The notes under the pieces: model-generated | The model's database searches: none | What the model was told of the DNA's origin: nothing | What the model saw: the letters and a program-made list of their open reading frames with translations, nothing else | Position numbers and translations under genes: made by a program | Shown here: in pieces, positions 1-64,000 of the stretch | How the letters are laid out: each line of letters opens with the position of its first letter | Numbering within the stretch: position 1 is the first letter of the stretch | IMG/VR virus record: IMGVR_UViG_3300020152_000020 | Coordinates: 15,815 to 79,814 of that record | From: a virus | DNA: 64,000 nt | Reading direction: 5' to 3' (one strand)

Positions 1-132
1 CAAATGTCGAACCACTGCCCTCACGTTCTCCGGGCGTGCCGGGACCGAAGTGTCCCCGTGGTTCTGCTCACGTCGCCCGGCAAGGCGCAGGTGCTCAAAG
101 GAATCGCGGAAGCGCAGGGCTTAAAGTGGTAA
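1..132 (+). CDS. 3' end of hypothetical protein (truncated by window)
   Basis: Open frame 1 ending ...AQGLKW-TAA at 130-132, followed by a terminator. Confidence 0.45.
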   Translation, partial: QMSNHCPHVLRACRDRSVPVVLLTSPGKAQVLKGIAEAQGLKW

Positions 133-164
133 TTTAACCCCCGTCACACGCCTGAGTTAGCCAG

Positions 165-190
165 AAATCCCGCGTTATGCGGGATTTTTT
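165..190 (+). terminator. Rho-independent terminator
   Basis: AAATCCCGC-gttat-GCGGGATTT followed by T run. Confidence 0.75.
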
Positions 191-193
191 GTT

Positions 194-222
194 TTGACAT
201 TGTGTTAACCGCGCGGTATTGT
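194..222 (+). promoter_or_regulatory. sigma70-like promoter overlapping the palindrome
   Basis: TTGACA (194-199), 17 bp, TATTGT (217-222). Confidence 0.75.
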
Positions 223-282
223 TCTGTCATCGGAACCAGATGCCCCCGAAGGGGCAAAGACAACGATAACGGAGATCACAAA

Positions 283-768
283 ATGGAAACGCCCGCCCCC
301 GCCTCTCAGCCCGCCAAGGAAACCCCCAGCTTCGCAATGCTCCCGGTTAACCCCAAGACCGGGTTCCCGGACTTCACCACCAAAACGCAGCGGCTTGCGT
401 GGTTTAAGCTCAAGCTGTCGCAGGACGCCAACTGGGCGATGCGCGCCTGCGAAGTGGTGTACCAGTACCAGACCGCTTCGGAGAAAGCCGCCCAAGCTAC
501 AACGCAGGATAACGGGGTCGGGTTCTCCGGCACCGACGCGGAACTGCTCTCGTCATTCGCGCAGCAGATCGCGAAGAACCGCGCGGCCAAGGCGGCGGGC
601 ACCTTCCCCAAGAATTACGGTCTGCTCTCCCCCAAGCAGACGGCGCTCGTGCTGAAGCGGATGCCCAAGTACGCGAGCCAGTTGATCTCCCACCTTGAAG
701 CGTCTGGCAAGCTCCCGGCGCTGGCGAAGAAGGTCAACACGGACGGCAGCATCGGCGCGGCGGCGTAA
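283..768 (+). CDS. Conserved phage hypothetical protein
   Basis: GGAG RBS at 271-274, ATG 283; QTxxEK...DNGVGFSGTDAE...LSPKQ pattern recalled from phage hypotheticals. Confidence 0.7.
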   Translation: METPAPASQPAKETPSFAMLPVNPKTGFPDFTTKTQRLAWFKLKLSQDANWAMRACEVVYQYQTASEKAAQATTQDNGVGFSGTDAELLSSFAQQIAKNRAAKAAGTFPKNYGLLSPKQTALVLKRMPKYASQLISHLEASGKLPALAKKVNTDGSIGAAA

Positions 769-795
769 GCCGCCCTTGCTTCGAGGGGAGCCAAC

Positions 796-999
796 ATGGC
801 GCTTGGAACGAATTATCGTCGCACGCCGGGACTGGTCGGTCCCGGTGGCTGTGAGATCGGGCGGGTCGTTCTGCTCGACCGCGTGTGCCGCCGCAAGGCG
901 GCTGAGTCGGTGGACACTGGCAAGGTGAAATTGATGCTCTGTCGCAAGTGCGCAGCGCGGTGTCGCCGGGTGATCGAATCCAAGGGAGCTACGAAATGA
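796..999 (+). CDS. Small hypothetical protein (CxxC)
   Basis: GAGGGGAG RBS; stop overlaps next start (ATGA). Confidence 0.5.
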   Translation: MALGTNYRRTPGLVGPGGCEIGRVVLLDRVCRRKAAESVDTGKVKLMLCRKCAARCRRVIESKGATK

Positions 1000-1262
1000 A
1001 CACGCGAATGGGCTTGCGCAAGTTTTTGATGTCTGTCGCGCGTCAGTGCCGCGCGCGGAAGACTGTGCGTCAGCAGAAAATCGACGCCGTCTTTGCTGCC
1101 GGGGCTTTGCTCTTTGCTGTTAGGGCTGAACTGATTTCGTTCAACGAGTGGATTGTGCTTGATACGTGGGTGTGTGGCGATCCGAAACTCCGGCTCGCAC
1201 GGTTCGAACGCAAAGACCAGAAATACCTGCGCACGTTGACACTTTCAAAACCACGGGATTAA
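996..1262 (+). CDS. Hypothetical protein
   Basis: AGGGAG RBS, ATG 996 coupled to upstream stop. Confidence 0.5.
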   Translation: MNTRMGLRKFLMSVARQCRARKTVRQQKIDAVFAAGALLFAVRAELISFNEWIVLDTWVCGDPKLRLARFERKDQKYLRTLTLSKPRD

Positions 1263-1275
1263 ACGGAGCTACAAA

Positions 1276-1773
1276 ATGAAAACGTTTCACGAGTGTCTGT
1301 TCGTGGCGCTGTGCGATGAACTGGAACGCGAGGTTCCGAAGCTCCCGGATGCGGCTGATCTGGCGCAGGAATGCGAGAAACTTGAGCGCCGTCTGATCGG
1401 GGTTCCGAATGGGAAAGAAGCCGTGGCGCGGGCGTTCAAGCGGGCGAAGCGGGCGCGGGCGATGGAGATTGTCAACGAGGCGACGGCGTACGTGGAAAAG
1501 CTCAAGGCCGAAGGCTGGCAGCAGGAAGACTTCGTGGCGGCTCTGCAAAATCTCATGGTGTCGAAGACAGGCGAGGGGATGCTGCGGGTTCCCAAGATCG
1601 TTCCGCTGGTTGAGTCCGTTGACGGGTTCCTCGTTCGGTACGTGTTCCATGAAGGCAACTGGCACAAGGTCATGCCCTTGAGCACGCCGTCGCACTGGTT
1701 CTGTGAAATCGCGGCCACCAACGACACACACATCGCCGTGCTGATCGGGCGCGGTGAACTGAAACGAGTTTGA
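1276..1773 (+). CDS. Hypothetical protein
   Basis: GGAG RBS; followed by terminator. Confidence 0.65.
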   Translation: MKTFHECLFVALCDELEREVPKLPDAADLAQECEKLERRLIGVPNGKEAVARAFKRAKRARAMEIVNEATAYVEKLKAEGWQQEDFVAALQNLMVSKTGEGMLRVPKIVPLVESVDGFLVRYVFHEGNWHKVMPLSTPSHWFCEIAATNDTHIAVLIGRGELKRV

Positions 1774-1800
1774 GTCGGGTCGGGCGCTTGCCCGGCTGAC

Positions 1801-1824
1801 ACCCCGCGCTGGCGGGGTTTTTTT
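1801..1824 (+). terminator. Rho-independent terminator
   Basis: ACCCCGC-gctg-GCGGGGT followed by T run. Confidence 0.75.
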
Positions 1825-1850
1825 ATGCCCGTGCACAGACTACGGGTGAC

Positions 1851-1883
1851 GAAAAAACCCGGAGTGCTGTCCGGGTTTCTTTT
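1851..1883 (-). terminator. Terminator for the minus-strand gene (possibly bidirectional)
   Basis: A7 tract, then AAACCCGGA-gtgctg-TCCGGGTTT. Confidence 0.6.
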
Positions 1884-1902
1884 GCTGCGAGTCTGGTCGG
1901 GC

Positions 1903-2610
1903 TTACATCAGTTCGCCTGTACGCTGCTGATCTTCAATCGCGGCGGCGAGTTCCGTCGCGACCTTCGGGTCCAGCTTCGGTTCCGGCTCGTCAATCGGCA
2001 CCACCTTCTGCGCTCCCACCGGGTGCTCGAATCCGGGCGCGGGCACCAGCTTGAAGCCGGGCGGCAGGCTTTCCACCGGGTAGTCCGGGCCGACGATCCG
2101 GTTCTCTGGGATCATGGCTTTGGGGTCCGTGACGGGGAACTTCTGCGACTTCGGGACGCTGAAGTCGAACTGCGCCTTCCGTTCTTTGGCCGCTACCGCT
2201 TTCGTCTTCTTCTCCAACTCTTTGCGGTCGCGTTCCGTGGTGTCGCGGCAGAACTTACGCATCTCGCGGATCATGTAGCCGACCAGCCAGTCCGTACGAT
2301 CCTGCCCCTTGAGGCCGGGCGGCACGATGATCGGGATGCGCATTCCGTTGATCGGGTCGGGTCCGGCGAGTTCGACGAATTGGCGATTGTCCGGTGTGTT
2401 CGAGTTGAACACAGCGGAGATGCCTTGCCGGACCTGTGTGACGTTGCCCTTGCTGTCCAGCTTGCGGCAGCAGGGCCACATTGAGATGTTCGGGTTGGCG
2501 GGGTCGCCGAAGATGCAAACGTCTACGACTTGGCTCATGTCGAGCATGGTAGGGGGTACTCCTTCGTTGCAGGCCGCTCTCTGAGTGACCTGTCGGTTTT
2601 GTTTTGGCAC
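1903..2610 (-). CDS. Hypothetical protein (only convincing minus-strand gene)
   Basis: 235 aa ORF filling the gap between terminators and the divergent recQ promoter; no credible + strand gene there. Confidence 0.65.
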   Translation of the reverse strand: MPKQNRQVTQRAACNEGVPPTMLDMSQVVDVCIFGDPANPNISMWPCCRKLDSKGNVTQVRQGISAVFNSNTPDNRQFVELAGPDPINGMRIPIIVPPGLKGQDRTDWLVGYMIREMRKFCRDTTERDRKELEKKTKAVAAKERKAQFDFSVPKSQKFPVTDPKAMIPENRIVGPDYPVESLPPGFKLVPAPGFEHPVGAQKVVPIDEPEPKLDPKVATELAAAIEDQQRTGELM

Positions 2611-2761
2611 CCACCAACGCTGGCGGGCGCTCTGGTTCGCGCAGCACCGCGAACACTGAACAAGCTACGCTGCGGCGGCGCGATAGCAACAACTTTCCGC
2701 ATAAAAGTATCGCATGACGGCGTTACACAAACAAAATTTCTGCATTATGCGCATATTATCG

Positions 2762-2789
2762 TTGACACAATGTCATAAACGGGTATGGT
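2762..2789 (+). promoter_or_regulatory. sigma70-like promoter overlapping the palindrome
   Basis: TTGACA, 16 bp, TATGGT upstream of recQ. Confidence 0.65.
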
Positions 2790-2883
2790 GCGGCTGTCGT
2801 CTGTGGCTGACGGGACACGGTGGCGGGCCGCGCAATGCGGTGTCTGCCGGGCACCCGAAAACGGAAAACAAGGAGAAGCAGTC

Positions 2884-4593
2884 ATGCCGGAAGTCCTCGA
2901 CTCCGCTCGTGAAGTCCTTCAGGCCCACTGGGGCTTCGATCAGTTTCGTCCCGCACAGGAAAAGGTGATCCTCGCCGCGCTCAACGGCGAAGACGTTCTC
3001 GCCGTCCTGCCCACCGGGTACGGTAAGTCCGCTACGTTTCAGGTGCCCGCGCTGATGTCCGAAGGCACGGCCATCGTCATCTCGCCTCTGATCGCGCTGA
3101 TGAAAGATCAGGCCGACGACTGCAAGAAACGCGGCATCCCGGCGTCGTACATCAACTCGCACGTGTCGGACAAAGAAGTCCACACGCGGTTCAACGATCT
3201 GATCGGCGGCGCATTCAAGGTCTTTTACATCGCGCCTGAACGGCTGTCGTCGCCGTCGTTCCGCGAAGCGATTCAACTCACCAACGTTTCCTTCATCGTG
3301 GTGGACGAAGCGCACTGCGTGTCGCGCTGGGGCCACGACTTCCGCCCGGCGTATTCCAAGATCAAAAATCTGGTGGACATGGTTTCCGTGGACGGCCAGC
3401 GCCCGCCGATCATGGCGGTGACTGCGACCGCTACGCGCGACATCGAAGCGGACATCATGAAGGGCTGCGGGATCGAAGGCGGGTACGCGCGCATCGTCGG
3501 CGATCCGATCCGTCCGAATCTCGCGTACAAGGTGATGCAGGGAAATCCGTGGGGCAACCTGCGCGTGATCCTGAAATCGTGGGACGTGGTGAACGGGCGG
3601 TACATCATTTACTGTGGCACCCGCAAAGGCGCGGAGAAGGTCGCGCTCATGGCTGAGGAACATCTGGAAGACGGCTGCGTCGGGTTCTATCACGCCGGGA
3701 TGGACAAGGACGCGCGGATCAAAGCCCAGAACGCTTTCAAGTCCGGCGAGAAGCCAGTTGTGGTCGCTACATGCGCGTTCGGTATGGGGATCGACGTGCC
3801 GAACATTCGTTCGGTGGTCCACTTCGGCATCCCCGGTTCGATTGAAGATTACTGCCAAGAGGCGGGCCGCGCGGGTCGCGACGGCAAGCACTCCGATGTC
3901 ATCCTGATCGCGGACGATTATTCGATCAACCTGCGGCAGATGTTCATCAACTTCGCGAATCCGCCGTATGCCGTTTACCAGCACGTCTGGGAGTGGCTGC
4001 ACGCGAATCTGGATCAGGGCGAAGTGCTCACGATGTCCGGCGACGACATCGCCAAGGAAATGACCAAAGAATACGGCGTGCAGATCGAGGGCGAGCAGGT
4101 GCTCGCGGCGCTCTCCACGATGGACGCGCACGCGCTGGTCGTCCGGCGCAACGCTTCGGGCGGGCTGAACCTGAAAATCGACCGCGACAAGCTGAAGGCG
4201 TTTATCGCGGCGGGGGTCCCCAACCCGCTACTGCGCAAGGCTGCGGAATACCTGCACAACGATGTCCTGTCGGCGCTGTCTGGTCCCAACGAAATGAACG
4301 TGATCGTGGATCAGGCGACGGCGGCTGAATGCTCTGACATGTCGGACTCGACGTTCGCGAAAATGTGCGAACTGCTGGAAGACAAAAGTGTGTTGTCGGT
4401 GGAGAAGTCGTTCCGGGGCAAGTCCACGCAGATCGCGAAGTACGGCGTTGATCTCGACGATGTGCTGCCGCGCGCGGAGATCGAAGCCAAGCGCAAGCGC
4501 GAACAGGCGCGGCTTGATTACATGGTCGGGTACACGAAGTCGCCCGACCGCATCAAGTACATCCGTTCGTACTTTTTGGGGGGTGACGAATGA
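2884..4593 (+). CDS. recQ: RecQ-family DNA helicase
   Basis: HWGFDQFRPAQ, LPTGYGKS, SPLIALMKDQ, VDEAHCVSRWGHDFRPAY, FYHAGM, ATCAFGMGIDVPNIR, QEAGRAGRDG; AAGGAG RBS before ATG 2884. Confidence 0.95.
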   Translation: MPEVLDSAREVLQAHWGFDQFRPAQEKVILAALNGEDVLAVLPTGYGKSATFQVPALMSEGTAIVISPLIALMKDQADDCKKRGIPASYINSHVSDKEVHTRFNDLIGGAFKVFYIAPERLSSPSFREAIQLTNVSFIVVDEAHCVSRWGHDFRPAYSKIKNLVDMVSVDGQRPPIMAVTATATRDIEADIMKGCGIEGGYARIVGDPIRPNLAYKVMQGNPWGNLRVILKSWDVVNGRYIIYCGTRKGAEKVALMAEEHLEDGCVGFYHAGMDKDARIKAQNAFKSGEKPVVVATCAFGMGIDVPNIRSVVHFGIPGSIEDYCQEAGRAGRDGKHSDVILIADDYSINLRQMFINFANPPYAVYQHVWEWLHANLDQGEVLTMSGDDIAKEMTKEYGVQIEGEQVLAALSTMDAHALVVRRNASGGLNLKIDRDKLKAFIAAGVPNPLLRKAAEYLHNDVLSALSGPNEMNVIVDQATAAECSDMSDSTFAKMCELLEDKSVLSVEKSFRGKSTQIAKYGVDLDDVLPRAEIEAKRKREQARLDYMVGYTKSPDRIKYIRSYFLGGDE

Positions 4594-4781
4594 ACCAGCT
4601 ACAGTGGCAGGGCTTCAAGTCGGTGTGCGGGCGTTTCAAGATCGTTGATCGTGTCGGTGAGGGGTGGTATCGCCTGCTCGAAAACGGGAAGGACACCGGG
4701 GCCGCGTCCAGCAACGTTGAAACGCTCAAGCTGGCCGCGCAGTCGCTGCTCGAAAAGCGGGAAGGGGTCAAAGCGAAATGA
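4590..4781 (+). CDS. Small hypothetical protein
   Basis: ATGA-coupled to both neighbours. Confidence 0.55.
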   Translation: MNQLQWQGFKSVCGRFKIVDRVGEGWYRLLENGKDTGAASSNVETLKLAAQSLLEKREGVKAK

Positions 4782-4999
4782 AATGCGTGCTGCTCGTGGT
4801 TCTCTGGTTCTCCGGGGCCGTCGATGGTTCCGATCCGGTCCAAGAAGCCCGCTACGGCGTACTGCTTCCGGCTCCCGGCGAAAAAGACGCGCCCAGTGAC
4901 CCAGTCAGTGTCCCAGTTCCCGGACAGAGTGTCTCACAGTGTCTGACATTTTGGACACTGTGTCTTACCGTCGCGGCCAACAAAGCAGGGGGGTATTAG
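4778..4999 (+). CDS. Small protein with N-terminal hydrophobic/signal-like segment
   Basis: MKCVLLVVLWFSG; translationally coupled. Confidence 0.45.
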   Translation: MKCVLLVVLWFSGAVDGSDPVQEARYGVLLPAPGEKDAPSDPVSVPVPGQSVSQCLTFWTLCLTVAANKAGGY

Positions 5000-5002
5000 G
5001 GT

Positions 5003-5764
5003 ATGCCGAAACCGCGCCCAACACCGCAAGGTGCAAAGCCGCTCCCGGCTGCGTCTGAAGGGCCAATGCTGCCGGGGCTGGCCGATGTCGTTCCCAAGGT
5101 CGAAAACGCGCCCACAGGGCCGGGATTTGGGGGTTCCGGGCTTCCCAGCGAGGCCGTCCGGGCTGTAACCGACGTTTTGAACGGGGTTCCGCCCGCTCCG
5201 GCTCCGGCTGGACCCACCGCAGCACAGGTGCACGTTGCGTTGTCGGTTCTGCGGGCCGGGCGTGACATTGTGTCAGAAACCGCGTGGCTGGCGGCGCAGC
5301 AGGCCGTCAATCAGGCGCTCTCAATGCCGGGGTGGACCGGGGCCGCTACGGATTGCCTGCCGTTCGGGGTGGAAGCTGAACGCGCGCGGGGGCAGCATGA
5401 TCACTTACTGGAACTTCTCGACCGCTCTGGTGCGGTCATCGACGAATTGCAGACCTTCGTGGAAGGCTGCACGGACAAGATCGGGCCGGGGGTCGCGATG
5501 GAAGCACGCGCGGTTCTGGCTCGCGTCAAACTCTTAGCTGAAGGGAAACCCGATGGGACTGAAGGATCGAATCGCAGCAGCGCAACGGATGCAGGCAGCG
5601 GCCAAGCAGGCGAAGGTGACAATCGTGACGGCGCGGCAAGTCTCGACGCCGATCTCCGAACCGCGCGTGAAAATCACAATGCCAAGCTCGCAGGTGCCGA
5701 TGACGCCGATCCCGGTCCCGACGAAGGACCCGGCGACATTGACGAGAACAGCGTCCCGTTCTAA
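5003..5764 (+). CDS. Hypothetical protein
   Basis: 253 aa; Pro-rich N-terminus, acidic tail overlapping next gene. Confidence 0.6.
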   Translation: MPKPRPTPQGAKPLPAASEGPMLPGLADVVPKVENAPTGPGFGGSGLPSEAVRAVTDVLNGVPPAPAPAGPTAAQVHVALSVLRAGRDIVSETAWLAAQQAVNQALSMPGWTGAATDCLPFGVEAERARGQHDHLLELLDRSGAVIDELQTFVEGCTDKIGPGVAMEARAVLARVKLLAEGKPDGTEGSNRSSATDAGSGQAGEGDNRDGAASLDADLRTARENHNAKLAGADDADPGPDEGPGDIDENSVPF

Positions 5765-5924
5765 GCAGGCGATGTTCGACTCGATGATTAAAGCCCGGCT
5801 GGCGGGCTACAAACCGACCGGGTGGCATCGCTGCAACGGTGGCTCGCAGTTCGTGCCCGGCGAGCAGTGCCCGGTCTGTAACCCGCCTGAAGTGTTGGCG
5901 GCTCTCAAGGGGGTGGCATCGTGA
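5553..5924 (+). CDS. Hypothetical protein with C-terminal Zn-ribbon-like motif
   Basis: AAGGGA RBS; MGLKDRI N-terminal motif; HRC...CPVC. Confidence 0.6.
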   Translation: MGLKDRIAAAQRMQAAAKQAKVTIVTARQVSTPISEPRVKITMPSSQVPMTPIPVPTKDPATLTRTASRSKQAMFDSMIKARLAGYKPTGWHRCNGGSQFVPGEQCPVCNPPEVLAALKGVAS

Positions 5925-6472
5925 GCGCGTTAAAGATCGCAATGGAAGCGGTGCGGTACATCGTGGATCAGAAGCCGGAGCACACGAAAAAGGGCCGCTT
6001 ACTGGACAACGTGACTGACGCGCAGGTCGTCAACTCCCTGCTCAGTGAGGCCAACGAGCTACACGAGGCTGTGGTGCTCAACCACAAGGAAGACGCGATC
6101 CCGTATGAAGCTGCGGACGTGCTGATCCCGATTTTCCATCTGTCCAAGCGCCGGGGGTGGTGTGAGGAAGACTTGGCGCGCTGGGTGATCGAGAAGTTGA
6201 TGCTCCGGCACCACCTGTCGGAAGAACAGAAAGCACACATGACGGAGCTACTGGCACGGGTGGTCGCGGCTGACGAAGTTATGCTCCGGGTGGCGGTGGC
6301 TCTCCCCGTGCTTAACCTTGTGTTAACGCGGGCCGGGGTGAAAGACATTCCCCGTGCTGTGGGGCTGCTCACGGAGTTGATCGCGGACTTCCAGCGGTGC
6401 TTTCCTGAAGTGGTCGCTGAAGCGAAACGGCGCGCGGAACAAAAAGAGAAGCCGGGAAGCTCTGAAGCCTGA
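5921..6472 (+). CDS. MazG-like (NTP pyrophosphatase fold) protein
   Basis: SEANELHEAV...YEAADVLI resembles the ExxE...ExxD metal-binding pattern. Confidence 0.5.
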   Translation: MSALKIAMEAVRYIVDQKPEHTKKGRLLDNVTDAQVVNSLLSEANELHEAVVLNHKEDAIPYEAADVLIPIFHLSKRRGWCEEDLARWVIEKLMLRHHLSEEQKAHMTELLARVVAADEVMLRVAVALPVLNLVLTRAGVKDIPRAVGLLTELIADFQRCFPEVVAEAKRRAEQKEKPGSSEA

Positions 6473-6599
6473 AGCTGTCACCGTTCCGCCCGGTCAAACA
6501 AAGCAGAAATTCTTAGACGGGCGCGGCAACGCCGCGCCTTGCTGCTGTGGCGGCAACGCCGCCGATGCAGCGAAAGACCCCTGAAAAGTGCGATTTTCC

Positions 6600-6890
6600 C
6601 TTTCGACGGATTAGTCTTAATATCAGTTATCCTCTTATTACTACTATCATTTATAACATTAATAGGATGCTATGAACCATTGCTCCAAAGGCTCTAAGGC
6701 GCTAAGAACATATGGGGGGTGGACACTGGGAACCTCATGCGGGACCTGTTAGGTACGCTACCACGTGCATTGTTCAGATCGGCACAAGAGCAATAAATTG
6801 TCGTTTTTTTGGAAAATGTTGTATTTTCGGCAGTTGCTTTTTTGTCTACCCTGAGTAAGTTTTTGCGCATCCGGGTAGACAAACGGGCAC
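6600..6890. other. AT-rich non-coding region, candidate replication origin
   Basis: 6611-6675 strongly AT-rich against GC-rich background; 11-bp inverted repeat TTTGTCTACCC (6841-6851)/GGGTAGACAAA (6873-6883). Confidence 0.4.
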
Positions 6891-6934
6891 CTTTTCCGCG
6901 CCATGCGTCGGAATGGAAATATCGGAGTAAACCT

Positions 6935-7429
6935 GTGGCTGACAAGTATTTGTGCGTTGATGAAGGCGTTCACGTGTTCGACCCTGCGTCGGGGAACACG
7001 GTCCCGCTACGGACGTTCAAGGGCACAACGTGTCTTGCGTTCGGAAGCAATCTCTTCGGGGCGCTTCAGGACGATCCCGCCGCGTTGCAGGTGCTGGTTT
7101 ATGTTGCGCGCATCGTCCAGTGCTGCGGTCGCCCGGATTCGGTGAACTGGGTCCGCTGCCCGCGCAAAGACATCGCTCGCAAGACCGGGCAGTCCACTCG
7201 CACGATCACGCGCGCCATCGAGACGCTGCTCGCGAAGGGTTATCTCGTGCGGAACGAGCACGTTCAGTGCGTGTACCGCATCCCCGCCAAGTACCTGCTC
7301 ACGGGCAAGCTGGAAAAGCTGCCGGAGCCGTCCGCTCAGAATGGTTCGGAGTTCGAAGTCATCGTGCCGCCTGACGAAGTTCAGGAAGCGGCCCACTCCG
7401 CTACCGTTCCCGCTGCTGTACCTGCGTAA
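6935..7429 (+). CDS. Winged-helix DNA-binding protein, RepL-like initiator candidate
   Basis: GGAG RBS 6924-6927 before GTG 6935; FDPASGN N-terminal motif; HTH PRKDIARKTGQSTRTITRAIETLLAKGYL. Confidence 0.55.
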   Translation: MADKYLCVDEGVHVFDPASGNTVPLRTFKGTTCLAFGSNLFGALQDDPAALQVLVYVARIVQCCGRPDSVNWVRCPRKDIARKTGQSTRTITRAIETLLAKGYLVRNEHVQCVYRIPAKYLLTGKLEKLPEPSAQNGSEFEVIVPPDEVQEAAHSATVPAAVPA

Positions 7430-7489
7430 AAAACAAAACGAAGGTCTGGGCGTCGGTTGACAGTGTGTTAACCGCTGAGGGATGCTGCC

Positions 7490-9226
7490 GTGATTCCAAG
7501 TATCAGAGTTCAAGGTGCGTGGGCCGAATTGACGGGTGCTCCCATTTCGATTCTTGAAGAATCGCTGTGTGCGCTCGATCCCAAGCGGTTCTTTAACGCT
7601 GCGTTCCGCCAGAAACGCTGGGACGGTAAAGTCCGGCTGCATTCGGGTCGCTTGTTCCCGTCTGGTCTGGTCCACCGGGTGATCGCGGCCTGCAACGAAG
7701 ACGGCATGGACGTGCGCGTCGTGTCGGCTGAGGAAACCGAACCGATTGACGTTTCTCGCTTCGACAAGCACTACTTGCCGGGCATCGAGTTGTGGGACCA
7801 CCAGATCAAAGCCGTGCTCGCCATGCTTCAGAACCCGCGCGGGTCCATTAAATCGCCCACGGGGTCTGGCAAGGGCGAGATGATTGCCGCCGCCGCCCGG
7901 TACTTCTGGGAAGAACGACGGTGGCGCTCGCTGGTCGTCGTGCCAAAGAAAGGTTTGGCGGCGCAGCAGCGCGAGCGAATGCGCAAATACTACGGAGATG
8001 ACATTCAAGTCGGCATTTGCGGTGACGGGCACCGGATCGTAGGTCCGATCACGGTGGCGACGGCACAAACGCTGGCAGGCTTCAAGCCGCGCATTCAGAA
8101 GGTTCGCGGCAAGGGCCTGAAACATCTTCCGGCTGATCCGATACTACGGAAGCTGGTCGCGCAGTGTGAGGTTTTGTTCCTCGACGAAACGCATCACGCC
8201 AGTTCGGATTCGTGGTTCGACATTGCGATGTCGTCCGGCGCGATCCGGCGCTTCGGTCTGTCCGGGACTCCGCTCAAAGAAGACGACGTAGCCGATTTGC
8301 GCATGGTCGGGGCGACGGGTCCGCTGCTGTGTGAGATTCAGGCGACAAAGATGATCGACCTTGGCCTGTGCGCACGTCCGAAGATCGCGGTGGTGATGTC
8401 GGATGCGGTGTCGGGGCCAGAGTTGCCGTTCAAGTGGTTGTTCCGCATTCAGAAAGACGGGTCGCGCGTGCGGTATAAGCGGTTCCAGCCGTACGACGTG
8501 GCGTACCAGAAAGGCGTGGTCGATAACCGGGCGCATAACAAAGCGGTGATTCGTGCTACGAACTGGCTGGTCGATCAGGACAAACAAACGCTCGTACTCT
8601 GTCGCCGCAAGGACCACTTCTCCGCGCTGAAGAAGATGCTCGAAGATACGGGTGTGCAGTTCATGGCGGTCTGGGGCGACACAGAGACGGAAGAACGGAA
8701 CCGGGCCAAGAAGGCGCTCGACAGTCGGCGCATTCAGTGCGTGCTTGCCTCGACGATCTGGGATGAAGGCGAGGACGTTCCCGGCATCGAGGCGCTGGTT
8801 CTGGCTGAGGGCGTGAAGGTGAATACGAACGTCCTGCAACGGATCGGACGCGGGATGCGCCGGAAGAAGGGCGGGGATAACACGGTGTGGGTCGTGGACT
8901 TTGCGCCGACGTGTCACCCGAAATTGCTTGAGCACGCTCTGAAAAGAGCCGAATCGTACGAGGGGGAAGGCTATGAAGTTCGCGTGGTGGAAGAATGGCG
9001 CACCGACGAGGACTTTGACGAGAAGGAATTGCTGCCGTTCTTAAACTGGGATAGTGGGGGCACTACCAGTGAACAAACTGAACCGAAGAAACGAGTCGCG
9101 AGTGCTGGGGCTGGCAGTCCGAACGTTGCGCGAGCGAGCCGAACTGAGCCAGTCCGACGTGGCCATCCTGTACGGGTTGTGTCACCGCAATCAGGTAAGC
9201 CTGTGCGAAAAGGGCGAGAACTTTAA
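7490..9226 (+). CDS. Superfamily 2 DNA helicase (UvsW/Rad25-like)
   Basis: LWDHQIKAV, SPTGSGKG, DETHH, GLSGTP, DEGEDVPGI, QRIGRGMR. Confidence 0.9.
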   Translation: MIPSIRVQGAWAELTGAPISILEESLCALDPKRFFNAAFRQKRWDGKVRLHSGRLFPSGLVHRVIAACNEDGMDVRVVSAEETEPIDVSRFDKHYLPGIELWDHQIKAVLAMLQNPRGSIKSPTGSGKGEMIAAAARYFWEERRWRSLVVVPKKGLAAQQRERMRKYYGDDIQVGICGDGHRIVGPITVATAQTLAGFKPRIQKVRGKGLKHLPADPILRKLVAQCEVLFLDETHHASSDSWFDIAMSSGAIRRFGLSGTPLKEDDVADLRMVGATGPLLCEIQATKMIDLGLCARPKIAVVMSDAVSGPELPFKWLFRIQKDGSRVRYKRFQPYDVAYQKGVVDNRAHNKAVIRATNWLVDQDKQTLVLCRRKDHFSALKKMLEDTGVQFMAVWGDTETEERNRAKKALDSRRIQCVLASTIWDEGEDVPGIEALVLAEGVKVNTNVLQRIGRGMRRKKGGDNTVWVVDFAPTCHPKLLEHALKRAESYEGEGYEVRVVEEWRTDEDFDEKELLPFLNWDSGGTTSEQTEPKKRVASAGAGSPNVARASRTEPVRRGHPVRVVSPQSGKPVRKGREL

Positions 9227-9407
9227 GCTCGCGTTGCTGCTGATCGCCGGGTTGTCGTATTTGTTGGGAGAGGGGCCACAACCATGCTTCAAACTGCCGT
9301 TAACCGCAAACCCAGAGCCGCCGAAGGCATACCGGAATGTTACGGGGTATCTTTTTCCGGTGAGTCTCGAAAATGTGGGGTGTGTCCTGTCCGCGATGCC
9401 TGCGTGA
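9069..9407 (+). CDS. XRE-family helix-turn-helix protein
   Basis: VRTLRERAELSQSDVAILYGLCHRNQVSLCEKG; GGGGG RBS before GTG 9069; overlaps helicase tail. Confidence 0.55.
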   Translation: MNKLNRRNESRVLGLAVRTLRERAELSQSDVAILYGLCHRNQVSLCEKGENFKLALLLIAGLSYLLGEGPQPCFKLPLTANPEPPKAYRNVTGYLFPVSLENVGCVLSAMPA

Positions 9408-10252
9408 CACAATGTCAACGGTGGCTGCTCCGGGCGTCCCTGTCGGAGCGGCTGAAGGTGCTCGAAAAGAGCATGGTGATTTCGAGTGAGACGTTGAACT
9501 TGCCGCAGCTTTACACGCGCCTGTACGAGCAGCACTACGGAACGCGGGATTGTCCTGATCTGGTCACTGGGGCGGCGGCGTTCGGGGCTTTTGGCTGGGT
9601 GGATCGGTTCTGCCGGGAGAACGACATCGACCCGGCGCTGTGGATCACGGCCCAGATGCACGGCATGAAGATGTTTCTCGACAAGCAGCGGGAGTCTGGC
9701 GGGCACTGCCCGTACTTCCGCATCAACATGCTTTGTGGGGACAAGGCGAAGGTTCGCTACAACGTTTATCTGCGGATCGCGTACCGCCGCTTCCGGCACG
9801 TCGGGGTTGACGTGTTCAACGGGCGCACGGATTTGACGAAGCTCTGCGTCGAGTTGAAGGAAGACGAAGAACGGATCGGCGCGTTCTATTGCATGAACGT
9901 GGTCGAGGGGCATCCGGTGTCGTGGCGCGAGTGTGTCAACGTTTGCGAGGCAGGCGAGTTGTGGCGCGCGGTTCACGAAGTGCCGGGCATCGCTTCGATG
10001 AAGAAGCTGACTGAACTGCGCCAGACGTACGACATGGAAACAATCAAGCGGTTGAAGACGCTTGCCACGCTGCGGGCTGCTGTCGCAGTCGCTTCCCGGT
10101 ACGCGTATGACCTTGCTGATCGGATCGGTTATCGCGATCCGTTCCTCTGGAATGACTTCGCAATGCTCTTGCTCCGGCTGTACGGCGGCGAGAAGATTAC
10201 ACCTGTGAATAAGGTAAAGGGGATCGCTGGAACTGAGTGGAGAGGGGCGTAA
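9284..10252 (+). CDS. Hypothetical protein (Cys-rich N-terminus), possible helicase loader/accessory
   Basis: 322 aa directly upstream of and coupled to the DnaB-like gene; C-x11-CxxC-x5-C. Confidence 0.65.
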   Translation: MLQTAVNRKPRAAEGIPECYGVSFSGESRKCGVCPVRDACVTQCQRWLLRASLSERLKVLEKSMVISSETLNLPQLYTRLYEQHYGTRDCPDLVTGAAAFGAFGWVDRFCRENDIDPALWITAQMHGMKMFLDKQRESGGHCPYFRINMLCGDKAKVRYNVYLRIAYRRFRHVGVDVFNGRTDLTKLCVELKEDEERIGAFYCMNVVEGHPVSWRECVNVCEAGELWRAVHEVPGIASMKKLTELRQTYDMETIKRLKTLATLRAAVAVASRYAYDLADRIGYRDPFLWNDFAMLLLRLYGGEKITPVNKVKGIAGTEWRGA

Positions 10253-11757
10253 TGCCAGAGGGTAGCTACGGAGAAAATTTCGGCGAGAAGTTCCAGCAGC
10301 ACATTCTCGCGGTCGCGTCCCGGCATCCGGGATTCATCCTGCGGTACAGGTCGGTACTGAGTCACGAGTATTTCGTGTCCGATCTGCACAGGCTGGTGGC
10401 GAAGGCGTTGCTGGCGCACGTGGACGAGCATCGGCAAATTCCAACGATGCCGACGTTGATCGAAGAGGTTCGCCCGTTGACCGACGAAGACACGCTGGAC
10501 TCCGCGTGTCGTCTGCTCGAAAAACTTTACAGCGAAGACATTTCCGACTCGAAGGCCGTCATCCAAAAGGTGATCGAGTTCGGTAAGACGCAGGCCATGT
10601 GTAACGCCGTCATCGAGGGCGCTGAGAAGATCGAGAAGGGCAAACGAAATCAGGTCATGGACTTGATTCGCGAGGCCACGCTGGTCGGTGAAGACTTGCT
10701 CTCGCTGGGAACTGACTACGGTACGACGGTCGAGCAGCGCGCGCAGTGGTACTTGCATCCTGAAGAACTGGCTGAGTGTATTCCGACCGGGATCACGCAC
10801 TTGGACAGGGCAATGGGCGGCGGGTTGGGGCGGCGCGAGTTGGGCGTGATCGTGGCTCCCCCGAAGAAGGGAAAATCGACGACGCTTTTCAACATCGGGT
10901 TCGGCGCGCTGATTAACCCGCAGAAGTTGAACGTGGTCCACTACACGCTTGAAATGCGCGAGAAGAACGTCATCAAGCGGTACGATGACCGTCTCGCCGG
11001 GGCGCTGGTGAAGATCAAAAAGACGGACCCGCTGGCGTACACGGAAGAGTTGAAGGCCCGCGTGAAGAAGTTCATCAAGGGCCGCTTGTTCGTGAAGGAA
11101 TACAACACGCGCTCCGTGACCGTCTCCGGCATCCGGTCGCATTTGTCGCTGCTCGCCGCGCAGGATTTCCACCCGGACCTTATCATCGTGGACTACGCGG
11201 ACATTATGAAGCCGGAGCGGCGCATGGGTGAAATGCGTCACGAGCAGGCCGGAATTTACGAAGACTTGCGTGCGCTCGCGGGCGAGTATGACGCCGCGCT
11301 CTGGACGGGTTCGCAAGCCAAGGTCGGGGCGCTGGAAAAAGAAATCATCACGATTGCCGACTTCGCTGAGTCGTTTGAAAAGGCCGCGATTGTTGACGCC
11401 GCCGTCGCGTTCTGCCAGACCAAAGACGAAGACGTGGCGCGCACGTGCCGCTTGTTCATGGCTGCGCTGCGTAAGGATCAGGGCGGTACGACGGTCGAGT
11501 GCTCCATCGCTCGCGACCGCTGTCTGATTAAGTCCATTCAGTTGCTCGACGCTTCCAACACGCCGATTGTGACTGACGATGAAGAGTCGCCCAGCGTGAC
11601 GAAGACGGTCGCTCGCGTGCATGCGGCCTCTACGGGTTCCGTGACTGACAAGCTGAAACAGGAATCGGGCATCGCCAAGCCGCCGCAGAAGAAGGGCAAG
11701 TTCCCTGTGCGTAAGGGGAAGAATGAAATGCTGACAAAGAAGGTTCCTGCTGCGTAA
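10252..11757 (+). CDS. Replicative DNA helicase, DnaB/T4 gp41-like
   Basis: IPTGITHLDRAMGGGL, Walker A APPKKGKST, YTLEM, Walker B IIVDYADIM, AESFEKAAIVD. Confidence 0.92.
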   Translation: MPEGSYGENFGEKFQQHILAVASRHPGFILRYRSVLSHEYFVSDLHRLVAKALLAHVDEHRQIPTMPTLIEEVRPLTDEDTLDSACRLLEKLYSEDISDSKAVIQKVIEFGKTQAMCNAVIEGAEKIEKGKRNQVMDLIREATLVGEDLLSLGTDYGTTVEQRAQWYLHPEELAECIPTGITHLDRAMGGGLGRRELGVIVAPPKKGKSTTLFNIGFGALINPQKLNVVHYTLEMREKNVIKRYDDRLAGALVKIKKTDPLAYTEELKARVKKFIKGRLFVKEYNTRSVTVSGIRSHLSLLAAQDFHPDLIIVDYADIMKPERRMGEMRHEQAGIYEDLRALAGEYDAALWTGSQAKVGALEKEIITIADFAESFEKAAIVDAAVAFCQTKDEDVARTCRLFMAALRKDQGGTTVECSIARDRCLIKSIQLLDASNTPIVTDDEESPSVTKTVARVHAASTGSVTDKLKQESGIAKPPQKKGKFPVRKGKNEMLTKKVPAA

Positions 11758-11852
11758 CACGCGCTTTCTTGCGGTCTTTCCCGCATAGCGCGACTTGTTT
11801 GCTTATGACATTGTGTTAACATGGGTGGCGGCTCGAAAGGAAGGAGACGCCT

Positions 11853-12476
11853 ATGGGTTTGAAAGATCGAATCGTGAACGCGGCGAAGCTGGCTGAGGAA
11901 GCCGCAGCCGCCCGGCGCAAAGCAGAGATTGCCGCCGCTGAAAAGGCTCGCGGTCCTGAGTTCCCCGGTGACGACATTGTGTGCGCGATGCTGGGCCGTG
12001 AAACGCCGTCGCAGCCGTGGGATTACTCGAAGCACTTCATCGCTCTCACCACGAAGCAGTCGGTTGCGTGGAGATCGACGCACGCTACGGTTAAGCAGAT
12101 GCGGGAAGTCTGCGGCCAGCCGAAGTACGAGTGCATCGTGGTCACGTACGACGACATGATGTCGGGCAACTTCAAGCGCCAACTGAAGCCGCCCAAGGGG
12201 TTCGATTTCCGGGAACTGAAGGTCGCTCCGATGAAGGCTGAAGTGACGGCGCATATCGAAGAGGGTCTGGTCGCGGCCATTAATCGTGCGTCGGGTCCGG
12301 TGAAGAAGGGTCCGGTTCAGCACACGATTTCGGGCAACTTCCAAGCGACGCTGACGCCGGAAGCGACGGCTGGCTTGAAGGCGATGCTGGGCAAGCCTGT
12401 AAAGAAATCGCAGTTTGTGACGAAGACCATCACGATCAAGCCGGGCGCTCCGGTGCGGAAAGGGCAGACGGTATGA
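11853..12476 (+). CDS. Hypothetical protein
   Basis: AAGGAG RBS; MGLKDRI start; PVKKG/PVRKG motifs. Confidence 0.75.
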   Translation: MGLKDRIVNAAKLAEEAAAARRKAEIAAAEKARGPEFPGDDIVCAMLGRETPSQPWDYSKHFIALTTKQSVAWRSTHATVKQMREVCGQPKYECIVVTYDDMMSGNFKRQLKPPKGFDFRELKVAPMKAEVTAHIEEGLVAAINRASGPVKKGPVQHTISGNFQATLTPEATAGLKAMLGKPVKKSQFVTKTITIKPGAPVRKGQTV

Positions 12477-13534
12477 CGGCACCCCTTCCCGGCGCTCCGG
12501 TTCGCAAAGGCAAGCCGCAGCTACGAACGCGGCCCAGCCTGCTCGACTATCTTCAGGATCGTCTGGGCGTCGCGAAGGGCACGTCGCGCGAGCGGGAGTT
12601 TTACTGCCCGTTCTGCATTGACCGGGTGGGTGATGAAAGTTCGAAGCGCAAGCTGTCGGTCAACATGTTCGAGGGAAAGGTGTGGTGCTTCCGGTGCGAG
12701 TACGGCACCAACTCGCTTGAGCGTTTCTTCCGCGATCTGAACGGCGGGTCGCTGAAGATGGAAGAGTTGATGCTGCTCCGGGGCGAGACGAAGCCGCCCG
12801 CGCGCGATCTGGCTGAGGCGGTCGCCGACATTCTGGCGGGCGAGGCGGGGCCGGGGAAATACTTCAAAGCTGTGCCTCTGCCGAAAGAATCGGTTCCGCT
12901 GAACAAGGCCAAGCGTGATTCCATTGTGTACCGCCGCGCGTTCACGTACCTTGAAGGCCGGGGGTACACGGGCGACGCCTTAGAAAATCTGATCGAGCGG
13001 TTTCAGATCGGGTACTGCCCAAGCGGTGACTACGGCGGGCGTCTGGTCTTTCCTGTGTTCCAGCAAGGCGCGCAGGTTTACTTCACGACGCGGTATTGCG
13101 GGAACCATCCAGCCAAGTCGAAGAATCCGCCGAACGTGCCCGGCTGGTATCAACGCGATCTGTGCCTGCTGAATTATGACGCTGTGGTCGGTCAGCCTGT
13201 GGTCGCGCTGGCTGAAGGGCCGTTCTCTGTGGCGGCGTTCGAGTACGCGGTCGGGTCAATGGGTAAGCACGTTTCCCCGGCACAAGTCAGCCTGCTCGCG
13301 GCGCTGGTTCCGTACGGGTTGCAGGAACTGGTGATCGCGTTCGACGCGGACGCCGGGAAGGCTATCGACAAAATGTACGCGGTGCTGTCGGATCGGGTTC
13401 CGAAAGTGACTGTGCTACCGCTGGACCACGGTGATCCTGATGATCGTCGGGACGAACTGGCTGAGTTGCTGGCGAAGCGGGGCGTGCGGTCGTTTGCGGA
13501 TCGCGTGCGGTCCCGCTTCCGGGGGAGCAAATGA
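12473..13534 (+). CDS. DNA primase (Zn finger + TOPRIM)
   Basis: YCPFC...WCFRC; GRLVFPV; AEGPFS; IAFDADAG; DPDD. Confidence 0.9.
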   Translation: MTAPLPGAPVRKGKPQLRTRPSLLDYLQDRLGVAKGTSREREFYCPFCIDRVGDESSKRKLSVNMFEGKVWCFRCEYGTNSLERFFRDLNGGSLKMEELMLLRGETKPPARDLAEAVADILAGEAGPGKYFKAVPLPKESVPLNKAKRDSIVYRRAFTYLEGRGYTGDALENLIERFQIGYCPSGDYGGRLVFPVFQQGAQVYFTTRYCGNHPAKSKNPPNVPGWYQRDLCLLNYDAVVGQPVVALAEGPFSVAAFEYAVGSMGKHVSPAQVSLLAALVPYGLQELVIAFDADAGKAIDKMYAVLSDRVPKVTVLPLDHGDPDDRRDELAELLAKRGVRSFADRVRSRFRGSK

Positions 13535-13875
13535 CAAACGACGATATTGTGGTGCTGGAAAAGCACGGCTGGGAAGTCGAGTGTCAAAGCCCGCTTGAAA
13601 TCCGGCACAAGGACGACGGCTCGTTTGCGACGAAGGGGGCGGCGCTGGCGATTCTGTGCGGATTGAAGCGCGAGCCAATGCTTGAATACGAGACGCTGGT
13701 CGAGTCGTTGCAGAAGCTCCCGATCACGTGGTATCCGGGCCTACTACGGGAACTGGTGGTCGCCGCGTACAAGAAGAACAAGGTGTTTCAGCCGGGCGGG
13801 GCGTCGCGGCTGATCGCGAGGGTCGAAGTCGAACTGGGAGAAACTGCAAAAACTCGCACAATCCGCAAGAAGTGA
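13531..13875 (+). CDS. Hypothetical protein
   Basis: ATGA-coupled; LEKHGWEVECQSPLEI. Confidence 0.6.
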   Translation: MTNDDIVVLEKHGWEVECQSPLEIRHKDDGSFATKGAALAILCGLKREPMLEYETLVESLQKLPITWYPGLLRELVVAAYKKNKVFQPGGASRLIARVEVELGETAKTRTIRKK

Positions 13876-13984
13876 TTTGTGTTTGTCGTGTGGCGCGCTA
13901 TATTTTCCTGAAAAGCTCTCTGGTGAGGGCTGGTCAAATTCGGGAGTCAACGGGGAGTTGCACCCCGCCCGGAAAGGAACGGAT

Positions 13985-15055
13985 ATGGGTCTTAAAGAAC
14001 GGATGGCGCAGGGCGTTAGTGCAGTGGTCGAGGCTCCCGGTTTTTGCTTCGATCAGCCACCTGTCCGGCGCTTCGCTGAGATTGCGGCTTTCCAGTCGGC
14101 GATCAAATCTCAGAGCGATTGCACCGCTACGGTCGATGTTGACACGAAGTCATTCGTCGGGATCGACATTGACGGCAAGGTCCACAATTCCTCGTGGCGG
14201 CTGTCTCCGGCTGCGTTCGGCGATCTGTGCCACTGGACGAAGCTCCCCGTCGCGTTCATCAAGCGGCTGGCGAAAACCGACGAGCAGCTTGCGCTCGAAG
14301 TCGTCGAGTCCTGCATTGATCACTGGTTCCACTCTGGACCACCCAAGCAGTTTGTGATCGACACCACCACGGGCCGCGTTGACGGCATCGTCGGGAAAGA
14401 GTCGTATGCTCCCATCGCGAACAAGGACGTGGTGGATTTCGTGTTCTCCGCTACTCCCGACCTGAAAATCTGCGAGGGCTGGCTGGCCGGGCCGAACATG
14501 CGTCTGACGGCGGTGCTGGGCACGAAGCCCGCTGAACCGCGTAAGGGCGACATTGTCCATATCGGCACGGCGGTCGAAAATTCGATCAACGGTGACTGCT
14601 CGTTGAAGGTGTGCGATTATGCGAATCGTCTGGTCTGCACCAACGGCATGACGGCGCGCGAAGGGTTCCACATGGAACGGATCGTGCATCGCGGCGACAT
14701 TGAGGCCAACACGATCAAGGCAATCATTCGGTCAGCTACGCGCTCTGAGCAAATGGTTCCGCTCATGGCGAAGGCTGCGGCGCATCTGGTCAACGAGAAG
14801 GAAGTCCGGGCGATCAAAGGGTTCCTGTCGGAGCAGGCGAACGGCGGCTCCGAAGCGTTCTTCAAAAAGGTCGCTGAGAAGGCGATGGACGAGGCCAAGA
14901 CCGAAGGCCGCGACCCGGATGAAGTGACTTTGTGGAACATCGTCAATGGGATCACTGAATCAGCCCACGATACGTCGTCCCTTAATCGTCGCGTCGAGAT
15001 TGAGGCTTTGGGATATCGGACACTTGTCAAATTCGGGGCTGTACTCAATGCGTGA
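13985..15055 (+). CDS. DUF932-like phage/plasmid protein
   Basis: NSINGDCSL...RLVCTNG signature; AAGGA RBS before ATG 13985. Confidence 0.7.
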   Translation: MGLKERMAQGVSAVVEAPGFCFDQPPVRRFAEIAAFQSAIKSQSDCTATVDVDTKSFVGIDIDGKVHNSSWRLSPAAFGDLCHWTKLPVAFIKRLAKTDEQLALEVVESCIDHWFHSGPPKQFVIDTTTGRVDGIVGKESYAPIANKDVVDFVFSATPDLKICEGWLAGPNMRLTAVLGTKPAEPRKGDIVHIGTAVENSINGDCSLKVCDYANRLVCTNGMTAREGFHMERIVHRGDIEANTIKAIIRSATRSEQMVPLMAKAAAHLVNEKEVRAIKGFLSEQANGGSEAFFKKVAEKAMDEAKTEGRDPDEVTLWNIVNGITESAHDTSSLNRRVEIEALGYRTLVKFGAVLNA

Positions 15056-15584
15056 AGTGTGGAAGGCGATCCCTGACACGGGCGGGCGGTACGAAGCCTC
15101 GAACCTTGGCAACATCCGGCGTGCAGACACGCGCCGGGTGTTGTCTGGTCGGGTGTCCACCAACGGCTACAGGAACCTCACGCTTTCTCTGGGTTCCCGC
15201 GCGAATAGGCGCACGGTATTCGTGCATCAGATTGTGGCGTTGCTGTTTAAAGGGCCGTGCCCGCCCGGTCTTGTTGTGAATCACGAGAATGGGAATAAGC
15301 TCGATTGCTGCGTTAAAAATCTGACGTACGTAACGTCTAGTGAGAACGCGCGGCACGCTTATCGGGTTCTGGGCCGTCAGCCAAGCCGGACGAATAAGGT
15401 TCGCGGGAGCAAGCACCACTTCGCCCGGTTCACGGCTAAGGACGTTTTGAAAATTCGTGCGGCTGTTCGCGCGGGGGCGACGAAGGTGTCTCTCGCCCGT
15501 AAGTATGGCGTCAGTGATTCCGCGATTGGCAAGGTTTGCAGCGGGGAAAACTGGGGCCATGTTGGAAACCCGATTACATCGTGA
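15048..15584 (+). CDS. NUMOD4-HNH homing endonuclease
   Basis: EVWKAIPDTGGRYEASNLGNIR; VHQIVA...VNHENGNKLDCCVKNL...SEN; C-terminal HTH. Confidence 0.88.
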   Translation: MREVWKAIPDTGGRYEASNLGNIRRADTRRVLSGRVSTNGYRNLTLSLGSRANRRTVFVHQIVALLFKGPCPPGLVVNHENGNKLDCCVKNLTYVTSSENARHAYRVLGRQPSRTNKVRGSKHHFARFTAKDVLKIRAAVRAGATKVSLARKYGVSDSAIGKVCSGENWGHVGNPITS

Positions 15585-15604
15585 TCGGGTTGCAGGGGGT
15601 GTGA

Positions 15605-15638
15605 CCGGGCGGCGGGGGTGCCGCCGCCCGGTTTTTTT
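15605..15638 (+). terminator. Rho-independent terminator
   Basis: CCGGGCGGCGG-gggtg-CCGCCGCCCGG followed by T7. Confidence 0.85.
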
Positions 15639-15658
15639 GCCGCTTATGGGGTGCTACG

Positions 15659-16462
15659 ATGCCGAACGATTTGGATTCAGTGTTTTGCCCGTCCTGCGGA
15701 ATGAAGACGCACCTTACCGCGTCTGGCCGAAGCATCTGTCCGAACTGTCTGGACCTGAAAGCAAAGCCGTACACGCTCGACCTGTCGCTCCCTGTGCTGC
15801 TTGAGGCTCCGATCCCGCCGACTGAGAACCTGAGTTGCACCGTCTGTACGGAGCGCGCGACGCGGTATATCATCATAGCTTCGCACCGCCCGGTGTCGCT
15901 GCTCTGCGAACTGCATTACAAAATGTTGCTCACGCAGGAAGTTGAGCGGTTCAAAGCGGGTGCAGCGGCGATGATGGGTCAGGTGACGAAGGCCGCGAGC
16001 ATGTTCGATTTCGTGGCGCTTGAGATTTGCCTGCTCTCCATGATGTCGCTGCGGGACGCCGGGAAGAACGCGCAGTTCCGGGATGCGTACACTGCGGTCC
16101 CGCTACCGGACGCTCCCGCTCCCAACCTTCAAAACATCGGCACGCAGACGGGCCGGATGCAGTCTGTGGTGCCGAACGAATCGGGGACAGCCAAGCCAGC
16201 GCGCCCGGTTCACTGCCCGCGCTGTGCGCAGGAACGCGGCGTTGCGATCCCGAAGGAATGCCCGCACGTGTCGCCGAACAAGGGCGGGTGCTGGTATTGC
16301 TGGATCGCTGATAACAAGTTGGTCTTTTGCAACGAATTCGATACGTATATCCATATCGACTGCATCAAGGCGCAGTTGGCAGCGTTGCCGCCCGGAACTG
16401 AAGACCCGGAACTTGCGGTGATCGCGGCGGAATTCAAGGAAGCTCTGGCTGAGGGCGGTTAA
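15659..16462 (+). CDS. Multi-Zn-finger hypothetical protein
   Basis: CPSC, CPNC, CTVC, CELH, CPRC, CWYC motifs. Confidence 0.65.
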   Translation: MPNDLDSVFCPSCGMKTHLTASGRSICPNCLDLKAKPYTLDLSLPVLLEAPIPPTENLSCTVCTERATRYIIIASHRPVSLLCELHYKMLLTQEVERFKAGAAAMMGQVTKAASMFDFVALEICLLSMMSLRDAGKNAQFRDAYTAVPLPDAPAPNLQNIGTQTGRMQSVVPNESGTAKPARPVHCPRCAQERGVAIPKECPHVSPNKGGCWYCWIADNKLVFCNEFDTYIHIDCIKAQLAALPPGTEDPELAVIAAEFKEALAEGG

Positions 16463-16466
16463 CACA

Positions 16467-16694
16467 ATGTCAACCGGGAACCCTGAATGCTTTGGGAACG
16501 TGACGCGCAGCCGGGAGTGTAATGGCTGCGCGGTGAAGATGGAGTGCTACGAACAGCAGCAGACGGATTTGGCGGTGTACCTGCTCCCGAAGGACAGGCC
16601 CGCTCCGAAGGACGCACCGCCGAAGCCCGCCCGGTACGTGAAGGAAACGCCGACACCGAAGGTGAACGATGCCGCCGATCAAGAAGACGAATAA
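16467..16694 (+). CDS. Small Cys-containing hypothetical protein
   Basis: ATG lies inside a palindrome copy; CFG...CNGC...C. Confidence 0.55.
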   Translation: MSTGNPECFGNVTRSRECNGCAVKMECYEQQQTDLAVYLLPKDRPAPKDAPPKPARYVKETPTPKVNDAADQEDE

Positions 16695-19600
16695 CGGGGT
16701 CGCTATCGCGGCTCCCGCTGCGATCAAGAAGCCTGTGCTGGCGAAGCCGGGGGCCAAGCCCGCCGAAGCGCCTGTGCTGTCGCTGCGTCCGCTGGTCAAG
16801 TGCGGCCCGAAGGTCGATAAAAGCGGCTGCGGGTGGTGTCCGCTCATGCCGTTCGCTCTCGACTTCGACCGCTTCAAGGCGGGGTATCAACGCGACGCGA
16901 CGAAGATTCTGGCGAAAGAAAAAGAAGGGCATCTGATCCGCAACCGGAACGTCCGCGAAGAGTGGACCGAAGTGGACATTCTTTTCGTCGGCGAGGCTCC
17001 CGGCGCGGACGAGGATAAGCAGGGCCTGCCGTTCGTCGGTCGTGCTGGCAAGTTACTACGGGACGCGATCAAGGAGATGGTCGAGGTTCCGCCCGAACGT
17101 ATCGGCTTCACCAGTCTCGTGCGCTGCCGCCCGCCACGTAACCGCGAGCCAAACGGAACGGAGAAGGTGTCGTGCGCCCCGGAACTGGTTCGCGAGATCG
17201 CGGCCCGCAAGCCGAAGGTCATCGTGGCGATGGGGAACCACGGGCTTGAGTTCTTGACCGGACAGTCCGGCATCACGACCATGTGCGGTAAGGTGCTCCG
17301 CACGATCCGTGAAGATGTCGCGAAGCTCCCGGTGGTCGGCTGTCTCAATCCGCTTTACGTGCTCCGCATGGATCACGAGATGGAGAAGTTTCTCAAGGCT
17401 ATCGGTCTGGCATCGGACGTGGCGCTGGGGAAGTACGAAGCGCCGCACGGGATGGGCACGTACAAGGTGCTCACCGAACTGTCCGACGTGCGGAAGATGT
17501 TCGAGAAGTTCCGCAAAGACAAGCGGGTGACTACGTTCGACACGGAAACAGGCGCGCTGACGCCGTTCCAGAGCAAGTTCCCCGCGCTGCTGTGCTTCAG
17601 CTTTTCCAATGGCGAGTTCACCGGGTACACGGTTCCGTACGATCATCCTGATTCGCCGTGGCGCGTCGGTGGCCCGAAGGCGAAAGAGCGCCCGGCGCTG
17701 ACAAAGCTGCTGGTCGATTACTTCATTGATCCCAAGATCGAGAAGGTCGCCCAAAACGAGAAGTTCGACCGCCAGCACATTCGCGCGGCGCTGGGCGTGG
17801 AGCCTGTGCGCGTCGTCCGGGACACGATGATAACGCATCTGGTCACTGACGAAACGCGCGGCACCCACGGCTTGAAAATCCTGTCGTACTCGTTCACGGG
17901 CATGGGTGGCTACGAGAGGCCGCTGGAACATTACATCGAGACGCATCGCGAAGCGGACCCGGAAGCTGGCGGATCGTACGCCAACATTCCGGGCGATGTC
18001 TTGTTCCCGTACGCCGCGATGGACGCCGACGTGACGTGGCGCACCGACGAGGGGTTGCAGAAAATCCCGGAGTACGCCAACAACAAAAAGTTGCAGAACA
18101 TCGCCACGTTCTACTTGCCGGAGTTGTCCCGCGTGCTCGCCGACATGGAGTACGAGGGCGCGAAGATCAACAAGGAAGTCGCGAAAAAGCTGGACGTGAA
18201 GTACAGCGGTGAAATGAAGAAAAAGACGCAGGATATTTCGAACGATCCCTGCGTGAAGAAGTTCGTGGACGACCGTCGCCGGAAGCTGGTCAACGAGTTG
18301 CCCGCGCCCAAGTTTTACAAGAACGGCAAGCCGCGCCCGCCCACGAAGGCGTTCCAAGAGGCACACAATTTTGAGTTCAATCCGGGTTCAACTGACCAGC
18401 TTCGCGAAGTCCTGTTCGATTACTACGACCTGAAGCCTGTCGAAATGACGGACACCGGGTTTGAGAAGCTGGTCGCCCGGCATAAGCGCCTGAACGACGA
18501 AGCGAAGGCTGACGGCAAAGAGGGGCCGAACTTCTCCAACGTGGTGAACGCCGCCATTGAGAAACGGGAGTGGGAGTTCTTCACGACGAAGGCCGACGTG
18601 CTCCACGAGTACGAGCGGCAGAAGAATCCGCTGGCGAACCACATTTTGCAGTATCGTGACGCGCAGGTTATGCACGGCACTTTCGTCACGCCGCTGCTCC
18701 ACAAGCTCGACCCTCTGGACAAAATTCACGGCACGTTCCTGATCCACGGCACCGTCACTGGCCGTCTGTCGTCTGCCGATCCCAACTTGCAGAACATCCC
18801 GAACAAGGGCGGCGGGTTGATTAAACAGGCGTACGTCTCCCGGTTCGGAGACGAGGGCGTCCTGCTGAACGTGGACTTTTCGCAGATCGAATTGCGCGTC
18901 GCTGCGGCGTACTACCGCGAACCGACGATGATTCAGGCGTACCTCGACAACGCCGACTTGCACACGCTCACGGCGGCTGACATCGCCTTCCCGGCGCTGG
19001 CTCCCGCCGCGCGTCTGGCCGCGTTTAAGAAGCTCCCGAAGGACGAGCAGAAACAATGGCGTACGCGCGCGAAGCGCGTGAACTTCGGCGTGCTGTACGG
19101 TGGTGGCCCGCCCGCGTTGCAGACCACGCTGAAGAAGGACGGCGTGTTCGTGACGGTCGAGGAATGTCAGAAGCTGATCGACCTGTACTTCAAGGCCCGC
19201 CCGGCGCTGAAGAAGGGCATCGAGAAGCTGGAAGAGAAGGTCCGGCGCACCGGGTACTTGGAGTCGTTCACGGGTCGCCGTCGCCGCATCCCGGAAGTGT
19301 TCAGCGAAGACGAGCAGCTTGTGGCCCGCGCGCTACGGCAGTCGGTGAACTTCCCGATTCAGTCCGGCGCAGGCGACATGACGCTTATGGCGCTGATCCT
19401 GATTCACCGCGTCTTGAAGGCCGAAGGGTTCAAGTCGCGCGTGATCCTGACTGTGCACGACTCGCTGGTGTTCGACTGCCACGTGGACGAGTTGTTCGAA
19501 GTCGCCCGGCTGGCGAAAGAAGTCATGGAAAACATTCCGTCGCTGTCGGACGAAGTGTTGCCCGGTCTTGACTGGTCTTGGCTGCACCCGGTGCCGATTG

Positions 19601-19794
19601 TCGCGGAATGCGAAGCGGGGCCGTCGTGGGGCCAGATGGTCGAGTTCGATCCGACGACCATCGAGACGGGTCTCACCGACGATGCTCCGCTTATCGGCCT
19701 GAACGACAAGCAAAAGGAAGACCTGCTACGCAAGCCTGTTAACGTGGACGAACTGTGGGAAGCGTTCGCGTTCAAGCTGAAGAAGGCGGTGTGA
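16669..19794 (+). CDS. polA: Family A DNA polymerase with N-terminal family-4 UDG-like domain and 3'-5' exonuclease
   Basis: UDG: GEAPG, CRPP, Cys cluster; exo: DTETG, NEKFD, YAAMDAD; pol: GTVTGRLSSADPNLQNIP, DFSQIELR, KRVNFGVLYG, TVHDS. Confidence 0.95.
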   Translation: MPPIKKTNNGVAIAAPAAIKKPVLAKPGAKPAEAPVLSLRPLVKCGPKVDKSGCGWCPLMPFALDFDRFKAGYQRDATKILAKEKEGHLIRNRNVREEWTEVDILFVGEAPGADEDKQGLPFVGRAGKLLRDAIKEMVEVPPERIGFTSLVRCRPPRNREPNGTEKVSCAPELVREIAARKPKVIVAMGNHGLEFLTGQSGITTMCGKVLRTIREDVAKLPVVGCLNPLYVLRMDHEMEKFLKAIGLASDVALGKYEAPHGMGTYKVLTELSDVRKMFEKFRKDKRVTTFDTETGALTPFQSKFPALLCFSFSNGEFTGYTVPYDHPDSPWRVGGPKAKERPALTKLLVDYFIDPKIEKVAQNEKFDRQHIRAALGVEPVRVVRDTMITHLVTDETRGTHGLKILSYSFTGMGGYERPLEHYIETHREADPEAGGSYANIPGDVLFPYAAMDADVTWRTDEGLQKIPEYANNKKLQNIATFYLPELSRVLADMEYEGAKINKEVAKKLDVKYSGEMKKKTQDISNDPCVKKFVDDRRRKLVNELPAPKFYKNGKPRPPTKAFQEAHNFEFNPGSTDQLREVLFDYYDLKPVEMTDTGFEKLVARHKRLNDEAKADGKEGPNFSNVVNAAIEKREWEFFTTKADVLHEYERQKNPLANHILQYRDAQVMHGTFVTPLLHKLDPLDKIHGTFLIHGTVTGRLSSADPNLQNIPNKGGGLIKQAYVSRFGDEGVLLNVDFSQIELRVAAAYYREPTMIQAYLDNADLHTLTAADIAFPALAPAARLAAFKKLPKDEQKQWRTRAKRVNFGVLYGGGPPALQTTLKKDGVFVTVEECQKLIDLYFKARPALKKGIEKLEEKVRRTGYLESFTGRRRRIPEVFSEDEQLVARALRQSVNFPIQSGAGDMTLMALILIHRVLKAEGFKSRVILTVHDSLVFDCHVDELFEVARLAKEVMENIPSLSDEVLPGLDWSWLHPVPIVAECEAGPSWGQMVEFDPTTIETGLTDDAPLIGLNDKQKEDLLRKPVNVDELWEAFAFKLKKAV

Positions 19795-20513
19795 TGATGG
19801 GACGGGTTGCGAAGTTGGACCTGACTGGAAAACGTTTCGGTAAACTACGGGTCGTGCGCCGGGCTGCGGAGCGGTCGCCGAAGCACGTACACTGGCTGTG
19901 CGTCTGTGATTGCCTGACGCCGCGTGTCGTGCGCGCCGACGATCTGGATAAGAAGACGCCGGGGTTCGACCGTTGTGTGCTCTGTATGCGGGAGTTGCGC
20001 GCAAGCCGCCCGGCTCCGTTTAAGCGTCCTGACCCGGTGCTGACGAATAAGATCGACAAGGCTCTGTACGCTGCGTGGCTGCGCATGATGCTGCGCTGTT
20101 ATGATCCCTTGCATGCTCCGTATCCGAAGTATGGCGGCGCAGGGATGACTGTTTGCGCTCGCTGGCGAACGGGGAAGTGGTTCGGGTTTCACAACTTTTT
20201 GGTGGACATGAAGCCGTCGTTTAAGCTGGGGTTGTCGTTGAACCGGATTGACAATGACCGCCTTGAGTCCGGGTACTGCCCGGCGAATTGCAACTGGCTG
20301 ACAAAGAAACAGCAGCAGCAGTGGAAGCGGAACACGTCGCTACATATCATCCGGGGTGTGATGTACAGCCTGAGTCAGTTGGCGAAGCTGACGGGCATCG
20401 GAATCGGGGAGTTGAAGTCGCGGTTGAAAGCGAAATGGACGATCTGGCACGCGATTGTTGAACCGTACGTCCGCAGAGGTAAGGTCGTGTATCCACGACC
20501 GCTTCCGGCTTGA
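19794..20513 (+). CDS. Free-standing HNH-type homing endonuclease
   Basis: DLTGKRFGKLRV, WLCVCDC, YPKYGGAGMTVCARW, FHNFLVDM, SLNRIDND, YCPANCNW. Confidence 0.8.
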   Translation: MMGRVAKLDLTGKRFGKLRVVRRAAERSPKHVHWLCVCDCLTPRVVRADDLDKKTPGFDRCVLCMRELRASRPAPFKRPDPVLTNKIDKALYAAWLRMMLRCYDPLHAPYPKYGGAGMTVCARWRTGKWFGFHNFLVDMKPSFKLGLSLNRIDNDRLESGYCPANCNWLTKKQQQQWKRNTSLHIIRGVMYSLSQLAKLTGIGIGELKSRLKAKWTIWHAIVEPYVRRGKVVYPRPLPA

Positions 20514-20540
20514 TTGACATTATGTTAAAGGGGGGTCCGC

Positions 20541-21722
20541 ATGGCAGCGCCAGCGCCTGTGAAGAAAAAAGAGTTTAAGCCGACGTTCTCGCCGGACCAA
20601 CAGGCGGCGGTGGACGCGATCATGGACGGCACGGGGCCGTTCTTTCTGACGGGCGAGGCTGGCTCCGGCAAGTCGTACATCATCAAGTATCTGCGGCAGA
20701 CGCTTCCGAACGTGTCTGTCACGGCGACTACGGGCATGGCTGCGCAGTTGATCGAAGGGGCCACCTTGCATAGCTGGGCGTCGATCCACCCGCAGCTTGG
20801 CGTCGTCAACTCGTTCCCGGCGAAGATGCGCGTGGTCGAGACTGAAACGCTGGTCGTGGACGAAGTGAGCATGATGTCCGCGTCGCTGCTCGACCAGTTG
20901 TGGGAGCGGTTCCGCAAGTCGGAGCACACGCCGAAGGTGATTCTGGTCGGAGACTTTTTGCAGCTACCCCCTGTCGAGGGGCAGTTCGCGTTTCAGTCGC
21001 CGATCTGGCAAGACGTGACGATGCTCCGGCTCACGACCAATCACCGCCAGAAAGGCGATGACGGGTTCCTCGACGCGCTGAATGATCTGCGGGTCGGCAA
21101 GTACAGCGAGCGGCTGCGGGCGTTGCTGGCTGAACGGACGTTCGCTGAACTGCCGGACGACTGCACGCAGTTGTACGCGCACCGCGCCAGCGTGGACGAT
21201 CTCAACGAGGAAAAGCTCGAAGCTCTGGCGGGCGAAGAGGCAATCTTCGAGCGTGAGATTTGGACGCACCCGAAGTCGGTCGGCGAAGTGGACTACGACC
21301 GCTTCCGGTTCCCGCATCTTCTGCGGTTGAAGCTGGGCGCTCGTGTTGTGTTGCTGACGAACACGGCGGCGTGGGTCAACGGCTCGACGGGGACGGTCAC
21401 GGGGATCGAAGACAATCTGGTCAAGGTCCTGCTCGACAATGGCCGGGAAGTGAACGTGCCGCCCGCTGTGGAGAAGCTGATGGACGCGCATCAGGAAACG
21501 GTCGCGACGGCCAATCAGTTTCCGATGATGCTGGCGTGGGCGCTGACGGTCCACAAAGCGCAGGGCATGACGATGGATCGCGTCGGCGTCTGCCTGAACA
21601 ACCACTTCGCGTCGGGTCAGACGTATGTGGCGCTGTCCCGGTGCCGGAGCAAGGAAGGGCTGTATCTCACAGGGAAGTTCGGGTACGTCCCGGTGAGTCG
21701 TCTGGTTCTCAAATACGCATAG
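20541..21722 (+). CDS. Pif1/RecD2-like SF1B DNA helicase
   Basis: LTGEAGSGKS, TATTGMAA, VVDEVSMM, GDFLQLPPV, NGSTG, LAWALTVHKAQG, GQTYVALSR. Confidence 0.92.
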   Translation: MAAPAPVKKKEFKPTFSPDQQAAVDAIMDGTGPFFLTGEAGSGKSYIIKYLRQTLPNVSVTATTGMAAQLIEGATLHSWASIHPQLGVVNSFPAKMRVVETETLVVDEVSMMSASLLDQLWERFRKSEHTPKVILVGDFLQLPPVEGQFAFQSPIWQDVTMLRLTTNHRQKGDDGFLDALNDLRVGKYSERLRALLAERTFAELPDDCTQLYAHRASVDDLNEEKLEALAGEEAIFEREIWTHPKSVGEVDYDRFRFPHLLRLKLGARVVLLTNTAAWVNGSTGTVTGIEDNLVKVLLDNGREVNVPPAVEKLMDAHQETVATANQFPMMLAWALTVHKAQGMTMDRVGVCLNNHFASGQTYVALSRCRSKEGLYLTGKFGYVPVSRLVLKYA

Positions 21723-21733
21723 GATTCGCGCGC

Positions 21734-22222
21734 ATGGCTGCACCGCAGAAGAAAACGAAACACGGGGAAGACTACCTGTCGTCGCTGGAACGGATCGAGA
21801 TTCGTCTCGAAAACGGCGAGAAGGTGGACTTCTCTTGGGAGACGGAACTGTCGATCCCGGACGGTCCCGACGAGCAGTTGCGCGCTGCCCGCAAGGCTCC
21901 CGCCCGGCTGGCGTTCTTTGCGTACCAAGCTGAACGGATGCTCCACAAGGTTCGCACCCTTGAAGGTGAGTTAGCGGAGAACGAAGGCTTGGCGGATTTG
22001 ACTTGGCGTAAATACTACGAGGAACACACGAGCGAAGAGTACACAGAGCAAATGATCCGCTCCCGGATCGCGATGGATGGAAAAGTAAAAACTACGAAAA
22101 TTAACTTGAACTACGCGAGAAAGTGTTATGGTTATTTGCGCGCACTACGGGACAGTCTGGACCACCGGGTCTACGTCCTGAACGCGTTGGTCGGCCAAAA
22201 GCCAAACGCCAATCGGGACTGA
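21734..22222 (+). CDS. UvsY-like recombination mediator (putative)
   Basis: Helical ~160 aa protein before SSB and RecA; ALRDSLDHR C-terminal pattern. Confidence 0.5.
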   Translation: MAAPQKKTKHGEDYLSSLERIEIRLENGEKVDFSWETELSIPDGPDEQLRAARKAPARLAFFAYQAERMLHKVRTLEGELAENEGLADLTWRKYYEEHTSEEYTEQMIRSRIAMDGKVKTTKINLNYARKCYGYLRALRDSLDHRVYVLNALVGQKPNANRD

Positions 22223-22270
22223 GTTCCCACAAGGCAAACGGCAGTAGGCCAAAACTAGAAAGGGGCGATC

Positions 22271-23509
22271 ATGCCTAAGAAAGTGTCCGCCGAAGTTCTC
22301 AACAAGTTGCGCAGCCAGCAGAAGGAAATGGGTGGTGGTTTAATTATCACCAACAAGAACTTCACCAAGCTCCGCTGCCGCATCCTGCCCATCGCCGAAG
22401 ACGCTCCCGGTAAAGAGTACATCGGCCTGTACTGCGAGTCGCTGAAGAAGGGCACCACGTCGCCCCGCACCTTCGGCAATAAGTGCCCCGTGATGGATTA
22501 CATCGACAAGGTGAAGCGCACGGGCGAGAAGGACGAAAAGGAACACGTCAAGAACTACGTCAACATCCAGCGCGAATACTGGATGGGCGTGGTGTCGCAG
22601 GAAGATCGCGACACCCGTGAGTCGAACGCCGTGGCGATCCGCATTCTGTGCGCGAAGCGTTCGGTGTACGAAGAAATCATCAAGTTCATGATGGACGAAG
22701 ATGACGGCGAAGACATCACTGATCCGAAGGAAGGGCGCGACATCCGGGTGAAGAAGGAAGGCTCCGGGATGGACACGCAGTGGACGGTGAAGTTCCTCGA
22801 CCGCGAGCCTGTGTCGAACGACGAAGACTACGTCTCCGCGTTCGTCGAAGCCGCCAAGGGCTTCAACGTCGAAGACCACTTCTTCAAGGTGGACTATGAC
22901 ACGTTGGGTGAGATTTACACCAACCTGACGGGTGAGCCGATCCCGGATGAATACCTCGAAGGCGTTGACACAAAGTCATCCGGCAAAAAGTCGGGCGGCA
23001 AGGTGTCGAAGGTGGTCACGAAGGACGACGACGAAGACGACAAGCCCGCTGCTGCTCCGGCCAAGTCGAGCAAGCCCGCTACGGCTGGCCCGGCGAAGAA
23101 GAAGACGGTTGAAACCGAACCGGAACCCGAAGCCGACGAGGCTGCTGAGTTCCCGCGCGAAGGTGCTCGCTGCTCGTTCAAGGACGCGGACGGCAACGAC
23201 ATCGAAGCCGAAGTGCTCAAGCAGAACGAAGACGGTTCGTGGGACGTGAAGGACACCACGGGCGAAGTCTGGGGCGTCAACGCGGACGATCTGACGGAGA
23301 TCGCGGCGGAAGAAGCGGAACCGGAAGCCGAACCCGAAGCGGAAGAAGAAGCGCCCGCTCCGGCCCCGGCTAAGAAGGGTCCGGTCGCGAAGGGCGGCGG
23401 TACTCCGGCTGCTCCGGCGAAGCCCGCCACTCCGGCTGGTCCGCGCAAGCCGACCCCGACGAAGGCGTCCGGTTCGATCAAGGATCGTCTGGCTTCGGCC
23501 AAGAAGTAA
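22271..23509 (+). CDS. Single-stranded DNA-binding protein, T4 gp32-like, with long tail
   Basis: RCRILP, FGNKCPVMDY, DITDPKEGRDIRVKKEG; acidic and Ala/Pro/Lys tail; position next to RecA. Confidence 0.75.
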   Translation: MPKKVSAEVLNKLRSQQKEMGGGLIITNKNFTKLRCRILPIAEDAPGKEYIGLYCESLKKGTTSPRTFGNKCPVMDYIDKVKRTGEKDEKEHVKNYVNIQREYWMGVVSQEDRDTRESNAVAIRILCAKRSVYEEIIKFMMDEDDGEDITDPKEGRDIRVKKEGSGMDTQWTVKFLDREPVSNDEDYVSAFVEAAKGFNVEDHFFKVDYDTLGEIYTNLTGEPIPDEYLEGVDTKSSGKKSGGKVSKVVTKDDDEDDKPAAAPAKSSKPATAGPAKKKTVETEPEPEADEAAEFPREGARCSFKDADGNDIEAEVLKQNEDGSWDVKDTTGEVWGVNADDLTEIAAEEAEPEAEPEAEEEAPAPAPAKKGPVAKGGGTPAAPAKPATPAGPRKPTPTKASGSIKDRLASAKK

Positions 23510-23522
23510 CGCACGCACTACC

Positions 23523-23560
23523 GGGCAGGGGGCGCTAGGTGCCCCCTGCCCTTCTCTTTG
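23523..23560 (+). terminator. Probable terminator
   Basis: GGGCAGGGGGCGC-tag-GTGCCCCCTGCCC followed by TTCTCTTT. Confidence 0.6.
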
Positions 23561-23592
23561 ATACGTCCCTCTTTCCATCGGAAGGAAACGTG

Positions 23593-23991
23593 ATGCTCAA
23601 GCCCGGCGATAAAGTCGCTTTGTCACTTAACATCTCAGTCGAGATTGCGAAGTACAAAAGCGTCAAACCACACGCCTCTCTCACCCGCGTCTTCCCCGAA
23701 GGTGCCGACGAAGAAACGTTCCTGTCCGAATGCGAGACCGCGCTGCGCCGTATGGTGATGCGCGGTGTTCTCATGCAACTGGACGTGGAGAACGACCTCT
23801 ACGACGCGCTGGGTGCGGAACCCGACGTTGAGAACTTGGCGAAATTCTGCAAGAAGGAGTTAGGATATGTCGCTCAAAGACCGCATGTTGAAATCGAAGG
23901 CGGAACCGAAGCCGGAGCCAGCGCCGGAGTCGGACGTGGTGCTGACGCCCAAAGCGCCGCCCGAAAAAAAGGCCCCGTTAAAAAAGGGTAA
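23593..23991 (+). CDS. Hypothetical protein
   Basis: AAGGA RBS; tail overlaps recA start. Confidence 0.55.
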   Translation: MLKPGDKVALSLNISVEIAKYKSVKPHASLTRVFPEGADEETFLSECETALRRMVMRGVLMQLDVENDLYDALGAEPDVENLAKFCKKELGYVAQRPHVEIEGGTEAGASAGVGRGADAQSAARKKGPVKKG

Positions 23992-25063
23992 AACGCAGGT
24001 CCCCTACGCGCAGGCTGTGGTGGATAAGCTGAAGAAGAAGCTCACGTCGAAGAAGGCCGAAGCGTCGAATGTCTCGCTGCTCTCCGGTGGCGAGGTTTTG
24101 TCTGACGTGTCGGAGTGGATTCCGACCGGGTTTCCGCCGCTGGACAAAATCATGGGCGGCGGTTGGGCTGTCGGGCGCGCGACGGAGTTGTTCGGAAAGG
24201 AAGGCTCCGGCAAGTCGGCGCTCTGTCACCGCGCGATCAAGCAGTGTCAGGACATGGGCGGCATGGTCATTTACATCGACTTCGAGAACGCCCTCGATTC
24301 GGACAAGATGGAACAGATCGGGATTGACCCGGATCGACTGATTTACTGCACGCCCGACTACGTTGAACAGGCGTGGGACATCGTGTGGGAAGCCATTGAC
24401 CACATGAAGCAGTTCCCGCCCGAAGCCCCGACGCTTATCATCTGGGACTCTGTAGCGGCTTCGGTTCCGAAGGCTGAACTGCAAGAGGAAACGGCGGAAA
24501 ACTCGCACGTCGGCCTGCTCGCCCGCGCAATGGCGAAGGGGTGCCGGACCATGTACCGCGCGATTGCGAAGGTCCGCGCGCACATGATTTTCGTGAACCA
24601 CATGACGTTCAAGATCGGTGGCAACTCCCGCTTCCCGGAAATCATCACGCCGGGCGGTGTCGAGGTTAAGTACGCGGTGTCGGCGCGCGTGCAGACTTCG
24701 ATCCGGCAGCGGATCAAGGGCAAGGATGACGGCCCGTCTGGTTACATGATCGCGTGCAACACGCACAAATGCCGCTTGTTCCCGCCGCACCGAAAGGCGA
24801 ACTGGGTACTGGACTTCAAGTACGGCCCGTCCCCGGAAATGACTGCACTACACTTGATGATCGCGGCGGGTGCGATTAAATCTGTGGGGCAGGGTGCGTA
24901 CGTCGGTTCGTGGTCGAAGAAGCAGTTCACGAAAGACAACTGGATGTCCCGGCTGGAAGAAGACCCTGAGTTTAAGGCTGCGGCTCTGGCGACCTTCGAG
25001 GAAGGCGTGAAAAGCGGAAAATTCCCCGTCACGATTGATGACGCAAGCGAGGACGACGATTAG
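23867..25063 (+). CDS. recA: RecA/UvsX-like recombinase
   Basis: IPTGFPPLDKIMGGG, ELFGKEGSGKS, YIDFENALD, IIWDSVAA, TPGGVEVKY; AAGGAG RBS. Confidence 0.92.
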   Translation: MSLKDRMLKSKAEPKPEPAPESDVVLTPKAPPEKKAPLKKGKTQVPYAQAVVDKLKKKLTSKKAEASNVSLLSGGEVLSDVSEWIPTGFPPLDKIMGGGWAVGRATELFGKEGSGKSALCHRAIKQCQDMGGMVIYIDFENALDSDKMEQIGIDPDRLIYCTPDYVEQAWDIVWEAIDHMKQFPPEAPTLIIWDSVAASVPKAELQEETAENSHVGLLARAMAKGCRTMYRAIAKVRAHMIFVNHMTFKIGGNSRFPEIITPGGVEVKYAVSARVQTSIRQRIKGKDDGPSGYMIACNTHKCRLFPPHRKANWVLDFKYGPSPEMTALHLMIAAGAIKSVGQGAYVGSWSKKQFTKDNWMSRLEEDPEFKAAALATFEEGVKSGKFPVTIDDASEDDD

Positions 25064-25113
25064 CCTTACGTGAAAGTCGCATAAATTTCTCGCGTTGCGC
25101 GGGAAAAACCGCG

Positions 25114-25142
25114 TTGACATTGTGTTAACCGGGGGGTAAGTT
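25114..25142 (+). promoter_or_regulatory. sigma70-like promoter of the ParB gene, overlapping the palindrome
   Basis: TTGACA, 17 bp, TAAGTT; second palindrome at 25231-25245 in the leader. Confidence 0.7.
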
Positions 25143-25289
25143 TCGGATGTCGCAGTTGGGGTTTCAGGGTTCACAAAGCAAATGTCGCGGTGGCAGTCCA
25201 CCGTAAATGCTGGCAGGGGTGGGAGCGTGGTTGACACAGCGTCAATCGCCCGGCTCCGGGCAAGGCCACAAAAAATGGAGAAAATCACC

Positions 25290-26411
25290 GTGGCTGTAAC
25301 AAAGAAGAAAAGTCTCGACGAGGGCAAGGGTGCGGCAGCGGTTGCCGAACAGCCGACCATTCACGGCGTGCTGGTCAATTCGGGCGACATCAAGCACGGC
25401 GGCACGGCGAAGAAGCCGTTCGTCTGCCTGCTGAACCGCAAGGTCATTCACGTGCAGAAGGGCTTCAACCCGCGCACGAGCGGTCTGGGCGAGATCGACA
25501 CGCTCGCGGAGTCGATCAAGAAGGACGGTCTGCTGTCTACTCCCGTCGTTCGCCCGGACGCCGACAAGCCGGGGCACTTCCTGCTGGTCGCTGGCGAGCG
25601 CCGCCTCAAGGCGTGCGATCTGATCGGTCTGGAAGAAATTCCGGTCCAGATTCGCACCGACCTGACGGGCGATGACGACAAGGCGAAGGCTGTCGCCGTC
25701 GCGGAAAACTCCGAAGACGGGCGCACCAACCTCAATTCGATTGAAGTCGGTCGCGTCTGCAAGGACCTCGAAGACAAGGGCTGGACCGTGGCGCGCATCG
25801 CGTCGGAGTGCGGTCTGCATCCGATGAAGGTCCGGCGCTGTCTCACGCTGGTCAACGCGCCCGAAGACGTTGTGAAGAAGGTGGAGAAGGGCGAAATCTC
25901 CATGATCGCCGGGCTGGAACTGGCGAAGCTCGACGACGACACCCGCAAGAAGATCAAGGGCGATCTGACGGCGGAAACGTCGGCGGCGGAAGTGAAGAAG
26001 CTCGCCAAGGCGGCGGCGAAGGAGAGCGAGGGCGCTACGGACGGCGCTGGCAAGCCGAACCAGAAGAAGACGGGTAAGGCGCGCGACGCGGCGCTGTACA
26101 CGTGGCAGGGGTCGAAGGCGAAGCAGGCCAAGATCGCGGAACTGGCTTATTACATCGCCAACGCGGGCGAGGACAAGGGCACGGGCGACTGGCACGAACT
26201 GCGCGGCTCGCTGGCGGCGCTGCTCTGGGATCGCGGCGACCTGACGGAGATCATGCTCCCGAACGCGGAGAGCGAGAAGCCCGCCGATAAGAAGGCGCTG
26301 AAGAAGTTCGAGGAACTGGTCGAGAAGGAAGCGGCCAAGCACACGCCGCCCGCTGTCGAGGGCGAGGGTGCCGAAGCCGAACCGGAAGAAGCGGCGGCGG
26401 GGAAGAAGTAA
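25290..26411 (+). CDS. parB: ParB/Spo0J-family CTPase with HTH
   Basis: FNPR, LAESIKKDGLLSTPVV, LVAGERRLKA (GxRR), AENSEDGR, HTH WTVARIASECGLHPMKVRRCL; GGAG RBS before GTG 25290 (ATG 25275 alternative). Confidence 0.9.
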   Translation: MAVTKKKSLDEGKGAAAVAEQPTIHGVLVNSGDIKHGGTAKKPFVCLLNRKVIHVQKGFNPRTSGLGEIDTLAESIKKDGLLSTPVVRPDADKPGHFLLVAGERRLKACDLIGLEEIPVQIRTDLTGDDDKAKAVAVAENSEDGRTNLNSIEVGRVCKDLEDKGWTVARIASECGLHPMKVRRCLTLVNAPEDVVKKVEKGEISMIAGLELAKLDDDTRKKIKGDLTAETSAAEVKKLAKAAAKESEGATDGAGKPNQKKTGKARDAALYTWQGSKAKQAKIAELAYYIANAGEDKGTGDWHELRGSLAALLWDRGDLTEIMLPNAESEKPADKKALKKFEELVEKEAAKHTPPAVEGEGAEAEPEEAAAGKK

Positions 26412-26431
26412 CTTCCCTGTCCTGCGGGGTG

Positions 26432-26465
26432 AAGAACGGGCGGGAAACCGCCCGTTCTTTTTTTT
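26432..26465 (+). terminator. Rho-independent terminator
   Basis: AAGAACGGGCGG-gaaa-CCGCCCGTTCTT followed by T run. Confidence 0.9.
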
Positions 26466-27476
26466 ATGCGAAAGGGCGACTACGTGACTCCGATCCTGAT
26501 TGACGGCAACAATCTGATTAAGCGCGCCTGTATGGCGTCGGCTCTCGACGACCTGAAGGCTGGGGGCGTCTTCACCGGGGGTATCTATGGGACGCTCAAC
26601 TCGCTCGCGTCGTTCCTGAACATGCCTGAAGTCATGGCGGGGCCGATCTGGTGCTTCATGGACGGGGGCACGCCGCCCTTCCGGTTGAAGCTGCTCCCTG
26701 AGTACAAGTCGAAGCGCGCGGAGAAGCGGGACTTGCTCCCGCCCGCTGAACAGAAGAAGTGGCTTCAGCAGTTCGTGCTCTCCGGTGAGATGCTGGAATT
26801 GCTGGGGGTGTCCTGCATCAAGTACAAGAACTTCGAGGCCGACGACGTGGTGGCTGCGGCTGTCCGGCTCTGCGTTGAAGCCGGGCACGTCCCGGTGGTG
26901 GTGTCCAGCGACAAAGACTTGTGGCAGGTTGTCCGCATGGGTGCGGTCGTCTACGATCTGGCAAACGACCGTTGGGTCATGGACGAGAACTTCGAAGAAC
27001 TGGCTGGCACGCGCCCGGAGACATACCTGCTTTATCGTACGCTGGTCGGTGACACGTCGGATTCGATTCAGGGCTGTCGCGGTTGTGGCAAAGGGACGGC
27101 TCCCAAGGTAATCGCGGAGTTGCATGAGGCGCTGGGTGACGATCTTTACGGGTACGATCCGCTGGCGCAGCTTGATTTCGTCCGCGCGGTTATCACTGAG
27201 AAGCCGGAGAAGGAACGTAAGGCGTACGAGCGCAATTTCCTCGACGACTACGGGCGGCTCGTGAACGTGATGAAGGGAATCGACCTGTCGGCGTCGTTCA
27301 CTGACATCGACGATCTGCGGGCGAAGATGCAAACGCGGCTCCCGGTCCAGATGAAGAAGCTGCTGCAACTGGCCGTCAAGCTGAAGTTCAGTTCTGTCAT
27401 GGGTTCCCCACAACGCTACATTCGCCCGTTCAGCGAGGCACAGGAACGCTGCAAGCAGCCCGTGTTCCCGGCTTAA
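26466..27476 (+). CDS. 5'-3' exonuclease / flap endonuclease (T4 RNase H-like)
   Basis: LIDGNNLIKRA, EADDVV, SSDKDLWQ, GDTSDSIQGCRGCG. Confidence 0.9.
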   Translation: MRKGDYVTPILIDGNNLIKRACMASALDDLKAGGVFTGGIYGTLNSLASFLNMPEVMAGPIWCFMDGGTPPFRLKLLPEYKSKRAEKRDLLPPAEQKKWLQQFVLSGEMLELLGVSCIKYKNFEADDVVAAAVRLCVEAGHVPVVVSSDKDLWQVVRMGAVVYDLANDRWVMDENFEELAGTRPETYLLYRTLVGDTSDSIQGCRGCGKGTAPKVIAELHEALGDDLYGYDPLAQLDFVRAVITEKPEKERKAYERNFLDDYGRLVNVMKGIDLSASFTDIDDLRAKMQTRLPVQMKKLLQLAVKLKFSSVMGSPQRYIRPFSEAQERCKQPVFPA

Positions 27477-27518
27477 CACAATGTCAAAAAATAATTCTCG
27501 CTACACGCGGGAAAAACG

Positions 27519-27546
27519 TTGACACACGCGGCATTTATCCTAGACT
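27519..27546 (+). promoter_or_regulatory. sigma70-like promoter
   Basis: TTGACA, 16 bp, TAGACT; preceded by CGCGGGAAAAAC. Confidence 0.7.
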
Positions 27547-27576
27547 TATCCGCGTTACGCGGGAGAAAGTTTCAAG

Positions 27577-28512
27577 ATGATTTTCGACAAGCTCTGTGCG
27601 ATCTGTGAGAAGTTCAACACTCCGGCGTTGAAGGCGCTGCATGACGCGCGCATCTTCAACTTCCCGTATCGCTCGCATGAAATCTTCTCTGGCGCTGACG
27701 GGTCGCCGACCATCTCGAACGACGAACTGGCTGCGATGCGGGATATGTTTTTCCTGCCCTTCCCGGTGATCGCGGTCGAAGACACGGCGTCCTGTATCGT
27801 CATGTGGGATTCGGAAAAGGACCAGCAGGGGTTCGGAAAGACGCGGTACTTCATCGAGTGCATGTCGGTCCACAGCAGTTCCGAAGAGTTCAACGACGAC
27901 GAGGAAGTGATCAAACAGGTGCGGGAGCAGAATGTCGCGTCGGCTCTGGGTATCACGGACCCAGACGCCTGCTACGTAAACTTCGGGCGGTTCCTCGACC
28001 TTGAAGTGATCCCGCAAGAGGACGTGAAGAACCGCCTGCTCTTTAAGGGCCACGGCGACATGTTCTTTATCGCGTCCAAGCGCGAGATGTTCTTTAAGCC
28101 TGTGATGTTTTCGCAGGTTGATCCCCGCGCTGAACAGGCCGTGCTCCGCAACGTTCTCGCGTCGGTGTGCGAAGTCTTTTACTTCAACCAGCCGAACCGC
28201 TTCATTCTCGAAGCCACCCCGAAGAAGTGCCACGATGATCGTCCGGTGCAGCCGGGTCGCGTCCTGCGCTCGCCGTTCCGGCGTCAGTACACCATTCTCA
28301 AGCCCGACGAGATTCGCGAGCGTCTGGGCTTGCCGCCGTCCGGCTCCGGTGGTCCCAAGGCTCCGCATGAACGCCGCCGTCACACGCGGACGTACAAGGC
28401 GGATCGCTACGTTGAAATGAAAGGTAAGACCGTCGTGATTCCTGCGACGTGGATCGGCCCAAGCGAGGCCGTCGTCAAGGGGACGAAGTACAAAGTTTTG
28501 CTCGACATCTGA
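27577..28512 (+). CDS. Conserved phage hypothetical protein
   Basis: 311 aa; C-terminal PHERRRHTR...IPATWIG basic motif. Confidence 0.75.
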   Translation: MIFDKLCAICEKFNTPALKALHDARIFNFPYRSHEIFSGADGSPTISNDELAAMRDMFFLPFPVIAVEDTASCIVMWDSEKDQQGFGKTRYFIECMSVHSSSEEFNDDEEVIKQVREQNVASALGITDPDACYVNFGRFLDLEVIPQEDVKNRLLFKGHGDMFFIASKREMFFKPVMFSQVDPRAEQAVLRNVLASVCEVFYFNQPNRFILEATPKKCHDDRPVQPGRVLRSPFRRQYTILKPDEIRERLGLPPSGSGGPKAPHERRRHTRTYKADRYVEMKGKTVVIPATWIGPSEAVVKGTKYKVLLDI

Positions 28513-28548
28513 TCGGGCGGCGCTTTGACACTGTGTTAAGGGGGTATC

Positions 28549-29286
28549 ATGCCTGAGTTGCTTTCGCTGTACGAGTATCCGTCTGCCTGTTTGCGCACGG
28601 AGTCGCCGTATCCCGGTGCCGCGTTGCCACCGTTGGACGAGTTCACGTACCGCCTTCAGCACGGCGCTATCGGCGTCATCACGGAAGCCGGGGAGTTGTT
28701 CGACGCGCTCGCGCTGAACGAGATGGACGCGGTGAACGTGAACGAGGAAATCGGCGACGGGTGCTGGTACGCCGGGCTGCTCGCGCACATTCTGCGCAAG
28801 GACTTCCGTCTCATGGTGGACAAGGCCCGCAAGGAAAACGATCAGCGCCTCGACCATTACAGCCAGTACGCGCCGGACATCAAGAAGGACAACCTGCATC
28901 TGGCTACGGCTATGTGGGTGCGCGGCGCGGGCATCATCCTCGACGAGTGCAAGCGCAAGGTGTATTACCGCCTGCGCTCCGTCAAATCGACGAAGGACAA
29001 GTTCTTCACCACGTTGTCGGTGGATCATCAGGGTCTCGTGCTGCGCGGCGAGACGGTCAAAATCCCGTACGAGATCGACGTGGAACGCTGCGGGAAGGCG
29101 CTTGAACTGGTCGTGCGCGGTCTGTACATGGCTTCGACCAGCGGGTTCGGCGAAGACATCGAAACGATCTGCACGAAGAACATCATGAAGCTCGCCAAGC
29201 GGTACGGCGACAAGTTCAACGAGTTCGGCGCGATCACGCGCAATCTGGAAGCGGAGCGCAAGCTGCTCGAATCCCAGCCGACGTAA
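28549..29286 (+). CDS. MazG-like nucleoside triphosphate pyrophosphohydrolase (with insertion)
   Basis: GVITEAGELFD, EEIGDGCWY, NIMKLAKRY. Confidence 0.75.
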   Translation: MPELLSLYEYPSACLRTESPYPGAALPPLDEFTYRLQHGAIGVITEAGELFDALALNEMDAVNVNEEIGDGCWYAGLLAHILRKDFRLMVDKARKENDQRLDHYSQYAPDIKKDNLHLATAMWVRGAGIILDECKRKVYYRLRSVKSTKDKFFTTLSVDHQGLVLRGETVKIPYEIDVERCGKALELVVRGLYMASTSGFGEDIETICTKNIMKLAKRYGDKFNEFGAITRNLEAERKLLESQPT

Positions 29287-29326
29287 CGGCTGGTCGTGTC
29301 CCGGTCAAACTTGAGAGGGTTCGTCG

Positions 29327-30094
29327 ATGTCTGGTCTGGCAAAAGGCGTTCGCAAAGAGGGGAAGATCATCCAGCGGTGGAAGTTCCGCTGTGAGGGGTA
29401 TTCGGGTGAACTGGAAATCCCGCTACGCCTGATTGACGACTCCGATTTGAAGACCACGCGCATTTCGTACTGTGTGGACATCGACGAACCCTTGAAGTTG
29501 AAGGAGTACGACAAAGACCTTGAGCGTCTGAAGCGAACGGTGCTCGAAAAGGTCCAGAGTTTTTTCACGATCAAGTGGGAGAACTTTCTGCACGTCCGGG
29601 TCGATTCTGCGAAGACGTGCAGGTTCAGCAATCGTCAGCACGAGAAGACGCGGTTCCTGCGTCTGGCTTACACTCGCGTCTCTGTCGGCACGCGGCTTGA
29701 CGGAACGAAGTGTTATTACGAGGTTGAGGATCGCCAGTACAGCCGTGCTCGCACGAATCAAGGGGAGCCTGAAGTCGGCGTGCGGGATCACCCTTTTGAG
29801 CGGGACGAAGTGCAGAGTTTCGCGCTCGTGGCTGACACGCCGGAGAACTTGGCGAGCCTCGACCGCATCATGGCCGCGATGGAAGATTTGAGCGACCGGG
29901 TCAAGAATCTGATGTCGCCCGACCAGATTCAGAAGTCGCTACAGATGTCGAACGTGCTCGCGCTCCCGGCTCCGGCTAAGGAGAAGAAACGGCACGTGCT
30001 CGCGCCCGGTCTTGACGGTGCTGAACCGATTCAGGTTGAAGTGTCTGAACAAGAGTACCAGCGTCTTTTGAAAGCTCGCGGGGGTAAGTGGTGA
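29327..30094 (+). CDS. Hypothetical protein
   Basis: 255 aa ORF with RBS, in operon. Confidence 0.7.
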   Translation: MSGLAKGVRKEGKIIQRWKFRCEGYSGELEIPLRLIDDSDLKTTRISYCVDIDEPLKLKEYDKDLERLKRTVLEKVQSFFTIKWENFLHVRVDSAKTCRFSNRQHEKTRFLRLAYTRVSVGTRLDGTKCYYEVEDRQYSRARTNQGEPEVGVRDHPFERDEVQSFALVADTPENLASLDRIMAAMEDLSDRVKNLMSPDQIQKSLQMSNVLALPAPAKEKKRHVLAPGLDGAEPIQVEVSEQEYQRLLKARGGKW

Positions 30095-30399
30095 GCCTGA
30101 AGGAACGGATCGCTGCTGATCGCGCCCGGCACGAACGGGAGAAAGGGCTGACGGAGTTTCAGCGGCGGATTCTTCACCACCTTCGCACGTGGCCGAACGG
30201 GTCGGCGAGCACGTGGGAAATTGCGATGACCACGTTCCCGGAGAAGTGGACGAAGAAGACGGGGCGGGCAAGGTCGGGGCGGGCTGCGTTGATCGGCCAT
30301 ATTCAACGCGAGGCCCGGAAGATGGGTCTGATAACGTGGCGGGGCGAAGGCATTCACGCGGCGACGTATATTGCTCTGGGAGAAAAATGGCGCAGCTAA
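30091..30399 (+). CDS. Small putative winged-helix protein
   Basis: GTG start giving MSLKERI; LTEFQRRILHHL...STWEIA. Confidence 0.55.
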   Translation: MSLKERIAADRARHEREKGLTEFQRRILHHLRTWPNGSASTWEIAMTTFPEKWTKKTGRARSGRAALIGHIQREARKMGLITWRGEGIHAATYIALGEKWRS

Positions 30400-30605
30400 T
30401 GAAGGAAGTTTCGAGTGGGAACGACTGGTGCCACGTCTGCGGTGGTCGGGGCCAGCGAACGTTCGTGCTGATTGATTACCCGGCGAATGCGGAGCATGAT
30501 AAGAAGAACACGAAGTTCCTACGTATCTGTAAGGACTGTGTTGAGGCAGCGCACAAGCTGGTGAACGATCCGGCTGGCGGCAAAGTGAAAGTAGGTGGCG
30601 CTTGA
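30387..30605 (+). CDS. Small Zn-finger protein
   Basis: CHVC...CKDC; GGGAG RBS. Confidence 0.55.
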   Translation: MAQLMKEVSSGNDWCHVCGGRGQRTFVLIDYPANAEHDKKNTKFLRICKDCVEAAHKLVNDPAGGKVKVGGA

Positions 30606-31615
30606 AAACGGCTGGGCGATGGGTGGTGACTGCGGACCTTCAGTTCGACGAGCACGCGAGCCTGTCTACGCTCACGCCGTCCGGGGTCACGTCGCGGTTG
30701 AAGGATATGATCGACTGCTGGCACTGGATCATGGCGACGGCGATTAAGCGGAACTGCGAAGGCATCATCGTCATCGGCGACATCTTCGATTCGCGGACGG
30801 TGATCGACTTGTCTGTGCTGGATCAGGTCTGCCGGGGGTTCCATGCCGCTCATGAGAAGGGGCTGCGGCTTATCATCGTCGCGGGAAACCACGACAGCTA
30901 CCTGCGCTCCCCGAAGATGAACAGCCTTCAGGTGTTCAAGGGGTACGCGCAGGTTGTGGAAGTGACGCACGTGGAAGACGGGATGGGCTTCGTCGCTTGG
31001 ACCGAAGACATCACGGCGCTGCGGTCGGGCATTGACACTGTGTTAAAGGGCGGGGCGAAGTACCTGTTTACGCACGTGTTGCTGCGGGGTGCGGTCACTG
31101 GCGGCGACAAAGGCGTCCCTGTCGATGCGCTCCGGCCTGAGAAGTTCGAGCAAGTGTTTCTGGGCGACGTGCACGATCCTCGCGAGATCACGGAGAACGT
31201 TCGCTACGTTGGCTCCCCGTTGCAGATCAATTATGGCGACGCGGGTGGTTGGCGCGGCATCGTGGTGTTTGATCGCAAGTCTGGCGAGATCGAGACGGTC
31301 GAAAACACGGTGTCGCCGAAGTTCCACGTGATCGAAGACGCCACGGTCGAGGGTGTGAAGTCGAACGATTTCGTCCGGGTGAAGACTGACGATCCTGAGA
31401 TCGCGGCGGAAGCCGAAGCGGCGGCGAAGGTGAAGACGGGCTGGGTGGAGTCCACGTTCGTTGAGAAGCCGGACATCAAGCCGCGTCTGGACGTTCGCAC
31501 GAGCCACGCGCATGAAGTCGTGCTCGCCCGGTACTGCACGCATCAGGGGATCGAAGAGGTTGACTCGCTCGTGAAAGTCGGCATGGAGATTATCGAGGAA
31601 GCGAAGCATGGGTAA
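30602..31615 (+). CDS. SbcD/Mre11/gp47-like nuclease
   Basis: TADLQ, IGDIFD, AGNHD, THV, LGDVH, YVGSP. Confidence 0.9.
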   Translation: MKTAGRWVVTADLQFDEHASLSTLTPSGVTSRLKDMIDCWHWIMATAIKRNCEGIIVIGDIFDSRTVIDLSVLDQVCRGFHAAHEKGLRLIIVAGNHDSYLRSPKMNSLQVFKGYAQVVEVTHVEDGMGFVAWTEDITALRSGIDTVLKGGAKYLFTHVLLRGAVTGGDKGVPVDALRPEKFEQVFLGDVHDPREITENVRYVGSPLQINYGDAGGWRGIVVFDRKSGEIETVENTVSPKFHVIEDATVEGVKSNDFVRVKTDDPEIAAEAEAAAKVKTGWVESTFVEKPDIKPRLDVRTSHAHEVVLARYCTHQGIEEVDSLVKVGMEIIEEAKHG

Positions 31616-31734
31616 CGAGGGGTCAACGACTCACTACGTTTTCGTTCCGTGGTGGGCTTTGCCGGAAAGTGAGCGGTCGTGGTGGATCACCAACACCACG
31701 GCGGCGTACACCTTCAGGCGTTTTGGGGGTGCAG

Positions 31735-32106
31735 ATGTCGTCATCTAAGGGTAAGCCCGTGAAGAAAGGGCTGTCTCCGGTGGACGCGGAGATCGCCGAA
31801 CGTTACCGCGACGCTGCGCGTCCGACGCCTGCAACGAAGCCAAAGCCCAAGCCCGCTACGAAGAAGCTGTACATCGCTCTGGATTATGCGGGCAAGGTGT
31901 TGAGTGTCTTGCTCGCGAACGCGCGGGATGAAGCCGATCTGGTCTGGACGGGGATGGGCGTGTACGCGTCGAGTGTTGAAGAACTGGACCCGGCTGGGCC
32001 GGACCTTCCGCGCGTCGTGTGCCTGCTGTCCAGCCAAATTAAGACCGTCCGGTTGTGGGACGGTTCCCAGACGGAGATGGTGGTTTTGAAGCGAGGTATG
32101 TCTTAA
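31735..32106 (+). CDS. Hypothetical protein
   Basis: GGGGG RBS; PVKKG motif; coupled to next gene. Confidence 0.55.
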   Translation: MSSSKGKPVKKGLSPVDAEIAERYRDAARPTPATKPKPKPATKKLYIALDYAGKVLSVLLANARDEADLVWTGMGVYASSVEELDPAGPDLPRVVCLLSSQIKTVRLWDGSQTEMVVLKRGMS

Positions 32107-33893
32107 TGAATTTTCATGTTCCTGTAAAACTGTTGAAGGTCGCGATCAAGCAGTGGCCGAAGGAGTTCACGAAGGACATCGTGGACATGTCGGAACTGTG
32201 GGGTGGCGAACGTGAGCTAACTCTGAGTGCTACGCGTCTGCCGCGCTCCCGGCTCGCTGACTTTCAGAAGCTCGCGAAGATCAACGGCGCGAATGGGCTG
32301 GCAAATAAAATCGGCCTGTACATGAATCTGATCGACAACGTGGCTGGGAAGCGTATCACACGGCTGGAAGAACTGAACACGGCGCTGAAGCTGTATCTGA
32401 AGTCGGCTCCGAATTTCTGGGTCTTTGGTGAGCAGGACGACGGGTATCCGGTTCCATTCTTTGTGTCGCATATCAAGAAGGTGGATCGGTACAAGGACAC
32501 GCCGCCGTACGTCCGCATGACGCTTCAGTTCATGGATGCCGGGAAGCCGGACGAGAGGTACGTTGACTGGGAAACGAAGGACTTGGGTAAGAACCTTGTC
32601 GAGTTGCTCAACGAGGCCGGGTATTACCGGGCGACGAAAAGTGCCATCGAGCAGTACCAGAAAGACATTGAGATTTTCAAGAAGCTCTCGCCGATGGTTG
32701 GGCAGCAGTTCACTGCTACCGGGTTCGGGTTCTTTGCTGAGGAAGGTTACGATAATCGTTTTGAGTGCTCGTCCCTCGAATGTGACGGCCAGCCTGCCCG
32801 ACTTGTGCTCGACGATCTGTCTGAGGAAAAGGACGACGATAGTTCGAGTCGCCGCTGGCGTGGTAAGTCGGTGTGTGATGAAGGGCTGGGGCTGCTGTCG
32901 TTCTGGGAGAAGGATGAAGACCCGGATGACGTTGACGAGCAGGACGAAGCGGCGAAGACCTGTGCGCTCCCGGTCCATCCGTACCTGAAATGCTTCGATC
33001 TGGTCCGGCACGAATTCGTCTGGGTCCACTGCTCGAACATGGTCCAGTATGTGTACGATTCGGAGTTGGTGGACAAGCTCGTGCTACCGTCTGACACGAA
33101 GTCGCTGGTCAAGATTCTGATGCACGGCGCGTCGATCAAGATGGACGACATCATTAAGGGCAAGACAGGCGGCGTCATCGTGATCGCCAGCGGCCCGCCC
33201 GGCACCGGAAAGACGCTCACGGCGGAAGTGTTCTCCGAACACATTAAGTGCCCGCTGTACGTGGTTCAGTGCTCGCAGCTTGGCATCGACGAAGAAACGG
33301 TCGAGGGGCGGCTCCGCACCGTGCTGGCGCGGTCGCAACGCTGGGGTGCGTTGCTGCTGATCGACGAGGCCGACGTGTACGTCCACGAACGCGGTCACGA
33401 CATTCACCAAAACGCGATTGTCGGCGTGTTCCTGCGGGTGCTTGAGTATTATCGCGGCATCCTGTTTATGACTTCGAACCGGGCGACCATCATCGACGAC
33501 GCGATCATGTCGCGAGCTACAGCGTGGCTGAAGTACGACTTCCCGACGCCGGACGAATTGAAGTCGCTCTGGCAGATTCTGGGCAAGCAGTACGGGGTTG
33601 CGCTGTCGGATCGCGACATCGACCTGCTGATCCGCGACTTCCCGATCCTGTCCGGGCGCAACATCAAAAATATGCTGAAGCTGTCGCGAATGCTCGCGGC
33701 GGAAAAGAAGGCAAAGGTCACGACGGACACGATCCGGTACTGTGCCAAGTTCCTTGACCTGTCTCATGGAGAACGCGCAGATGGAAAGAGCAATAACGGA
33801 GCGGTGGCAAGTGGTCGAAACCGTGTTCCTGCGAAGCGAAAAGCCGGGGGCGATGACGGACCCGACTTCTCCGAACTCGATGGTCAACGTTGA
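32106..33893 (+). CDS. AAA+ ATPase with long N-terminal domain
   Basis: SGPPGTGKTLTAE, LLIDEADVY, FLRVLEYYRGILFMTSNR, IDDAIMSR, LSGRNIKN. Confidence 0.9.
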   Translation: MNFHVPVKLLKVAIKQWPKEFTKDIVDMSELWGGERELTLSATRLPRSRLADFQKLAKINGANGLANKIGLYMNLIDNVAGKRITRLEELNTALKLYLKSAPNFWVFGEQDDGYPVPFFVSHIKKVDRYKDTPPYVRMTLQFMDAGKPDERYVDWETKDLGKNLVELLNEAGYYRATKSAIEQYQKDIEIFKKLSPMVGQQFTATGFGFFAEEGYDNRFECSSLECDGQPARLVLDDLSEEKDDDSSSRRWRGKSVCDEGLGLLSFWEKDEDPDDVDEQDEAAKTCALPVHPYLKCFDLVRHEFVWVHCSNMVQYVYDSELVDKLVLPSDTKSLVKILMHGASIKMDDIIKGKTGGVIVIASGPPGTGKTLTAEVFSEHIKCPLYVVQCSQLGIDEETVEGRLRTVLARSQRWGALLLIDEADVYVHERGHDIHQNAIVGVFLRVLEYYRGILFMTSNRATIIDDAIMSRATAWLKYDFPTPDELKSLWQILGKQYGVALSDRDIDLLIRDFPILSGRNIKNMLKLSRMLAAEKKAKVTTDTIRYCAKFLDLSHGERADGKSNNGAVASGRNRVPAKRKAGGDDGPDFSELDGQR

Positions 33894-34173
33894 CATTGTG
33901 TCAATTAAAACTGAGGGCGGCATGATGGTCGTCCCTCAGATGCAGAAGGCTGCTGCGGAGCACGTGGTTCGGCTACACAACGAGGAACTGGAACACGGAG
34001 CGCGGATCACTGAAATCTGGTTGCAGCGTCGGGGCGTTGAGAACGATCCGCACGCTAAGGCTGTGGTGATGCTCCGAACGAAGGGCGGGACGTGGGTGAA
34101 GGGGCTGGAAGAACCGCTTGATGGGAACTTCAGCCATTGCCTGCATGTCCGGGCTGCGACGTTGAAGGGTTGA
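33781..34173 (+). CDS. Hypothetical protein
   Basis: GGAG RBS before ATG 33781. Confidence 0.55.
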   Translation: MERAITERWQVVETVFLRSEKPGAMTDPTSPNSMVNVDIVSIKTEGGMMVVPQMQKAAAEHVVRLHNEELEHGARITEIWLQRRGVENDPHAKAVVMLRTKGGTWVKGLEEPLDGNFSHCLHVRAATLKG

Positions 34174-34327
34174 CAGTGCGAAAACGGGAAGACCCGAAGC
34201 AGGCGCTCAAAGAAGGGACTCGCTGCATGATCTGCGATGGGCGGGCGACCCGGTTCGAAGATTGCGGGCACGTGTGGTCGTATTACTGCCGGAAGTGCTG
34301 GGCTGCGATGAAGGGGAAGAAAACAAA

Positions 34328-36280
34328 ATGACTGGCTACGTCGTCGGTGTAACGCGGTACGAGAACTTCGGTCCCTTTCAGGACGCCACGGTGGACTTCT
34401 CGAAGCCGGGCTTGACCGTGATCGAGGGGCTGATCGACAAGAAACGCGGCTGCGACTCCAACGGCGCGGGCAAGTCGTTTCTGTTTGACGGTGTGGTCTG
34501 GGCGCTGTACGGGCGCTGCATCCGGGAAAAGTACAGCGGGGACGACGTGATCCGCGTCGGCCAGAAGGGCGGCACCTGTGTCACGGTCACGATCAAGGGT
34601 GACGTGACGATCACGGTGAAGCGGCACCGCAAGCACCCCGTCCACAAGGACAACGTGCTACTCTTTGTCGGCGGCGAGAACGTCACGCGCGGCACGAACC
34701 CGGAGACGACGCTCGCCATTGAGCAGGCTATCGGGATGGATTTCCTGTCGTTTGTGAACTCCGTCGCGTTCGGTGCTCGCGATGACGTTAAGAGTTTCTT
34801 CGTCGCCCCGGACTCCGAACGTAAAAAGATCATGGAGAAAATTCTGGGCTTGGAACTGTACGCCGAAGCGGAGAAGGTCGCCCGGCGTCGCGCGCGTGAA
34901 GCGGCTGAGTCCATGAACACGCTGAACTCCACCCGGACCACGCTACAGGCCACCATCGCGGAGAAGAAGGCCAAGCTGGACCAGATGAAGAATTCGCAGT
35001 CGAAGGCTGAACTCGAAGTCGAGCACAAGCGGCAGGCGCTCGTGGTGAAGAAGCTCGAAACCAGCATCACGCAGATCGACGTGCTTATCAGCACGCTCAA
35101 CGCCGGGCTGGAAGAGGAAACGGAAAAGGCGCAGGACGCGGTGCGCAAGTACGAGCGGGCACTGGCGGATTACAACAACGCCAAGCTGAAGGCTGAAACG
35201 GAGAAGCGCCGGGCAGAGCGCGAGATCGCTACCATCGACGGCCAGCAGAAACAGATCGAGGCGCGCAAGCAGAAGATCACGGCGCAGGCCGGGAAGAACT
35301 GCCCGACGTGTCAGCAAGTGGTCGCGAAGAAGCTGACCGACACGATGATCGCTGCCTGCGACGACGAAATGAAGGCGCACCGATCCGCCCGGCTCAAATT
35401 CGAATTGGTGCTCGACCAGCAGGACGCGGTGCTCAAGGACTTGAAGGCTCCGGTCGAACCGGAGTTTCCGCAGATCGACGAGAAGAAGGAACAGCTACAG
35501 AAGGAACGGCTGCGTCGGACGGAGACGGTCGGCAAGAAGAACACCGAATCCGCGAAGCTCAAACAGATCGGTGACGAAATCGCCCGGCTCGAAACGATGG
35601 CGTCGGACCTGAAGGACGAATTGAAGGACGCGGAGAAAGAACTGGCCGATACGGACAAGCAGTACCGCGAACTGGAAGTGAAGGTCAACGAGTTGCAGTT
35701 CTGGGTCGATGCGTTCGGCAACTCCGGCTTGAAGTCGTTCCTGATCGAAGCGGAAATTCCGGCGATCAACGAGAAGGCCACGGGGTACGCGCGGCGCTTG
35801 CTGGGGGACGGCGCGCACGTCCGGCTGTCGGCGACCAAAGAGTTAAAATCCCGCGCGGCGCTGAAGGAAGAGTTGACCGTCGAGGGTTATATTCCGGGGT
35901 GCACGAACAGCTACAACGGTGCGTCGAAGGGGCAGCGTAAACGGCTCGACCTGTGCCTCGTGCTGGCGTTCCGTGATCTGGTCGCGTCCCGGACCAGCAA
36001 GGCGTTCCGGCAGATGTTTGTGGACGAATTGTTCGACGGCTTGGATCGCTCCGGCTGTGAAAGTGTGGTGACGTTGCTGCGGGACATCGTGAAGGATTGC
36101 CCGATTTCCATGATTACTCACGATCCGCGCATCAAGCCCGCTGGCGATCAGTTTATTTTCGTTCATCACAACGGGTCGCTCGATAATCCTGTGGCGAAAA
36201 TACTTGCGCATGGTGCGACACAAGCTACCATACCTGTCGGGAAGCCGCTGAAAAAGACGATCAACAAGGTGGCAGTATAA
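34328..36280 (+). CDS. SbcC/Rad50/gp46-like SMC ATPase
   Basis: YENFG, SNGAGKS, Zn hook CPTC, coiled coil, ASKGQ, FVDELFDGLD, ITHD. Confidence 0.93.
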   Translation: MTGYVVGVTRYENFGPFQDATVDFSKPGLTVIEGLIDKKRGCDSNGAGKSFLFDGVVWALYGRCIREKYSGDDVIRVGQKGGTCVTVTIKGDVTITVKRHRKHPVHKDNVLLFVGGENVTRGTNPETTLAIEQAIGMDFLSFVNSVAFGARDDVKSFFVAPDSERKKIMEKILGLELYAEAEKVARRRAREAAESMNTLNSTRTTLQATIAEKKAKLDQMKNSQSKAELEVEHKRQALVVKKLETSITQIDVLISTLNAGLEEETEKAQDAVRKYERALADYNNAKLKAETEKRRAEREIATIDGQQKQIEARKQKITAQAGKNCPTCQQVVAKKLTDTMIAACDDEMKAHRSARLKFELVLDQQDAVLKDLKAPVEPEFPQIDEKKEQLQKERLRRTETVGKKNTESAKLKQIGDEIARLETMASDLKDELKDAEKELADTDKQYRELEVKVNELQFWVDAFGNSGLKSFLIEAEIPAINEKATGYARRLLGDGAHVRLSATKELKSRAALKEELTVEGYIPGCTNSYNGASKGQRKRLDLCLVLAFRDLVASRTSKAFRQMFVDELFDGLDRSGCESVVTLLRDIVKDCPISMITHDPRIKPAGDQFIFVHHNGSLDNPVAKILAHGATQATIPVGKPLKKTINKVAV

Positions 36281-36296
36281 CGCGAGGGTTAACACA

Positions 36297-36962
36297 GTGT
36301 CAGACGGGCGGAAGAAGGGCCTCGCGTTCGAGAACGACATCTGCCGGGCGTTCTCAGTCTGGATGTTCCCCGGTCAAGGCTTCGAGGAAGCCGTTGTTCC
36401 GGCCCTTCCGTTCCGCCGAAGGTTCACCGACTCAACGCCGCTGGATGGGCACTGGGAAGGTGCGGGTGATGTTCTTCATCGCCCGGACGTGAAGTTCCCG
36501 TTCTGTACTGAGTGTAAGAAGGTTGAAGGGTGGGAGTTGGACGGGATGCTCGCGAACGAGCAGTGGCCTGTTTGGGATTGGTGGAGTCAGTGTAAGGCCC
36601 AAGCAGAGGCGGTCGGTCAGGTTCCCTTACTTGTGTTCACGCGGAACCGTCGTGGCATCTACGTTTTAGTCGAAGAAGGAGTTCTCCAATGTCTCAGACT
36701 GCAACCAAAGCACGGACCCGTTCTGGTGGTGCGGCGTGGAAACGGGGAAAGACTCGCACTGCTACTGCTCGCCGATCTCGTGGCGACGCCGTGCAACTTG
36801 GTGGCTTGCTTGACGGTGAAAAAACCAAAGTCGCCAGCCGTGAGATCGAAGAATATCTCTGCGTCACCTTCGGCATCCAGAAGCCCGCTGCCACGCGCGT
36901 CTGGGATGCGATCCTCGAACGGCTCCGTGGCTCGCTTCTCCAAGGTCGCCCGGTCACGCTGA
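36297..36962 (+). CDS. Holliday-junction resolvase-like PD-(D/E)xK nuclease
   Basis: GRKKGLAFENDI...GDV...ECKKVE...WWSQC...PLLVFTRNR. Confidence 0.7.
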   Translation: MSDGRKKGLAFENDICRAFSVWMFPGQGFEEAVVPALPFRRRFTDSTPLDGHWEGAGDVLHRPDVKFPFCTECKKVEGWELDGMLANEQWPVWDWWSQCKAQAEAVGQVPLLVFTRNRRGIYVLVEEGVLQCLRLQPKHGPVLVVRRGNGERLALLLLADLVATPCNLVACLTVKKPKSPAVRSKNISASPSASRSPLPRASGMRSSNGSVARFSKVARSR

Positions 36963-37108
36963 CGAACATCGGGACCATCGAACCGTACACGAAGAAGGAG
37001 TCCACGTTCCGGCATCCGACGACGGGCAAGTTGGAGAAGGTTCCGGCTCGCCGCTACGTTCGCTTTTTGCTGTCGCCCAGCTTGAAGACTGAACTGCGCG
37101 CGGAGTAA
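36689..37108 (+). CDS. HU/IHF-like DNA-binding protein with basic N-terminal extension
   Basis: AAGGAG RBS; GRPVTLTNIGTI...FRHPTTG...VPARRYVRF..SPSLK. Confidence 0.75.
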   Translation: MSQTATKARTRSGGAAWKRGKTRTATARRSRGDAVQLGGLLDGEKTKVASREIEEYLCVTFGIQKPAATRVWDAILERLRGSLLQGRPVTLTNIGTIEPYTKKESTFRHPTTGKLEKVPARRYVRFLLSPSLKTELRAE

Positions 37109-37235
37109 GATAAGGCTGTGGTGTACGTTGCACTTCGGGGTCTTTGCGGGTTCCTGACAGGGACTCCCCGCTGATCCCGGTGGACAAGGGTTGAAGTCCC
37201 TTGCAGCCTTTCTAGTTCAACCGGGGGTCTTCAGC

Positions 37236-37934
37236 ATGGCTTTGACGGAACAGGAAAAGAACATCGTACGCCGGGCCTTCTCAATGGGTCCGGCTGCTTT
37301 GTTAGACGACGGGTACACATGGGCCAACATCGGCGATTTCCTCGCCCGCCCGGACGTTAAAGCTGAACTCGAACTGTTGCAGTCAGAGTTTAACAATCAG
37401 GACGCACTACTGACGCGCAGCAAGTTCGTCGCCAAGCGCCAACTCGCCCGGTTCGCACAGGGCGCTGTTGCCGTGCTGGGTCAGGCTCTGGCTGGTCCGG
37501 TGTACGCCCGCGACAACAAGGGCAACATTTTGATGGACGCGCAGGGCCGTCCGATCATGCAGTCAGCCCCGCCGCACGAAATGCAGTACAACGCTGCGAC
37601 GCAGATTTTGAACCGTCTGGGGGTCGATACGGACAAGCCTGCTGATCGCGCGGGTGACATGAACGTTCAGCTTTTGTTCAAGTCGGGCGAGGCGTCGGCC
37701 AAGGTTCAGATCACGACCGATCCGGCGTTGCTCACGTCTGAAGAACAGGCGCTGTCGCGCGAGCGCGTGCGCAACGCGTTCGAGAAGCTGGCAAAGCGTC
37801 TGCCCGAAGCGCAAGCCAAGATCAAGGCCGCGCTGGGGAATCCTCAGCCGGAAGAAGCAGCCGCGAAGAAACCAAAGAAGAAATCCAAGGCCAAGCCGAA
37901 GCCCGTTAACACAGTGTCAACCACTACGGAGTAA
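37236..37934 (+). CDS. Putative terminase small subunit
   Basis: Helical ~230 aa gene directly upstream of TerL; positional inference. Confidence 0.45.
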   Translation: MALTEQEKNIVRRAFSMGPAALLDDGYTWANIGDFLARPDVKAELELLQSEFNNQDALLTRSKFVAKRQLARFAQGAVAVLGQALAGPVYARDNKGNILMDAQGRPIMQSAPPHEMQYNAATQILNRLGVDTDKPADRAGDMNVQLLFKSGEASAKVQITTDPALLTSEEQALSRERVRNAFEKLAKRLPEAQAKIKAALGNPQPEEAAAKKPKKKSKAKPKPVNTVSTTTE

Positions 37935-37939
37935 AGGCT

Positions 37940-40048
37940 GTGGCATCGAAGGTGAAGGCAAAGAAGAAGACGTATCCCATCTCCCGCCCGGAGAATCTTA
38001 GCGAAGAGGCGAACAGGTTGTTCGACCGCATCGCCGAAGAGATGATCCACGGCGACCGCGAGTTATTCGACACGCTCTCGACGCACGAAAAGAAGACGGT
38101 CATCGACTGGCTGTCGGATGCGATAGTCACGGGTCCGGCGAACGCCGTCCACGACTTGTTCTGGGAAGTGGACTATGTCCGCAAGCCTGTCGGCATTGAC
38201 GAGTTCCTTGAAAACGACGAGTACATGGGTCGCGTCTGCTCTGACTTGCATCCCCGCTGGCGTGAAGACATGCGGATCGTGCTGGGGCCGGGCAGCAAGG
38301 TCGCCGAATGGATTATGACGGGCGGCATCGGCATCGGCAAAACGACCATCGCCATGTCGGCCATCGCATACAAGATTTACTGCCTGTCGTGTTTGAAAAG
38401 CCCTGCCCGGTACTACGGACTGTTGCACGACTCTCTGATCGTGTTCGGCATTTACTCGATCACGAAGCGCCAAGTCGCCGACGCGGGTTACTTCAAGCTG
38501 CGTGGCTTCATCGACACATGCCCGTACTTCCGTCTGCATTATCCGCGCTCCCGGAAGATCGACTCCAAGGTGGTCTTCCCGGAAAAGAATGTGAACGTCA
38601 TCCCCGGCTCGCAAGAACTGCACGCGCTGGGCTTGGACTTGTTCTCGTTCGCGATGGACGAAGTGAACTTCATGCGCGTCAAAAACGACAAGGAAGGCGG
38701 TAAGGCGACGGGTCAGGCGTACGACCTGTACAACGCGGTGCACGCTCGTATCCTGTCACGCTTCATGCGCCCCGGTGGAACGATCCCCGGACTCATGCTA
38801 CTGATGTCGTCCCGCAACGCGCAGACATCGTTCCTTGAAGAACATCTGAAGAAGGTCAAGGGGTCGGCGAGTTCGTACGTCAGCGATTATCCGCTGTGGG
38901 AGTGCAAGCCCAAGCACCGCTTCCAGCTTCCGAAGTTCAACGTGGAAGTCGGCGACCGGATCGCACGCTCCCGCATTCTGGGTGAGGGTGATAATCCGCG
39001 TAAGGGTGCGCGCGTTGTTACGGTGCCCGGCGAGTTCAAACAGACGTTCCTTGAAGATATTGACCAAGCTCTGCGTGACATTGCTGGCGTTGCTACGTTC
39101 AACGTGTCGCCGTTGATCCGCGACCGTCAGTCGATCTTCGATGCCAGCCGGGCTGAGATGCAGCATCCGTTCACGAAGCCTGTCGTTACGCTGGACGTGC
39201 TCGACGATACGCTGCTCGACGAATACTTCATGACGAAGCTGGTCTGTAAGGTCGAAAGTTCCATTTACAAGCCGCGCTTGAATCCGGGGTGCCCGCGCTT
39301 CATGCACATTGACATCGGCCTGCGCGGTGACTGCGCGGGCATTGCCATGTCGCATATCAGCGGGATGAAGGTGAATCAGCGCGTGAACCCGGACGGGACG
39401 CTCTCGACGGTGCGCAATCCGTTCGCGGTCGTGGACTTCATGCTACGGATCGTTCCGCCGCCCGGCTCTGAAATCGACTTGTCGAAGCTGCGGGCGTTCG
39501 TGCTTTTCATCAAACGGTTGTACCCGCTCGTTCAGGTGACGTTCGACGGCTTTCAAAGCGCCGACTCCGTGCAGATTCTCAAGAAGCAGGAAATCGACGC
39601 GTGCCTGCTCTCCGTGGATCGCACTGATGTTCCGTACCTGTCGCTGCGCTCTGCGTTCTTTGATCGCCGCATCGCCTGTTACGAGTACACGCCGTTCATT
39701 GACGAAATGCTCGACCTTGAACGCGACGCCACGTCCGGGAAGGTGGATCATCCCGCGCGCGCAACGAACGGCGGCAAGGGCAGCAAAGACGTGGCCGACG
39801 CGGTTTGCGGTAGCGTGTACATGGCGCTCACCGACGAACGCTCCAAGTCGCAAACGCTCCCGGTCATCGGCGAAGACCAGATGCTCCCCGTCAAGGCCAT
39901 TGATCCGGCTGACACCGCTACGATGACGATCACTCGACCCGATCCGACGAATCCTGAAGTGACTGAAATTGTCCCGGCATCAAACGTTAGACTTATTGGC
40001 GGCAAGGCTGTAAACTGGGATGTGCTTCAGGCGAACGTTGACGCATAG
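37940..40048 (+). CDS. terL: Terminase large subunit
   Basis: KPVGIDEFL, Walker A GGIGIGKTT, Walker B FAMDEVNF, nuclease MHIDIG, VTFDGFQS, KDVADAV. Confidence 0.9.
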   Translation: MASKVKAKKKTYPISRPENLSEEANRLFDRIAEEMIHGDRELFDTLSTHEKKTVIDWLSDAIVTGPANAVHDLFWEVDYVRKPVGIDEFLENDEYMGRVCSDLHPRWREDMRIVLGPGSKVAEWIMTGGIGIGKTTIAMSAIAYKIYCLSCLKSPARYYGLLHDSLIVFGIYSITKRQVADAGYFKLRGFIDTCPYFRLHYPRSRKIDSKVVFPEKNVNVIPGSQELHALGLDLFSFAMDEVNFMRVKNDKEGGKATGQAYDLYNAVHARILSRFMRPGGTIPGLMLLMSSRNAQTSFLEEHLKKVKGSASSYVSDYPLWECKPKHRFQLPKFNVEVGDRIARSRILGEGDNPRKGARVVTVPGEFKQTFLEDIDQALRDIAGVATFNVSPLIRDRQSIFDASRAEMQHPFTKPVVTLDVLDDTLLDEYFMTKLVCKVESSIYKPRLNPGCPRFMHIDIGLRGDCAGIAMSHISGMKVNQRVNPDGTLSTVRNPFAVVDFMLRIVPPPGSEIDLSKLRAFVLFIKRLYPLVQVTFDGFQSADSVQILKKQEIDACLLSVDRTDVPYLSLRSAFFDRRIACYEYTPFIDEMLDLERDATSGKVDHPARATNGGKGSKDVADAVCGSVYMALTDERSKSQTLPVIGEDQMLPVKAIDPADTATMTITRPDPTNPEVTEIVPASNVRLIGGKAVNWDVLQANVDA

Positions 40049-40056
40049 GATGAATC

Positions 40057-41916
40057 ATGGCGCTTCCGCAGAATGATCCCAAAGCTCCCCCCGTGGGCCA
40101 GCCGCACACGGTAAACTGGTTTTATCGTTTGTTCGGTCTGTATGATCGGCAGTCGCATCCGTTCGACTTCGACACTGATCAGCAGAACGAAGACGCCGCC
40201 GCGAAGAAGACAGCGGAATGGTGGTCCGATCAGTTCAAGCTGGGGCAGGATCGCAAGGAACGGTATCGCATCTTCGACGAGATGGATGCGTCCGGTCTGG
40301 CCGGGGCGATCCTCGATTTGTTCGCCGAAGAAACGACGCAGATCGACTACGAAAAGGGCCGCGCGGTCTGGATCGAGTCGAAAAGCAACGAGATGATTAA
40401 GCGCGGCGACGAATGCCTGCGCAATCTCATGGTTGAAGACAAGCTCTTTGCCATCGTCCGGGGCATGTGCAAGTACGGTGATCACTTCCGCCGCCTGATT
40501 TACAGCGCCAAGAAAGGCGTGCTGGGCTGGCAGCAGGCTCCCGTCGATAAAACGCACCGCCTCGATGATCGGTACGGGCGTCTGATCGGGTTCCGTGAAG
40601 ACGGGAAGACGTTCCGGGGCGCGCGCAAGCGCCCTGTGTCGTGGCCGTGGGATTATGTGCACTTCCGCATGATGGGTAAGGACGAGAACACGGGCTACGG
40701 TACGTCCATCCTTGAACCGATGTTCAATCCGTGGCGGCGGCTCATGCTGGCCGATGACGCTGTGTTAATGTACCGCCTGCGTCGCGCGCCGGATCGCAAC
40801 ATGGTGCTGGTCGATGTCGGCAACATGGAAGAACACGAGGCGCTGGAATACGTGAACGCGTGGCGCAAGCGGTTCCGCAAACACGAGTTCGTGGACCCCG
40901 CGTCGCCGAACTATCGCAAGCAGTACAATCCGCTCACTCCGCTCGAAGACTTCTTCATCCCGATTCGCGGCGGCGAGAACAACAGCCGGGTCGAGAATCT
41001 GTCTGGGTCTTCGAACGCCGACCAGTTATTCGACCTGAACTACTACCGCGACACGTTCTTCGGTGCGGGCAAGGTCCCGAAGGCTTACATGGGTTTCGAG
41101 GGCGACGTGAACGCGAAGGCGACGTTGATCCAGCAGGACGTGCGCTTCGCCCGCACGTGTAAGCGCGCCCGGAAGCACGCGCTGTACGGTCTGCGGCAGA
41201 CGCTCGACATCCACTACACGCTGCTGGCCGACAGCGAGACGGATACGAAGTACGACTTCTCCCGCCCGGAAAACAAATACCTGATCCAGATGACGCCGAT
41301 CTCGTACCTCGACGAGTTCGAACGGCTGGAACTGATTCAGTTGCGTTACCAGATCGTCGAGGCAATGGCGAACGTCGCCACGTCCATGCAGATTGACGTG
41401 CGGGTCTGGGCGACGTACATCCTGCTCGAATACGCGAAGCTGCCCGAAGACTTGGTGATGAAGCTGATCGCCAAGACGCCGGAAGGTCCGCTTGCGCCGG
41501 GTGGGATGATGCCGCCCGGTGGCGCTCCGGGTGAAGAACCTGCGTTCCCGCCCGAAGGTGGCAGCGCCAACGCGGGCGTGCCGCCTGCTGAGGCCGCGCG
41601 CTTCAAGCGTCCGATCTGGATGCAGATAACCGAAAACATGGGTAAGCGCGGCTTCTATCCCTTGAGCGAAGCAGAGAAGACGCAGATCGCGCGCCTGATG
41701 CACGAGTCGTGTGCGCTACGGAAGGTCGTCGGCGACATCACGGAGTACCACATTGACGACCTGATGAACTTCCAGACTGATCCGTCGCTGCTCCCGGTGA
41801 TCTCCAAGGGCGCGGAGTTGACGGACGTGGTGAACGAAGACACTGAAGTCATCCTGCTCCGGGAAGACCTTGCGGCTCTGAAATCCGCCACCCTCAACGA
41901 AGAAAAGAAGAAATAA
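40057..41916 (+). CDS. Portal protein, T4 gp20-like
   Basis: YGTSILE, DAVLMYRLRRAPDRNMVLVDVGNM, LEDFFIPIRGG, KVPKAYM, DVRFAR. Confidence 0.92.
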   Translation: MALPQNDPKAPPVGQPHTVNWFYRLFGLYDRQSHPFDFDTDQQNEDAAAKKTAEWWSDQFKLGQDRKERYRIFDEMDASGLAGAILDLFAEETTQIDYEKGRAVWIESKSNEMIKRGDECLRNLMVEDKLFAIVRGMCKYGDHFRRLIYSAKKGVLGWQQAPVDKTHRLDDRYGRLIGFREDGKTFRGARKRPVSWPWDYVHFRMMGKDENTGYGTSILEPMFNPWRRLMLADDAVLMYRLRRAPDRNMVLVDVGNMEEHEALEYVNAWRKRFRKHEFVDPASPNYRKQYNPLTPLEDFFIPIRGGENNSRVENLSGSSNADQLFDLNYYRDTFFGAGKVPKAYMGFEGDVNAKATLIQQDVRFARTCKRARKHALYGLRQTLDIHYTLLADSETDTKYDFSRPENKYLIQMTPISYLDEFERLELIQLRYQIVEAMANVATSMQIDVRVWATYILLEYAKLPEDLVMKLIAKTPEGPLAPGGMMPPGGAPGEEPAFPPEGGSANAGVPPAEAARFKRPIWMQITENMGKRGFYPLSEAEKTQIARLMHESCALRKVVGDITEYHIDDLMNFQTDPSLLPVISKGAELTDVVNEDTEVILLREDLAALKSATLNEEKKK

Positions 41917-41918
41917 TC

Positions 41919-42443
41919 ATGTTTAAGGTACGCATCCCGTTCATTAGCAGAACGGTTGACGGTCAGCCGCTACAGTGGGTGCTCGAAGAAACGGCGAAAC
42001 AGTGCGACATGACCCCGCATGACGTGATGATCGTCATCACGCACGTCTTGGAGAACATCGCGCGGGCGCTGACGAAGGGCTGGATCGTCCGCATCCCCGG
42101 CTTCGGAATGTTCGGGCCGTACACGTGGTGGCCGCGCAAGGCTGGCTCCCATGAGCCTGACAAAACGAAGGCGGCGCACGTGCTGCCCCGGTTCGTTGCG
42201 GCGAAGGGGTTCGTGTCGGAGATCGACGTGTCGTGCCGCCCGTCTGAGGAACGAAACAAGAAGCTGGACGTGTATCGCAAGAACCACGCGTACTACTCAA
42301 AGGCGACGCCGGATGATCGCAGGGTGTTCACGGCGATGTCAAAGTTCCGGGAGAGCGTTGTGGCCGATAAGCGCAAGCTGGGGATGGACGATAAGATGTT
42401 CAAGGTGCGGCAGTCCGCGCTTAAAAACATGGAACACTTATGA
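41919..42443 (+). CDS. HU/IHF-like DNA-binding protein
   Basis: VLENIARALTKGWIVRIPGFGMF...PRFVAAKGF. Confidence 0.65.
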   Translation: MFKVRIPFISRTVDGQPLQWVLEETAKQCDMTPHDVMIVITHVLENIARALTKGWIVRIPGFGMFGPYTWWPRKAGSHEPDKTKAAHVLPRFVAAKGFVSEIDVSCRPSEERNKKLDVYRKNHAYYSKATPDDRRVFTAMSKFRESVVADKRKLGMDDKMFKVRQSALKNMEHL

Positions 42444-43306
42444 TCGACGACGACTTTGATCCGTTCGTGTTCGCTCCCAGCTTCCAACTGGCTGAATCTC
42501 TGGAAGCCGGGGGCGAGTTGTTTGAGGGTAAAGCAATCGGCACAGCCAAGCTGCAAGACTTGAAGCTGATGCAGAACATTGCTTCGTTCCCCTACACGCT
42601 CGCGCCCAACGCGAACACGGAAGCGAAGAAGGGTCAGACGGTCGGTCGCCGCAAGATGCTTGAAGTTCAGCAGCGGACGAAGGCTGCGCTGCTCTCCCTG
42701 ATCCTGAACTTTCAGTCCAAGAAGATCAGCGAGAGTGAGTTCCGTAAATCCGCTACGAAGACAATGAAGACGGCGTGGCGCGACGTGTACCTCGCGGGCA
42801 TTCGCGCGTCCGGCGTGTCCGGTACTGGCGCGGGCAAGGGAAAGGTGCTGGTCAATCTGCACGCGATGGACGAGGGCTGGCTCAAGGGGGCCATGTCGCA
42901 CGAGATGTCGTTCCTGAACGGGTTTCTCGAAGACATCGTGACGGACTCGTACAAGATGCCGCTCGAACGCCGGGCTGAGATGTACGTCCGCGCGCTCACG
43001 TCGTTTTACGAGTCGGCGCGGGTGATCGGGATGCCTGAGAACGTGCTGATCCACTGGGCGGGTCCCGGCGATAAAAAGACGTGCCTGTCCTGTCGGTATC
43101 TCTTCGAAAACTCTCCGTACACGAAACTCAACCTGCCCACTACGCCGCGCGCGGGCATGACGCTCTGCCTGACGAACTGCCGCGACCGCTTGTTTGTCCG
43201 GCGCGTTGATCTCAAGGAAGTGCAGACGCGGCTGGAAGAGTCGAAGTACACGCGCGGCGGGCATGTCGCCAATCTGCGGCGCATCAAGCGCACGGGTTCC
43301 CTGTAA
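42440..43306 (+). CDS. Head morphogenesis protein (Mu gpF/SPP1 gp7-like)
   Basis: After portal; HWAGPGDKKTCLSC...CLTNCRD. Confidence 0.6.
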   Translation: MIDDDFDPFVFAPSFQLAESLEAGGELFEGKAIGTAKLQDLKLMQNIASFPYTLAPNANTEAKKGQTVGRRKMLEVQQRTKAALLSLILNFQSKKISESEFRKSATKTMKTAWRDVYLAGIRASGVSGTGAGKGKVLVNLHAMDEGWLKGAMSHEMSFLNGFLEDIVTDSYKMPLERRAEMYVRALTSFYESARVIGMPENVLIHWAGPGDKKTCLSCRYLFENSPYTKLNLPTTPRAGMTLCLTNCRDRLFVRRVDLKEVQTRLEESKYTRGGHVANLRRIKRTGSL

Positions 43307-43352
43307 TGCAGGCTTTTGTCCTGCTCTGCTCGCATAACGCGGAAAATATAGT

Positions 43353-43380
43353 TTGACATTGTGTCATTCCCGTGTAACTT
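43353..43380 (+). promoter_or_regulatory. sigma70-like promoter overlapping the palindrome
   Basis: TTGACA, 16 bp, TAACTT. Confidence 0.65.
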
Positions 43381-43462
43381 GCTTTGTGTCTGGCGGCTGA
43401 AGCTGCCGGGCCGAATGCCGGGTGCCCGGCAAGGACAACAAGCGAAGCGGGAGATGCGATCC

Positions 43463-44119
43463 ATGTGGCTTTTCTCGAAGTACGGTTTCTTCAGCGCGGT
43501 GTGCACAAAGGAAAACCCGGAAGAGTTGAAGGTCCGGGCGCGGGATGTTGACCATCTGCGTGAACTGAAAAAGAACTTCCCGATGCTCGCGCCGTTCGAG
43601 ATTTCCGAAAGTCCGAAGGCTGATTATCGCTGCCGGATGATCGTGCCGAAGGCAATCTGGACAAAGGTCTGCGAGGCGCTGGCTGAAGACATCGACTATG
43701 ACAATTTCAAGTCGGGGGTCGCCGCGCATCGCGGTCGTGATGCTTACGAGCACGCGCTGCATGAAATCTGGTCGGTGATGTACGGCGTTCAGGTGCGCAA
43801 GTACGGCCAAGGGATTTATGCGTACCAGAACCGCAAGCACGGCGTGGGTGTGAAGTCGCTGGTCGATGGCGGGCTGTTCGAGCACGAGGCCGAATCGGAG
43901 CACCCTGAAACGGAAGTTGAGGTTGATCTCGATGTCGGCGATCTGGTGGCGAAAGCGACGGCTGAACCGCGCTGCAAGTGCGGGCATTCGGAGTCGCGGC
44001 ACAACACACAGAACGGCGATTATGAGTGTAATGTTGTCGGGTGTTCCTGCGCGAATTACTCCCCGGTTGCGCCGAAGCGGGGCAATGTGCGGGGCGGTAA
44101 AAAGAAGGCGGCGAAGTAA
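43463..44119 (+). CDS. Conserved phage hypothetical protein
   Basis: MWLFSKYGFFSAV, VRARD, ADYRCR, IDYDNFK; GGGAG RBS. Confidence 0.75.
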   Translation: MWLFSKYGFFSAVCTKENPEELKVRARDVDHLRELKKNFPMLAPFEISESPKADYRCRMIVPKAIWTKVCEALAEDIDYDNFKSGVAAHRGRDAYEHALHEIWSVMYGVQVRKYGQGIYAYQNRKHGVGVKSLVDGGLFEHEAESEHPETEVEVDLDVGDLVAKATAEPRCKCGHSESRHNTQNGDYECNVVGCSCANYSPVAPKRGNVRGGKKKAAK

Positions 44120-44163
44120 TTGAGCCGCGCGGCGCTCCGGGGGGTTGTCCACCCTTCTCCCCG

Positions 44164-44418
44164 GTGCTAACCGCGCGGTTCTTTTTTGCTTGGGGGTTGC
44201 TACAGATGGAAGGCCGCGAACTCGTCTCTGGCGAAATCTTCATCGTTGAGAATGCGATCAAGGACCCAACGTATGCGCCGTACTGCGGTCGCTGCTCCGG
44301 GTTGCATCGCATGACGCGGGTTGAGCCGTTCCTCTGGAAGCATCGCTGCGGGGCGATCCATGATTCCCGCGACACGAAAATGGTCCGCGAGCATTTGGCG
44401 GGGAAAGCGCAGGCGTAA
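44164..44418 (+). CDS. Small Zn-ribbon-like protein (start uncertain)
   Basis: PYCGRC...HRC; real start may be ATG of MEGREL. Confidence 0.45.
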   Translation: MLTARFFFAWGLLQMEGRELVSGEIFIVENAIKDPTYAPYCGRCSGLHRMTRVEPFLWKHRCGAIHDSRDTKMVREHLAGKAQA

Positions 44419-44562
44419 ATGGGTATCGCGATTTGGCTGGGCGTCACATTGTTGGGTGTGTTAAAGTGGGGGCCGGGTGACGAGTCTGCGCTGTGCTGCG
44501 CTCTGGGACTGGTCGCCGGGCTTTTGTACGTGAGCGCCGTCTCTCAGAAAGGGGTTGACACA

Positions 44563-44730
44563 ATGTCACAGGAAACTGACAAACCGAAGCCAAGGCCGGG
44601 GCCGCTGGTCGAAGACGAAACGGTCGTGGGTGGCTACGACGAACAGACGGGCGCGGCGGTGATCCGGCCCAAGACGCCGGACGGTCGCGCGGACGAATCG
44701 ACGCGGCCTACGGATCGCCGCGAGAAGTAA
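44563..44730 (+). CDS. Small hypothetical protein
   Basis: AAAGGGG RBS; ATG inside palindrome copy 44555. Confidence 0.45.
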   Translation: MSQETDKPKPRPGPLVEDETVVGGYDEQTGAAVIRPKTPDGRADESTRPTDRREK

Positions 44731-44731
44731 C

Positions 44732-44834
44732 GCCAGTAAGATCGACCGCTAACTGGAAGCGGTGACGCCTGATCGTCCAGAGACTTCGGGCGCTCTGACT
44801 GGCTCGATGCCGGGGAAACCCGGCATCTTTTTTT
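44732..44834 (+). ncRNA. Candidate structured RNA (3-way junction plus terminator)
   Basis: GCCAGT/ACTGGC, ACCGCT/AGCGGT, CAGAG/CTCTG with cUUCGg loop, then GATGCCGGG-gaaa-CCCGGCATC-T8. Confidence 0.45.
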
Positions 44835-44858
44835 TGTCGGAATGTGCGAAAAAAGAAT

Positions 44859-44886
44859 TTGCGCTTTCCGTGTCACGCGGTATAAA
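44859..44886 (+). promoter_or_regulatory. sigma70-like promoter
   Basis: TTGCGC, 16 bp, TATAAA with upstream A tract. Confidence 0.55.
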
Positions 44887-44976
44887 TGTCTTTGTAAACG
44901 CTGGGCAGCGCGCCCGGCGAACCGGAAACAAAGACCCTTCACTGGGTCGAGACAACGGAAAGGCAGGGCAGTACCG

Positions 44977-45309
44977 ATGGCGAACGACAACGGCGACAAG
45001 TTGGGCGGCGAGCAGTTCGACGAGGCGATGGAGCAGGAGAAAATCGCGAAGGCGAAGGATCAGTTGCTCGATCCGAAGGGCACCGCGAAAGACAGCGAGG
45101 GCAAGGAGTTCCCGGTCTGTCTGCTGGAAATCGAAGTTAAGAAAATTCGCAACGTCACCACGCACCTGCTCCGCGTCGTAAACCCGACCGCGTACGCTGA
45201 GTACAAGGCCATGAAGCAGGCCGATGCGTCGCTGGCTGGCAAGCGCAAGGCGTACGCGTTCGCCTTCACTAAGCTGCTCGAAGTCGGTTACAACATCAGC
45301 GGGCTGTAA
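44977..45309 (+). CDS. Hypothetical protein
   Basis: Own promoter and AGGG RBS. Confidence 0.6.
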   Translation: MANDNGDKLGGEQFDEAMEQEKIAKAKDQLLDPKGTAKDSEGKEFPVCLLEIEVKKIRNVTTHLLRVVNPTAYAEYKAMKQADASLAGKRKAYAFAFTKLLEVGYNISGL

Positions 45310-45395
45310 CTTTGTGGGGGGCCGGGTGTGCGTCGAGAGGGTTCGGCGCGCGCCCGGTTTTTCTTTTGACACTGTGTTAATGAAAGGGGTGTACG

Positions 45396-45953
45396 ATGGC
45401 GGTCAAGAAAGCTCCCGCGAAGAAGAAGGTCGATGCTCCGGCTCCGGCTGTGGTCGAGGCTCCCGCGCCTGATTCGCCGCTGGGACAGTTGGACGGCGCG
45501 CTGGTGGCTCTGCAAGGTGCGGCGGCGCACGTGACGCTGATAGTTCAGCGCGGCTGGGATCACTCGCAGCCGATCCCGTCCGATATGCTCCGGGTCGCGA
45601 AGATTTTCGAGACGGTTGAGCGGCTGGCGAAGAAGACGGGCGAGTTGATCGACTCGCTACTGAAGGCACACAAGGCCGCGAATGGCACGTACGAACCGGG
45701 CGCGTACACGGTGGTGTTCTCGTCCACTGATAAGCGGTCGCCGAAATGGAAGGAAGAAGCCGTCCGGCTGGGCCGCGAATGCTTCTTGCTCCGGCAGGAA
45801 CTGGCCGAACTGCGCGGCGAGGCGTTCACCGAAGTCTGGGACGAGAAGGTGTTCTGCGCGCAGATCGTCGCGAAGTATCCGCCGTCCACTGGGTCAAGCG
45901 TTAAGGTTCTCGCGCAGGGTGAGACGGTCCAGCCTGAGTCGCAAAGCTGCTAA
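45396..45953 (+). CDS. Hypothetical protein
   Basis: AAAGGGG RBS downstream of palindrome 45366. Confidence 0.7.
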   Translation: MAVKKAPAKKKVDAPAPAVVEAPAPDSPLGQLDGALVALQGAAAHVTLIVQRGWDHSQPIPSDMLRVAKIFETVERLAKKTGELIDSLLKAHKAANGTYEPGAYTVVFSSTDKRSPKWKEEAVRLGRECFLLRQELAELRGEAFTEVWDEKVFCAQIVAKYPPSTGSSVKVLAQGETVQPESQSC

Positions 45954-46103
45954 CCGGGGGTCCCTTGAGTCAGGCGTATTGCATGTCCTGCGTTGAGACG
46001 ACGCGGGCTGAAATGGTGAGCGGGTACTGTCTGCGAACGATGAAGTGCGACCGCTGTGGTCGCACTGGGGATTTGGCTCTCGTGGCGGTAAAGGATTCCA
46101 ACG

Positions 46104-46541
46104 ATGAAAAGTCTGCTCATGGCGGTCCTGCTGGCGTGCTCTCTCAGCGCCGTCCGGGCTGAGTCGGACACCGGGAAGGCGACCTACTACACTTGCGAGT
46201 CGTGTCAGCGCGAGGGAACGTCGGGCGTGTACACGGCGTCTGGCGAGCGGTACGACGAATCGAAGTTGACCTGTGCGCTGCCCCGGCGCGGCTGGGGTGG
46301 GATTTACAAGGTCACAAACCTCGACAACGATCTCTGCATTTACGTCCGGCATAACGACTTCGGGCCGGGCAAAGGTCCGCGTGCGAAGGGCGTCGTGATC
46401 GACTTGACTCCGGCTGCGTTTCAAGCTCTGGGTGGCAAGTTGAAGGACGGGATCATCAAGCGGGTGAAGTACGAGCGGCTGGACGCGGCTGAAGTCCGGG
46501 TGCTGAAGAAACAGGGTAAGCTCGCTGGAACAGAAAAATGA
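46104..46541 (+). CDS. RlpA-like double-psi beta-barrel (lytic transglycosylase-like) protein with signal peptide
   Basis: MKSLLMAVLLACSLSAVRA; GKATYY, TASGERYD, NDFGP, VIDLTPAAFQALG. Confidence 0.8.
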   Translation: MKSLLMAVLLACSLSAVRAESDTGKATYYTCESCQREGTSGVYTASGERYDESKLTCALPRRGWGGIYKVTNLDNDLCIYVRHNDFGPGKGPRAKGVVIDLTPAAFQALGGKLKDGIIKRVKYERLDAAEVRVLKKQGKLAGTEK

Positions 46542-46792
46542 TGCGTTGGGTAACGATCTCTTCCTGCTGGGAACTTCAAAGCAAGCCGCTACTGGCGGCA
46601 TTGACTGCGAAGTTCCCGCAGTTTTCTTTTCGTTTGGGTGGTCGTGGTCGCGGCGAGTTTGCTGAAGTGGTGAACATCCACGGTCGGCTTCCGTATCCGC
46701 ATCCGAATGACTTTGCGCGCGAGGTTTCTACGTTCGCAGAAGAGTGGTGCTCTAAAAATCCTGTGTCGTCTTTACTTGGGCCGAAGGAGTGA
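46538..46792 (+). CDS. Small hypothetical protein
   Basis: ATGA-coupled to upstream gene. Confidence 0.5.
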   Translation: MMRWVTISSCWELQSKPLLAALTAKFPQFSFRLGGRGRGEFAEVVNIHGRLPYPHPNDFAREVSTFAEEWCSKNPVSSLLGPKE

Positions 46793-46795
46793 TCC

Positions 46796-46984
46796 GTGCA
46801 CTGCACTCACGAGAAGTGCTGCTGTGGTTGCGATCAGCCGTTGGAACGCCGGACGTTGAGCGTGCAGATCGCGAACGCCGGGGGCTGGGAAGAGTTTCAT
46901 CAGCGCCGTCGCGAACCGCAGGCTGACTGGTGGAAGGCACGCCGCTTGAAGATGGAAGCGGAGTATCGGGCGAAGTGGGGCTGA
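46796..46984 (+). CDS. Small Cys-rich protein
   Basis: AAGGAG RBS; CCCGC. Confidence 0.5.
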   Translation: MHCTHEKCCCGCDQPLERRTLSVQIANAGGWEEFHQRRREPQADWWKARRLKMEAEYRAKWG

Positions 46985-46988
46985 TCCG

Positions 46989-47501
46989 ATGAAGGAAGCT
47001 GGGCGGTGCGACGGTTGTGGCGAGTCGCTTAACACGCAGACGACGGCGATCCGCTGGCGCACGGGCTACGGGCTGTGCGTCGATTGCTGGTCTGATTTTA
47101 CGCCGTTCGAGCGTGTAGCTCTGGCTCTGCTCATGGATATCCGCGATAAGGTCCACGGCGAAACGGAGCCAACGGCGGAACCGCACAGGGCGCTCACTCT
47201 GGCGGCTCCGGTCGATGAAGGCGGGTCTGGGCCGGATAAGGCTGAGAAAACGTCACCACGTCGCGCTGGACGCTCGCGCGAGCCTAAGCCTGTGCGGGTG
47301 TCTGAGGAAGGTCATAAGTTCTATGACCGAAAGGCGATCCCGGCGAAATGCCCCTCGTGCGGCTTTCCGCTGCGGGAGAAGGACGGGCGGTACGGGCCGT
47401 TCTTTGGTTGTACCAATTTTCCGAACTGTCGGCGCACGTTTACCATCGAGGTCCCGGCGTCTCCGGCTCAAGCTCCGGCTGCGTCGGATTCTCCGTACTG
47501 A
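46989..47501 (+). CDS. Protein with C-terminal topoisomerase-type C4 Zn ribbon
   Basis: CPSCGFPLREKDGRYGPFFGCTNFPNC; N-terminal CDGC...CVDC. Confidence 0.75.
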   Translation: MKEAGRCDGCGESLNTQTTAIRWRTGYGLCVDCWSDFTPFERVALALLMDIRDKVHGETEPTAEPHRALTLAAPVDEGGSGPDKAEKTSPRRAGRSREPKPVRVSEEGHKFYDRKAIPAKCPSCGFPLREKDGRYGPFFGCTNFPNCRRTFTIEVPASPAQAPAASDSPY

Positions 47502-47512
47502 GGGTTGTATTT

Positions 47513-47767
47513 ATGGCGAGCGTTACTACGGTGCTGGCGAGCGAGTTCCTGAAGCGGGGTCCTCGCCCGGTTCCGTCTCTGCGGGTCGTCCCGCGTCCGC
47601 GCCGGATCGGCGTGCGTAAGCCGCTGGGTGAAGTGATGGAAGGGCCGGACGGCGTGGTGTATGTTTTTAAGGTCGAGGAACTGTGGAAGCGTGTCCGGCG
47701 CTGGGCGCGTCGCAACGGCAAAGAGTACATCCCGACGTATGGCGTGAAGGGCGTTGCGCCGACATGA
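47513..47767 (+). CDS. Small hypothetical protein
   Basis: GAGGG RBS before ATG 47513. Confidence 0.5.
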   Translation: MASVTTVLASEFLKRGPRPVPSLRVVPRPRRIGVRKPLGEVMEGPDGVVYVFKVEELWKRVRRWARRNGKEYIPTYGVKGVAPT

Positions 47768-47900
47768 GGGTATTACATCAACGTCTGGTTCAGACGACTC
47801 CGGGTTAAGTTCGTGCACGGTACGATTAATATGTGGGAAGAGAATAACGCTGACGGCACCGACACGGAGTGGGTGGCGAGCTACCGAAGGGAATGACACA

Positions 47901-48143
47901 ATGTCAAAGAAGAAAACGCGGGCGAAGGGCGGCTCCCGTCTTCTGGGTGTGGCTGGCTCTGACGGGCATACGCGGATCACGAACGGGCCGGGGTACACGT
48001 TGTCGGGCGGCGATAAAGAAACCCACGAGCGAATGCAGACGACGGCGGAAAAGTTTAACGAGCAGCTTCAGAAGAAGGGCAAACGGCTTGAAGACATCGG
48101 GCCGTCTGAGTTCCGGGACATGATTGGAGACGCGCAACGATGA
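47901..48143 (+). CDS. Small conserved hypothetical protein
   Basis: ATG inside palindrome 47893; DGHTRIT...GGDKETHERMQ...KFNEQL. Confidence 0.6.
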   Translation: MSKKKTRAKGGSRLLGVAGSDGHTRITNGPGYTLSGGDKETHERMQTTAEKFNEQLQKKGKRLEDIGPSEFRDMIGDAQR

Positions 48144-48496
48144 TAACGAAATCGAAGACGGAGAAGGTTCACCCTGACCAGATGGAGTGTCTGGTTATGG
48201 TGTTCAAGGAAGGCACGCCTGCGATCCAGATGCAGATGCACGTGGACTACATCACGCAGTGGCCGGAGATGTACTCGTGCCAGCCTGTCAAGCCGGACTC
48301 GAAGATGGAGTGGGTGCGCCGGATGTTCCTGATCCGCTGCACGAAACAGCAAGTCGGCGGCGTCCCGGTCGCGACGTACCTGATCGACCGCATGAAGCAG
48401 TACCCGTTCGTGGCCGACTGCTATGTCCATGAGCGCGTGTTGACGAATCCAGCGGCGGGTTCTCCGAAGGCCAAGGCCAAGCGCAAGGCGTCGTAA
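48140..48496 (+). CDS. Hypothetical protein
   Basis: ATGA-coupled; ends before T run. Confidence 0.6.
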   Translation: MITKSKTEKVHPDQMECLVMVFKEGTPAIQMQMHVDYITQWPEMYSCQPVKPDSKMEWVRRMFLIRCTKQQVGGVPVATYLIDRMKQYPFVADCYVHERVLTNPAAGSPKAKAKRKAS

Positions 48497-48525
48497 TTTT
48501 TTTTTGTTCTCTGGGAGCTACTACG

Positions 48526-49053
48526 ATGACGGACTATGTGGCAGGGTTCCTTTTCAGCGAGGATCGAAGTCAGGTGGTGTTGATCCTCAAGGATCATCCC
48601 GAATTTCAGCGCGGGAAGTTCAACGCTATCGGCGGCAAGATCAGGCCGGGTGAGTCTCCGTTTCAGGCGATGCGCCGGGAGTTTCTCGAAGAAGCGGGTG
48701 TGGACATCCCGGAAGGACTCTGGGAACCGTCCGTTCTGCTGGCGGGCGACTGCTGGCGGGTCTTCACGTTCGCGGCGTACGGCGACGTTCGCAAGGCACG
48801 CACTACCGAAGCCGAACAGGTGTACACCTTCCCGGTGTCGCACGTGTCGAATCTGCCGACGCTGCGGAACGTGCCCATGTTGATCGCGCTCTGTCTCGAC
48901 GTGACGATCCACAAGCCGATCCTGTTGACGGACGCAGAGATCAGGAAGACGCCCGCCGACGTGACGAATGTGTTTCACAGGTTCGCGATGCCGTCTGAGG
49001 GGCCTGTGCTGGTCTCGCCGCCCGGCGATCCCGACGACGCGATGCACGGTTGA
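48526..49053 (+). CDS. Nudix hydrolase
   Basis: Nudix box GGKIRPGESPFQAMRREFLEEAGV. Confidence 0.9.
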   Translation: MTDYVAGFLFSEDRSQVVLILKDHPEFQRGKFNAIGGKIRPGESPFQAMRREFLEEAGVDIPEGLWEPSVLLAGDCWRVFTFAAYGDVRKARTTEAEQVYTFPVSHVSNLPTLRNVPMLIALCLDVTIHKPILLTDAEIRKTPADVTNVFHRFAMPSEGPVLVSPPGDPDDAMHG

Positions 49054-49082
49054 CACAAGGTTAACGCAAAGGAGCGCACGCG

Positions 49083-49553
49083 ATGGGTGTCCCGATTCGC
49101 AAAGGCAAAGTGACTACGGGGGTGGTGGGCAAGCTCGCCGCTCTCAAGTCGTCCCGGTTCGACGTGACGGAGCCAGCGCCGCCAGCGAAGCGCGGGGGTC
49201 ATCGGAAGCCGGGCCTGTGGTTCTCGAAGATGAAGGTCGAAGTGCAGACCGTGAAGGGGCAGCACAAGTCGCCGTGCTGGGTCTGCGAGGAAAAGCCGAA
49301 GGATCGGCGCTTGGCGGTCATGCAGGGTTCGGGGCGGCACGGCTGGACCGAAGTGTACTGCATCGCCTGCGGACTACAGTGGCTTCAGAACAAACGCAAA
49401 GAGGCCGCGAATGCGTGGGAGTTGCTGGGCACCGGGTCTGGCTGTATCCGCGAGGATTTGGTGTACTCCGTTAAACGGGGCGGCGAGACGCTCTCGATCC
49501 CGCAGCCGAAACGGGCCGACAAAGCAAAGGGTGAGGCCGATGACGGGCAATGA
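49083..49553 (+). CDS. Zn-finger hypothetical protein
   Basis: AAGGAG RBS; CWVC...CIAC; PIRKG motif. Confidence 0.65.
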   Translation: MGVPIRKGKVTTGVVGKLAALKSSRFDVTEPAPPAKRGGHRKPGLWFSKMKVEVQTVKGQHKSPCWVCEEKPKDRRLAVMQGSGRHGWTEVYCIACGLQWLQNKRKEAANAWELLGTGSGCIREDLVYSVKRGGETLSIPQPKRADKAKGEADDGQ

Positions 49554-49806
49554 TTTTCTGCGGTTCGAGTTCATGTCGATGGTGGACATTTATCTCGTGA
49601 AATCGCCGCACATTCAGTCGCTCACGGCGCTGAACATCTTCGATCAGGCGCGCTTCGTGGACCCGGACTGCCTTGACACGACGAACTTGATGGAGAAGGT
49701 GGTCGAGTTCTGTGACTACTACCGGGAACAACTGGCTGCGAAGAAGGCGCGGACGGCGTTCGAGAAGCCGCGCCCGCTGTGGATCAAGTTCATCTACGAA
49801 ACGTGA
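49540..49806 (+). CDS. Small hypothetical protein
   Basis: GAGG RBS before ATG 49540. Confidence 0.55.
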   Translation: MTGNDFLRFEFMSMVDIYLVKSPHIQSLTALNIFDQARFVDPDCLDTTNLMEKVVEFCDYYREQLAAKKARTAFEKPRPLWIKFIYET

Positions 49807-49815
49807 GTGTGACGA

Positions 49816-50022
49816 ATGCCTCTGAACGTATCACCGGACAAGTTCGACGACGTGGAGATTCTTGTGCGGACCTTCCCGTGGTGGAAGCGGGCGGTCGCGT
49901 GGTGTCTCTGGAAGACACCGATCCGGCTGCTGCTCCGGCGTCGCTTTGTCAATCCGTATGGTTTCGTAATTGGCATAGTGCGAGTAAAAAATTCCAACCC
50001 GCCGCATAATGCGAAAAAATAA
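49816..50022 (+). CDS. Small hypothetical protein
   Basis: Follows previous gene in operon. Confidence 0.4.
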   Translation: MPLNVSPDKFDDVEILVRTFPWWKRAVAWCLWKTPIRLLLRRRFVNPYGFVIGIVRVKNSNPPHNAKK

Positions 50023-50097
50023 GTTGCGTCCCTGTAAAAATTAGCTAACGTTCGTTTTGGCGATTGCCGAAACGGCATACAGGAGATTGGCTACATA

Positions 50098-50658
50098 ATG
50101 CCCAAACCCTTGATCTATTTGGACATGGATGGTGTCTGCACCGACTTTGTGTCAGCCGCGCTCCGGCTTCACGGCGTGGAGCCAGAGGCGTTCCTCGCCC
50201 GGTGGCCTGAAGGGCAGTTCGACATGGCTACGGTCATGGGTATCTCTCAAAACGCATTCTGGAAACCGATAGGCAAAGCCGGGCATGAGTTCTGGACCGG
50301 GCTTGAGGCGTATCCGTGGTTCATTGAGTTGTTCGGCGTCTGCAACCAGATCGCGGACGTGGCGTTCCTCACGTCGCCGTCACTCGACCCGTTCGCCGCG
50401 TCCGGTAAGGTCGCGTGGCTTCAGGAACGGTTCGGAACCGGGTTCCGCGCCTACAACATCACAAACCAGAAGTGGCGCTGCGCGCGTCCGAACGCGATCC
50501 TGATTGACGATCATCCCGATCACTGCACGGAGTTTCGTGAGCACGGCGGGCAGGCTGTTCTTTTCCCGGCGATCTGGAATAAGCGCCGCCCGAAGGGTTC
50601 GTTCCCGCTCGCGCTGGTCATCAGCGAAATTCGGGCTGCGGTCAGAAAGGTTTCCTAA
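50098..50658 (+). CDS. HAD-family 5'(3')-deoxyribonucleotidase
   Basis: YLDMDGV, FLTSP, GKVAWL, LIDD; AGGAG RBS. Confidence 0.85.
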   Translation: MPKPLIYLDMDGVCTDFVSAALRLHGVEPEAFLARWPEGQFDMATVMGISQNAFWKPIGKAGHEFWTGLEAYPWFIELFGVCNQIADVAFLTSPSLDPFAASGKVAWLQERFGTGFRAYNITNQKWRCARPNAILIDDHPDHCTEFREHGGQAVLFPAIWNKRRPKGSFPLALVISEIRAAVRKVS

Positions 50659-51017
50659 TGGGTCTGCCAGTGAAGAAGACCGGGGTGACGACTCCGGTTC
50701 GGAAGGGTCCGGCTGTCGTGGCGGCTCCGGCTAAGGCTGCTACGACGCTCAATCGCACGGTGCCGGACAAGGACACGAAGCCGCCGTACCACGTGAACCA
50801 GTGGGGGAAGATCAACGATCCGCACTGGTTCGATGTCCGGCTGCTGGTCCCGCGTGCGTCAGGTGAGGGGCATGATTGCCTGTTTGTGGCGGTGAAGGGA
50901 GACACGCCAGAGAAACGGGCTGAGGCGCTGAAGACGGCGTTGCTGCGGATCGCGAACATGCGTGAAGCCATTGCTGCGGAGTACCTGAAGTTCCTCAACG
51001 AAGGGTCAGACCGTTGA
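50658..51017 (+). CDS. Hypothetical protein
   Basis: TAATG-coupled; PVKK/PVRKG motifs. Confidence 0.6.
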   Translation: MGLPVKKTGVTTPVRKGPAVVAAPAKAATTLNRTVPDKDTKPPYHVNQWGKINDPHWFDVRLLVPRASGEGHDCLFVAVKGDTPEKRAEALKTALLRIANMREAIAAEYLKFLNEGSDR

Positions 51018-51081
51018 CATTGTGTTAACGAGACGGTTGTAAGCTGGGGGCGGAAGGCAATGTTCATCATAAGGGTGGTTA

Positions 51082-51531
51082 ATGAAGGCGAAAGTCACCG
51101 TGGTGTCGGAAGAGGACGGTGCGCAGCTACAGATTGAGGAACGTGAGTCTTCTGTCACGCTGCGTCTCGTGGATTTTGAAACGAATGGGATGGTCGCAAA
51201 TATAACGTGTCGGAAGGGTATCGCTCTTGAGTCGTTCCGGGGGTTCCTGCGAAGTCTGTCTGCCTGCGAAGACGTTTACACGGAAATGCTCGAAGGGCAT
51301 CTGCGCAAACCAGACCCGAAGCAGAAGGTGCGCTCTGGGTCGCTGAAGGATCGAATGAAGAAAGGTCAGGTAAATGGAAAAGGAAGGCAAGGGGTTCTTT
51401 CTGACGCTGCCGAAGGCGAACGATACGGTGGTGGGGCCGCTACCGAACCGCCTGCATCTCGTGTCATTTACGGGGTCGCATGGGGTCGGAAAATCGACAC
51501 TGATCCGGGAGTTGCACAAGCGGTTGAATAA
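51082..51531 (+). CDS. Hypothetical protein
   Basis: AAGGGTGG RBS; SLKDRM motif. Confidence 0.55.
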   Translation: MKAKVTVVSEEDGAQLQIEERESSVTLRLVDFETNGMVANITCRKGIALESFRGFLRSLSACEDVYTEMLEGHLRKPDPKQKVRSGSLKDRMKKGQVNGKGRQGVLSDAAEGERYGGGAATEPPASRVIYGVAWGRKIDTDPGVAQAVE

Positions 51532-52216
51532 CATGGGCGGGGACGTAAATGCGTTGATCGTCCCGTCCGCGTCGTCGGTCTGGTTCTCGCAGCAGCAGAC
51601 ACAAACGCCCGAACTGAAAAAGTACGACGATCTCGACACTCTGACGCTCCCGGCGTCGGCTCTGGTCACGGGTGTCAGCACGGCTCCGATCCAAGACGTT
51701 ACGCTCCGGGTGAAGATGCAGGTTGAGTTGCCGACCGTTATGCGTGGGCTGATCGCCGATCAGGTGTCGTACGTCCACGAGCACGTCCCGGCTACCCGGC
51801 GCGGCGTTCAAACGTATCTGCTCGTGGATCGCTGGTTCGTGGACATCATGGCGTACACGAGCCTGAAGGTGCAGGACCCGGTGCTCGCGCGTGATATCAA
51901 CAATGAAGCGCGGTCGCAGGAACGGCAGTTGTTCCAGTGGCTGCTACATCAGTGCATCACGCACGGGCACCAGCTTTACATGACGCACGTGCTGATCCCG
52001 GCGAAAGCCTGCGACTTCAAGGCCGCAGACGACAAGCCGAACCGTGGAACCGACGACGCTCGCAGTTGGGAGTTCTTTGCGGATCGGCACGTGTTCGAGA
52101 CGATGATTCCGTCGCGGGTGATGTCGATTTCGCGCTCGCCTCTGGAAGAACGGGTGAGTGACGTGCTCGCCCGGATTCAGACGCCGTACGCTGGCAAGGA
52201 ATGGATGGGCGGCTGA
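51374..52216 (+). CDS. P-loop (d)NMP kinase-like / AAA_28-like protein
   Basis: FTGSHGVGKSTL; LLVDRWFVDIMAY. Confidence 0.65.
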   Translation: MEKEGKGFFLTLPKANDTVVGPLPNRLHLVSFTGSHGVGKSTLIRELHKRLNNMGGDVNALIVPSASSVWFSQQQTQTPELKKYDDLDTLTLPASALVTGVSTAPIQDVTLRVKMQVELPTVMRGLIADQVSYVHEHVPATRRGVQTYLLVDRWFVDIMAYTSLKVQDPVLARDINNEARSQERQLFQWLLHQCITHGHQLYMTHVLIPAKACDFKAADDKPNRGTDDARSWEFFADRHVFETMIPSRVMSISRSPLEERVSDVLARIQTPYAGKEWMGG

Positions 52217-52261
52217 TCGGTCGCTCTGTTTTTGGTGGGGACTTTTTTAGAAGGGGATTCC

Positions 52262-53494
52262 ATGAATTTGATTGACCCGAATATCCGGGCGCGGCTGGTG
52301 TACGACGGGCAGTACCTGAACGTCCCGGACGAGATGAAGCCGAAGTGCGCTGACTTCCGGGAACTGATGGATCGCAAGAAGCAGCTTCAAGGATCGAACG
52401 AAGAGAAGCTGTGCGAACTGGCTGGGCGCATCTGCTACGATTCGCTGGGCGGGGGCCGGAACAGCGAGGCGTACTGGCAGCATATCCGGGAAGTCGGGCA
52501 TCTGTCGGTGATTGAGCACGCGCGCTTCACCGTCGCCTTTGACATCCGGTCGCTGGCTGACGCGCTCGCGTTTCTGAACCGCAAGGGCGTGTGGGTGAAC
52601 ATCGAAGAGAACCATCTCCCCGCGCACGCGAACGAACCGGACACGTTGCGGGCCACGGTGAATCTGCGCACGCTGCTCGAATGGAACAAGTGGACGGAGC
52701 GCATCGGCGGGCCGTACAAGTCCAACGGTGATCGCGTGGGGCAGGCGCTGTACTCCGTCGTGCAGCCGTTCGTGCCGCTGATTCTGCCGATTGATGATCC
52801 GCGCGTGGTGCCGCAGGGCAATTCGATGCGTCTGCCCGCCCGGCTGGTCGCGCCGAAGGACAACGAAGAACGGTACGTGTCGTTGTACCTCTCCGGCTCG
52901 CGCGGGTTCTCGCATGAGCAGGTCCGGCACCGGATGTCGATGTCCCAGCGCAGCACGCGCTACGTTGACGAGAACGAATCGCCGTACGTCGAGCATCCGA
53001 ACACGGTTCAGTTGCTCGACCGCCTCAACCGTAACGAAAGCCGGGGGCAGTACGAGAAGATCAAGGGGGCATTGGACAAGGCCAAGGATACGGCGCGCGA
53101 GGCGTACGTCCTGCTCGCGGCGCAACTCGAATCGGCTCTGTTCGACCAGATGGTCGTGCAGAAGGGTGTTGATCGGATCGAAGTCGAGGCCGACCGGAAG
53201 CTGATGGTCGCCATGTGTAAGAGCACGGCGCGCAAGCAGGCGCGTGGTGCGGCTCGCGGGTATCTGGGCAACGCGCTACTGACCGAAATGATTTACACGG
53301 CATCGGTCGCTGAGTGGCGTGGGATCATCGCGCTCCGGCTCCACGAGGCTGCGGACGCGGAGATTCGCGTGCTGTACGCTGAAGTGCTGCGGGAGTTGAA
53401 GCGGTCGCAGTACGCGCGGGAGTTCAACGACATGAACATGATCCCGTCGCCGGACGGGCTGGGCTGGGTTCTGGGCGAACCGCGCGAGCAGTAA
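52262..53494 (+). CDS. thyX: Flavin-dependent thymidylate synthase (extended)
   Basis: AGRICYDS, GHLSVIEH, SRGFSHEQVRHRMSMSQRSTRY, ARGYL, ADAEIR. Confidence 0.88.
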   Translation: MNLIDPNIRARLVYDGQYLNVPDEMKPKCADFRELMDRKKQLQGSNEEKLCELAGRICYDSLGGGRNSEAYWQHIREVGHLSVIEHARFTVAFDIRSLADALAFLNRKGVWVNIEENHLPAHANEPDTLRATVNLRTLLEWNKWTERIGGPYKSNGDRVGQALYSVVQPFVPLILPIDDPRVVPQGNSMRLPARLVAPKDNEERYVSLYLSGSRGFSHEQVRHRMSMSQRSTRYVDENESPYVEHPNTVQLLDRLNRNESRGQYEKIKGALDKAKDTAREAYVLLAAQLESALFDQMVVQKGVDRIEVEADRKLMVAMCKSTARKQARGAARGYLGNALLTEMIYTASVAEWRGIIALRLHEAADAEIRVLYAEVLRELKRSQYAREFNDMNMIPSPDGLGWVLGEPREQ

Positions 53495-53499
53495 CCGGG

Positions 53500-53688
53500 C
53501 AAGACAGCGGCGTGGCGTGCCGGGGGCCTAAGCCAAGGCGTCTCTCCCCGGCATACAAAAACGGCTCGTGCACGGGCTTCATGCGTCACAGGCTAAGTGA
53601 GGGCGATAACGCGGAACTGGTGAGCACGTTTGGTCGGCGACCGTGGTAAACCGGAGCACCCGGTACGAGTCGCCGACCCGCTGTCTTG
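53500..53688 (+). ncRNA. Candidate 189-nt four-way-junction structured RNA
   Basis: P1 53500-510/53678-688 (11 bp), P2 53518-525/53546-553, P3 53559-567/53622-631, P4 53632-640/53670-678; strand inferred from context. Confidence 0.6.
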
Positions 53689-53701
53689 AAAGGGTGGAAA
53701 C

Positions 53702-54379
53702 ATGATCGAAGTCGTGGTGAAGGCTCCAAGCAAAGGCGGGAAGACGACCGTGGCGCAGGTGATCTTGCAGGCGCTACAGAAGTACGGCGTGGCGAACTTG
53801 AAGGTCTCCGACCCGGACTTGAACCGGAATTTCCTGCGCCCGGAGAAGGTCGAACTGGCAATGCGGAACTTGGTCGCGTCCGGGCTGTCGGTGGAACTGG
53901 CGACGGAGCAGACTCCGAAGCCGACCGCGCCGCCGCCGTCGTATCCGCCCGGCTTGTACAAGCTCCGGCTGATCCTCGCTGTCCTGTCGTTCGCTGAAGA
54001 CGAGAACGATCCTGAGCCTGTCCGCATCAAGTGGGTTTCGCGGGACGTGTTGGTCCCGGTCGCGCACGACGGTCTGGTTCTGAAGGTTGGCGGGCGGGGT
54101 TGGTTGCTCGATTACACGGAGTTTGACGTTGACCGCTCTGAGTACGTGTCGGTTCAACATCTCTGTGGGTGCAAACACACGGTCGAGTCGCTGCTGAAAG
54201 ACGGCTGGCAGCGCGTGTGCGACTTGCGGAGTGAAGACATCGACCGCTACAGCGCGCTGGTGCTTGAGCAGCACGGCCAGTGTGTGCTAGAAAATGTTCA
54301 AGCCAGTCTGAACGTCGATTCTGAAGACGACGAAGAGGAAGATGAAGACGGGGACGGCGAAGGGCCGAACCTGAACTGA
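53702..54379 (+). CDS. Hypothetical protein (P-loop-like N-terminus)
   Basis: KAPSKGGKTTVAQ; acidic C-terminus; AAGGGTGG RBS. Confidence 0.6.
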   Translation: MIEVVVKAPSKGGKTTVAQVILQALQKYGVANLKVSDPDLNRNFLRPEKVELAMRNLVASGLSVELATEQTPKPTAPPPSYPPGLYKLRLILAVLSFAEDENDPEPVRIKWVSRDVLVPVAHDGLVLKVGGRGWLLDYTEFDVDRSEYVSVQHLCGCKHTVESLLKDGWQRVCDLRSEDIDRYSALVLEQHGQCVLENVQASLNVDSEDDEEEDEDGDGEGPNLN

Positions 54380-54393
54380 AGCGAGGGGATCAA

Positions 54394-54585
54394 ATGGCAA
54401 ACGATACGTTGTCGAAGTTGCTGTCGTCGATGGACCTGCCCGCGCACAGAAAGATGTCCCGGTCGCCGGACAATCTGCGCTGGCTTTTGAAGAACTTGGG
54501 CGCTAGAAATTCGCAGAACCCGAACTACAACGCCGCGCTCGCGGAAGTGCGGGCTGAAGCTGAAAACCAGAACGTGTCTGTCTGA
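54394..54585 (+). CDS. Small hypothetical protein
   Basis: GAGGGG RBS; LRWLLKNLGARN. Confidence 0.6.
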   Translation: MANDTLSKLLSSMDLPAHRKMSRSPDNLRWLLKNLGARNSQNPNYNAALAEVRAEAENQNVSV

Positions 54586-54610
54586 CCATCGGTCAGGCGA
54601 AGGGGGTCGA

Positions 54611-55087
54611 GTGGCAAAAAATCATACCATTTCCGGGGTGATCGCGGTCGGTGGCGCGCAGCAGCCGCAGACGCCGCCTAACACCACACCGCCACCGCCG
54701 AACGCGGCGGGCGGGCCTGTCCGGTTCGTCTTCAAGTCGGAGCAATACTACGATCAGCGGGGTGGCCGCGTTGAGCACCGCGTACTGATCTCTGGCGCGT
54801 TCCCGCCGAACTGCCCGCCGTTCTGGGGGCACGTGACGGTGCGCGTGGAAACGCCGGAAGGACTGCTGAACGAACAGATGCAGTTCCCGATTGAAGGGGC
54901 TACTACGCTTGAAGAAGCGTTCGCCCGGTTCGAGCCTGCGTTGCAGGCCGCTGCCGAACGACGGCGGCAGGAATTGATGAAGCGTTATCACGGGCCGCAA
55001 CTGGCCGTACCGGGGGTGAACATGCCCGCTGGGATGCGTCTTCCGCCCGCTCCCCAGAAGAAGTCGGGCCTGATTATCCCGCCCTAG
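54611..55087 (+). CDS. Hypothetical Pro-rich protein
   Basis: AAGGGGG RBS before GTG; ends KSGLIIPP. Confidence 0.6.
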   Translation: MAKNHTISGVIAVGGAQQPQTPPNTTPPPPNAAGGPVRFVFKSEQYYDQRGGRVEHRVLISGAFPPNCPPFWGHVTVRVETPEGLLNEQMQFPIEGATTLEEAFARFEPALQAAAERRRQELMKRYHGPQLAVPGVNMPAGMRLPPAPQKKSGLIIPP

Positions 55088-55176
55088 TATTTTCTCGCGC
55101 TCTCCAAGAAAGAAGTTGCAATATGCCGCGTCATGCGGCATATTTGTTTTTGACACAATGTCAAAGGGGGGCAGCG

Positions 55177-55446
55177 ATGCGCGAAGTCTGGGTGGTTCTC
55201 GAAAAGTCTTACTCCGACCGCTCGCTGGAAGATGTCGCCGTGGTCGGCGTGTATGACGATGAAGTGGCTACTGAGATTCTCGTCGCGGAGCGTGTCTCTG
55301 CGTACATGCGGGCCAATCCCGGCGTGAAGGCGGTCCATACCGCGCCCAAGCCCGGCGAGTGGGTTGTGACGTTCAGTGGCGCTGACGACGCGCCTCTGCT
55401 TACGCTTTTACGCCTGTCCCGGATCGTCAACCGTACGACGGAATGA
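55177..55446 (+). CDS. Small hypothetical protein
   Basis: AAAGGGGGG RBS downstream of palindrome 55150. Confidence 0.55.
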   Translation: MREVWVVLEKSYSDRSLEDVAVVGVYDDEVATEILVAERVSAYMRANPGVKAVHTAPKPGEWVVTFSGADDAPLLTLLRLSRIVNRTTE

Positions 55447-55471
55447 AATGGGTGCGTGAAGGGTTAACACA

Positions 55472-55972
55472 ATGTCAAAGCTCAAAGAGAAAATCGAGAA
55501 GGTGAAGCGGCCCCGGATGACGCTGCTGTTTATTCGCATGGGCTGGTCCCCGTCGAAGAAGCCGCTGCAAATCTGGTATCGCCTGAATGGCGAGACGCCG
55601 GAAGAACAGCGTCAGTCGTACGACAGCTACGATGATGCGCGGGAGATGGCGTTCAGTCCCAAAGGGATGCCGCCTGTGTCGCCCGGCATGACGTACACGT
55701 TCGAGTTTAACCCGGACAATCCGGGTTCGATTTACCCGTCGTCCCGGCACTTCGCCGGGGTGTTCAATCACGACAATGTGACGGAGTGGCTGGCTCAATT
55801 CGAGGCGTTCAAGACGGCTGCGAAAGTTCGCCGTCAAGAGACGCAGGCCAAGCACCGCAACATCTTCGAGAACCTCGATCCGTTCCGGCGCGCGTACCGG
55901 AACCTTCCAGCCGATCAGGGCGCGGCGCTGCTCGCCCGGATGATCCAATACGTTCAGGGGTATAAGCGATGA
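55472..55972 (+). CDS. Hypothetical protein
   Basis: ATG inside palindrome 55464. Confidence 0.65.
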   Translation: MSKLKEKIEKVKRPRMTLLFIRMGWSPSKKPLQIWYRLNGETPEEQRQSYDSYDDAREMAFSPKGMPPVSPGMTYTFEFNPDNPGSIYPSSRHFAGVFNHDNVTEWLAQFEAFKTAAKVRRQETQAKHRNIFENLDPFRRAYRNLPADQGAALLARMIQYVQGYKR

Positions 55973-56304
55973 ATGCTACGTACCAAACGTCTCTGCTGCC
56001 CGGTTGGGTTCTCATGAACGAGACTCACCGCCCAGAGTGCGAAGAGTATCATCAGTCGTGGTCCTGTATGTTCCGCCGTGAACGGGACGGGTTCATCGCG
56101 CATGGCCACAGCAATGAATCGTCGCAGCAGGCGCTCGCGAATGGAATCGTTGCGGCGAAGAAGCGTGACGAGTTTGACGCTCTGCTGCCGCTCGACCGGG
56201 TGAAGTTCATGCTTGCGGGTTGTGCGCGAGGGGATTACCTGAATCCCCACCAGATGACAGATGCTCTGCGGGCCTTTGTGGAGCACTTGGAGAAGAAGCC
56301 GTGA
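55969..56304 (+). CDS. Hypothetical protein
   Basis: ATGA-coupled. Confidence 0.55.
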   Translation: MNATYQTSLLPGWVLMNETHRPECEEYHQSWSCMFRRERDGFIAHGHSNESSQQALANGIVAAKKRDEFDALLPLDRVKFMLAGCARGDYLNPHQMTDALRAFVEHLEKKP

Positions 56305-56876
56305 AACCGAAGCGAAACAAACCAGTTGACTTGCTTAAGTTCGAGAAGCTGCTTGCGAAGGCGAAGGACCGCGCTGATCTGTGCGGTCAGCTTGTGTACA
56401 CGGCATTCGGGCTGGGCGTCGTCACGATGGTCGGGCCAGCTAAGACGCTGGTCGCCCGGACGTTGATGCCGTGCCACGGTGCTCTGTGCAAGAACGACGT
56501 GGTGGTCTTCATCGGCATCGGCTCTGCGTTCGGGTATTGCTACGATCCGAAGTCCGGGCGGCACTTGGCGAACCTGCGCGATCATGTCGTGACGTGTGAG
56601 CAGTGCCAACGGCAAGAGCGTTTCCCGCGTACCAAGTGCGACAGCGCGTACGCCTTTTTCTGCGTCGAATATAAGCCGCGCATTCACCGCTTGTGGCTGG
56701 ACGAGAATTTCGTGTGGGACCGCGAGTTCCATCTCCGAATGCTCCGTCCCGGCGACAAGGATGAAGCGGCGGCTCACCTGAACGAACTGCGGCGTGGTAA
56801 ACGGGAAGGCATGGACGGTGCCTGCGTGCAGATGTTCGATCTGATTCCGCAAGGGTTCATCCAATGGCCGGAGTAA
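56301..56876 (+). CDS. Cys-containing hypothetical protein
   Basis: GTGA-coupled; CEQC. Confidence 0.55.
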   Translation: MKPKRNKPVDLLKFEKLLAKAKDRADLCGQLVYTAFGLGVVTMVGPAKTLVARTLMPCHGALCKNDVVVFIGIGSAFGYCYDPKSGRHLANLRDHVVTCEQCQRQERFPRTKCDSAYAFFCVEYKPRIHRLWLDENFVWDREFHLRMLRPGDKDEAAAHLNELRRGKREGMDGACVQMFDLIPQGFIQWPE

Positions 56877-57139
56877 CGCAGCTACGGACTCAAGTGCTGG
56901 GCAATCACCTGCGGGTCTGGCGGGAAGATGGCCGGGACGGCATCTCGTGGGATGAACTGCAACAGGCGAAGAACGATGCGTGGGGTGAGCACGCCACCGC
57001 CGTCGAAATTTATCCACCGCAAGACGAAATGGTTAACGAGGCAAATATGCGTCACCTGTGGCTGATCGAACACCCTGAGAAACTGCCGTCATTGTATCGC
57101 CGGGGGGAGAAAGAAGGGTGCGCTACGACGAGTCCTTAG
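56864..57139 (+). CDS. Conserved phage hypothetical protein
   Basis: SWDELQ..K...G...AVEIYPP...VNEANMRHLW. Confidence 0.65.
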   Translation: MAGVTQLRTQVLGNHLRVWREDGRDGISWDELQQAKNDAWGEHATAVEIYPPQDEMVNEANMRHLWLIEHPEKLPSLYRRGEKEGCATTSP

Positions 57140-57384
57140 TCGCTCAGGTCGCTTTCAAGACGACGGGTGCGAACGCGCACACCGTCCGCTGCGTCGTAAT
57201 GAATTATATCAACTGCTCCGCTCTGTCCGAAACCGAAAACGTCCCCGCTGAAGCCCGCCTCAGAATGCTCAACCGCGCCATTGAACTTGAGCGCCAACTT
57301 CGCGTGCTGGTCGCCACCGGGTCACTGCCGCCCGGTGTGGATCGGTATGCTTCCAGCAACGCTCTGCCCGCCGTCAAGGCTTAA
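57118..57384 (+). CDS. Small hypothetical protein
   Basis: GGGGGAG RBS before GTG. Confidence 0.45.
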   Translation: MRYDESLVAQVAFKTTGANAHTVRCVVMNYINCSALSETENVPAEARLRMLNRAIELERQLRVLVATGSLPPGVDRYASSNALPAVKA

Positions 57385-57441
57385 CCGTTTTTCGTTGGAT
57401 TCCCGCCCGGTTTTGATACACTTTCCCCTGTGAACTACTAC

Positions 57442-57813
57442 GGGCGTGAACAGGTTTCGACGGGACAATGGATCGAGGGCACGGCGTGTCGAGGTTGTTC
57501 GGCGGCCTCGTAAAAAACCGAACAAACGTTTAAATGCGAATCCCTTCGCACAGCAGTCCCGCGTCGCGGCCTAATAACCCGCGATCCGTGGTTCGGGAAG
57601 CCCCGCCTGTGGCGTCCCGAACTGCGCAACCGAAACAGGCTGGCCGATCCACTCTCTGTCCGGGGGTGGTTCGGTGAGATAACCGGGCTGGCTCTTACCG
57701 GGCGTGCTGGGCACCGCTGGGTGGGAGCGAGAAGGAAACAAGTAGGCCAGCTACACACGTAGATGTACTTCGTGAAAGGTCTTCGGACGCGGATTCGATT
57801 TCCGCCACGTCCA
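57442..57813 (+). ncRNA. ssrA: tmRNA (one-piece); tag (A)ANPFAQQSRVAA**
   Basis: 5' GGGCGTGAACAGGTTTCGAC; acceptor stem GGGCGTG/CACGTCC-A with G3:U; T-arm GCGGA-TTCGATT-TCCGC; tag frame 57536-57577 after TAAAT ends VAA-TAA-TAA; CCA not fully encoded. Confidence 0.93.
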
Positions 57814-57905
57814 CTTCAAATCGGTGCGGCAGTCCGCAGGTCATCCTAAGCCTTGGGCCGGGAACCCTGCGGACGGCACCCCAGATAAAACGCGAGGGCT
57901 TAAAG

Positions 57906-59669
57906 ATGCTGACGGAAACGGAACAGGTGGACGAAGCGGGCGTGAAGCGCATGGTGAAGAAGCGGTCGCAGGGTGATCGTCTCAAAGCCCGCCGCTACTA
58001 CAAACAGAACAAGCGCCGCATCAAGGCGATCCGCACGGGCAAGATTCGCGTGCGCCTGACCATGAACCAGAAGAAGGCCGTCGCCGCCCGGAAGCGCACG
58101 GGCCAGTACAATCGCATCGCGAAGCTGTACAACAGCGCCGACCAACTCCCCGCGACCGTGCTGGGTGAGATCGCGCACTCGAAGGACTACATTAACACTG
58201 TGTTAGAGGTTGCCGCCGCGTTCAACGATAAGCCGGACGCGCGTGAGTTCGCGAAGTTCTTCCTCGACCGTGACCCGGTGTACTCCAACACGAAGGCCGG
58301 GCTGCACGCGCTCATGTTCGAGAACTGGCTGGCCGACGAAGCCGACAGCATCTACGGAAAGCTGATCGAGACGCACGTGTCGCCCGCCGAAGAGAGCTTC
58401 CTCGCGATCTTCGAAGGCAAGCTGACCGACGAGGAACGGAAGCTGGTCAACGAGAAGGCTGAGTTCATCAAGGCTGAGATGCTGCTCGAAGCCGGAGCCA
58501 TGATCCCCGACGAAGGCGAAGTGTCGGACGTGACGATCATCGAGTGCTTCCCGGTCAAGGGTAAGCACTACGAACCGAAGGACGACGAAGCGTCCGCTCC
58601 CATCGACGCCCCGAAGCCGGAAGATAAGCCGACCGACGAAGCCCTCACTGAAGGCGTCCGGTTCGAGAAGACGATCCGGGCCACGGACGCAACGCTGAAG
58701 GCGCTCGTGTCGTCCAACAGCGACTTCAAGGACATTGACCCGGCGCTGGCTTCGCTGGCTGGCACGGGCGGCACGAAGTACAGCCTCGTGACGGACGGCA
58801 CGGTGGGCGTGATCGTCAACGCGGAAGGGTACGACTATCCCCGCTACAAGTCCCCGCGCATGATGATGACGATCATCAACAAGCTGACGCCGGAGCAGAT
58901 CGAGAAGTGTGTGGGCCGGAAGGAGAACTTCCCGCCGAAGATGCTGGTCCACGATCCGGTGTCGCTCGACCGCCTCATGCAGATGTTCGAGGGCGTCAAC
59001 GAAGGCCGCGTGCTGCCCACTGAGAATGAATCGTACGGCTTCTACGGAACCTGCATCACGGCAGGGAAGACGGAAGCCGAAGCGAAGAATCTCTGGGATG
59101 AAGCCAGCAAGGGGCTGAAGAAGCTGAACCCCAAGGCGACTCCCGAACAGATTCGCGACTTCCTCGACTCGCGCATCGGTCGCCATATCGCCGATCAGGT
59201 CGCGGGGGATAACAAACCCGTTGACACTGTGTTAAAGGAAAAGTGGGTCGGCAAGGACTTCAGCAAGTTCGTCGGCACGGGGAAGGTGCGCGGCTTCGGG
59301 GAAGGAACCGACACCGTCACCAAAGACGACGGTAACGATCTGGCGGAAGAGATGGGCCGCTACGAGTCCAGCAAGCTGAACGTGAACGAAGGGGGCGACG
59401 ACGAGGAAATCACCCGCCTCACGTTCGGGAAGATTCCGGCGTGGAAAGAGTTCGAAGCCGCGTTCGATGACCGCGTTGAAGGCAATGGCTACAATATCAA
59501 ACTCAGCAGCAGCGATTCCAAGGCGGCTGAAGGAACCAGCATCGGGGATGGACGACTGAAGGCACCCGCGCTGTACAAGGGCATCAAGGAACTGATCGCG
59601 AAGGGCGACGAAGATGCGGACGACCTCGCCAGCAGCATCCTGTACACGCTGGGCTTCGAGTGGGTGTGA
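57906..59669 (+). CDS. Large modular protein, probable virion/prohead-core protein
   Basis: 587 aa; basic N-terminal block; repeated [LVI]xE-[GA] linkers. Confidence 0.6.
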   Translation: MLTETEQVDEAGVKRMVKKRSQGDRLKARRYYKQNKRRIKAIRTGKIRVRLTMNQKKAVAARKRTGQYNRIAKLYNSADQLPATVLGEIAHSKDYINTVLEVAAAFNDKPDAREFAKFFLDRDPVYSNTKAGLHALMFENWLADEADSIYGKLIETHVSPAEESFLAIFEGKLTDEERKLVNEKAEFIKAEMLLEAGAMIPDEGEVSDVTIIECFPVKGKHYEPKDDEASAPIDAPKPEDKPTDEALTEGVRFEKTIRATDATLKALVSSNSDFKDIDPALASLAGTGGTKYSLVTDGTVGVIVNAEGYDYPRYKSPRMMMTIINKLTPEQIEKCVGRKENFPPKMLVHDPVSLDRLMQMFEGVNEGRVLPTENESYGFYGTCITAGKTEAEAKNLWDEASKGLKKLNPKATPEQIRDFLDSRIGRHIADQVAGDNKPVDTVLKEKWVGKDFSKFVGTGKVRGFGEGTDTVTKDDGNDLAEEMGRYESSKLNVNEGGDDEEITRLTFGKIPAWKEFEAAFDDRVEGNGYNIKLSSSDSKAAEGTSIGDGRLKAPALYKGIKELIAKGDEDADDLASSILYTLGFEWV

Positions 59670-59805
59670 GCTTGATCCCTGCTCCAAGCTCCAACACACT
59701 AAACGTACCCCACTCTCCAAGCTCCCCGGTCAAGCTCAAAGAAGGCCGGGGAGAACTGCTAACCGGACACCTGACTCCAACCACTAAACTCAAAGGAACC
59801 TGCCG

Positions 59806-62800
59806 ATGCCTAAGCCTGTCACGAACGAAACCCCCGCGCTGTACGAAGTCCAGAAGACCAAGCTCAGTAACCTCAAGCTCGATCTCGAACGGTGCCTGTC
59901 GCACTACGATGCGTGGGTGGTGGAAGAACAGGATAACGGTAAGGCGCTCGTACAGGTCCCGCTTAACGGGAAGACCCATCTGGCGTATCTGAATCTCCCC
60001 TACGAACACGTGAAGGCCACCATCGACGAGAACGCGAAGACGTATGCCGATCTCCCGGAAGAGTTCGATACGGTGATCGAGAAGTGGCTGGTCGAACAGG
60101 TCAAGGACCCGACACTGTGTGAGCAGGACGTTGTGTTAAGCGGCCTGAATGAAGGGGTAGGAGCCACCAGTAGGTATACCGTAAGGTCAGCAACGGTCGC
60201 GCGCTCGTGTTCGCTCCGGCAACTGGCTGAAGGGAAGGCTCAGGCGAAGGCCACTACGGGATCGAACGACGAGGCTAAGGCTGACGATCTGCCCGCCCGG
60301 TTCCGCAAACGCAAAGGGGTGAAGTCGATGGAAGAAGTCTTCCCGGAGTCCGGCGTTGACATTGTGTTAATCGAATCCAAGGCCGCGCTGGCTTACCTGT
60401 GCGCGGCTGAAGTGTACGACGGCGGCACCCTGTCGCCCCAGCGGTCGCGTGAGTTCCAGCGCATCTGCGGGCTTGGCCTGCGTGAAGCCAGCGCGGTGCA
60501 GATCGGGGACCGCATCGTACTACCGAACGGGCTGACGATGCGTGTGGTCGTGCTCTCCCCCGACGATCTGAACAACATCAAGGCTGAGGGCGGCAAGCTC
60601 TCCCCGGAGCGCATCGTCGATCTGATGGAAGCTGATCCGCTGGCTCCGAAGAAGAAGGACCACTCCACGAAGGAGAAGGACGGCGAGTTCAATTTCGAAC
60701 TGAAGGACGTGCAGGACTACTACGACATCCAGATCATCCAGTCCGTCGATCAGGGTGAGGCGCTGCGCAAGACTGAACTGAAGTTCGGCGTGAAGGGCAA
60801 GCTCACCGTCTCCCCGGTTGGCGTCATCTCTGTGGACGGGCTGCTGTCCGACAAAGAGCAGGCCGAACTGGACGCGGAGCAGGCGGCTAAGGATGCGGAG
60901 AAAGAAAAGGCCGCTGCACAGGCCAAGGCTGACGCGGACGCGCAGGCCGCGAAGGACCATGAGATCGAACTGGCGAAGGCGTCGTCCAAAGGTGGCCCCA
61001 AGGTGGTCATCCAAGCGGACAAGGACGGCGATGGTAAGCCGGACAAGCCGAAGCCTACTACGAAGCCCAAGCCGACTGACGAAGCTGAGTTCCGGGTGGG
61101 CAAGAGCATCCCGGCGTTGCAGGGCTGGTCGTCTGCCAGCGCGTACGCCGTGGTGGACGGCAAGGGCCGCAGCGTCCGCAAGCACACGTTCCAGTTGATC
61201 GGCAAGGGCACGTACACGATTGTCTGGAACGCGGAAGGCAAACGCGATCTGATGTTCAACGGCCAGACGATCAGCGTGCACGAGACGCCGGAAGAAGCGG
61301 TCATTGCTGCCCGGACTCACGCGAAGTCGGTGAAGGAAAGCGTGGCCGTCGAAATGGCGCGCATCGCTGGTGTGCGTCTGGGCGGGAAGCGCGTGGCTCA
61401 CCTGACCGAAGGCGTGACGCTCCCGGAACCCATCGCGGAACGTCTCTTCACGGTCGAGGAACTGAAGGCCAAGGCTACTACGCTCCCGCTGTACAAGCTG
61501 GACGAACGCCTGAGTCTGGCGAAGCTCGCTGCCCGGCGCGGTGAAACGCTGGATCAGGTGATGCAGAACACCGACGAGGCTCTGAAGTATGCCGGGATCA
61601 TGGTCGGTGACGAACCGCGCGCGTTCTCCCTCGACGAACTGAAGATCGTGTACAAGGCGAAGAACCCGAAGTACGACATCGGCTTTGACGAGTGGGTGTC
61701 GGCCCACTGGAAGCGCGCCAACGAGAACGCGACGCTGACGTGTCCGAACTGCAATGGCACCGACGCGGTGTCCAAGACGGAGAAGGGCTACTACTGTGAC
61801 GCCTGCGACAGCGCCTTCTCCGTGAACGAAGTGTTCAAGCCGATCAGCGAGTCAGTGACGGTGCGTGAGATCGCCGAACGCGATAGCCGGGCGCTCGCCT
61901 CTGGTCCCGGCCCGGTCAAGGCGTCTGACGAACCGCTCGCCAAGCGGTACACGACGTTCCTGAAGCGTGGCAACACGTTCAGCCCGTCCGGCCCCGTGGT
62001 GGTGGCTGAGAAGCTGGACGCTTGCCCGTACGAGATCGTGCTCACGCCGTGGGGTGTTGAGTTCACGAAGGTCAAACCGAAGACGGACGAGCTACTGAAG
62101 TTCGAGTCGTCGGTGATGAACGAAGTGGTCAAAGAGGTTGACCGCTTCTGGGAGCGCCAGCAGAACTATGCCGATCTGGGTCTCATGCACTGTCGCGGCA
62201 TCCTGATGTACGGCCCGCCCGGCTCCGGCAAGTCGTGTGCGCTACAGCAGGTCACGGAGATGATGGTCGAACGCGGGGACGTGGTGTTCTTTGCCAACAA
62301 CGTCGAAGCGATCACTGAGGGCTTGAAGGCGTTCCGTGAAGTCGAAGAGAAGCGCCGCGTCGTGGTGTGCTTCGAAGAGGCTGAGGCGCTGGTCCGGTAC
62401 AATGAACGCGCGCTGCTCCGGCTGCTCGACGGTGACGCGAAGGTGAACAACGTTCTGTATCTGGCGACGACCAACTACATTGACCAGATCAGCGAGCGTA
62501 TGCTGCGGCCCGGTCGCTTCGATAAGAAGATTTACGTGGGGCACCCGCCGCTGGCCGGGCGTCTGGCTTACCTTGAGCACAAGCTGAAGGGTGCCAAGCT
62601 GGCCGAAGACGGCACGATCAAGGAACTGGCGAAGGCTACGGAAGGTCTGAGCTTCGGACACATGCGAGAGTTGCTGGTCGGCGCGTTCGCAATGGGGGAG
62701 CCTGTGAAGGACGTACTCGCCCGGCTGAAGGAAGGGATCGGGTCCATGAAGGCCAAGCTGTACGGTGAGCGCGTGACTGAAGCCGTGCAGTCGCTCGACG

Positions 62801-63774
62801 AGTCGGCTACTACGGCGCAGTGCTTCGCGTGTGACGCTGTGTTAAACGAAGCGGTCGAGAGCAAGTATGCGCTTTGCCCGGCGTGCGAAAGCAAGATCGA
62901 CGAGGCTGAGTTGTCCGACGAGACGGCGCGTAAGTTCCTCGTGCCGGGTAAGTCCGTGGTGATCGACAACGTGTGGTGGACGATCAAGAACCGCGACATC
63001 GACGCGAACAAGGTGACGCTGCGCGTGTCGGACTGGGCGATCAAGGACGGCAATAAGCCGGGGACGAAGGACGTGTCGTTCACCGATCTGGTCGCCAAGA
63101 TTCGCAAAGGGACGTGGGGCGCGCGCATCAACGGTAAGGCGATTGGCAAGCAGCAGGACCAGACCGTGCGCGCCAAGCTGCGGGCGAAGAACGGACTACG
63201 GAAGGCTCCCGGTACGCCGGACGTGAAGGAAAGCGAGCCTGTCGTCATCGACTTCTGCGAAGCCACGCTCCCGGCGCTGCTCGCGCTGTACACCGTCGAA
63301 GGCATGAAGGGGATCGACGAGGGCGACACGTTCACTCCCGACGCTGTGCGTGACTACGCAACGAAGGCCGCTGACATTGTGTTAAGCGGAAGCTGGTCGA
63401 AGGGCAACGCGAAGGAGCACAAGCTCTGCCGGGAAGTCCTGAAGTCCACCGGGCTGACGAAGGTCTTCGAAGAGATGGACAAGGCTGCGCAGGAACTGGA
63501 CTGGGACGGCGGCGGTGAAGACCTGACGAAGCCGGAAACGGATCGGCTTGAGAAAGCCTACGAAGCGGTCAAGGAACTGGCTGAGAAGGCGAACGCGGTG
63601 ATCGAGGCGGCGTATAACCGTCTGCGGGACTGGTCGGAGAAGAAGCTGCGCGTGTCCGGCAAAGACCTGAAGATGGACGCGGCGCTTGAGTCCGATCAGG
63701 CTCTGGTCCACGTGCTCACTGTGAACGGTGTTCGCTCCCTGCTCTCGAAGATCATGCGCGCGCGTCCGCTGTAA
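59806..63774 (+). CDS. 1322-aa modular protein with internal AAA+ ATPase, probable virion-packaged polyprotein
   Basis: Walker A MYGPPGSGKS, Walker B-like VVCFEEAE, ATTNY, RPGRFD at ~62050-62750; many [LVI]xE-[GSA] linkers. Confidence 0.75.
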   Translation: MPKPVTNETPALYEVQKTKLSNLKLDLERCLSHYDAWVVEEQDNGKALVQVPLNGKTHLAYLNLPYEHVKATIDENAKTYADLPEEFDTVIEKWLVEQVKDPTLCEQDVVLSGLNEGVGATSRYTVRSATVARSCSLRQLAEGKAQAKATTGSNDEAKADDLPARFRKRKGVKSMEEVFPESGVDIVLIESKAALAYLCAAEVYDGGTLSPQRSREFQRICGLGLREASAVQIGDRIVLPNGLTMRVVVLSPDDLNNIKAEGGKLSPERIVDLMEADPLAPKKKDHSTKEKDGEFNFELKDVQDYYDIQIIQSVDQGEALRKTELKFGVKGKLTVSPVGVISVDGLLSDKEQAELDAEQAAKDAEKEKAAAQAKADADAQAAKDHEIELAKASSKGGPKVVIQADKDGDGKPDKPKPTTKPKPTDEAEFRVGKSIPALQGWSSASAYAVVDGKGRSVRKHTFQLIGKGTYTIVWNAEGKRDLMFNGQTISVHETPEEAVIAARTHAKSVKESVAVEMARIAGVRLGGKRVAHLTEGVTLPEPIAERLFTVEELKAKATTLPLYKLDERLSLAKLAARRGETLDQVMQNTDEALKYAGIMVGDEPRAFSLDELKIVYKAKNPKYDIGFDEWVSAHWKRANENATLTCPNCNGTDAVSKTEKGYYCDACDSAFSVNEVFKPISESVTVREIAERDSRALASGPGPVKASDEPLAKRYTTFLKRGNTFSPSGPVVVAEKLDACPYEIVLTPWGVEFTKVKPKTDELLKFESSVMNEVVKEVDRFWERQQNYADLGLMHCRGILMYGPPGSGKSCALQQVTEMMVERGDVVFFANNVEAITEGLKAFREVEEKRRVVVCFEEAEALVRYNERALLRLLDGDAKVNNVLYLATTNYIDQISERMLRPGRFDKKIYVGHPPLAGRLAYLEHKLKGAKLAEDGTIKELAKATEGLSFGHMRELLVGAFAMGEPVKDVLARLKEGIGSMKAKLYGERVTEAVQSLDESATTAQCFACDAVLNEAVESKYALCPACESKIDEAELSDETARKFLVPGKSVVIDNVWWTIKNRDIDANKVTLRVSDWAIKDGNKPGTKDVSFTDLVAKIRKGTWGARINGKAIGKQQDQTVRAKLRAKNGLRKAPGTPDVKESEPVVIDFCEATLPALLALYTVEGMKGIDEGDTFTPDAVRDYATKAADIVLSGSWSKGNAKEHKLCREVLKSTGLTKVFEEMDKAAQELDWDGGGEDLTKPETDRLEKAYEAVKELAEKANAVIEAAYNRLRDWSEKKLRVSGKDLKMDAALESDQALVHVLTVNGVRSLLSKIMRARPL

Positions 63775-63827
63775 CCGGGCGCGCTGGGCTGTCTGTCTCA
63801 CACAAACCAACCTGAAGGGCTACTACG

Positions 63828-64000
63828 ATGCTCGAACTGAAGATGCCGACCGCGAAGGAATGCGAGAACAAGTCCTTCGGGTCGTCCGGGGTGCTTTCGA
63901 TCACGCTGGCTGACGGGAGCGCGCCGCTCGACGGGTATCCGCTGGCGGTGTGCACGCTGTACCGCGTGCAGCTTGCGGACGGGTCGGCCTGCTACCGAAC
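63828..64000 (+). CDS. 5' part of hypothetical protein (truncated by window)
   Basis: GAAGGG RBS, ATG 63828, open to window end. Confidence 0.5.
   Translation, partial: MLELKMPTAKECENKSFGSSGVLSITLADGSAPLDGYPLAVCTLYRVQLADGSACYR

What the first reader, a model, noticed from the sequence alone, without database searches (positions are those of the whole stretch)
194..63385. About 30 copies of a 15-bp palindrome (TTRACAYWRTGTYAA) stamped across the genome, including inside conserved genes
Seen: an AT-rich inverted repeat recurs in a GC-rich genome, never more than about 4.7 kb apart (positions listed in features). Copies occur in three contexts. (a) Overlapping the -35 of promoters: 194, 2762, 25114, 43353. 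(b) On stop or start codons: TAA at 16460 and 27474; TGA at 33891, 49051, 51015; starts at 16467, 36297, 44563, 47901, 55472. (c) Inside coding sequence: SbcD IDTVLK 31032, portal DDAVLM 40754, INTVLE 58192, VDTVLK 59221, VDIVLI 60356, CDAVLN 62831, ADIVLS 63371. These intragenic copies use GTG-TTA, a Leu codon that looks rare elsewhere in these genes, so selection appears to act on the DNA. Established: dispersed, often intragenic palindromes are typical of chromosome-organising sites (parS, Noc NBS, SlmA SBS, MatP matS) more than of ordinary operators. Inference: a phage-specific genome-wide binding site, most simply for the ParB in this window, that also doubles as an operator.
Basis: partly seen in the sequence, partly recalled or inferred. 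Interest (0 to 1): 0.92.

Follow-up and report, generated by a model that had tools for sequence, protein, structure and literature searches.

The report
Phage-wide palindrome lattice, likely ParB sites
A 15-letter DNA palindrome is written about every 2 kb through this uncultured phage's genome, even inside genes, and comparison with relatives suggests it is the docking site of the phage's own partner-less ParB protein, a pairing the literature I could search does not describe.

Summary
TTRACAYWRTGTYAA occurs 15 times exactly and 32 times with up to 2 mismatches in the window (0.38 expected), and 49 times in the 95-kb contig. Copies inside genes are 12 to 200 times more frequent than in codon-preserving shuffles. 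They hold 13 of the genome's 48 rare TTA codons. Spacing is more even than chance, though not periodic: gap CV is 0.52, and 95% of the contig lies within 1.5 kb of a copy.

Selection acts on the DNA, not the RNA, and few copies are promoters.

The motif is inherited with a large family of uncultured phages (GC 50-67%, so probably diverse hosts). All keep an orphan canonical ParB (CTPase motifs plus HTH) between RecA and a 5'-3' exonuclease. Lineages differ in the motif's outer or central bases. A copy lies just upstream of parB in 10 of 14 lineages. There is no ParA and no integrase.

Best reading (about 0.6): loading sites for the phage ParB clamp, in the manner of KorB or Noc. A few copies also cover promoter -35 boxes. 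Binding itself is untested.

The main contrary fact is an unrelated ParB-less phage with nearly the same palindrome. This scan has noted similar lattices in other phages. Cluster O mycobacteriophages are a cultured parallel.

The parts
194..208 (.). Palindrome copy TTGACATTGTGTTAA (exact). Intergenic, just after a T-run. It serves as the -35 box of a sigma70-like promoter, with -10 TATTGT 17 bp downstream.
2762..2776 (.). Copy TTGACACAATGTCAT (1 mismatch). Intergenic. It serves as a -35 box, with -10 TATGGT 16 bp downstream.
5262..5276 (.). Weak copy GTGACATTGTGTCAG (2 mismatches), in a stretch where gene calls are uncertain (ORF 5003-5764).
6312..6326 (.). Copy TTAACCTTGTGTTAA (1 mismatch), inside the MazG-like gene 5921-6472.
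7457..7471 (.). Copy TTGACAGTGTGTTAA (1 mismatch). Intergenic, upstream of the 565-aa gene that starts near 7490-7529.
9404..9418 (.). Copy GTGACACAATGTCAA (1 mismatch). Its TGA at 9405-9407 is the stop codon of the HTH_31 ORF 9054-9407. It lies 40 nt upstream of the next start.
11805..11819 (.). Copy ATGACATTGTGTTAA (1 mismatch). Intergenic, 34 nt upstream of the start at 11853.
16459..16473 (.). Exact copy TTAACACAATGTCAA. It supplies the TAA stop of gene 15659-16462 and the ATG start (16467) of the next gene.
20514..20528 (.). Exact copy TTGACATTATGTTAA. It begins right after the stop of gene 19794-20513 and ends 13 nt before the start of the Pif1-like helicase gene.
22965..22979 (.). Weak copy TTGACACAAAGTCAT (2 mismatches), inside the gp32-like SSB gene.
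25114..25128 (.). Exact copy in the RecA-ParB spacer, 147 nt upstream of parB. It looks like a -35 box but the -10 (TAAGTT) is weak. A copy at this place recurs in most relatives.
25231..25245 (.). Copy TTGACACAGCGTCAA (1 mismatch), 30 nt upstream of the parB start codon.
25275..26411 (+). Orphan ParB gene (378 aa) and proposed binder. It has a ParB_N CTPase domain (NPR, GERRLKA and EN..R motifs) and an HTH_ParB domain with recognition helix HPMKVRRCLTL.
27473..27487 (.). Exact copy that supplies the TAA stop of the 5'-3' exonuclease gene. The relative L422 has a copy at the same place.
28525..28539 (.). Exact copy. Intergenic, 10 nt before the start at 28549.
31032..31046 (.). Exact copy inside SbcD. 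It sits at the same alignment column in G001 and L422, although the encoded peptide differs (IDTVLK / VDTMSK / HDIVSI).
33890..33904 (.). Exact copy that supplies the TGA stop of the SbcC-like gene 32106-33893.
36289..36303 (.). Copy TTAACACAGTGTCAG (1 mismatch). It contains the GTG at 36297 that starts ORF 36297-36962.
37906..37920 (.). Exact copy in the last codons of gene 37236-37934, 20 nt before the start of the large terminase gene.
40754..40768 (.). Weak copy ATGACGCTGTGTTAA (2 mismatches), inside the portal gene.
43353..43367 (.). Copy TTGACATTGTGTCAT (1 mismatch). Intergenic. It looks like a -35 box but the -10 (TAACTT) is weak.
44555..44569 (.). Copy TTGACACAATGTCAC (1 mismatch), preceded by GAAAGGGG. 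It contains a possible ATG start at 44563.
45366..45380 (.). Exact copy after a T-run, 16 nt before the start at 45396.
47893..47907 (.). Copy ATGACACAATGTCAA (1 mismatch) that supplies the ATG start at 47901.
49050..49064 (.). Copy TTGACACAAGGTTAA (1 mismatch) that supplies the TGA stop of gene 48526-49053.
51014..51028 (.). Exact copy that supplies the TGA stop of gene 50658-51017.
55150..55164 (.). Exact copy. Intergenic, 13 nt before the start at 55177.
55464..55478 (.). Exact copy that supplies the ATG start at 55472.
58192..58206 (.). Copy TTAACACTGTGTTAG (1 mismatch), inside the 587-aa gene.
59221..59235 (.). Exact copy inside the 587-aa gene.
60356..60370 (.). Exact copy inside the 1322-aa gene.
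62831..62845 (.). Weak copy GTGACGCTGTGTTAA (2 mismatches), inside the 1322-aa gene.
63371..63385 (.). Copy CTGACATTGTGTTAA (1 mismatch), inside the 1322-aa gene.
36806..37108 (+). HU/IHF-like gene (Bac_DNA_binding, E 1e-14). It is conserved in relatives and is a rival candidate binder.
41919..42443 (+). Second, weaker HU-domain gene just after the portal gene. Also a rival candidate binder.

Best explanation
The 15-bp palindrome (two half-sites TTRACAY around one central base) is a double-stranded-DNA binding site for a dimeric phage protein. The most likely binder is the orphan ParB-family CTPase encoded at 25275-26411.

By analogy with KorB and Noc, ParB dimers would load at each copy, close into CTP-bound clamps and slide about a kilobase. 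Copies every ~2 kb would then put almost the whole phage chromosome within reach. Where a copy overlaps a -35 box, including in parB's own promoter region, binding would also repress transcription.

Status of each step:
- Shown: the sites are real, are selected at the DNA level, are evenly spread and are inherited with this phage family.
- Inferred: ParB is the binder; the clamp-and-slide mechanism applies.
- Unknown: what the coating is for. Candidates are genome organisation, silencing, or marking phage DNA as self.
For: 1. Enrichment and DNA-level selection.
- 32 copies in the window against 0.38 expected.
- Intragenic counts of 7/13/17 against 0.03/0.28/1.37 in synonymous shuffles.
- 27% of all TTA codons lie in copies.
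- The SbcD-internal copy is kept in three lineages while the peptide changes.

2. Symmetric recognition on DNA.
- Information content is confined to 15 bp.
- Intergenic copies point either way, 16:16.
- Half-sites mix freely. Among intergenic copies, the G:U-compatible and A:C-mismatched forms are about equal (11:8 by my reading).

3. Even coverage.
- Gap CV is 0.52 against 0.97 for random placement, P<5e-5.
- 95% of the contig lies within 1.5 kb of a copy, against 79% for random placement, P<0.0005.
- 1.5 kb is the sliding reach reported for KorB (PMC11790492).

4. ParB is canonical and under constraint.
- Pfam finds ParB_N plus HTH_ParB.
- The best PDB matches are Spo0J, ParB, Noc and KorB.
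- NPR, GERRxRA and EN..R, and VRR in the recognition helix, are nearly invariant in 82 orthologues.

5. Co-inheritance.
- Relatives sharing RecA-ParB-exonuclease synteny, with GC from 50 to 67%, nearly all carry the motif (L424 has none; several others have only 1-2 copies in the fetched stretch). Each lineage has its own variant: TTGACAGNCTGTCAA, GTAACACWGTGTTAY, CTAGACACATTGTCTAG, TRGACACSGTGTCYA, ATTAACGARTCGTTAAT, GTGACAC..GTCAC.
- The two lineages with helix KKVRRAL share the TRGACA variant. The most deviant helix (EQSRVRRC) goes with the only change in the core, ACA to ACG.

6. A copy lies within ~250 nt upstream of parB in 10 of 14 lineages. This includes lineages with only 1-4 copies in ~20 kb.

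7. There is no ParA and no integrase, so classical partition or prophage immunity is unlikely.
Against: - No binding assay or protein-DNA model could be run.
- The unrelated contigs G002 and G006 carry ~30 copies of TTGACATNATGTCAA but have no ParB_N, HTH_ParB or KorB domain. So the same core can exist without ParB.
- The link between recognition helix and motif rests on about two independent changes. It does not give a clean code.
- Relatives were selected by their ParB. Other conserved core genes, including two HU/IHF-like proteins, are therefore co-inherited just as well.
- Four lineages have no copy near parB, and L424 has no recognisable motif at all.
- In G001 the central base of intergenic copies points with transcription, 21:3. 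A symmetric clamp loader does not predict this.
- Pfam detected no C-terminal dimerisation domain.
Confidence: 0.6

Rival explanations
1. The copies are bound by another phage-encoded dimeric DNA-binding protein, and ParB is a bystander. Candidates are one of the two conserved HU/IHF-like proteins, the HTH_17 or HTH_31 proteins, or an unrecognised small protein.
For: - G000 encodes two Bac_DNA_binding proteins that are conserved in G001, G005, L422 and L424.
- It also encodes HTH_17 and HTH_31 proteins.
- Every core gene is co-inherited with the motif as well as ParB is.
- G002 shows the motif can exist without ParB.
Against: - HU/IHF proteins read the minor groove over ~30 bp with little symmetry. 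Here about 22 bits are packed into a strict 15-bp dyad with no flanking signal.
- tblastn with my called G000 genes finds no G001 match for the wHTH protein at 6935-7429; the HTH_31 ORF 9054-9407 was not among the called genes and was not compared.
- None of these genes has a conserved copy next to it as parB does.
Confidence: 0.15
2. The palindrome is the site of a host-encoded protein, such as a global regulator or a nucleoid protein. Different phages of that host recruit or titrate it.
For: - Two unrelated phage lineages share the core TTGACA-N3-TGTCAA: the G000 family and G002/G006.
- The cultured relative of G002, Rhizobium phage RHph_TM27A, lacks the motif. The motif is therefore not a trait of that backbone.
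Against: - Within the ParB phage family the motif persists across GC contents from 50 to 67%, so probably across diverse hosts.
- It changes lineage by lineage in its outer or central bases. That pattern fits a binder carried by the phage.
- No host genome could be examined, so a host regulon with this site is unknown.
Confidence: 0.1
3. The copies act in RNA, as a 6-bp hairpin next to ribosome-binding sites that affects translation, processing or mRNA stability. Alternatively they are promoters or terminators.
For: - 19 of 49 copies lie within 40 nt of a start codon or overlap one, often directly before the Shine-Dalgarno sequence.
- The forward form folds into a hairpin.
- TTGACA equals the sigma70 -35 consensus. 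Two copies in G000 and 8 in G001 have a good -10 box.
Against: - Intergenic copies point both ways equally, 16:16.
- The reverse form has an A:C mismatch and folds at -2.9 against -7.1 kcal/mol, yet is about as common.
- Copies sit before the SD, after the SD and inside genes, so no fixed relation to translation signals exists.
- Only 2 of 54 copies have a usable -10 box.
- Lineage variants such as GTAACA and TAGACA destroy the TTG of a -35 box.
- The placement next to starts is explained by the only free space available in a tightly packed genome.
Confidence: 0.05
4. The palindrome is the target of a sequence-specific DNA transaction rather than of stable binding: base modification, nicking or recombination. 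ParB might act as an activator, as in the phage ParB-dependent thymine dioxygenases.
For: - Phage ParB-like proteins activate 5-methylpyrimidine dioxygenases (PMC13229309).
- G000 encodes an N6 DNA methylase and HNH nucleases.
- parB lies in the replication and recombination module next to RecA, FEN and SbcCD.
Against: - No Tet/JBP dioxygenase is found in G000, G001, G002, G003 or G005.
- The dioxygenase-associated ParBs lack a DNA-binding domain, whereas this ParB has an HTH.
- A modification or nicking target has no evident need for even spacing.
- Copies are not enriched at junctions between conserved and variable genes, 9/30 against 22/90.
Confidence: 0.07

Closest known systems
KorB and its OB operators on IncP plasmid RK2 (PMC11790492)
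   Same: - A ParB-family CTPase with an HTH.
- It binds an odd-length palindrome (TTTAGCSGCTAAA) dispersed over a mobile genome. Some copies lie at promoters and others far from them.
- It loads there, closes as a CTP clamp and slides up to 1.5 kb.
- Sequence similarity to this ParB is detectable (8qa8, E 1e-5).
   Different: - Here there are at least 49 sites on 95 kb, evenly spread and often inside genes.
- No ParA is present and no KorA-like partner is known.
- The element is a probably lytic phage.
- Binding and CTP use are untested here.
Noc and its NBS sites in Bacillus subtilis
   Same: - A ParB paralogue without a ParA partner.
- It binds many dispersed palindromes (my recollection, not checked here) and is not used for partition.
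- Noc structures are among the PDB sequence matches (7ng0 and 7nfu, about E 1e-7).
   Different: - Noc is chromosomal and tethers DNA to the membrane through an N-terminal helix.
- By my recollection, its site density is about one per 50 kb, not one per 2 kb.
- No membrane helix was tested here.
17-bp palindrome TGTTCGGNNNCCGAACA of Cluster O mycobacteriophages (PMC4351075)
   Same: - About 34 copies on ~70 kb, with 7-bp arms and GC-rich flanks.
- Copies lie between genes, near starts and inside genes. Few are at promoters.
- The phages are not temperate and have no integrase or ParA.
- They encode a ParB-like protein, Corndog gp90.
   Different: - The sequence and host differ, and the spacer is 3 bp.
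- The authors named three candidate binders and did not link the repeat to ParB.
- Function is unknown, and even spacing was not reported.
Stoperators of Cluster A mycobacteriophages (L5 repressor gp71)
   Same: Tens of copies of one short site lie across a phage genome, many in short intergenic spacers at stop and start codons. (From my own knowledge; the Cluster O paper alludes to it.)
   Different: - Stoperators are asymmetric and all point one way relative to transcription.
- They are bound by the immunity repressor of a temperate phage.
- Here the site is a dyad, G000 intergenic copies point both ways, and no integrase is present.
Canonical ParABS partition (parS)
   Same: A ParB with CTPase motifs and an HTH, with a palindromic site next to its own gene.
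   Different: - No ParA.
- No canonical parS.
- The N-terminus does not match the ParA-binding motif regex given in PMC12704722 (sequence, regex; compared by eye).
- Sites are spread over the whole genome instead of clustered.

Membership tests
ParB/Spo0J/Noc/KorB family (ParB-CTPase with HTH) | N-terminal ParB-CTPase fold with NPR, GERRxRA and ENxxR motifs | tested here: met
   ParB_N matches at E 5.7e-10, above the cut-off. The motifs are visible in the alignment and nearly invariant in 82 orthologues.
ParB/Spo0J/Noc/KorB family (ParB-CTPase with HTH) | Central helix-turn-helix DNA-binding domain | tested here: met
   HTH_ParB scores 29 bits against a cut-off of 22.6. The region aligns to the Spo0J HTH of 1vz0.
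ParB/Spo0J/Noc/KorB family (ParB-CTPase with HTH) | C-terminal dimerisation domain | tested here: inconclusive
   Pfam finds no domain in residues 250-378. A conserved LLWDRG block exists there. No structure was predicted.
ParB/Spo0J/Noc/KorB family (ParB-CTPase with HTH) | CTP binding and hydrolysis, and clamp closure on the cognate site | not testable with these tools
   Needs biochemistry.
ParB/Spo0J/Noc/KorB family (ParB-CTPase with HTH) | Specific binding to a palindromic site | not testable with these tools
   Only indirect evidence is available: a copy upstream of parB in 10 of 14 lineages, and lineage-specific variants.
ParABS partition system | Adjacent ParA ATPase and a ParA-binding motif in ParB | tested here: not met
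   PF01656 finds no match over its cut-off in G000 or in G001, which is 98% complete. The neighbours of parB are RecA and FEN. The N-terminus DEGKGAA does not fit (L|F|I)G[KR]G(L|F|I).
ParABS partition system | Canonical parS TGTTNCACGTGAAACA | tested here: not met
   One match with 3 mismatches, against 1.36 expected.
KorB-type global regulator | Many dispersed palindromic operators, both near and far from promoters | tested here: met
   49 copies. A few overlap -35 boxes and most do not.
KorB-type global regulator | Clamp-locking partner (KorA) with its own operator | not tested
   No KorA homologue was sought. The KorB Pfam domain PF08535 is not detected.
Stoperator system (Cluster A mycobacteriophages) | Asymmetric site, all copies in one orientation relative to transcription | tested here: not met
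   The site is a dyad. G000 intergenic copies split 16:16. G001, however, shows 21:3.
Stoperator system (Cluster A mycobacteriophages) | Temperate phage with an immunity repressor and an integrase or partition system | tested here: not met
   No tyrosine integrase and no ParA.
Sigma70-type promoters | -35 box followed by a -10 box 16-18 bp downstream | tested here: not met
   Only 2 of 54 copies in G000 have a -10 box scoring at least 4/6 with A2 and T6, against a background of 1.7%.

The most novel reading that the evidence does not exclude
A large family of probably lytic, uncultured phages uses an orphan canonical ParB-CTPase as a chromatin-like system. Loading sites are written every ~2 kb, even into essential genes, so that sliding clamps coat the whole phage chromosome. 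The coat would organise or condense replicating phage DNA, set it apart from host DNA, or time its expression. The same principle would explain the unexplained palindromes of Cluster O mycobacteriophages, which also carry an orphan ParB-like gene.
Probability: 0.3. Interest if true: 0.85.

Novelty: new variant of a known kind. Interest (0 to 1): 0.68.

Why it matters
ParB-CTP clamps are known from chromosome and plasmid partition, from Noc and from KorB. A recent survey found the canonical ParB architecture (CTPase plus HTH) almost only on chromosomes and plasmids (PMC12704722).

Here that architecture sits in the replication module of a widespread phage family with no ParA. It is paired with a dense, evenly spread set of candidate loading sites that selection maintains even at the cost of rare codons.

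If ParB binds them, this would be a genome-wide clamp-loading lattice on a virus. It would give a concrete, testable function for orphan phage ParBs. It would also give a likely answer to what dispersed palindromes in phages such as Cluster O are for.

The sites and protein are short and well defined, so EMSA, CTPase and ChIP experiments are straightforward.

Tried and rejected
- Exact 15-mer scans of viral contigs gave mostly single chance hits. Only G001, G002, G003 and G006 stood out.
- The megablast against cultured phages found nothing. ParB has no close relative among cultured phages.
- The one genome-contig scan, run with the ParB alignment, returned only generic ParBs from unrelated MAGs, so the host remains unknown.
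- Whole metagenome records could not be pattern-searched, so lattice statistics for most relatives rest on ~20-kb pieces.
- Strict periodicity is rejected. No period between 400 and 6000 bp beats random placement.
- Copies at module junctions (recombination joints) are rejected: 9/30 against 22/90.
- The CtrA box (TTAA-N7-TTAA), FNR/FixK, the PrfA box, matS, IHF, the DnaA box and LexA boxes were compared from memory. Each was dropped because spacing or key bases do not fit. None was tested further.
- The ParB-dependent thymine dioxygenase idea was checked. No Tet/JBP domain was found.
- No protein family shared by G000 and G002 explains the common motif. Only a 239-aa protein of unknown function next to PolA and an AAA segment match.

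Full report
**The observation**

The window is bases 15815-79814 of a single 95,015-bp viral contig. The contig has 59.6% GC, and about 120 genes lie almost all on one strand. CheckV estimates it as 68% complete.

The pattern TTRACAYWRTGTYAA occurs 15 times exactly (0.00 expected). With up to two mismatches it occurs 32 times (0.38 expected). The whole contig has 49 copies.

Information content is confined to the 15 bp, about 22 bits, with only a weak preference for G or C just outside. The site is best described as two half-sites TTRACAY around one central W. The G/A choice in each half appears independent: 21 GT, 10 AC, 15 GC and 3 AT combinations.

**Selection acts on the DNA**

I built a rough gene map by codon-usage scoring and placed the copies on it.
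- 17 copies are strictly inside genes.
- 11 supply the stop codon of the upstream gene (TGA or TAA at motif positions 2-4).
- 5-6 supply a start codon (ATG or GTG at positions 9-11).
- 19 in all lie within 40 nt of a start or overlap one.

Synonymous-codon shuffles that keep every protein and each gene's codon usage give 0.03, 0.28 and 1.37 intragenic copies at 0, up to 1 and up to 2 mismatches. The observed counts are 7, 13 and 17 (P<0.001). TTA is the rarest Leu codon at 2.07%, and 13 of its 48 occurrences lie inside copies.

The single reading frame of intragenic copies is not itself evidence, because the other two frames contain stop codons.

The copy inside SbcD sits at the same alignment column in three lineages with 42-54% identical proteins. 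The encoded peptide differs between them: IDTVLK, VDTMSK and HDIVSI.

**The selected object is not RNA and is rarely a promoter**

All genes are on one strand, so an RNA element should have a fixed orientation.
- Intergenic copies point either way, 16:16. Only intragenic copies are biased (15:3), which fits a coding constraint.
- The reverse orientation gives an A:C mismatch and a much weaker hairpin, -2.9 against -7.1 kcal/mol. It is nevertheless about as common among intergenic copies, 11:8 by my reading.
- Copies lie before the Shine-Dalgarno sequence, after it, or inside genes. The simplest reading is that they occupy whatever free space a tightly packed genome offers. Junctions with a copy have a median gap of 90 nt, against 14 nt for those without.
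- Only 2 of 54 copies (window 194 and 2762) have a good -10 box at the right distance, against a background of 1.7%. In the relative G001, 8 of 44 do.

So a few copies overlap promoters and most do not.

**Even spacing**

Gaps between copies have a CV of 0.52, against 0.97 for random placement (P<5e-5). The longest gap is 4,654 bp, against a simulated mean of about 8.5 kb (P=0.0007). 21 of 48 gaps fall between 2.15 and 3.0 kb.

There is no phase-coherent period. Short gaps and long gaps are both depleted. 95% of the contig lies within 1.5 kb of a copy, against 79% for random placement and a maximum of 92% in 2,000 trials. G001 shows the same tendency (CV 0.70, P=0.006). G002 does not reach significance.

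**Relatives**

A search with the portal protein found G001 (143 kb, 98% complete), which shares 32 genes at about 45-55% identity. G001 has 44 copies with consensus GTRACACWGTGTYAC. G003 and G005 are further relatives. G005 has 65% GC and four identical copies of TTGACACGGTGTCAA.

Copy positions are mostly not conserved between G000 and G001, yet density is kept. With the closer relative L422, several positions are shared: the FEN stop codon, the SbcD-internal copy and the spacer upstream of parB. Copies are not enriched at junctions between conserved and variable genes.

**The ParB link**

The protein at 25275-26411 has ParB_N and HTH_ParB domains. Its best PDB sequence matches are Spo0J, ParB, Noc and KorB. 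It lies between RecA and a 5'-3' exonuclease, in a module that also holds PolA, a Pif1-like helicase, a gp32-like SSB and SbcCD.

There are 82 orthologues at E<1e-30, many on contigs of 85-185 kb. The CTPase motifs (NPR, GERRxRA, EN..R) and the VRR of the recognition helix are nearly invariant among them. The RecA-ParB-exonuclease order is kept in every context I fetched. No ParA and no integrase were found, and no canonical parS.

I fetched ~13-21 kb around parB in further lineages and looked for the motif in each.

| Locus | Recognition helix or GC note | Motif variant | Copies found |
|---|---|---|---|
| L422 | GC 50%, helix as in G000 | TTGACATTGTGTTAA type | 6 in 16 kb |
| L423 | - | TTGACACTGTGTTAA | about 5 in 21 kb |
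| L425 | HTVRRALAI | TTGACAGNCTGTCAA | 15 in 21 kb |
| L428 | - | GTAACACWGTGTTAY | 5 in 13 kb |
| L346 | KKVRRAL | CTAGACACATTGTCTAG | 3 |
| L347 | KKVRRAL | TRGACACSGTGTCYA | 6-8 |
| L348 | EQSRVRRC | ATTAACGARTCGTTAAT | 2 |
| L344, L426, L429 | - | GTGACAC..GTCAC | 1-2 each |
| L427 | - | single copy 75 nt upstream of parB | 1 |
| L424 | - | none recognised | 0 |

The GACA...TGTC core is nearly universal, as is the helix VRR. Outer and central bases differ by lineage.

A copy lies within about 250 nt upstream of parB in 10 of 14 lineages. This includes lineages where copies are rare.

Because the motif persists from 50 to 67% GC, it travels with the phage family rather than with one host.

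All this fits a binder carried by the phage, with ParB as the prime candidate. It remains indirect for three reasons. Relatives were chosen by their ParB. The helix-motif correspondence rests on about two independent changes. Two HU/IHF-like proteins are equally conserved.

**The main contrary fact**

G002 is a complete 65.7-kb contig with a SU10-type portal that is 57% identical to that of Rhizobium phage RHph_TM27A. It shares essentially no genes with G000. Yet G002 and its relative G006 carry about 30 copies of TTGACATNATGTCAA in the same kinds of places.

G002 has no ParB_N, HTH_ParB or KorB domain, and a profile of the phage ParBs finds nothing in it. Its only clear HTH protein is an 87-aa GerE/LuxR-type protein. 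RHph_TM27A lacks the motif.

I cannot tell which of these applies: coincidence, a convergent binder, a shared host factor, or exploitation of another phage's ParB.

**Comparison with what is known**

- KorB of plasmid RK2 is a ParB-family CTPase. It loads at dispersed palindromic operators and slides up to 1.5 kb to reach promoters (PMC11790492). The 1.5-kb reach matches the coverage seen here, but that match is an inference.
- Noc is a ParA-less ParB paralogue with dispersed sites.
- A survey of the ParB-CTPase fold found orphan ParBs to be common. It reported the HTH-bearing canonical form almost only on chromosomes and plasmids (PMC12704722).
- Phage ParB-like activators of thymine dioxygenases lack a DNA-binding domain (PMC13229309). 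No Tet/JBP enzyme is present here.
- Cluster O mycobacteriophages have 34 copies of a 17-bp palindrome in the same three contexts. They have no integrase or ParA, and they encode a ParB-like gp90. The function of the repeat is unknown (PMC4351075). They offer a cultured test case.
- Earlier notes of this scan report similar evenly spaced palindromes paired with ParB/KorB-like proteins in other phage groups. I did not test those claims.

**Verdict**

The sites are real, selected at the DNA level, evenly spread, and inherited with a large phage family. The best explanation is a lattice of loading sites for the phage's orphan ParB-CTPase, at about 0.6 confidence. A minority of copies also act as operators. 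The biological purpose of the coating is unknown.

Noticed in passing
G002 = IMGVR_UViG_3300021363_000005 (loci L192-L195, L327, L328); G006 = L335: An unrelated podovirus-like phage carries about 30 copies of TTGACATNATGTCAA but has no ParB. Five copies cluster at a divergent region (G002 53.1-54.9 kb). Its only clear HTH is a GerE/LuxR-type 87-aa protein at 40831-41094. A second palindrome, about TAACTCCGGGGGTTA, follows several copies.
   Followed up: partly
G001 (loci L197-L204): In this relative the central base of intergenic copies is co-oriented with transcription (T on the sense strand 21:3, p=0.0003). In G000 the split is 16:16. I have no explanation.
   Followed up: partly
window 57442-57816: A phage-encoded one-piece tmRNA (Rfam RF00023, 160.9 bits; ARAGORN tag ANPFAQQSRVAA).
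   Followed up: partly
window 36806-37108 and 41919-42443: Two HU/IHF-like genes flank the terminase-portal block: one just upstream of the small-terminase-like and large terminase genes, one just after the portal gene. Both are conserved in relatives. They may have a role in packaging or DNA condensation.
   Followed up: partly
G001 54281-55996; G003 12714-15158 (L196): Two adjacent paralogous ParB_N proteins of 405-426 aa, in addition to the RecA-linked ParB. Their function is unknown.
   Followed up: no
L424 9152-13292; L428 8237-12505: In two relatives the large terminase-like ORF carries intein and LAGLIDADG domains.
   Followed up: no
L337 about 8415 (contig position 88229, outside the window): A palindrome copy lies immediately before the NPPF motif of an N6-adenine DNA methylase gene.
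   Followed up: no
window 9054-9407: A 117-aa HTH_31 (XRE-like) ORF overlaps the end of the preceding gene. Its stop codon is supplied by a palindrome copy. My gene caller skipped it, but it is probably real.
   Followed up: partly
window 19794-20513: This 239-aa protein after PolA is the only clearly shared protein between G000 and the unrelated G002 (E 4.5e-13), where it also lies next to PolA. No Pfam family matches it.
   Followed up: partly

What the first reader, a model, noticed from the sequence alone, without database searches (positions are those of the whole stretch)
25114..26465. Orphan ParB CTPase in its own transcription unit, bracketed by two palindrome copies
Seen: a complete ParB N-domain (NPR, GERR, EN motifs) plus an HTH with a non-Spo0J recognition helix (PMKVRRCL). 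It has its own sigma70 promoter whose -35 is a palindrome copy (25114), a second copy in the leader (25231) and a strong terminator. No ParA/tubulin and no canonical parS (TGTTNCACGTGAAACA) were seen in the window. Established: ParB-family clamps load at palindromes, spread CTP-dependently, and often autorepress (KorB, Noc, VirB). Inference: with the ~30 sites this is a candidate undescribed phage system in which one CTP clamp both organises or segregates the genome and represses promoters.
Basis: partly seen in the sequence, partly recalled or inferred. Interest (0 to 1): 0.88.

Follow-up and report, generated by a model that had tools for sequence, protein, structure and literature searches.

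The report
Lone phage ParB with genome-wide palindromes
A large uncultivated phage carries a partner-less ParB-type DNA clamp gene and dozens of evenly spaced copies of one short palindrome, and related phages suggest (without proving) that the protein docks on them, which would make the role of lone phage ParB proteins testable.

Summary
Window 25275-26411 encodes a 378-aa ParB-family protein. It has intact nucleotide-pocket motifs, a ParB-type HTH and a clade-specific helical C-terminal domain. Its -35 is a palindrome copy, a weaker copy lies in the leader, and a 13-bp terminator hairpin follows the gene.

ParB is truly orphan. No ParA, canonical parS or ParA-binding motif was found, including in three 98-100% complete relatives.

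It is a core gene, always RecA-ParB-FEN, of an uncultivated clade of roughly 140-160 kb phages with T4-type portals and no tyrosine integrase.

Each genome carries 17-56 copies of a lineage-specific palindrome with a shared GACA-N3-TGTC core. Copies are spaced far more evenly than chance (P<=0.002 in four genomes). They sit mostly at gene junctions but also inside long genes.

They are not generally sigma70 promoters, and they show no hairpin covariation.

Three things link ParB to the sites:
- strict co-occurrence;
- a conserved copy at its own promoter;
- a recognition-helix residue that tracks the palindrome's outer bases in 19 of 20 phages, though with only two independent contrasts.

Binding, CTP use and function remain untested.

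Closest known: KorB, Noc, BisD. Earlier unchecked notes of this scan report similar pairings in over 50 other genomes.

The parts
25113..25129 (.). Palindrome copy 1 (GTTGACATTGTGTTAAC). Its left half is the -35 of the parB promoter.
   Evidence: A copy at the same place upstream of parB occurs in L005, L006, L007, L010, L092, L093, L103, L104 and L127.
25114..25142 (+). Putative sigma70-type parB promoter: TTGACA, 17 nt, TAAGTT.
   Evidence: Read. The -10 matches only 3/6 and was not called by the scan. The layout is conserved in relatives with -10 CATAAT or CATACT.
25230..25246 (.). Palindrome copy 2 in the parB leader (GTTGACACAGCGTCAAT). It is degenerate.
   Evidence: It is not conserved in relatives.
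25275..26411 (+). parB: orphan ParB-family protein of 378 aa. N-domain about 60-150, HTH about 155-250, clade-specific helical C-terminal domain 268-353.
26431..26465 (+). Intrinsic terminator: 13-bp stem, 4-nt loop, T-run. The FEN start codon follows at 26466.
   Evidence: A strong hairpin after parB is conserved in most relatives.
194..208 (.). Palindrome copy, intergenic. TATTGT lies 17 nt downstream (promoter-like).
2762..2776 (.). Palindrome copy upstream of the DEAD-box helicase gene. TATGGT lies 16 nt downstream (promoter-like).
6312..6326 (.). Palindrome copy inside a gene (1 mismatch).
7457..7471 (.). Palindrome copy, intergenic, 18 nt before the 578-aa helicase gene.
9404..9418 (.). 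Palindrome copy near the helicase / 322-aa gene junction; the gene call places it inside the 322-aa ORF (1 mismatch).
11805..11819 (.). Palindrome copy, intergenic, after dnaB (1 mismatch).
16459..16473 (.). Palindrome copy on a stop codon, upstream of the PolA region. A copy at the matching place occurs in G1.
20514..20528 (.). Palindrome copy, intergenic, 12 nt before the Pif1 helicase gene.
27473..27487 (.). Palindrome copy on the FEN stop codon, 46 nt upstream of a separate TTGACA-16-TAGACT promoter-like site.
28525..28539 (.). Palindrome copy, intergenic, 9 nt before the next start codon.
31032..31046 (.). Palindrome copy inside the SbcD-like gene, at the same codon position in four phages.
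33890..33904 (.). Palindrome copy on a stop codon.
36289..36303 (.). Palindrome copy just after sbcC (1 mismatch).
37906..37920 (.). Palindrome copy at the end of the 247-aa gene, 19 nt before the terminase-like gene.
43353..43367 (.). Palindrome copy, intergenic. TAACTT lies 16 nt downstream (promoter-like; 1 mismatch).
44555..44569 (.). Palindrome copy inside a gene (1 mismatch).
45366..45380 (.). Palindrome copy, intergenic, 15 nt before the next start codon.
47893..47907 (.). Palindrome copy, intergenic (1 mismatch).
49050..49064 (.). Palindrome copy on a stop codon, 18 nt before the next start codon (1 mismatch).
51014..51028 (.). Palindrome copy on a stop codon.
55150..55164 (.). Palindrome copy at a gene start.
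55464..55478 (.). Palindrome copy overlapping the next start codon.
58192..58206 (.). Palindrome copy inside the 587-aa gene (1 mismatch).
59221..59235 (.). Palindrome copy inside the 587-aa gene.
60356..60370 (.). Palindrome copy inside the 1322-aa gene.
63371..63385 (.). Palindrome copy inside the 1322-aa gene (1 mismatch).

Best explanation
The gene encodes a ParB/KorB/Noc-type nucleotide-gated DNA clamp that works without ParA. The proposed mechanism is as follows. Its HTH reads the phage's own 15-17-bp palindrome (TTRACA-YWR-TGTYAA here; other outer bases in related phages). Dimers load at these sites, which are spaced every 2-9 kb over the whole chromosome. From there the protein covers or marks the phage DNA. 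The copy on its own -35, and perhaps the one in the leader, gives self-repression of a monocistronic, terminator-bounded parB unit.

Shown by sequence and comparison:
- the fold and the conserved pocket motifs;
- orphan status;
- core-gene status within the replication/recombination module;
- the reality, lineage specificity and even spacing of the sites;
- the conserved site at the parB promoter.

Inferred:
- that ParB is the reader of the sites;
- that it uses CTP and slides;
- the downstream role. I judge genome-wide coverage (chromosome marking or organisation, or a timing effect on transcription) more likely than classical promoter-by-promoter repression.
For: Fold:
- Pfam ParB_N plus HTH_ParB.
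- PDB sequence hits to Spo0J, ParB, Noc and KorB.
- The AF2 model has pLDDT 88.6. Foldseek's best hits are ParB, Noc and KorB, with target-normalised TM 0.78 to KorB 8qa9.
- G107, R110, E144 and N145 are invariant, and N65, P66, R67, E108 and R109 nearly so, in 82 orthologues.

Orphan status:
- No AAA_31 or CbiA match above threshold in the contig or in the 98% and 100% complete relatives G1 and G2.
- 0 of 82 orthologues carry the ParA-binding motif.

Sites:
- 42 copies in G0, 38 in G1, 17 identical 23-mers in G2 and 56 in G6, against about 1-4 expected.
- Gap CV is 0.59, 0.63, 0.40 and 0.54 against about 0.95 expected, with P<=0.002 in each genome.
- Copies are placed inside long genes. One lies at the same codon of the SbcD-like gene in four phages, where it dictates the encoded peptide.

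Link to ParB:
- ParB is present in every clade member found through RecA. It is the only clear sequence-specific DNA binder among about 20 core genes.
- The sigma-factor gene of G0 is absent from G1, G2 and G6, which still keep the palindromes.
- A palindrome sits upstream of parB in 10 phages. In L010 and L103 it is the changed TAGACA version.
- Helix residue 189 aligns with position 179 of Caulobacter ParB, next to the base-contacting N178. It is Cys in 9 of 10 phages with TT-type sites and not Cys in 10 of 10 phages with other sites.
- R187 and R188 are nearly invariant, matching the invariant GACA/TGTC core.
Against: - No binding data exist.
- The helix-site correlation rests on only two phylogenetically independent contrasts, so the sign test has no power. 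There is one exception: L020 has Cys with GTGACA sites.
- In G2, L008, L009 and about half of the short contigs, no palindrome lies upstream of parB.
- The C-terminal domain matches no known ParB dimerisation domain, so clamp closure is not assured.
- ParB-fold proteins can bind ATP or GTP rather than CTP (PMC12704722).
- G0 is only 68% complete.
Confidence: 0.52

Rival explanations
1. The palindromes are read by a different phage protein, for example the conserved 322-aa protein at window 9284-10252 or another uncharacterised core protein. In that case ParB has an unrelated job in replication or recombination, where its gene sits between RecA and FEN.
For: The 322-aa core protein has a weak phrog_1098 'HTH DNA binding protein' hit. 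Several core proteins have no annotation. An HU-like protein is also core. Palindromes lie upstream of many genes, so a copy at parB is not unique. G2 and L008 have none at the parB promoter.
Against: ParB is the only core protein with a confident sequence-specific DNA-binding domain. Its recognition helix varies where the palindromes vary and is constant where they are constant. HU-type proteins are not expected to give sharply lineage-specific 15-23-bp sites (general knowledge).
Confidence: 0.2
2. The palindromes act as hairpins in RNA or in extruded DNA. They would be intercistronic stabilisers, processing sites or terminators of the long co-directional transcripts, and would have nothing to do with ParB.
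For: Most copies lie in short gaps between a stop codon and the next ribosome-binding site. In G2 the repeat is a 10-bp-arm, 3-nt-loop palindrome that would fold stably.
Against: There is no compensatory covariation. In G0 the paired positions 3 and 13 read GT 18, GC 11, AC 10 and AT 3, so mismatching A/C is commoner than pairing A/T. G1 behaves the same way. The sequence itself is conserved, not just the pairing. Copies occur inside genes at conserved places. No T-run follows them. No Rfam family matches. Even spacing is not expected of terminators.
Confidence: 0.07
3. The copies are simply the -35 elements, with a symmetric spacer, of host-sigma70 early promoters.
For: The half-site in this phage equals the TTGACA consensus. 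Two of the five promoter-like sites found on the + strand of the contig use a palindrome as their -35, a third has one 46 nt upstream, and the parB and 43353 sites have weaker -10s at promoter spacing.
Against: Only 4-5 of 42 copies have a TAnnnT at 16-18 nt. Many lie 8-20 nt before a start codon or inside genes. Relatives use GTGACA, TAGACA, CTGACA or CCAACA halves. A -35 element has no need for dyad symmetry.
Confidence: 0.05
4. A host transcription factor or nucleoid protein binds the palindromes.
For: Nothing specific. The hosts are unknown, so this cannot be excluded.
Against: The sites change between related phages while staying uniform within each genome (17 identical 23-mers in G2). 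That is the pattern expected of a co-evolving phage-encoded reader.
Confidence: 0.05

Closest known systems
KorB and its 12 OB operators on IncP plasmid RK2 (PMC11790492)
   Same: KorB has a ParB-CTPase fold plus an HTH. Its palindromic sites are dispersed over the replicon, some of them at promoters, and it regulates itself. It has the best whole-chain structural superposition on the model (target-normalised TM 0.78).
   Different: KorB has a ParA partner (IncC) and clamp-locking partners (KorA, TrbA). Here no ParA exists and no KorA-like partner was looked for. Here there are 17-56 evenly spaced sites, mostly not at promoters, in a roughly 150-kb virulent-type phage. The C-terminal domain is different.
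Noc and its NBS sites in Bacillus subtilis (PMC7383237, PMC8429893)
   Same: Noc is an orphan ParB paralogue with many sites scattered over a chromosome. It arose by changes in the recognition helix.
   Different: Noc tethers DNA to the membrane to block cell division. No membrane-targeting helix was examined here, and a phage has no such need. The site sequence is unrelated.
BisD of ICEclc (PMC12409273) and VirB of Shigella (PMC10770331)
   Same: Both are ParB-like CTP clamps used for gene regulation at a distance on mobile elements, without DNA segregation.
   Different: They use few sites and act as activators or anti-silencers of specific promoters. They are not a genome-wide array.
Canonical ParABS
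   Same: The N-domain motifs and the HTH fold are shared.
   Different: Here there is no ParA, no ParA-binding peptide, no parS and no PF23552 C-terminal domain. Most base-contacting residues are changed: K171, S172, R173, N178 and R204 of Caulobacter ParB align with L, H, P, R and L here.
Stoperators of mycobacteriophage L5 (from my own knowledge; not checked in a paper here)
   Same: These are about 30 copies of a phage-specific site in short intergenic gaps all over the genome. They are bound by one phage protein, and their sequence co-varies with that protein.
   Different: Stoperators are asymmetric and orientation-dependent, and they are bound by an immunity repressor of a temperate phage. 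Here the sites are dyad-symmetric and occur in both orientations, and no integrase was found.

Membership tests
ParB/Spo0J superfamily (ParB-CTPase fold) | ParB N-terminal domain with the GxxR (box II) and ENxxR (box III) nucleotide-pocket motifs | tested here: met
   PF02195 at E 5.7e-10. GERR 107-110 and EN 144-145 are invariant in 82 orthologues.
ParB/Spo0J superfamily (ParB-CTPase fold) | ParB-type helix-turn-helix DNA-binding domain | tested here: met
   PF17762 at E 1.2e-6. It aligns with the HTH of 1vz0 and 6t1f.
ParB/Spo0J superfamily (ParB-CTPase fold) | Binds and hydrolyses CTP | not testable with these tools
   The motifs are conserved, but the fold can also bind ATP or GTP (PMC12704722).
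Canonical ParABS partition system | ParA ATPase partner and an N-terminal ParA-binding peptide | tested here: not met
   No AAA_31 or CbiA above cut-off in G0, G1 or G2. 0 of 82 orthologues have the (L/F/I)G(K/R)G(L/F/I) motif.
Canonical ParABS partition system | Canonical parS (TGTTNCACGTGAAACA) | tested here: not met
   One 3-mismatch hit against 1.4 expected.
Canonical ParABS partition system | ParB C-terminal dimerisation domain (PF23552) | tested here: not met
   No Pfam hit. Residues 268-353 form a four-helix domain with no informative look-alike.
KorB-type global regulator | Many palindromic operators dispersed over the replicon and bound by the protein | tested here: inconclusive
   The sites exist and are non-random. 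Binding is inferred only.
KorB-type global regulator | Operator at its own promoter (autoregulation) | tested here: met
   This is met at the sequence level only. The palindrome is the -35 of the parB promoter, conserved in 10 phages.
KorB-type global regulator | Clamp-locking co-repressor (KorA or TrbA) | not tested
   No search for a partner was made.
Noc | N-terminal membrane-targeting amphipathic helix | not tested
   The N-terminus (residues 1-27) is modelled with low confidence. It was not analysed further.
L5-type stoperator system | Asymmetric sites in one orientation relative to transcription, bound by a temperate-phage repressor | tested here: not met
   The sites are dyad-symmetric and occur in both orientations (TTG 15 against CAA 11 centres in G0). 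No tyrosine integrase was found in four genomes.

The most novel reading that the evidence does not exclude
In a whole clade of virulent-type phages of roughly 140-160 kb, an NTP-gated ParB clamp loads at evenly spaced, phage-specific sites and coats the entire viral chromosome. This would act as a 'self' mark or scaffold that coordinates recombination-dependent replication, packaging or late transcription. A functional parallel would be the T4 gp45 sliding clamp acting as a mobile enhancer. The role would be neither plasmid-style partition nor operator-by-operator repression.
Probability: 0.22. Interest if true: 0.85.

Novelty: new variant of a known kind. Interest (0 to 1): 0.66.

Why it matters
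A recent survey reports orphan ParB-fold proteins as common on mobile elements and in phages, with mostly unknown roles (PMC12704722). The characterised non-partition members (KorB, Noc, VirB, BisD) all come from plasmids, chromosomes or integrative elements.

This locus gives a concrete, testable protein-site pair in a large phage:
- a defined 15-17-bp site;
- natural specificity variants in relatives (TTGACA, GTGACA, TAGACA, CTGACA, CCAACA halves);
- a candidate specificity residue (position 189);
- an unusual quantitative feature, namely even spacing over whole genomes, which points to chromosome-wide coverage.

If confirmed, it would extend CTP-clamp biology to the infection cycle of virulent phages. 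It would also supply orthogonal ParB/site pairs for DNA labelling.

Tried and rejected
- **Nucleotide search of cultured phages:** no match. Protein searches found only distant ParB-like proteins (<=35% identity over part of the protein) and portals of at most about 30% identity. There is no cultured relative.
- **ParB-dependent thymine dioxygenase pathway (PMC13229309):** rejected. No Tet_JBP domain occurs in G0, G1 or G2, and that ParB class lacks an HTH.
- **T7-type RNA polymerase as reader of a phage promoter:** no PF00940 hit, but the control genomes did not ring either, so this is uninformative.
- **Phage sigma factor as reader:** rejected, because it is absent from G1, G2 and G6.
- **Simple recognition code between helix residues and outer bases:** none emerged beyond residue 189.
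- **Independent-contrast test:** underpowered, with only 2 pairs.
- **Distant ParB-less relatives (RecA <=35% identity):** they show no such palindromes. They are too distant to count as a test.
- **Atlas look-alikes:** uninformative for the C-terminal domain and for the 322-aa protein.
- **Rfam:** only the tmRNA matched.
Full report
**What the window is.** The window is bases 15815-79814 of a 95,015-bp IMG/VR phage contig. The contig is 60% G+C and is estimated 68% complete. Nearly all genes lie on the + strand. The finding sits in a replication/recombination module: two helicases, DnaB, primase, a UDG-PolA fusion, Pif1, a gp32-like SSB, RecA, ParB, a 5'-3' exonuclease (FEN), SbcCD-like genes, a PDDEXK nuclease and an HU-like protein. 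A terminase-like gene and a T4-type portal follow. No cultured phage is close.

**The gene.** Window 25275-26411 encodes 378 aa. The longer ORF from 25182 is unlikely, because the N-termini of orthologues align with the ATG at 25275.
- Pfam gives ParB_N (5.7e-10) and HTH_ParB (1.2e-6). PHROGs gives ParB-like families.
- The best solved relatives by sequence are Spo0J, ParB, Noc and KorB.
- An AlphaFold model built on 82 orthologues has mean pLDDT 88.6. It superposes on ParB, Noc and KorB N-domain-plus-HTH structures, best on KorB 8qa9 (target-normalised TM 0.78).
- The pocket motifs NPR (65-67), GERR (107-110) and EN (144-145) are invariant or nearly so across the 82 orthologues.
- After a disordered linker, residues 268-353 form a confident four-helix domain with a conserved LLWDRGDL motif. 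It matches no Pfam family and no informative Atlas cluster. It is not the usual ParB dimerisation domain.
- None of the 82 orthologues has the ParA-binding peptide.

**The transcription unit.** The palindrome at 25113-25129 supplies a perfect TTGACA (25114-25119), 17 nt before TAAGTT (25137-25142).
- The tool's strict scan does not call this a promoter, because the -10 matches only 3 of 6 positions.
- The same layout recurs upstream of parB in L005 (16 nt, TAAAGT), L006 (17 nt, CATAAT) and L007 (17 nt, CATACT).
- A second, degenerate copy at 25230-25246 lies in the roughly 125-nt leader. It is specific to this phage.
- A 13-bp GC-rich hairpin with a T-run follows the stop codon (26431-26460). 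A strong hairpin at this place is conserved in most relatives.
- parB therefore looks like an insulated unit. One complication is that the FEN start codon (26466) abuts the T-run, so FEN must depend on read-through or on a promoter inside parB.

**Orphan status and lifestyle.** No ParA-type ATPase was found in the contig or in two relatives judged 98% and 100% complete. There is no canonical parS. No tyrosine integrase was found in four genomes. ParB here is not part of a partition system, and the phages look virulent.

**The clade.**
- About 80 full-length orthologues (35-66% identity) exist in metagenomes, on contigs of up to roughly 130-185 kb.
- Every locus shows RecA-ParB-FEN synteny.
- All close relatives found through RecA also carry ParB. 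One carries two tandem copies.
- Comparing G0 with three whole relatives (G1 143 kb, G2 156 kb, G6 150 kb with a 127-bp terminal repeat) leaves about 20 shared genes in the 95-kb fragment. ParB is one of them.

**The palindromes.**
- In G0 the motif TTRACA-YWR-TGTYAA occurs 42 times with at most 1 mismatch, 28 of them in the window. Shuffles give about 3-4.
- Relatives carry the same kind of element with a shared GACA-N3-TGTC core but different outer bases:
  - G1: KTRACA-CTG-TGTYAM, 38 copies.
  - G2: 17 identical copies of the 15-bp core GTGACA-SGS-TGTCAC, flanked by near-invariant CCA/TGG arms (a roughly 23-bp palindrome).
  - G6: aYTGACA-YSR-TGTCARt, 56 copies against 1 for the control.
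  - L010 and L103: TAGACA halves.
  - L017: CCAACA halves.
- In all four whole or large genomes the copies are spaced much more evenly than random positions. In the three tested against random gene ends (G0, G1, G2) the same holds. Gap CV is 0.59, 0.63, 0.40 and 0.54 against about 0.95, with P<=0.002 each. The largest gaps are less than half the expected size.
- In G0, 64% of copies are intergenic, although only 16% of the genome is. Many use the TGA or TAA of the motif as the stop codon of the upstream gene and end 8-35 nt before the next start.
- Long genes carry internal copies: two each in the 587-aa and 1322-aa genes.
- One copy sits at the same codon of the SbcD-like gene in four phages. 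There it dictates a variable peptide that is unrelated in phages using other motif types. This shows selection on the DNA word itself.

**What the palindromes are not.**
- They are not, in general, sigma70 promoters. Only 4-5 of 42 have a TAnnnT at 16-18 nt. Only five promoter-like sites exist on the + strand of the contig. Relatives use non-TTGACA halves.
- They are not hairpins. The two positions that would pair (3 and 13) vary independently, and mismatching A/C (10) outnumbers pairing A/T (3).
- No Rfam family matches them.
- They are not tied to the G0 sigma-factor gene, which G1, G2 and G6 lack.
- They are not part of a ParB-activated thymine dioxygenase system (PMC13229309).

Evidence for:
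- Co-occurrence is strict within the clade, and no counter-example was found.
- ParB is the only core protein with a confident sequence-specific DNA-binding domain. The other core DNA binder is HU-like.
- A palindrome lies upstream of parB in ten phages. In L010 and L103 it is the changed TAGACA version.
- The recognition helix is constant where the sites are constant and variable where they vary. R187 and R188 are nearly invariant, matching the GACA/TGTC core. Positions 183, 184, 189, 191 and 194 vary.
- By alignment to Caulobacter ParB, R188 takes the place of the base-contacting N178, and C189 that of position 179. K171, S172, R173 and R204 are replaced by L, H, P and L. This fits a re-wired specificity (PMC7383237).
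- Residue 189 is Cys in 9 of 10 phages with TT-type half-sites, and Ala, Val or Tyr in 10 of 10 phages with other half-sites.

Evidence against, or limits:
- On the ParB tree this amounts to 3-4 changes and only two independent contrasts. Both are concordant, which is too few for significance.
- L020 is an exception.
- Several phages have no copy at the parB promoter.
- A 322-aa core protein with a weak 'HTH DNA binding' PHROG hit remains a possible alternative reader.

I put the probability that ParB binds the palindromes at about 0.6. I put the full statement (NTP-gated clamp, self-regulating, acting genome-wide) at about 0.5.

**Mechanism and comparison.**
- The closest known system is KorB with its OB operators on RK2. 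KorB is a CTP-dependent sliding clamp that loads at dispersed palindromes and represses promoters at a distance (PMC11790492). Noc (many chromosomal sites) and BisD and VirB (regulatory ParB clamps on mobile elements) are next (PMC7383237, PMC12409273, PMC10770331).
- This locus differs in several ways: there is no ParA at all, the C-terminal domain is different, there are 17-56 sites rather than a dozen, the sites are evenly spaced and mostly away from promoters, and the setting is a virulent-type phage of about 150 kb.
- Even spacing and the insertion of copies into long genes point to coverage of the whole chromosome rather than control of particular genes. What that coverage achieves (transcription timing, organisation, or marking phage DNA for replication, recombination or packaging) is open.

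**Context in this scan and in the literature.** Earlier notes of this scan, which are AI notes I did not check, report similar orphan ParB plus dispersed-palindrome pairings in more than 50 other genomes. A note on this same window lists the palindromes. A recent survey records orphan ParB-fold proteins as common on mobile elements and in phages (PMC12704722). My literature searches found no characterised case in a phage of this kind.

**Verdict.** The finding is a new variant of a known kind, and it is well suited to direct biochemical testing.

Noticed in passing
window 57442-57816 (+): A phage-encoded tmRNA with tag peptide ANPFAQQSRVAA. It was called by both ARAGORN and Rfam (160.9 bits).
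   Followed up: partly
L125:10605-11849 and L125:11862-12878: One relative (IMG/VR contig 3300008516_000402) carries two tandem ParB paralogues with different recognition helices (RRYLTL and RRALIL). Its palindromes have CCAACA half-sites.
   Followed up: partly
genome 92206-93225 (window coordinate 76392-77411, outside the window): A sigma70-family gene (Sigma70_r2, E 1.9e-9) with a palindrome copy 22 nt upstream. It is absent from the complete relatives G1, G2 and G6.
   Followed up: partly
window 26460-26468: The FEN (5'-3' exonuclease) start codon directly abuts the T-run of the parB terminator. FEN expression therefore needs read-through or a promoter inside parB.
   Followed up: no
window 25100-25112 and 27505-27518: A shared upstream element (gcgggaaaaac) precedes the TTGACA of two promoter-like sites. 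It may be a UP-like element of this phage's early promoters.
   Followed up: no
G1 (IMG/VR 3300037245_000806), all sites: The central base of the palindrome is T on the coding strand in 27 sites and A in 9. This is a strand bias that a symmetric dimer would not explain. G0 shows a weaker bias (25 to 16).
   Followed up: no
window 14946-15584 (+): An HNH_3 plus NUMOD4 homing-endonuclease-like gene next to the DUF932 gene. Inteins are annotated in PolA and in the terminase-like gene of relative L010.
   Followed up: no
window 36689-37108 (+): An HU-family DNA-binding protein gene that is conserved in all four genomes of the clade.
   Followed up: partly
G6 (IMG/VR 3300029922_000014) 83-97 and 150392-150406: The 127-bp direct terminal repeat of this complete relative contains a palindrome copy.
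   Followed up: no
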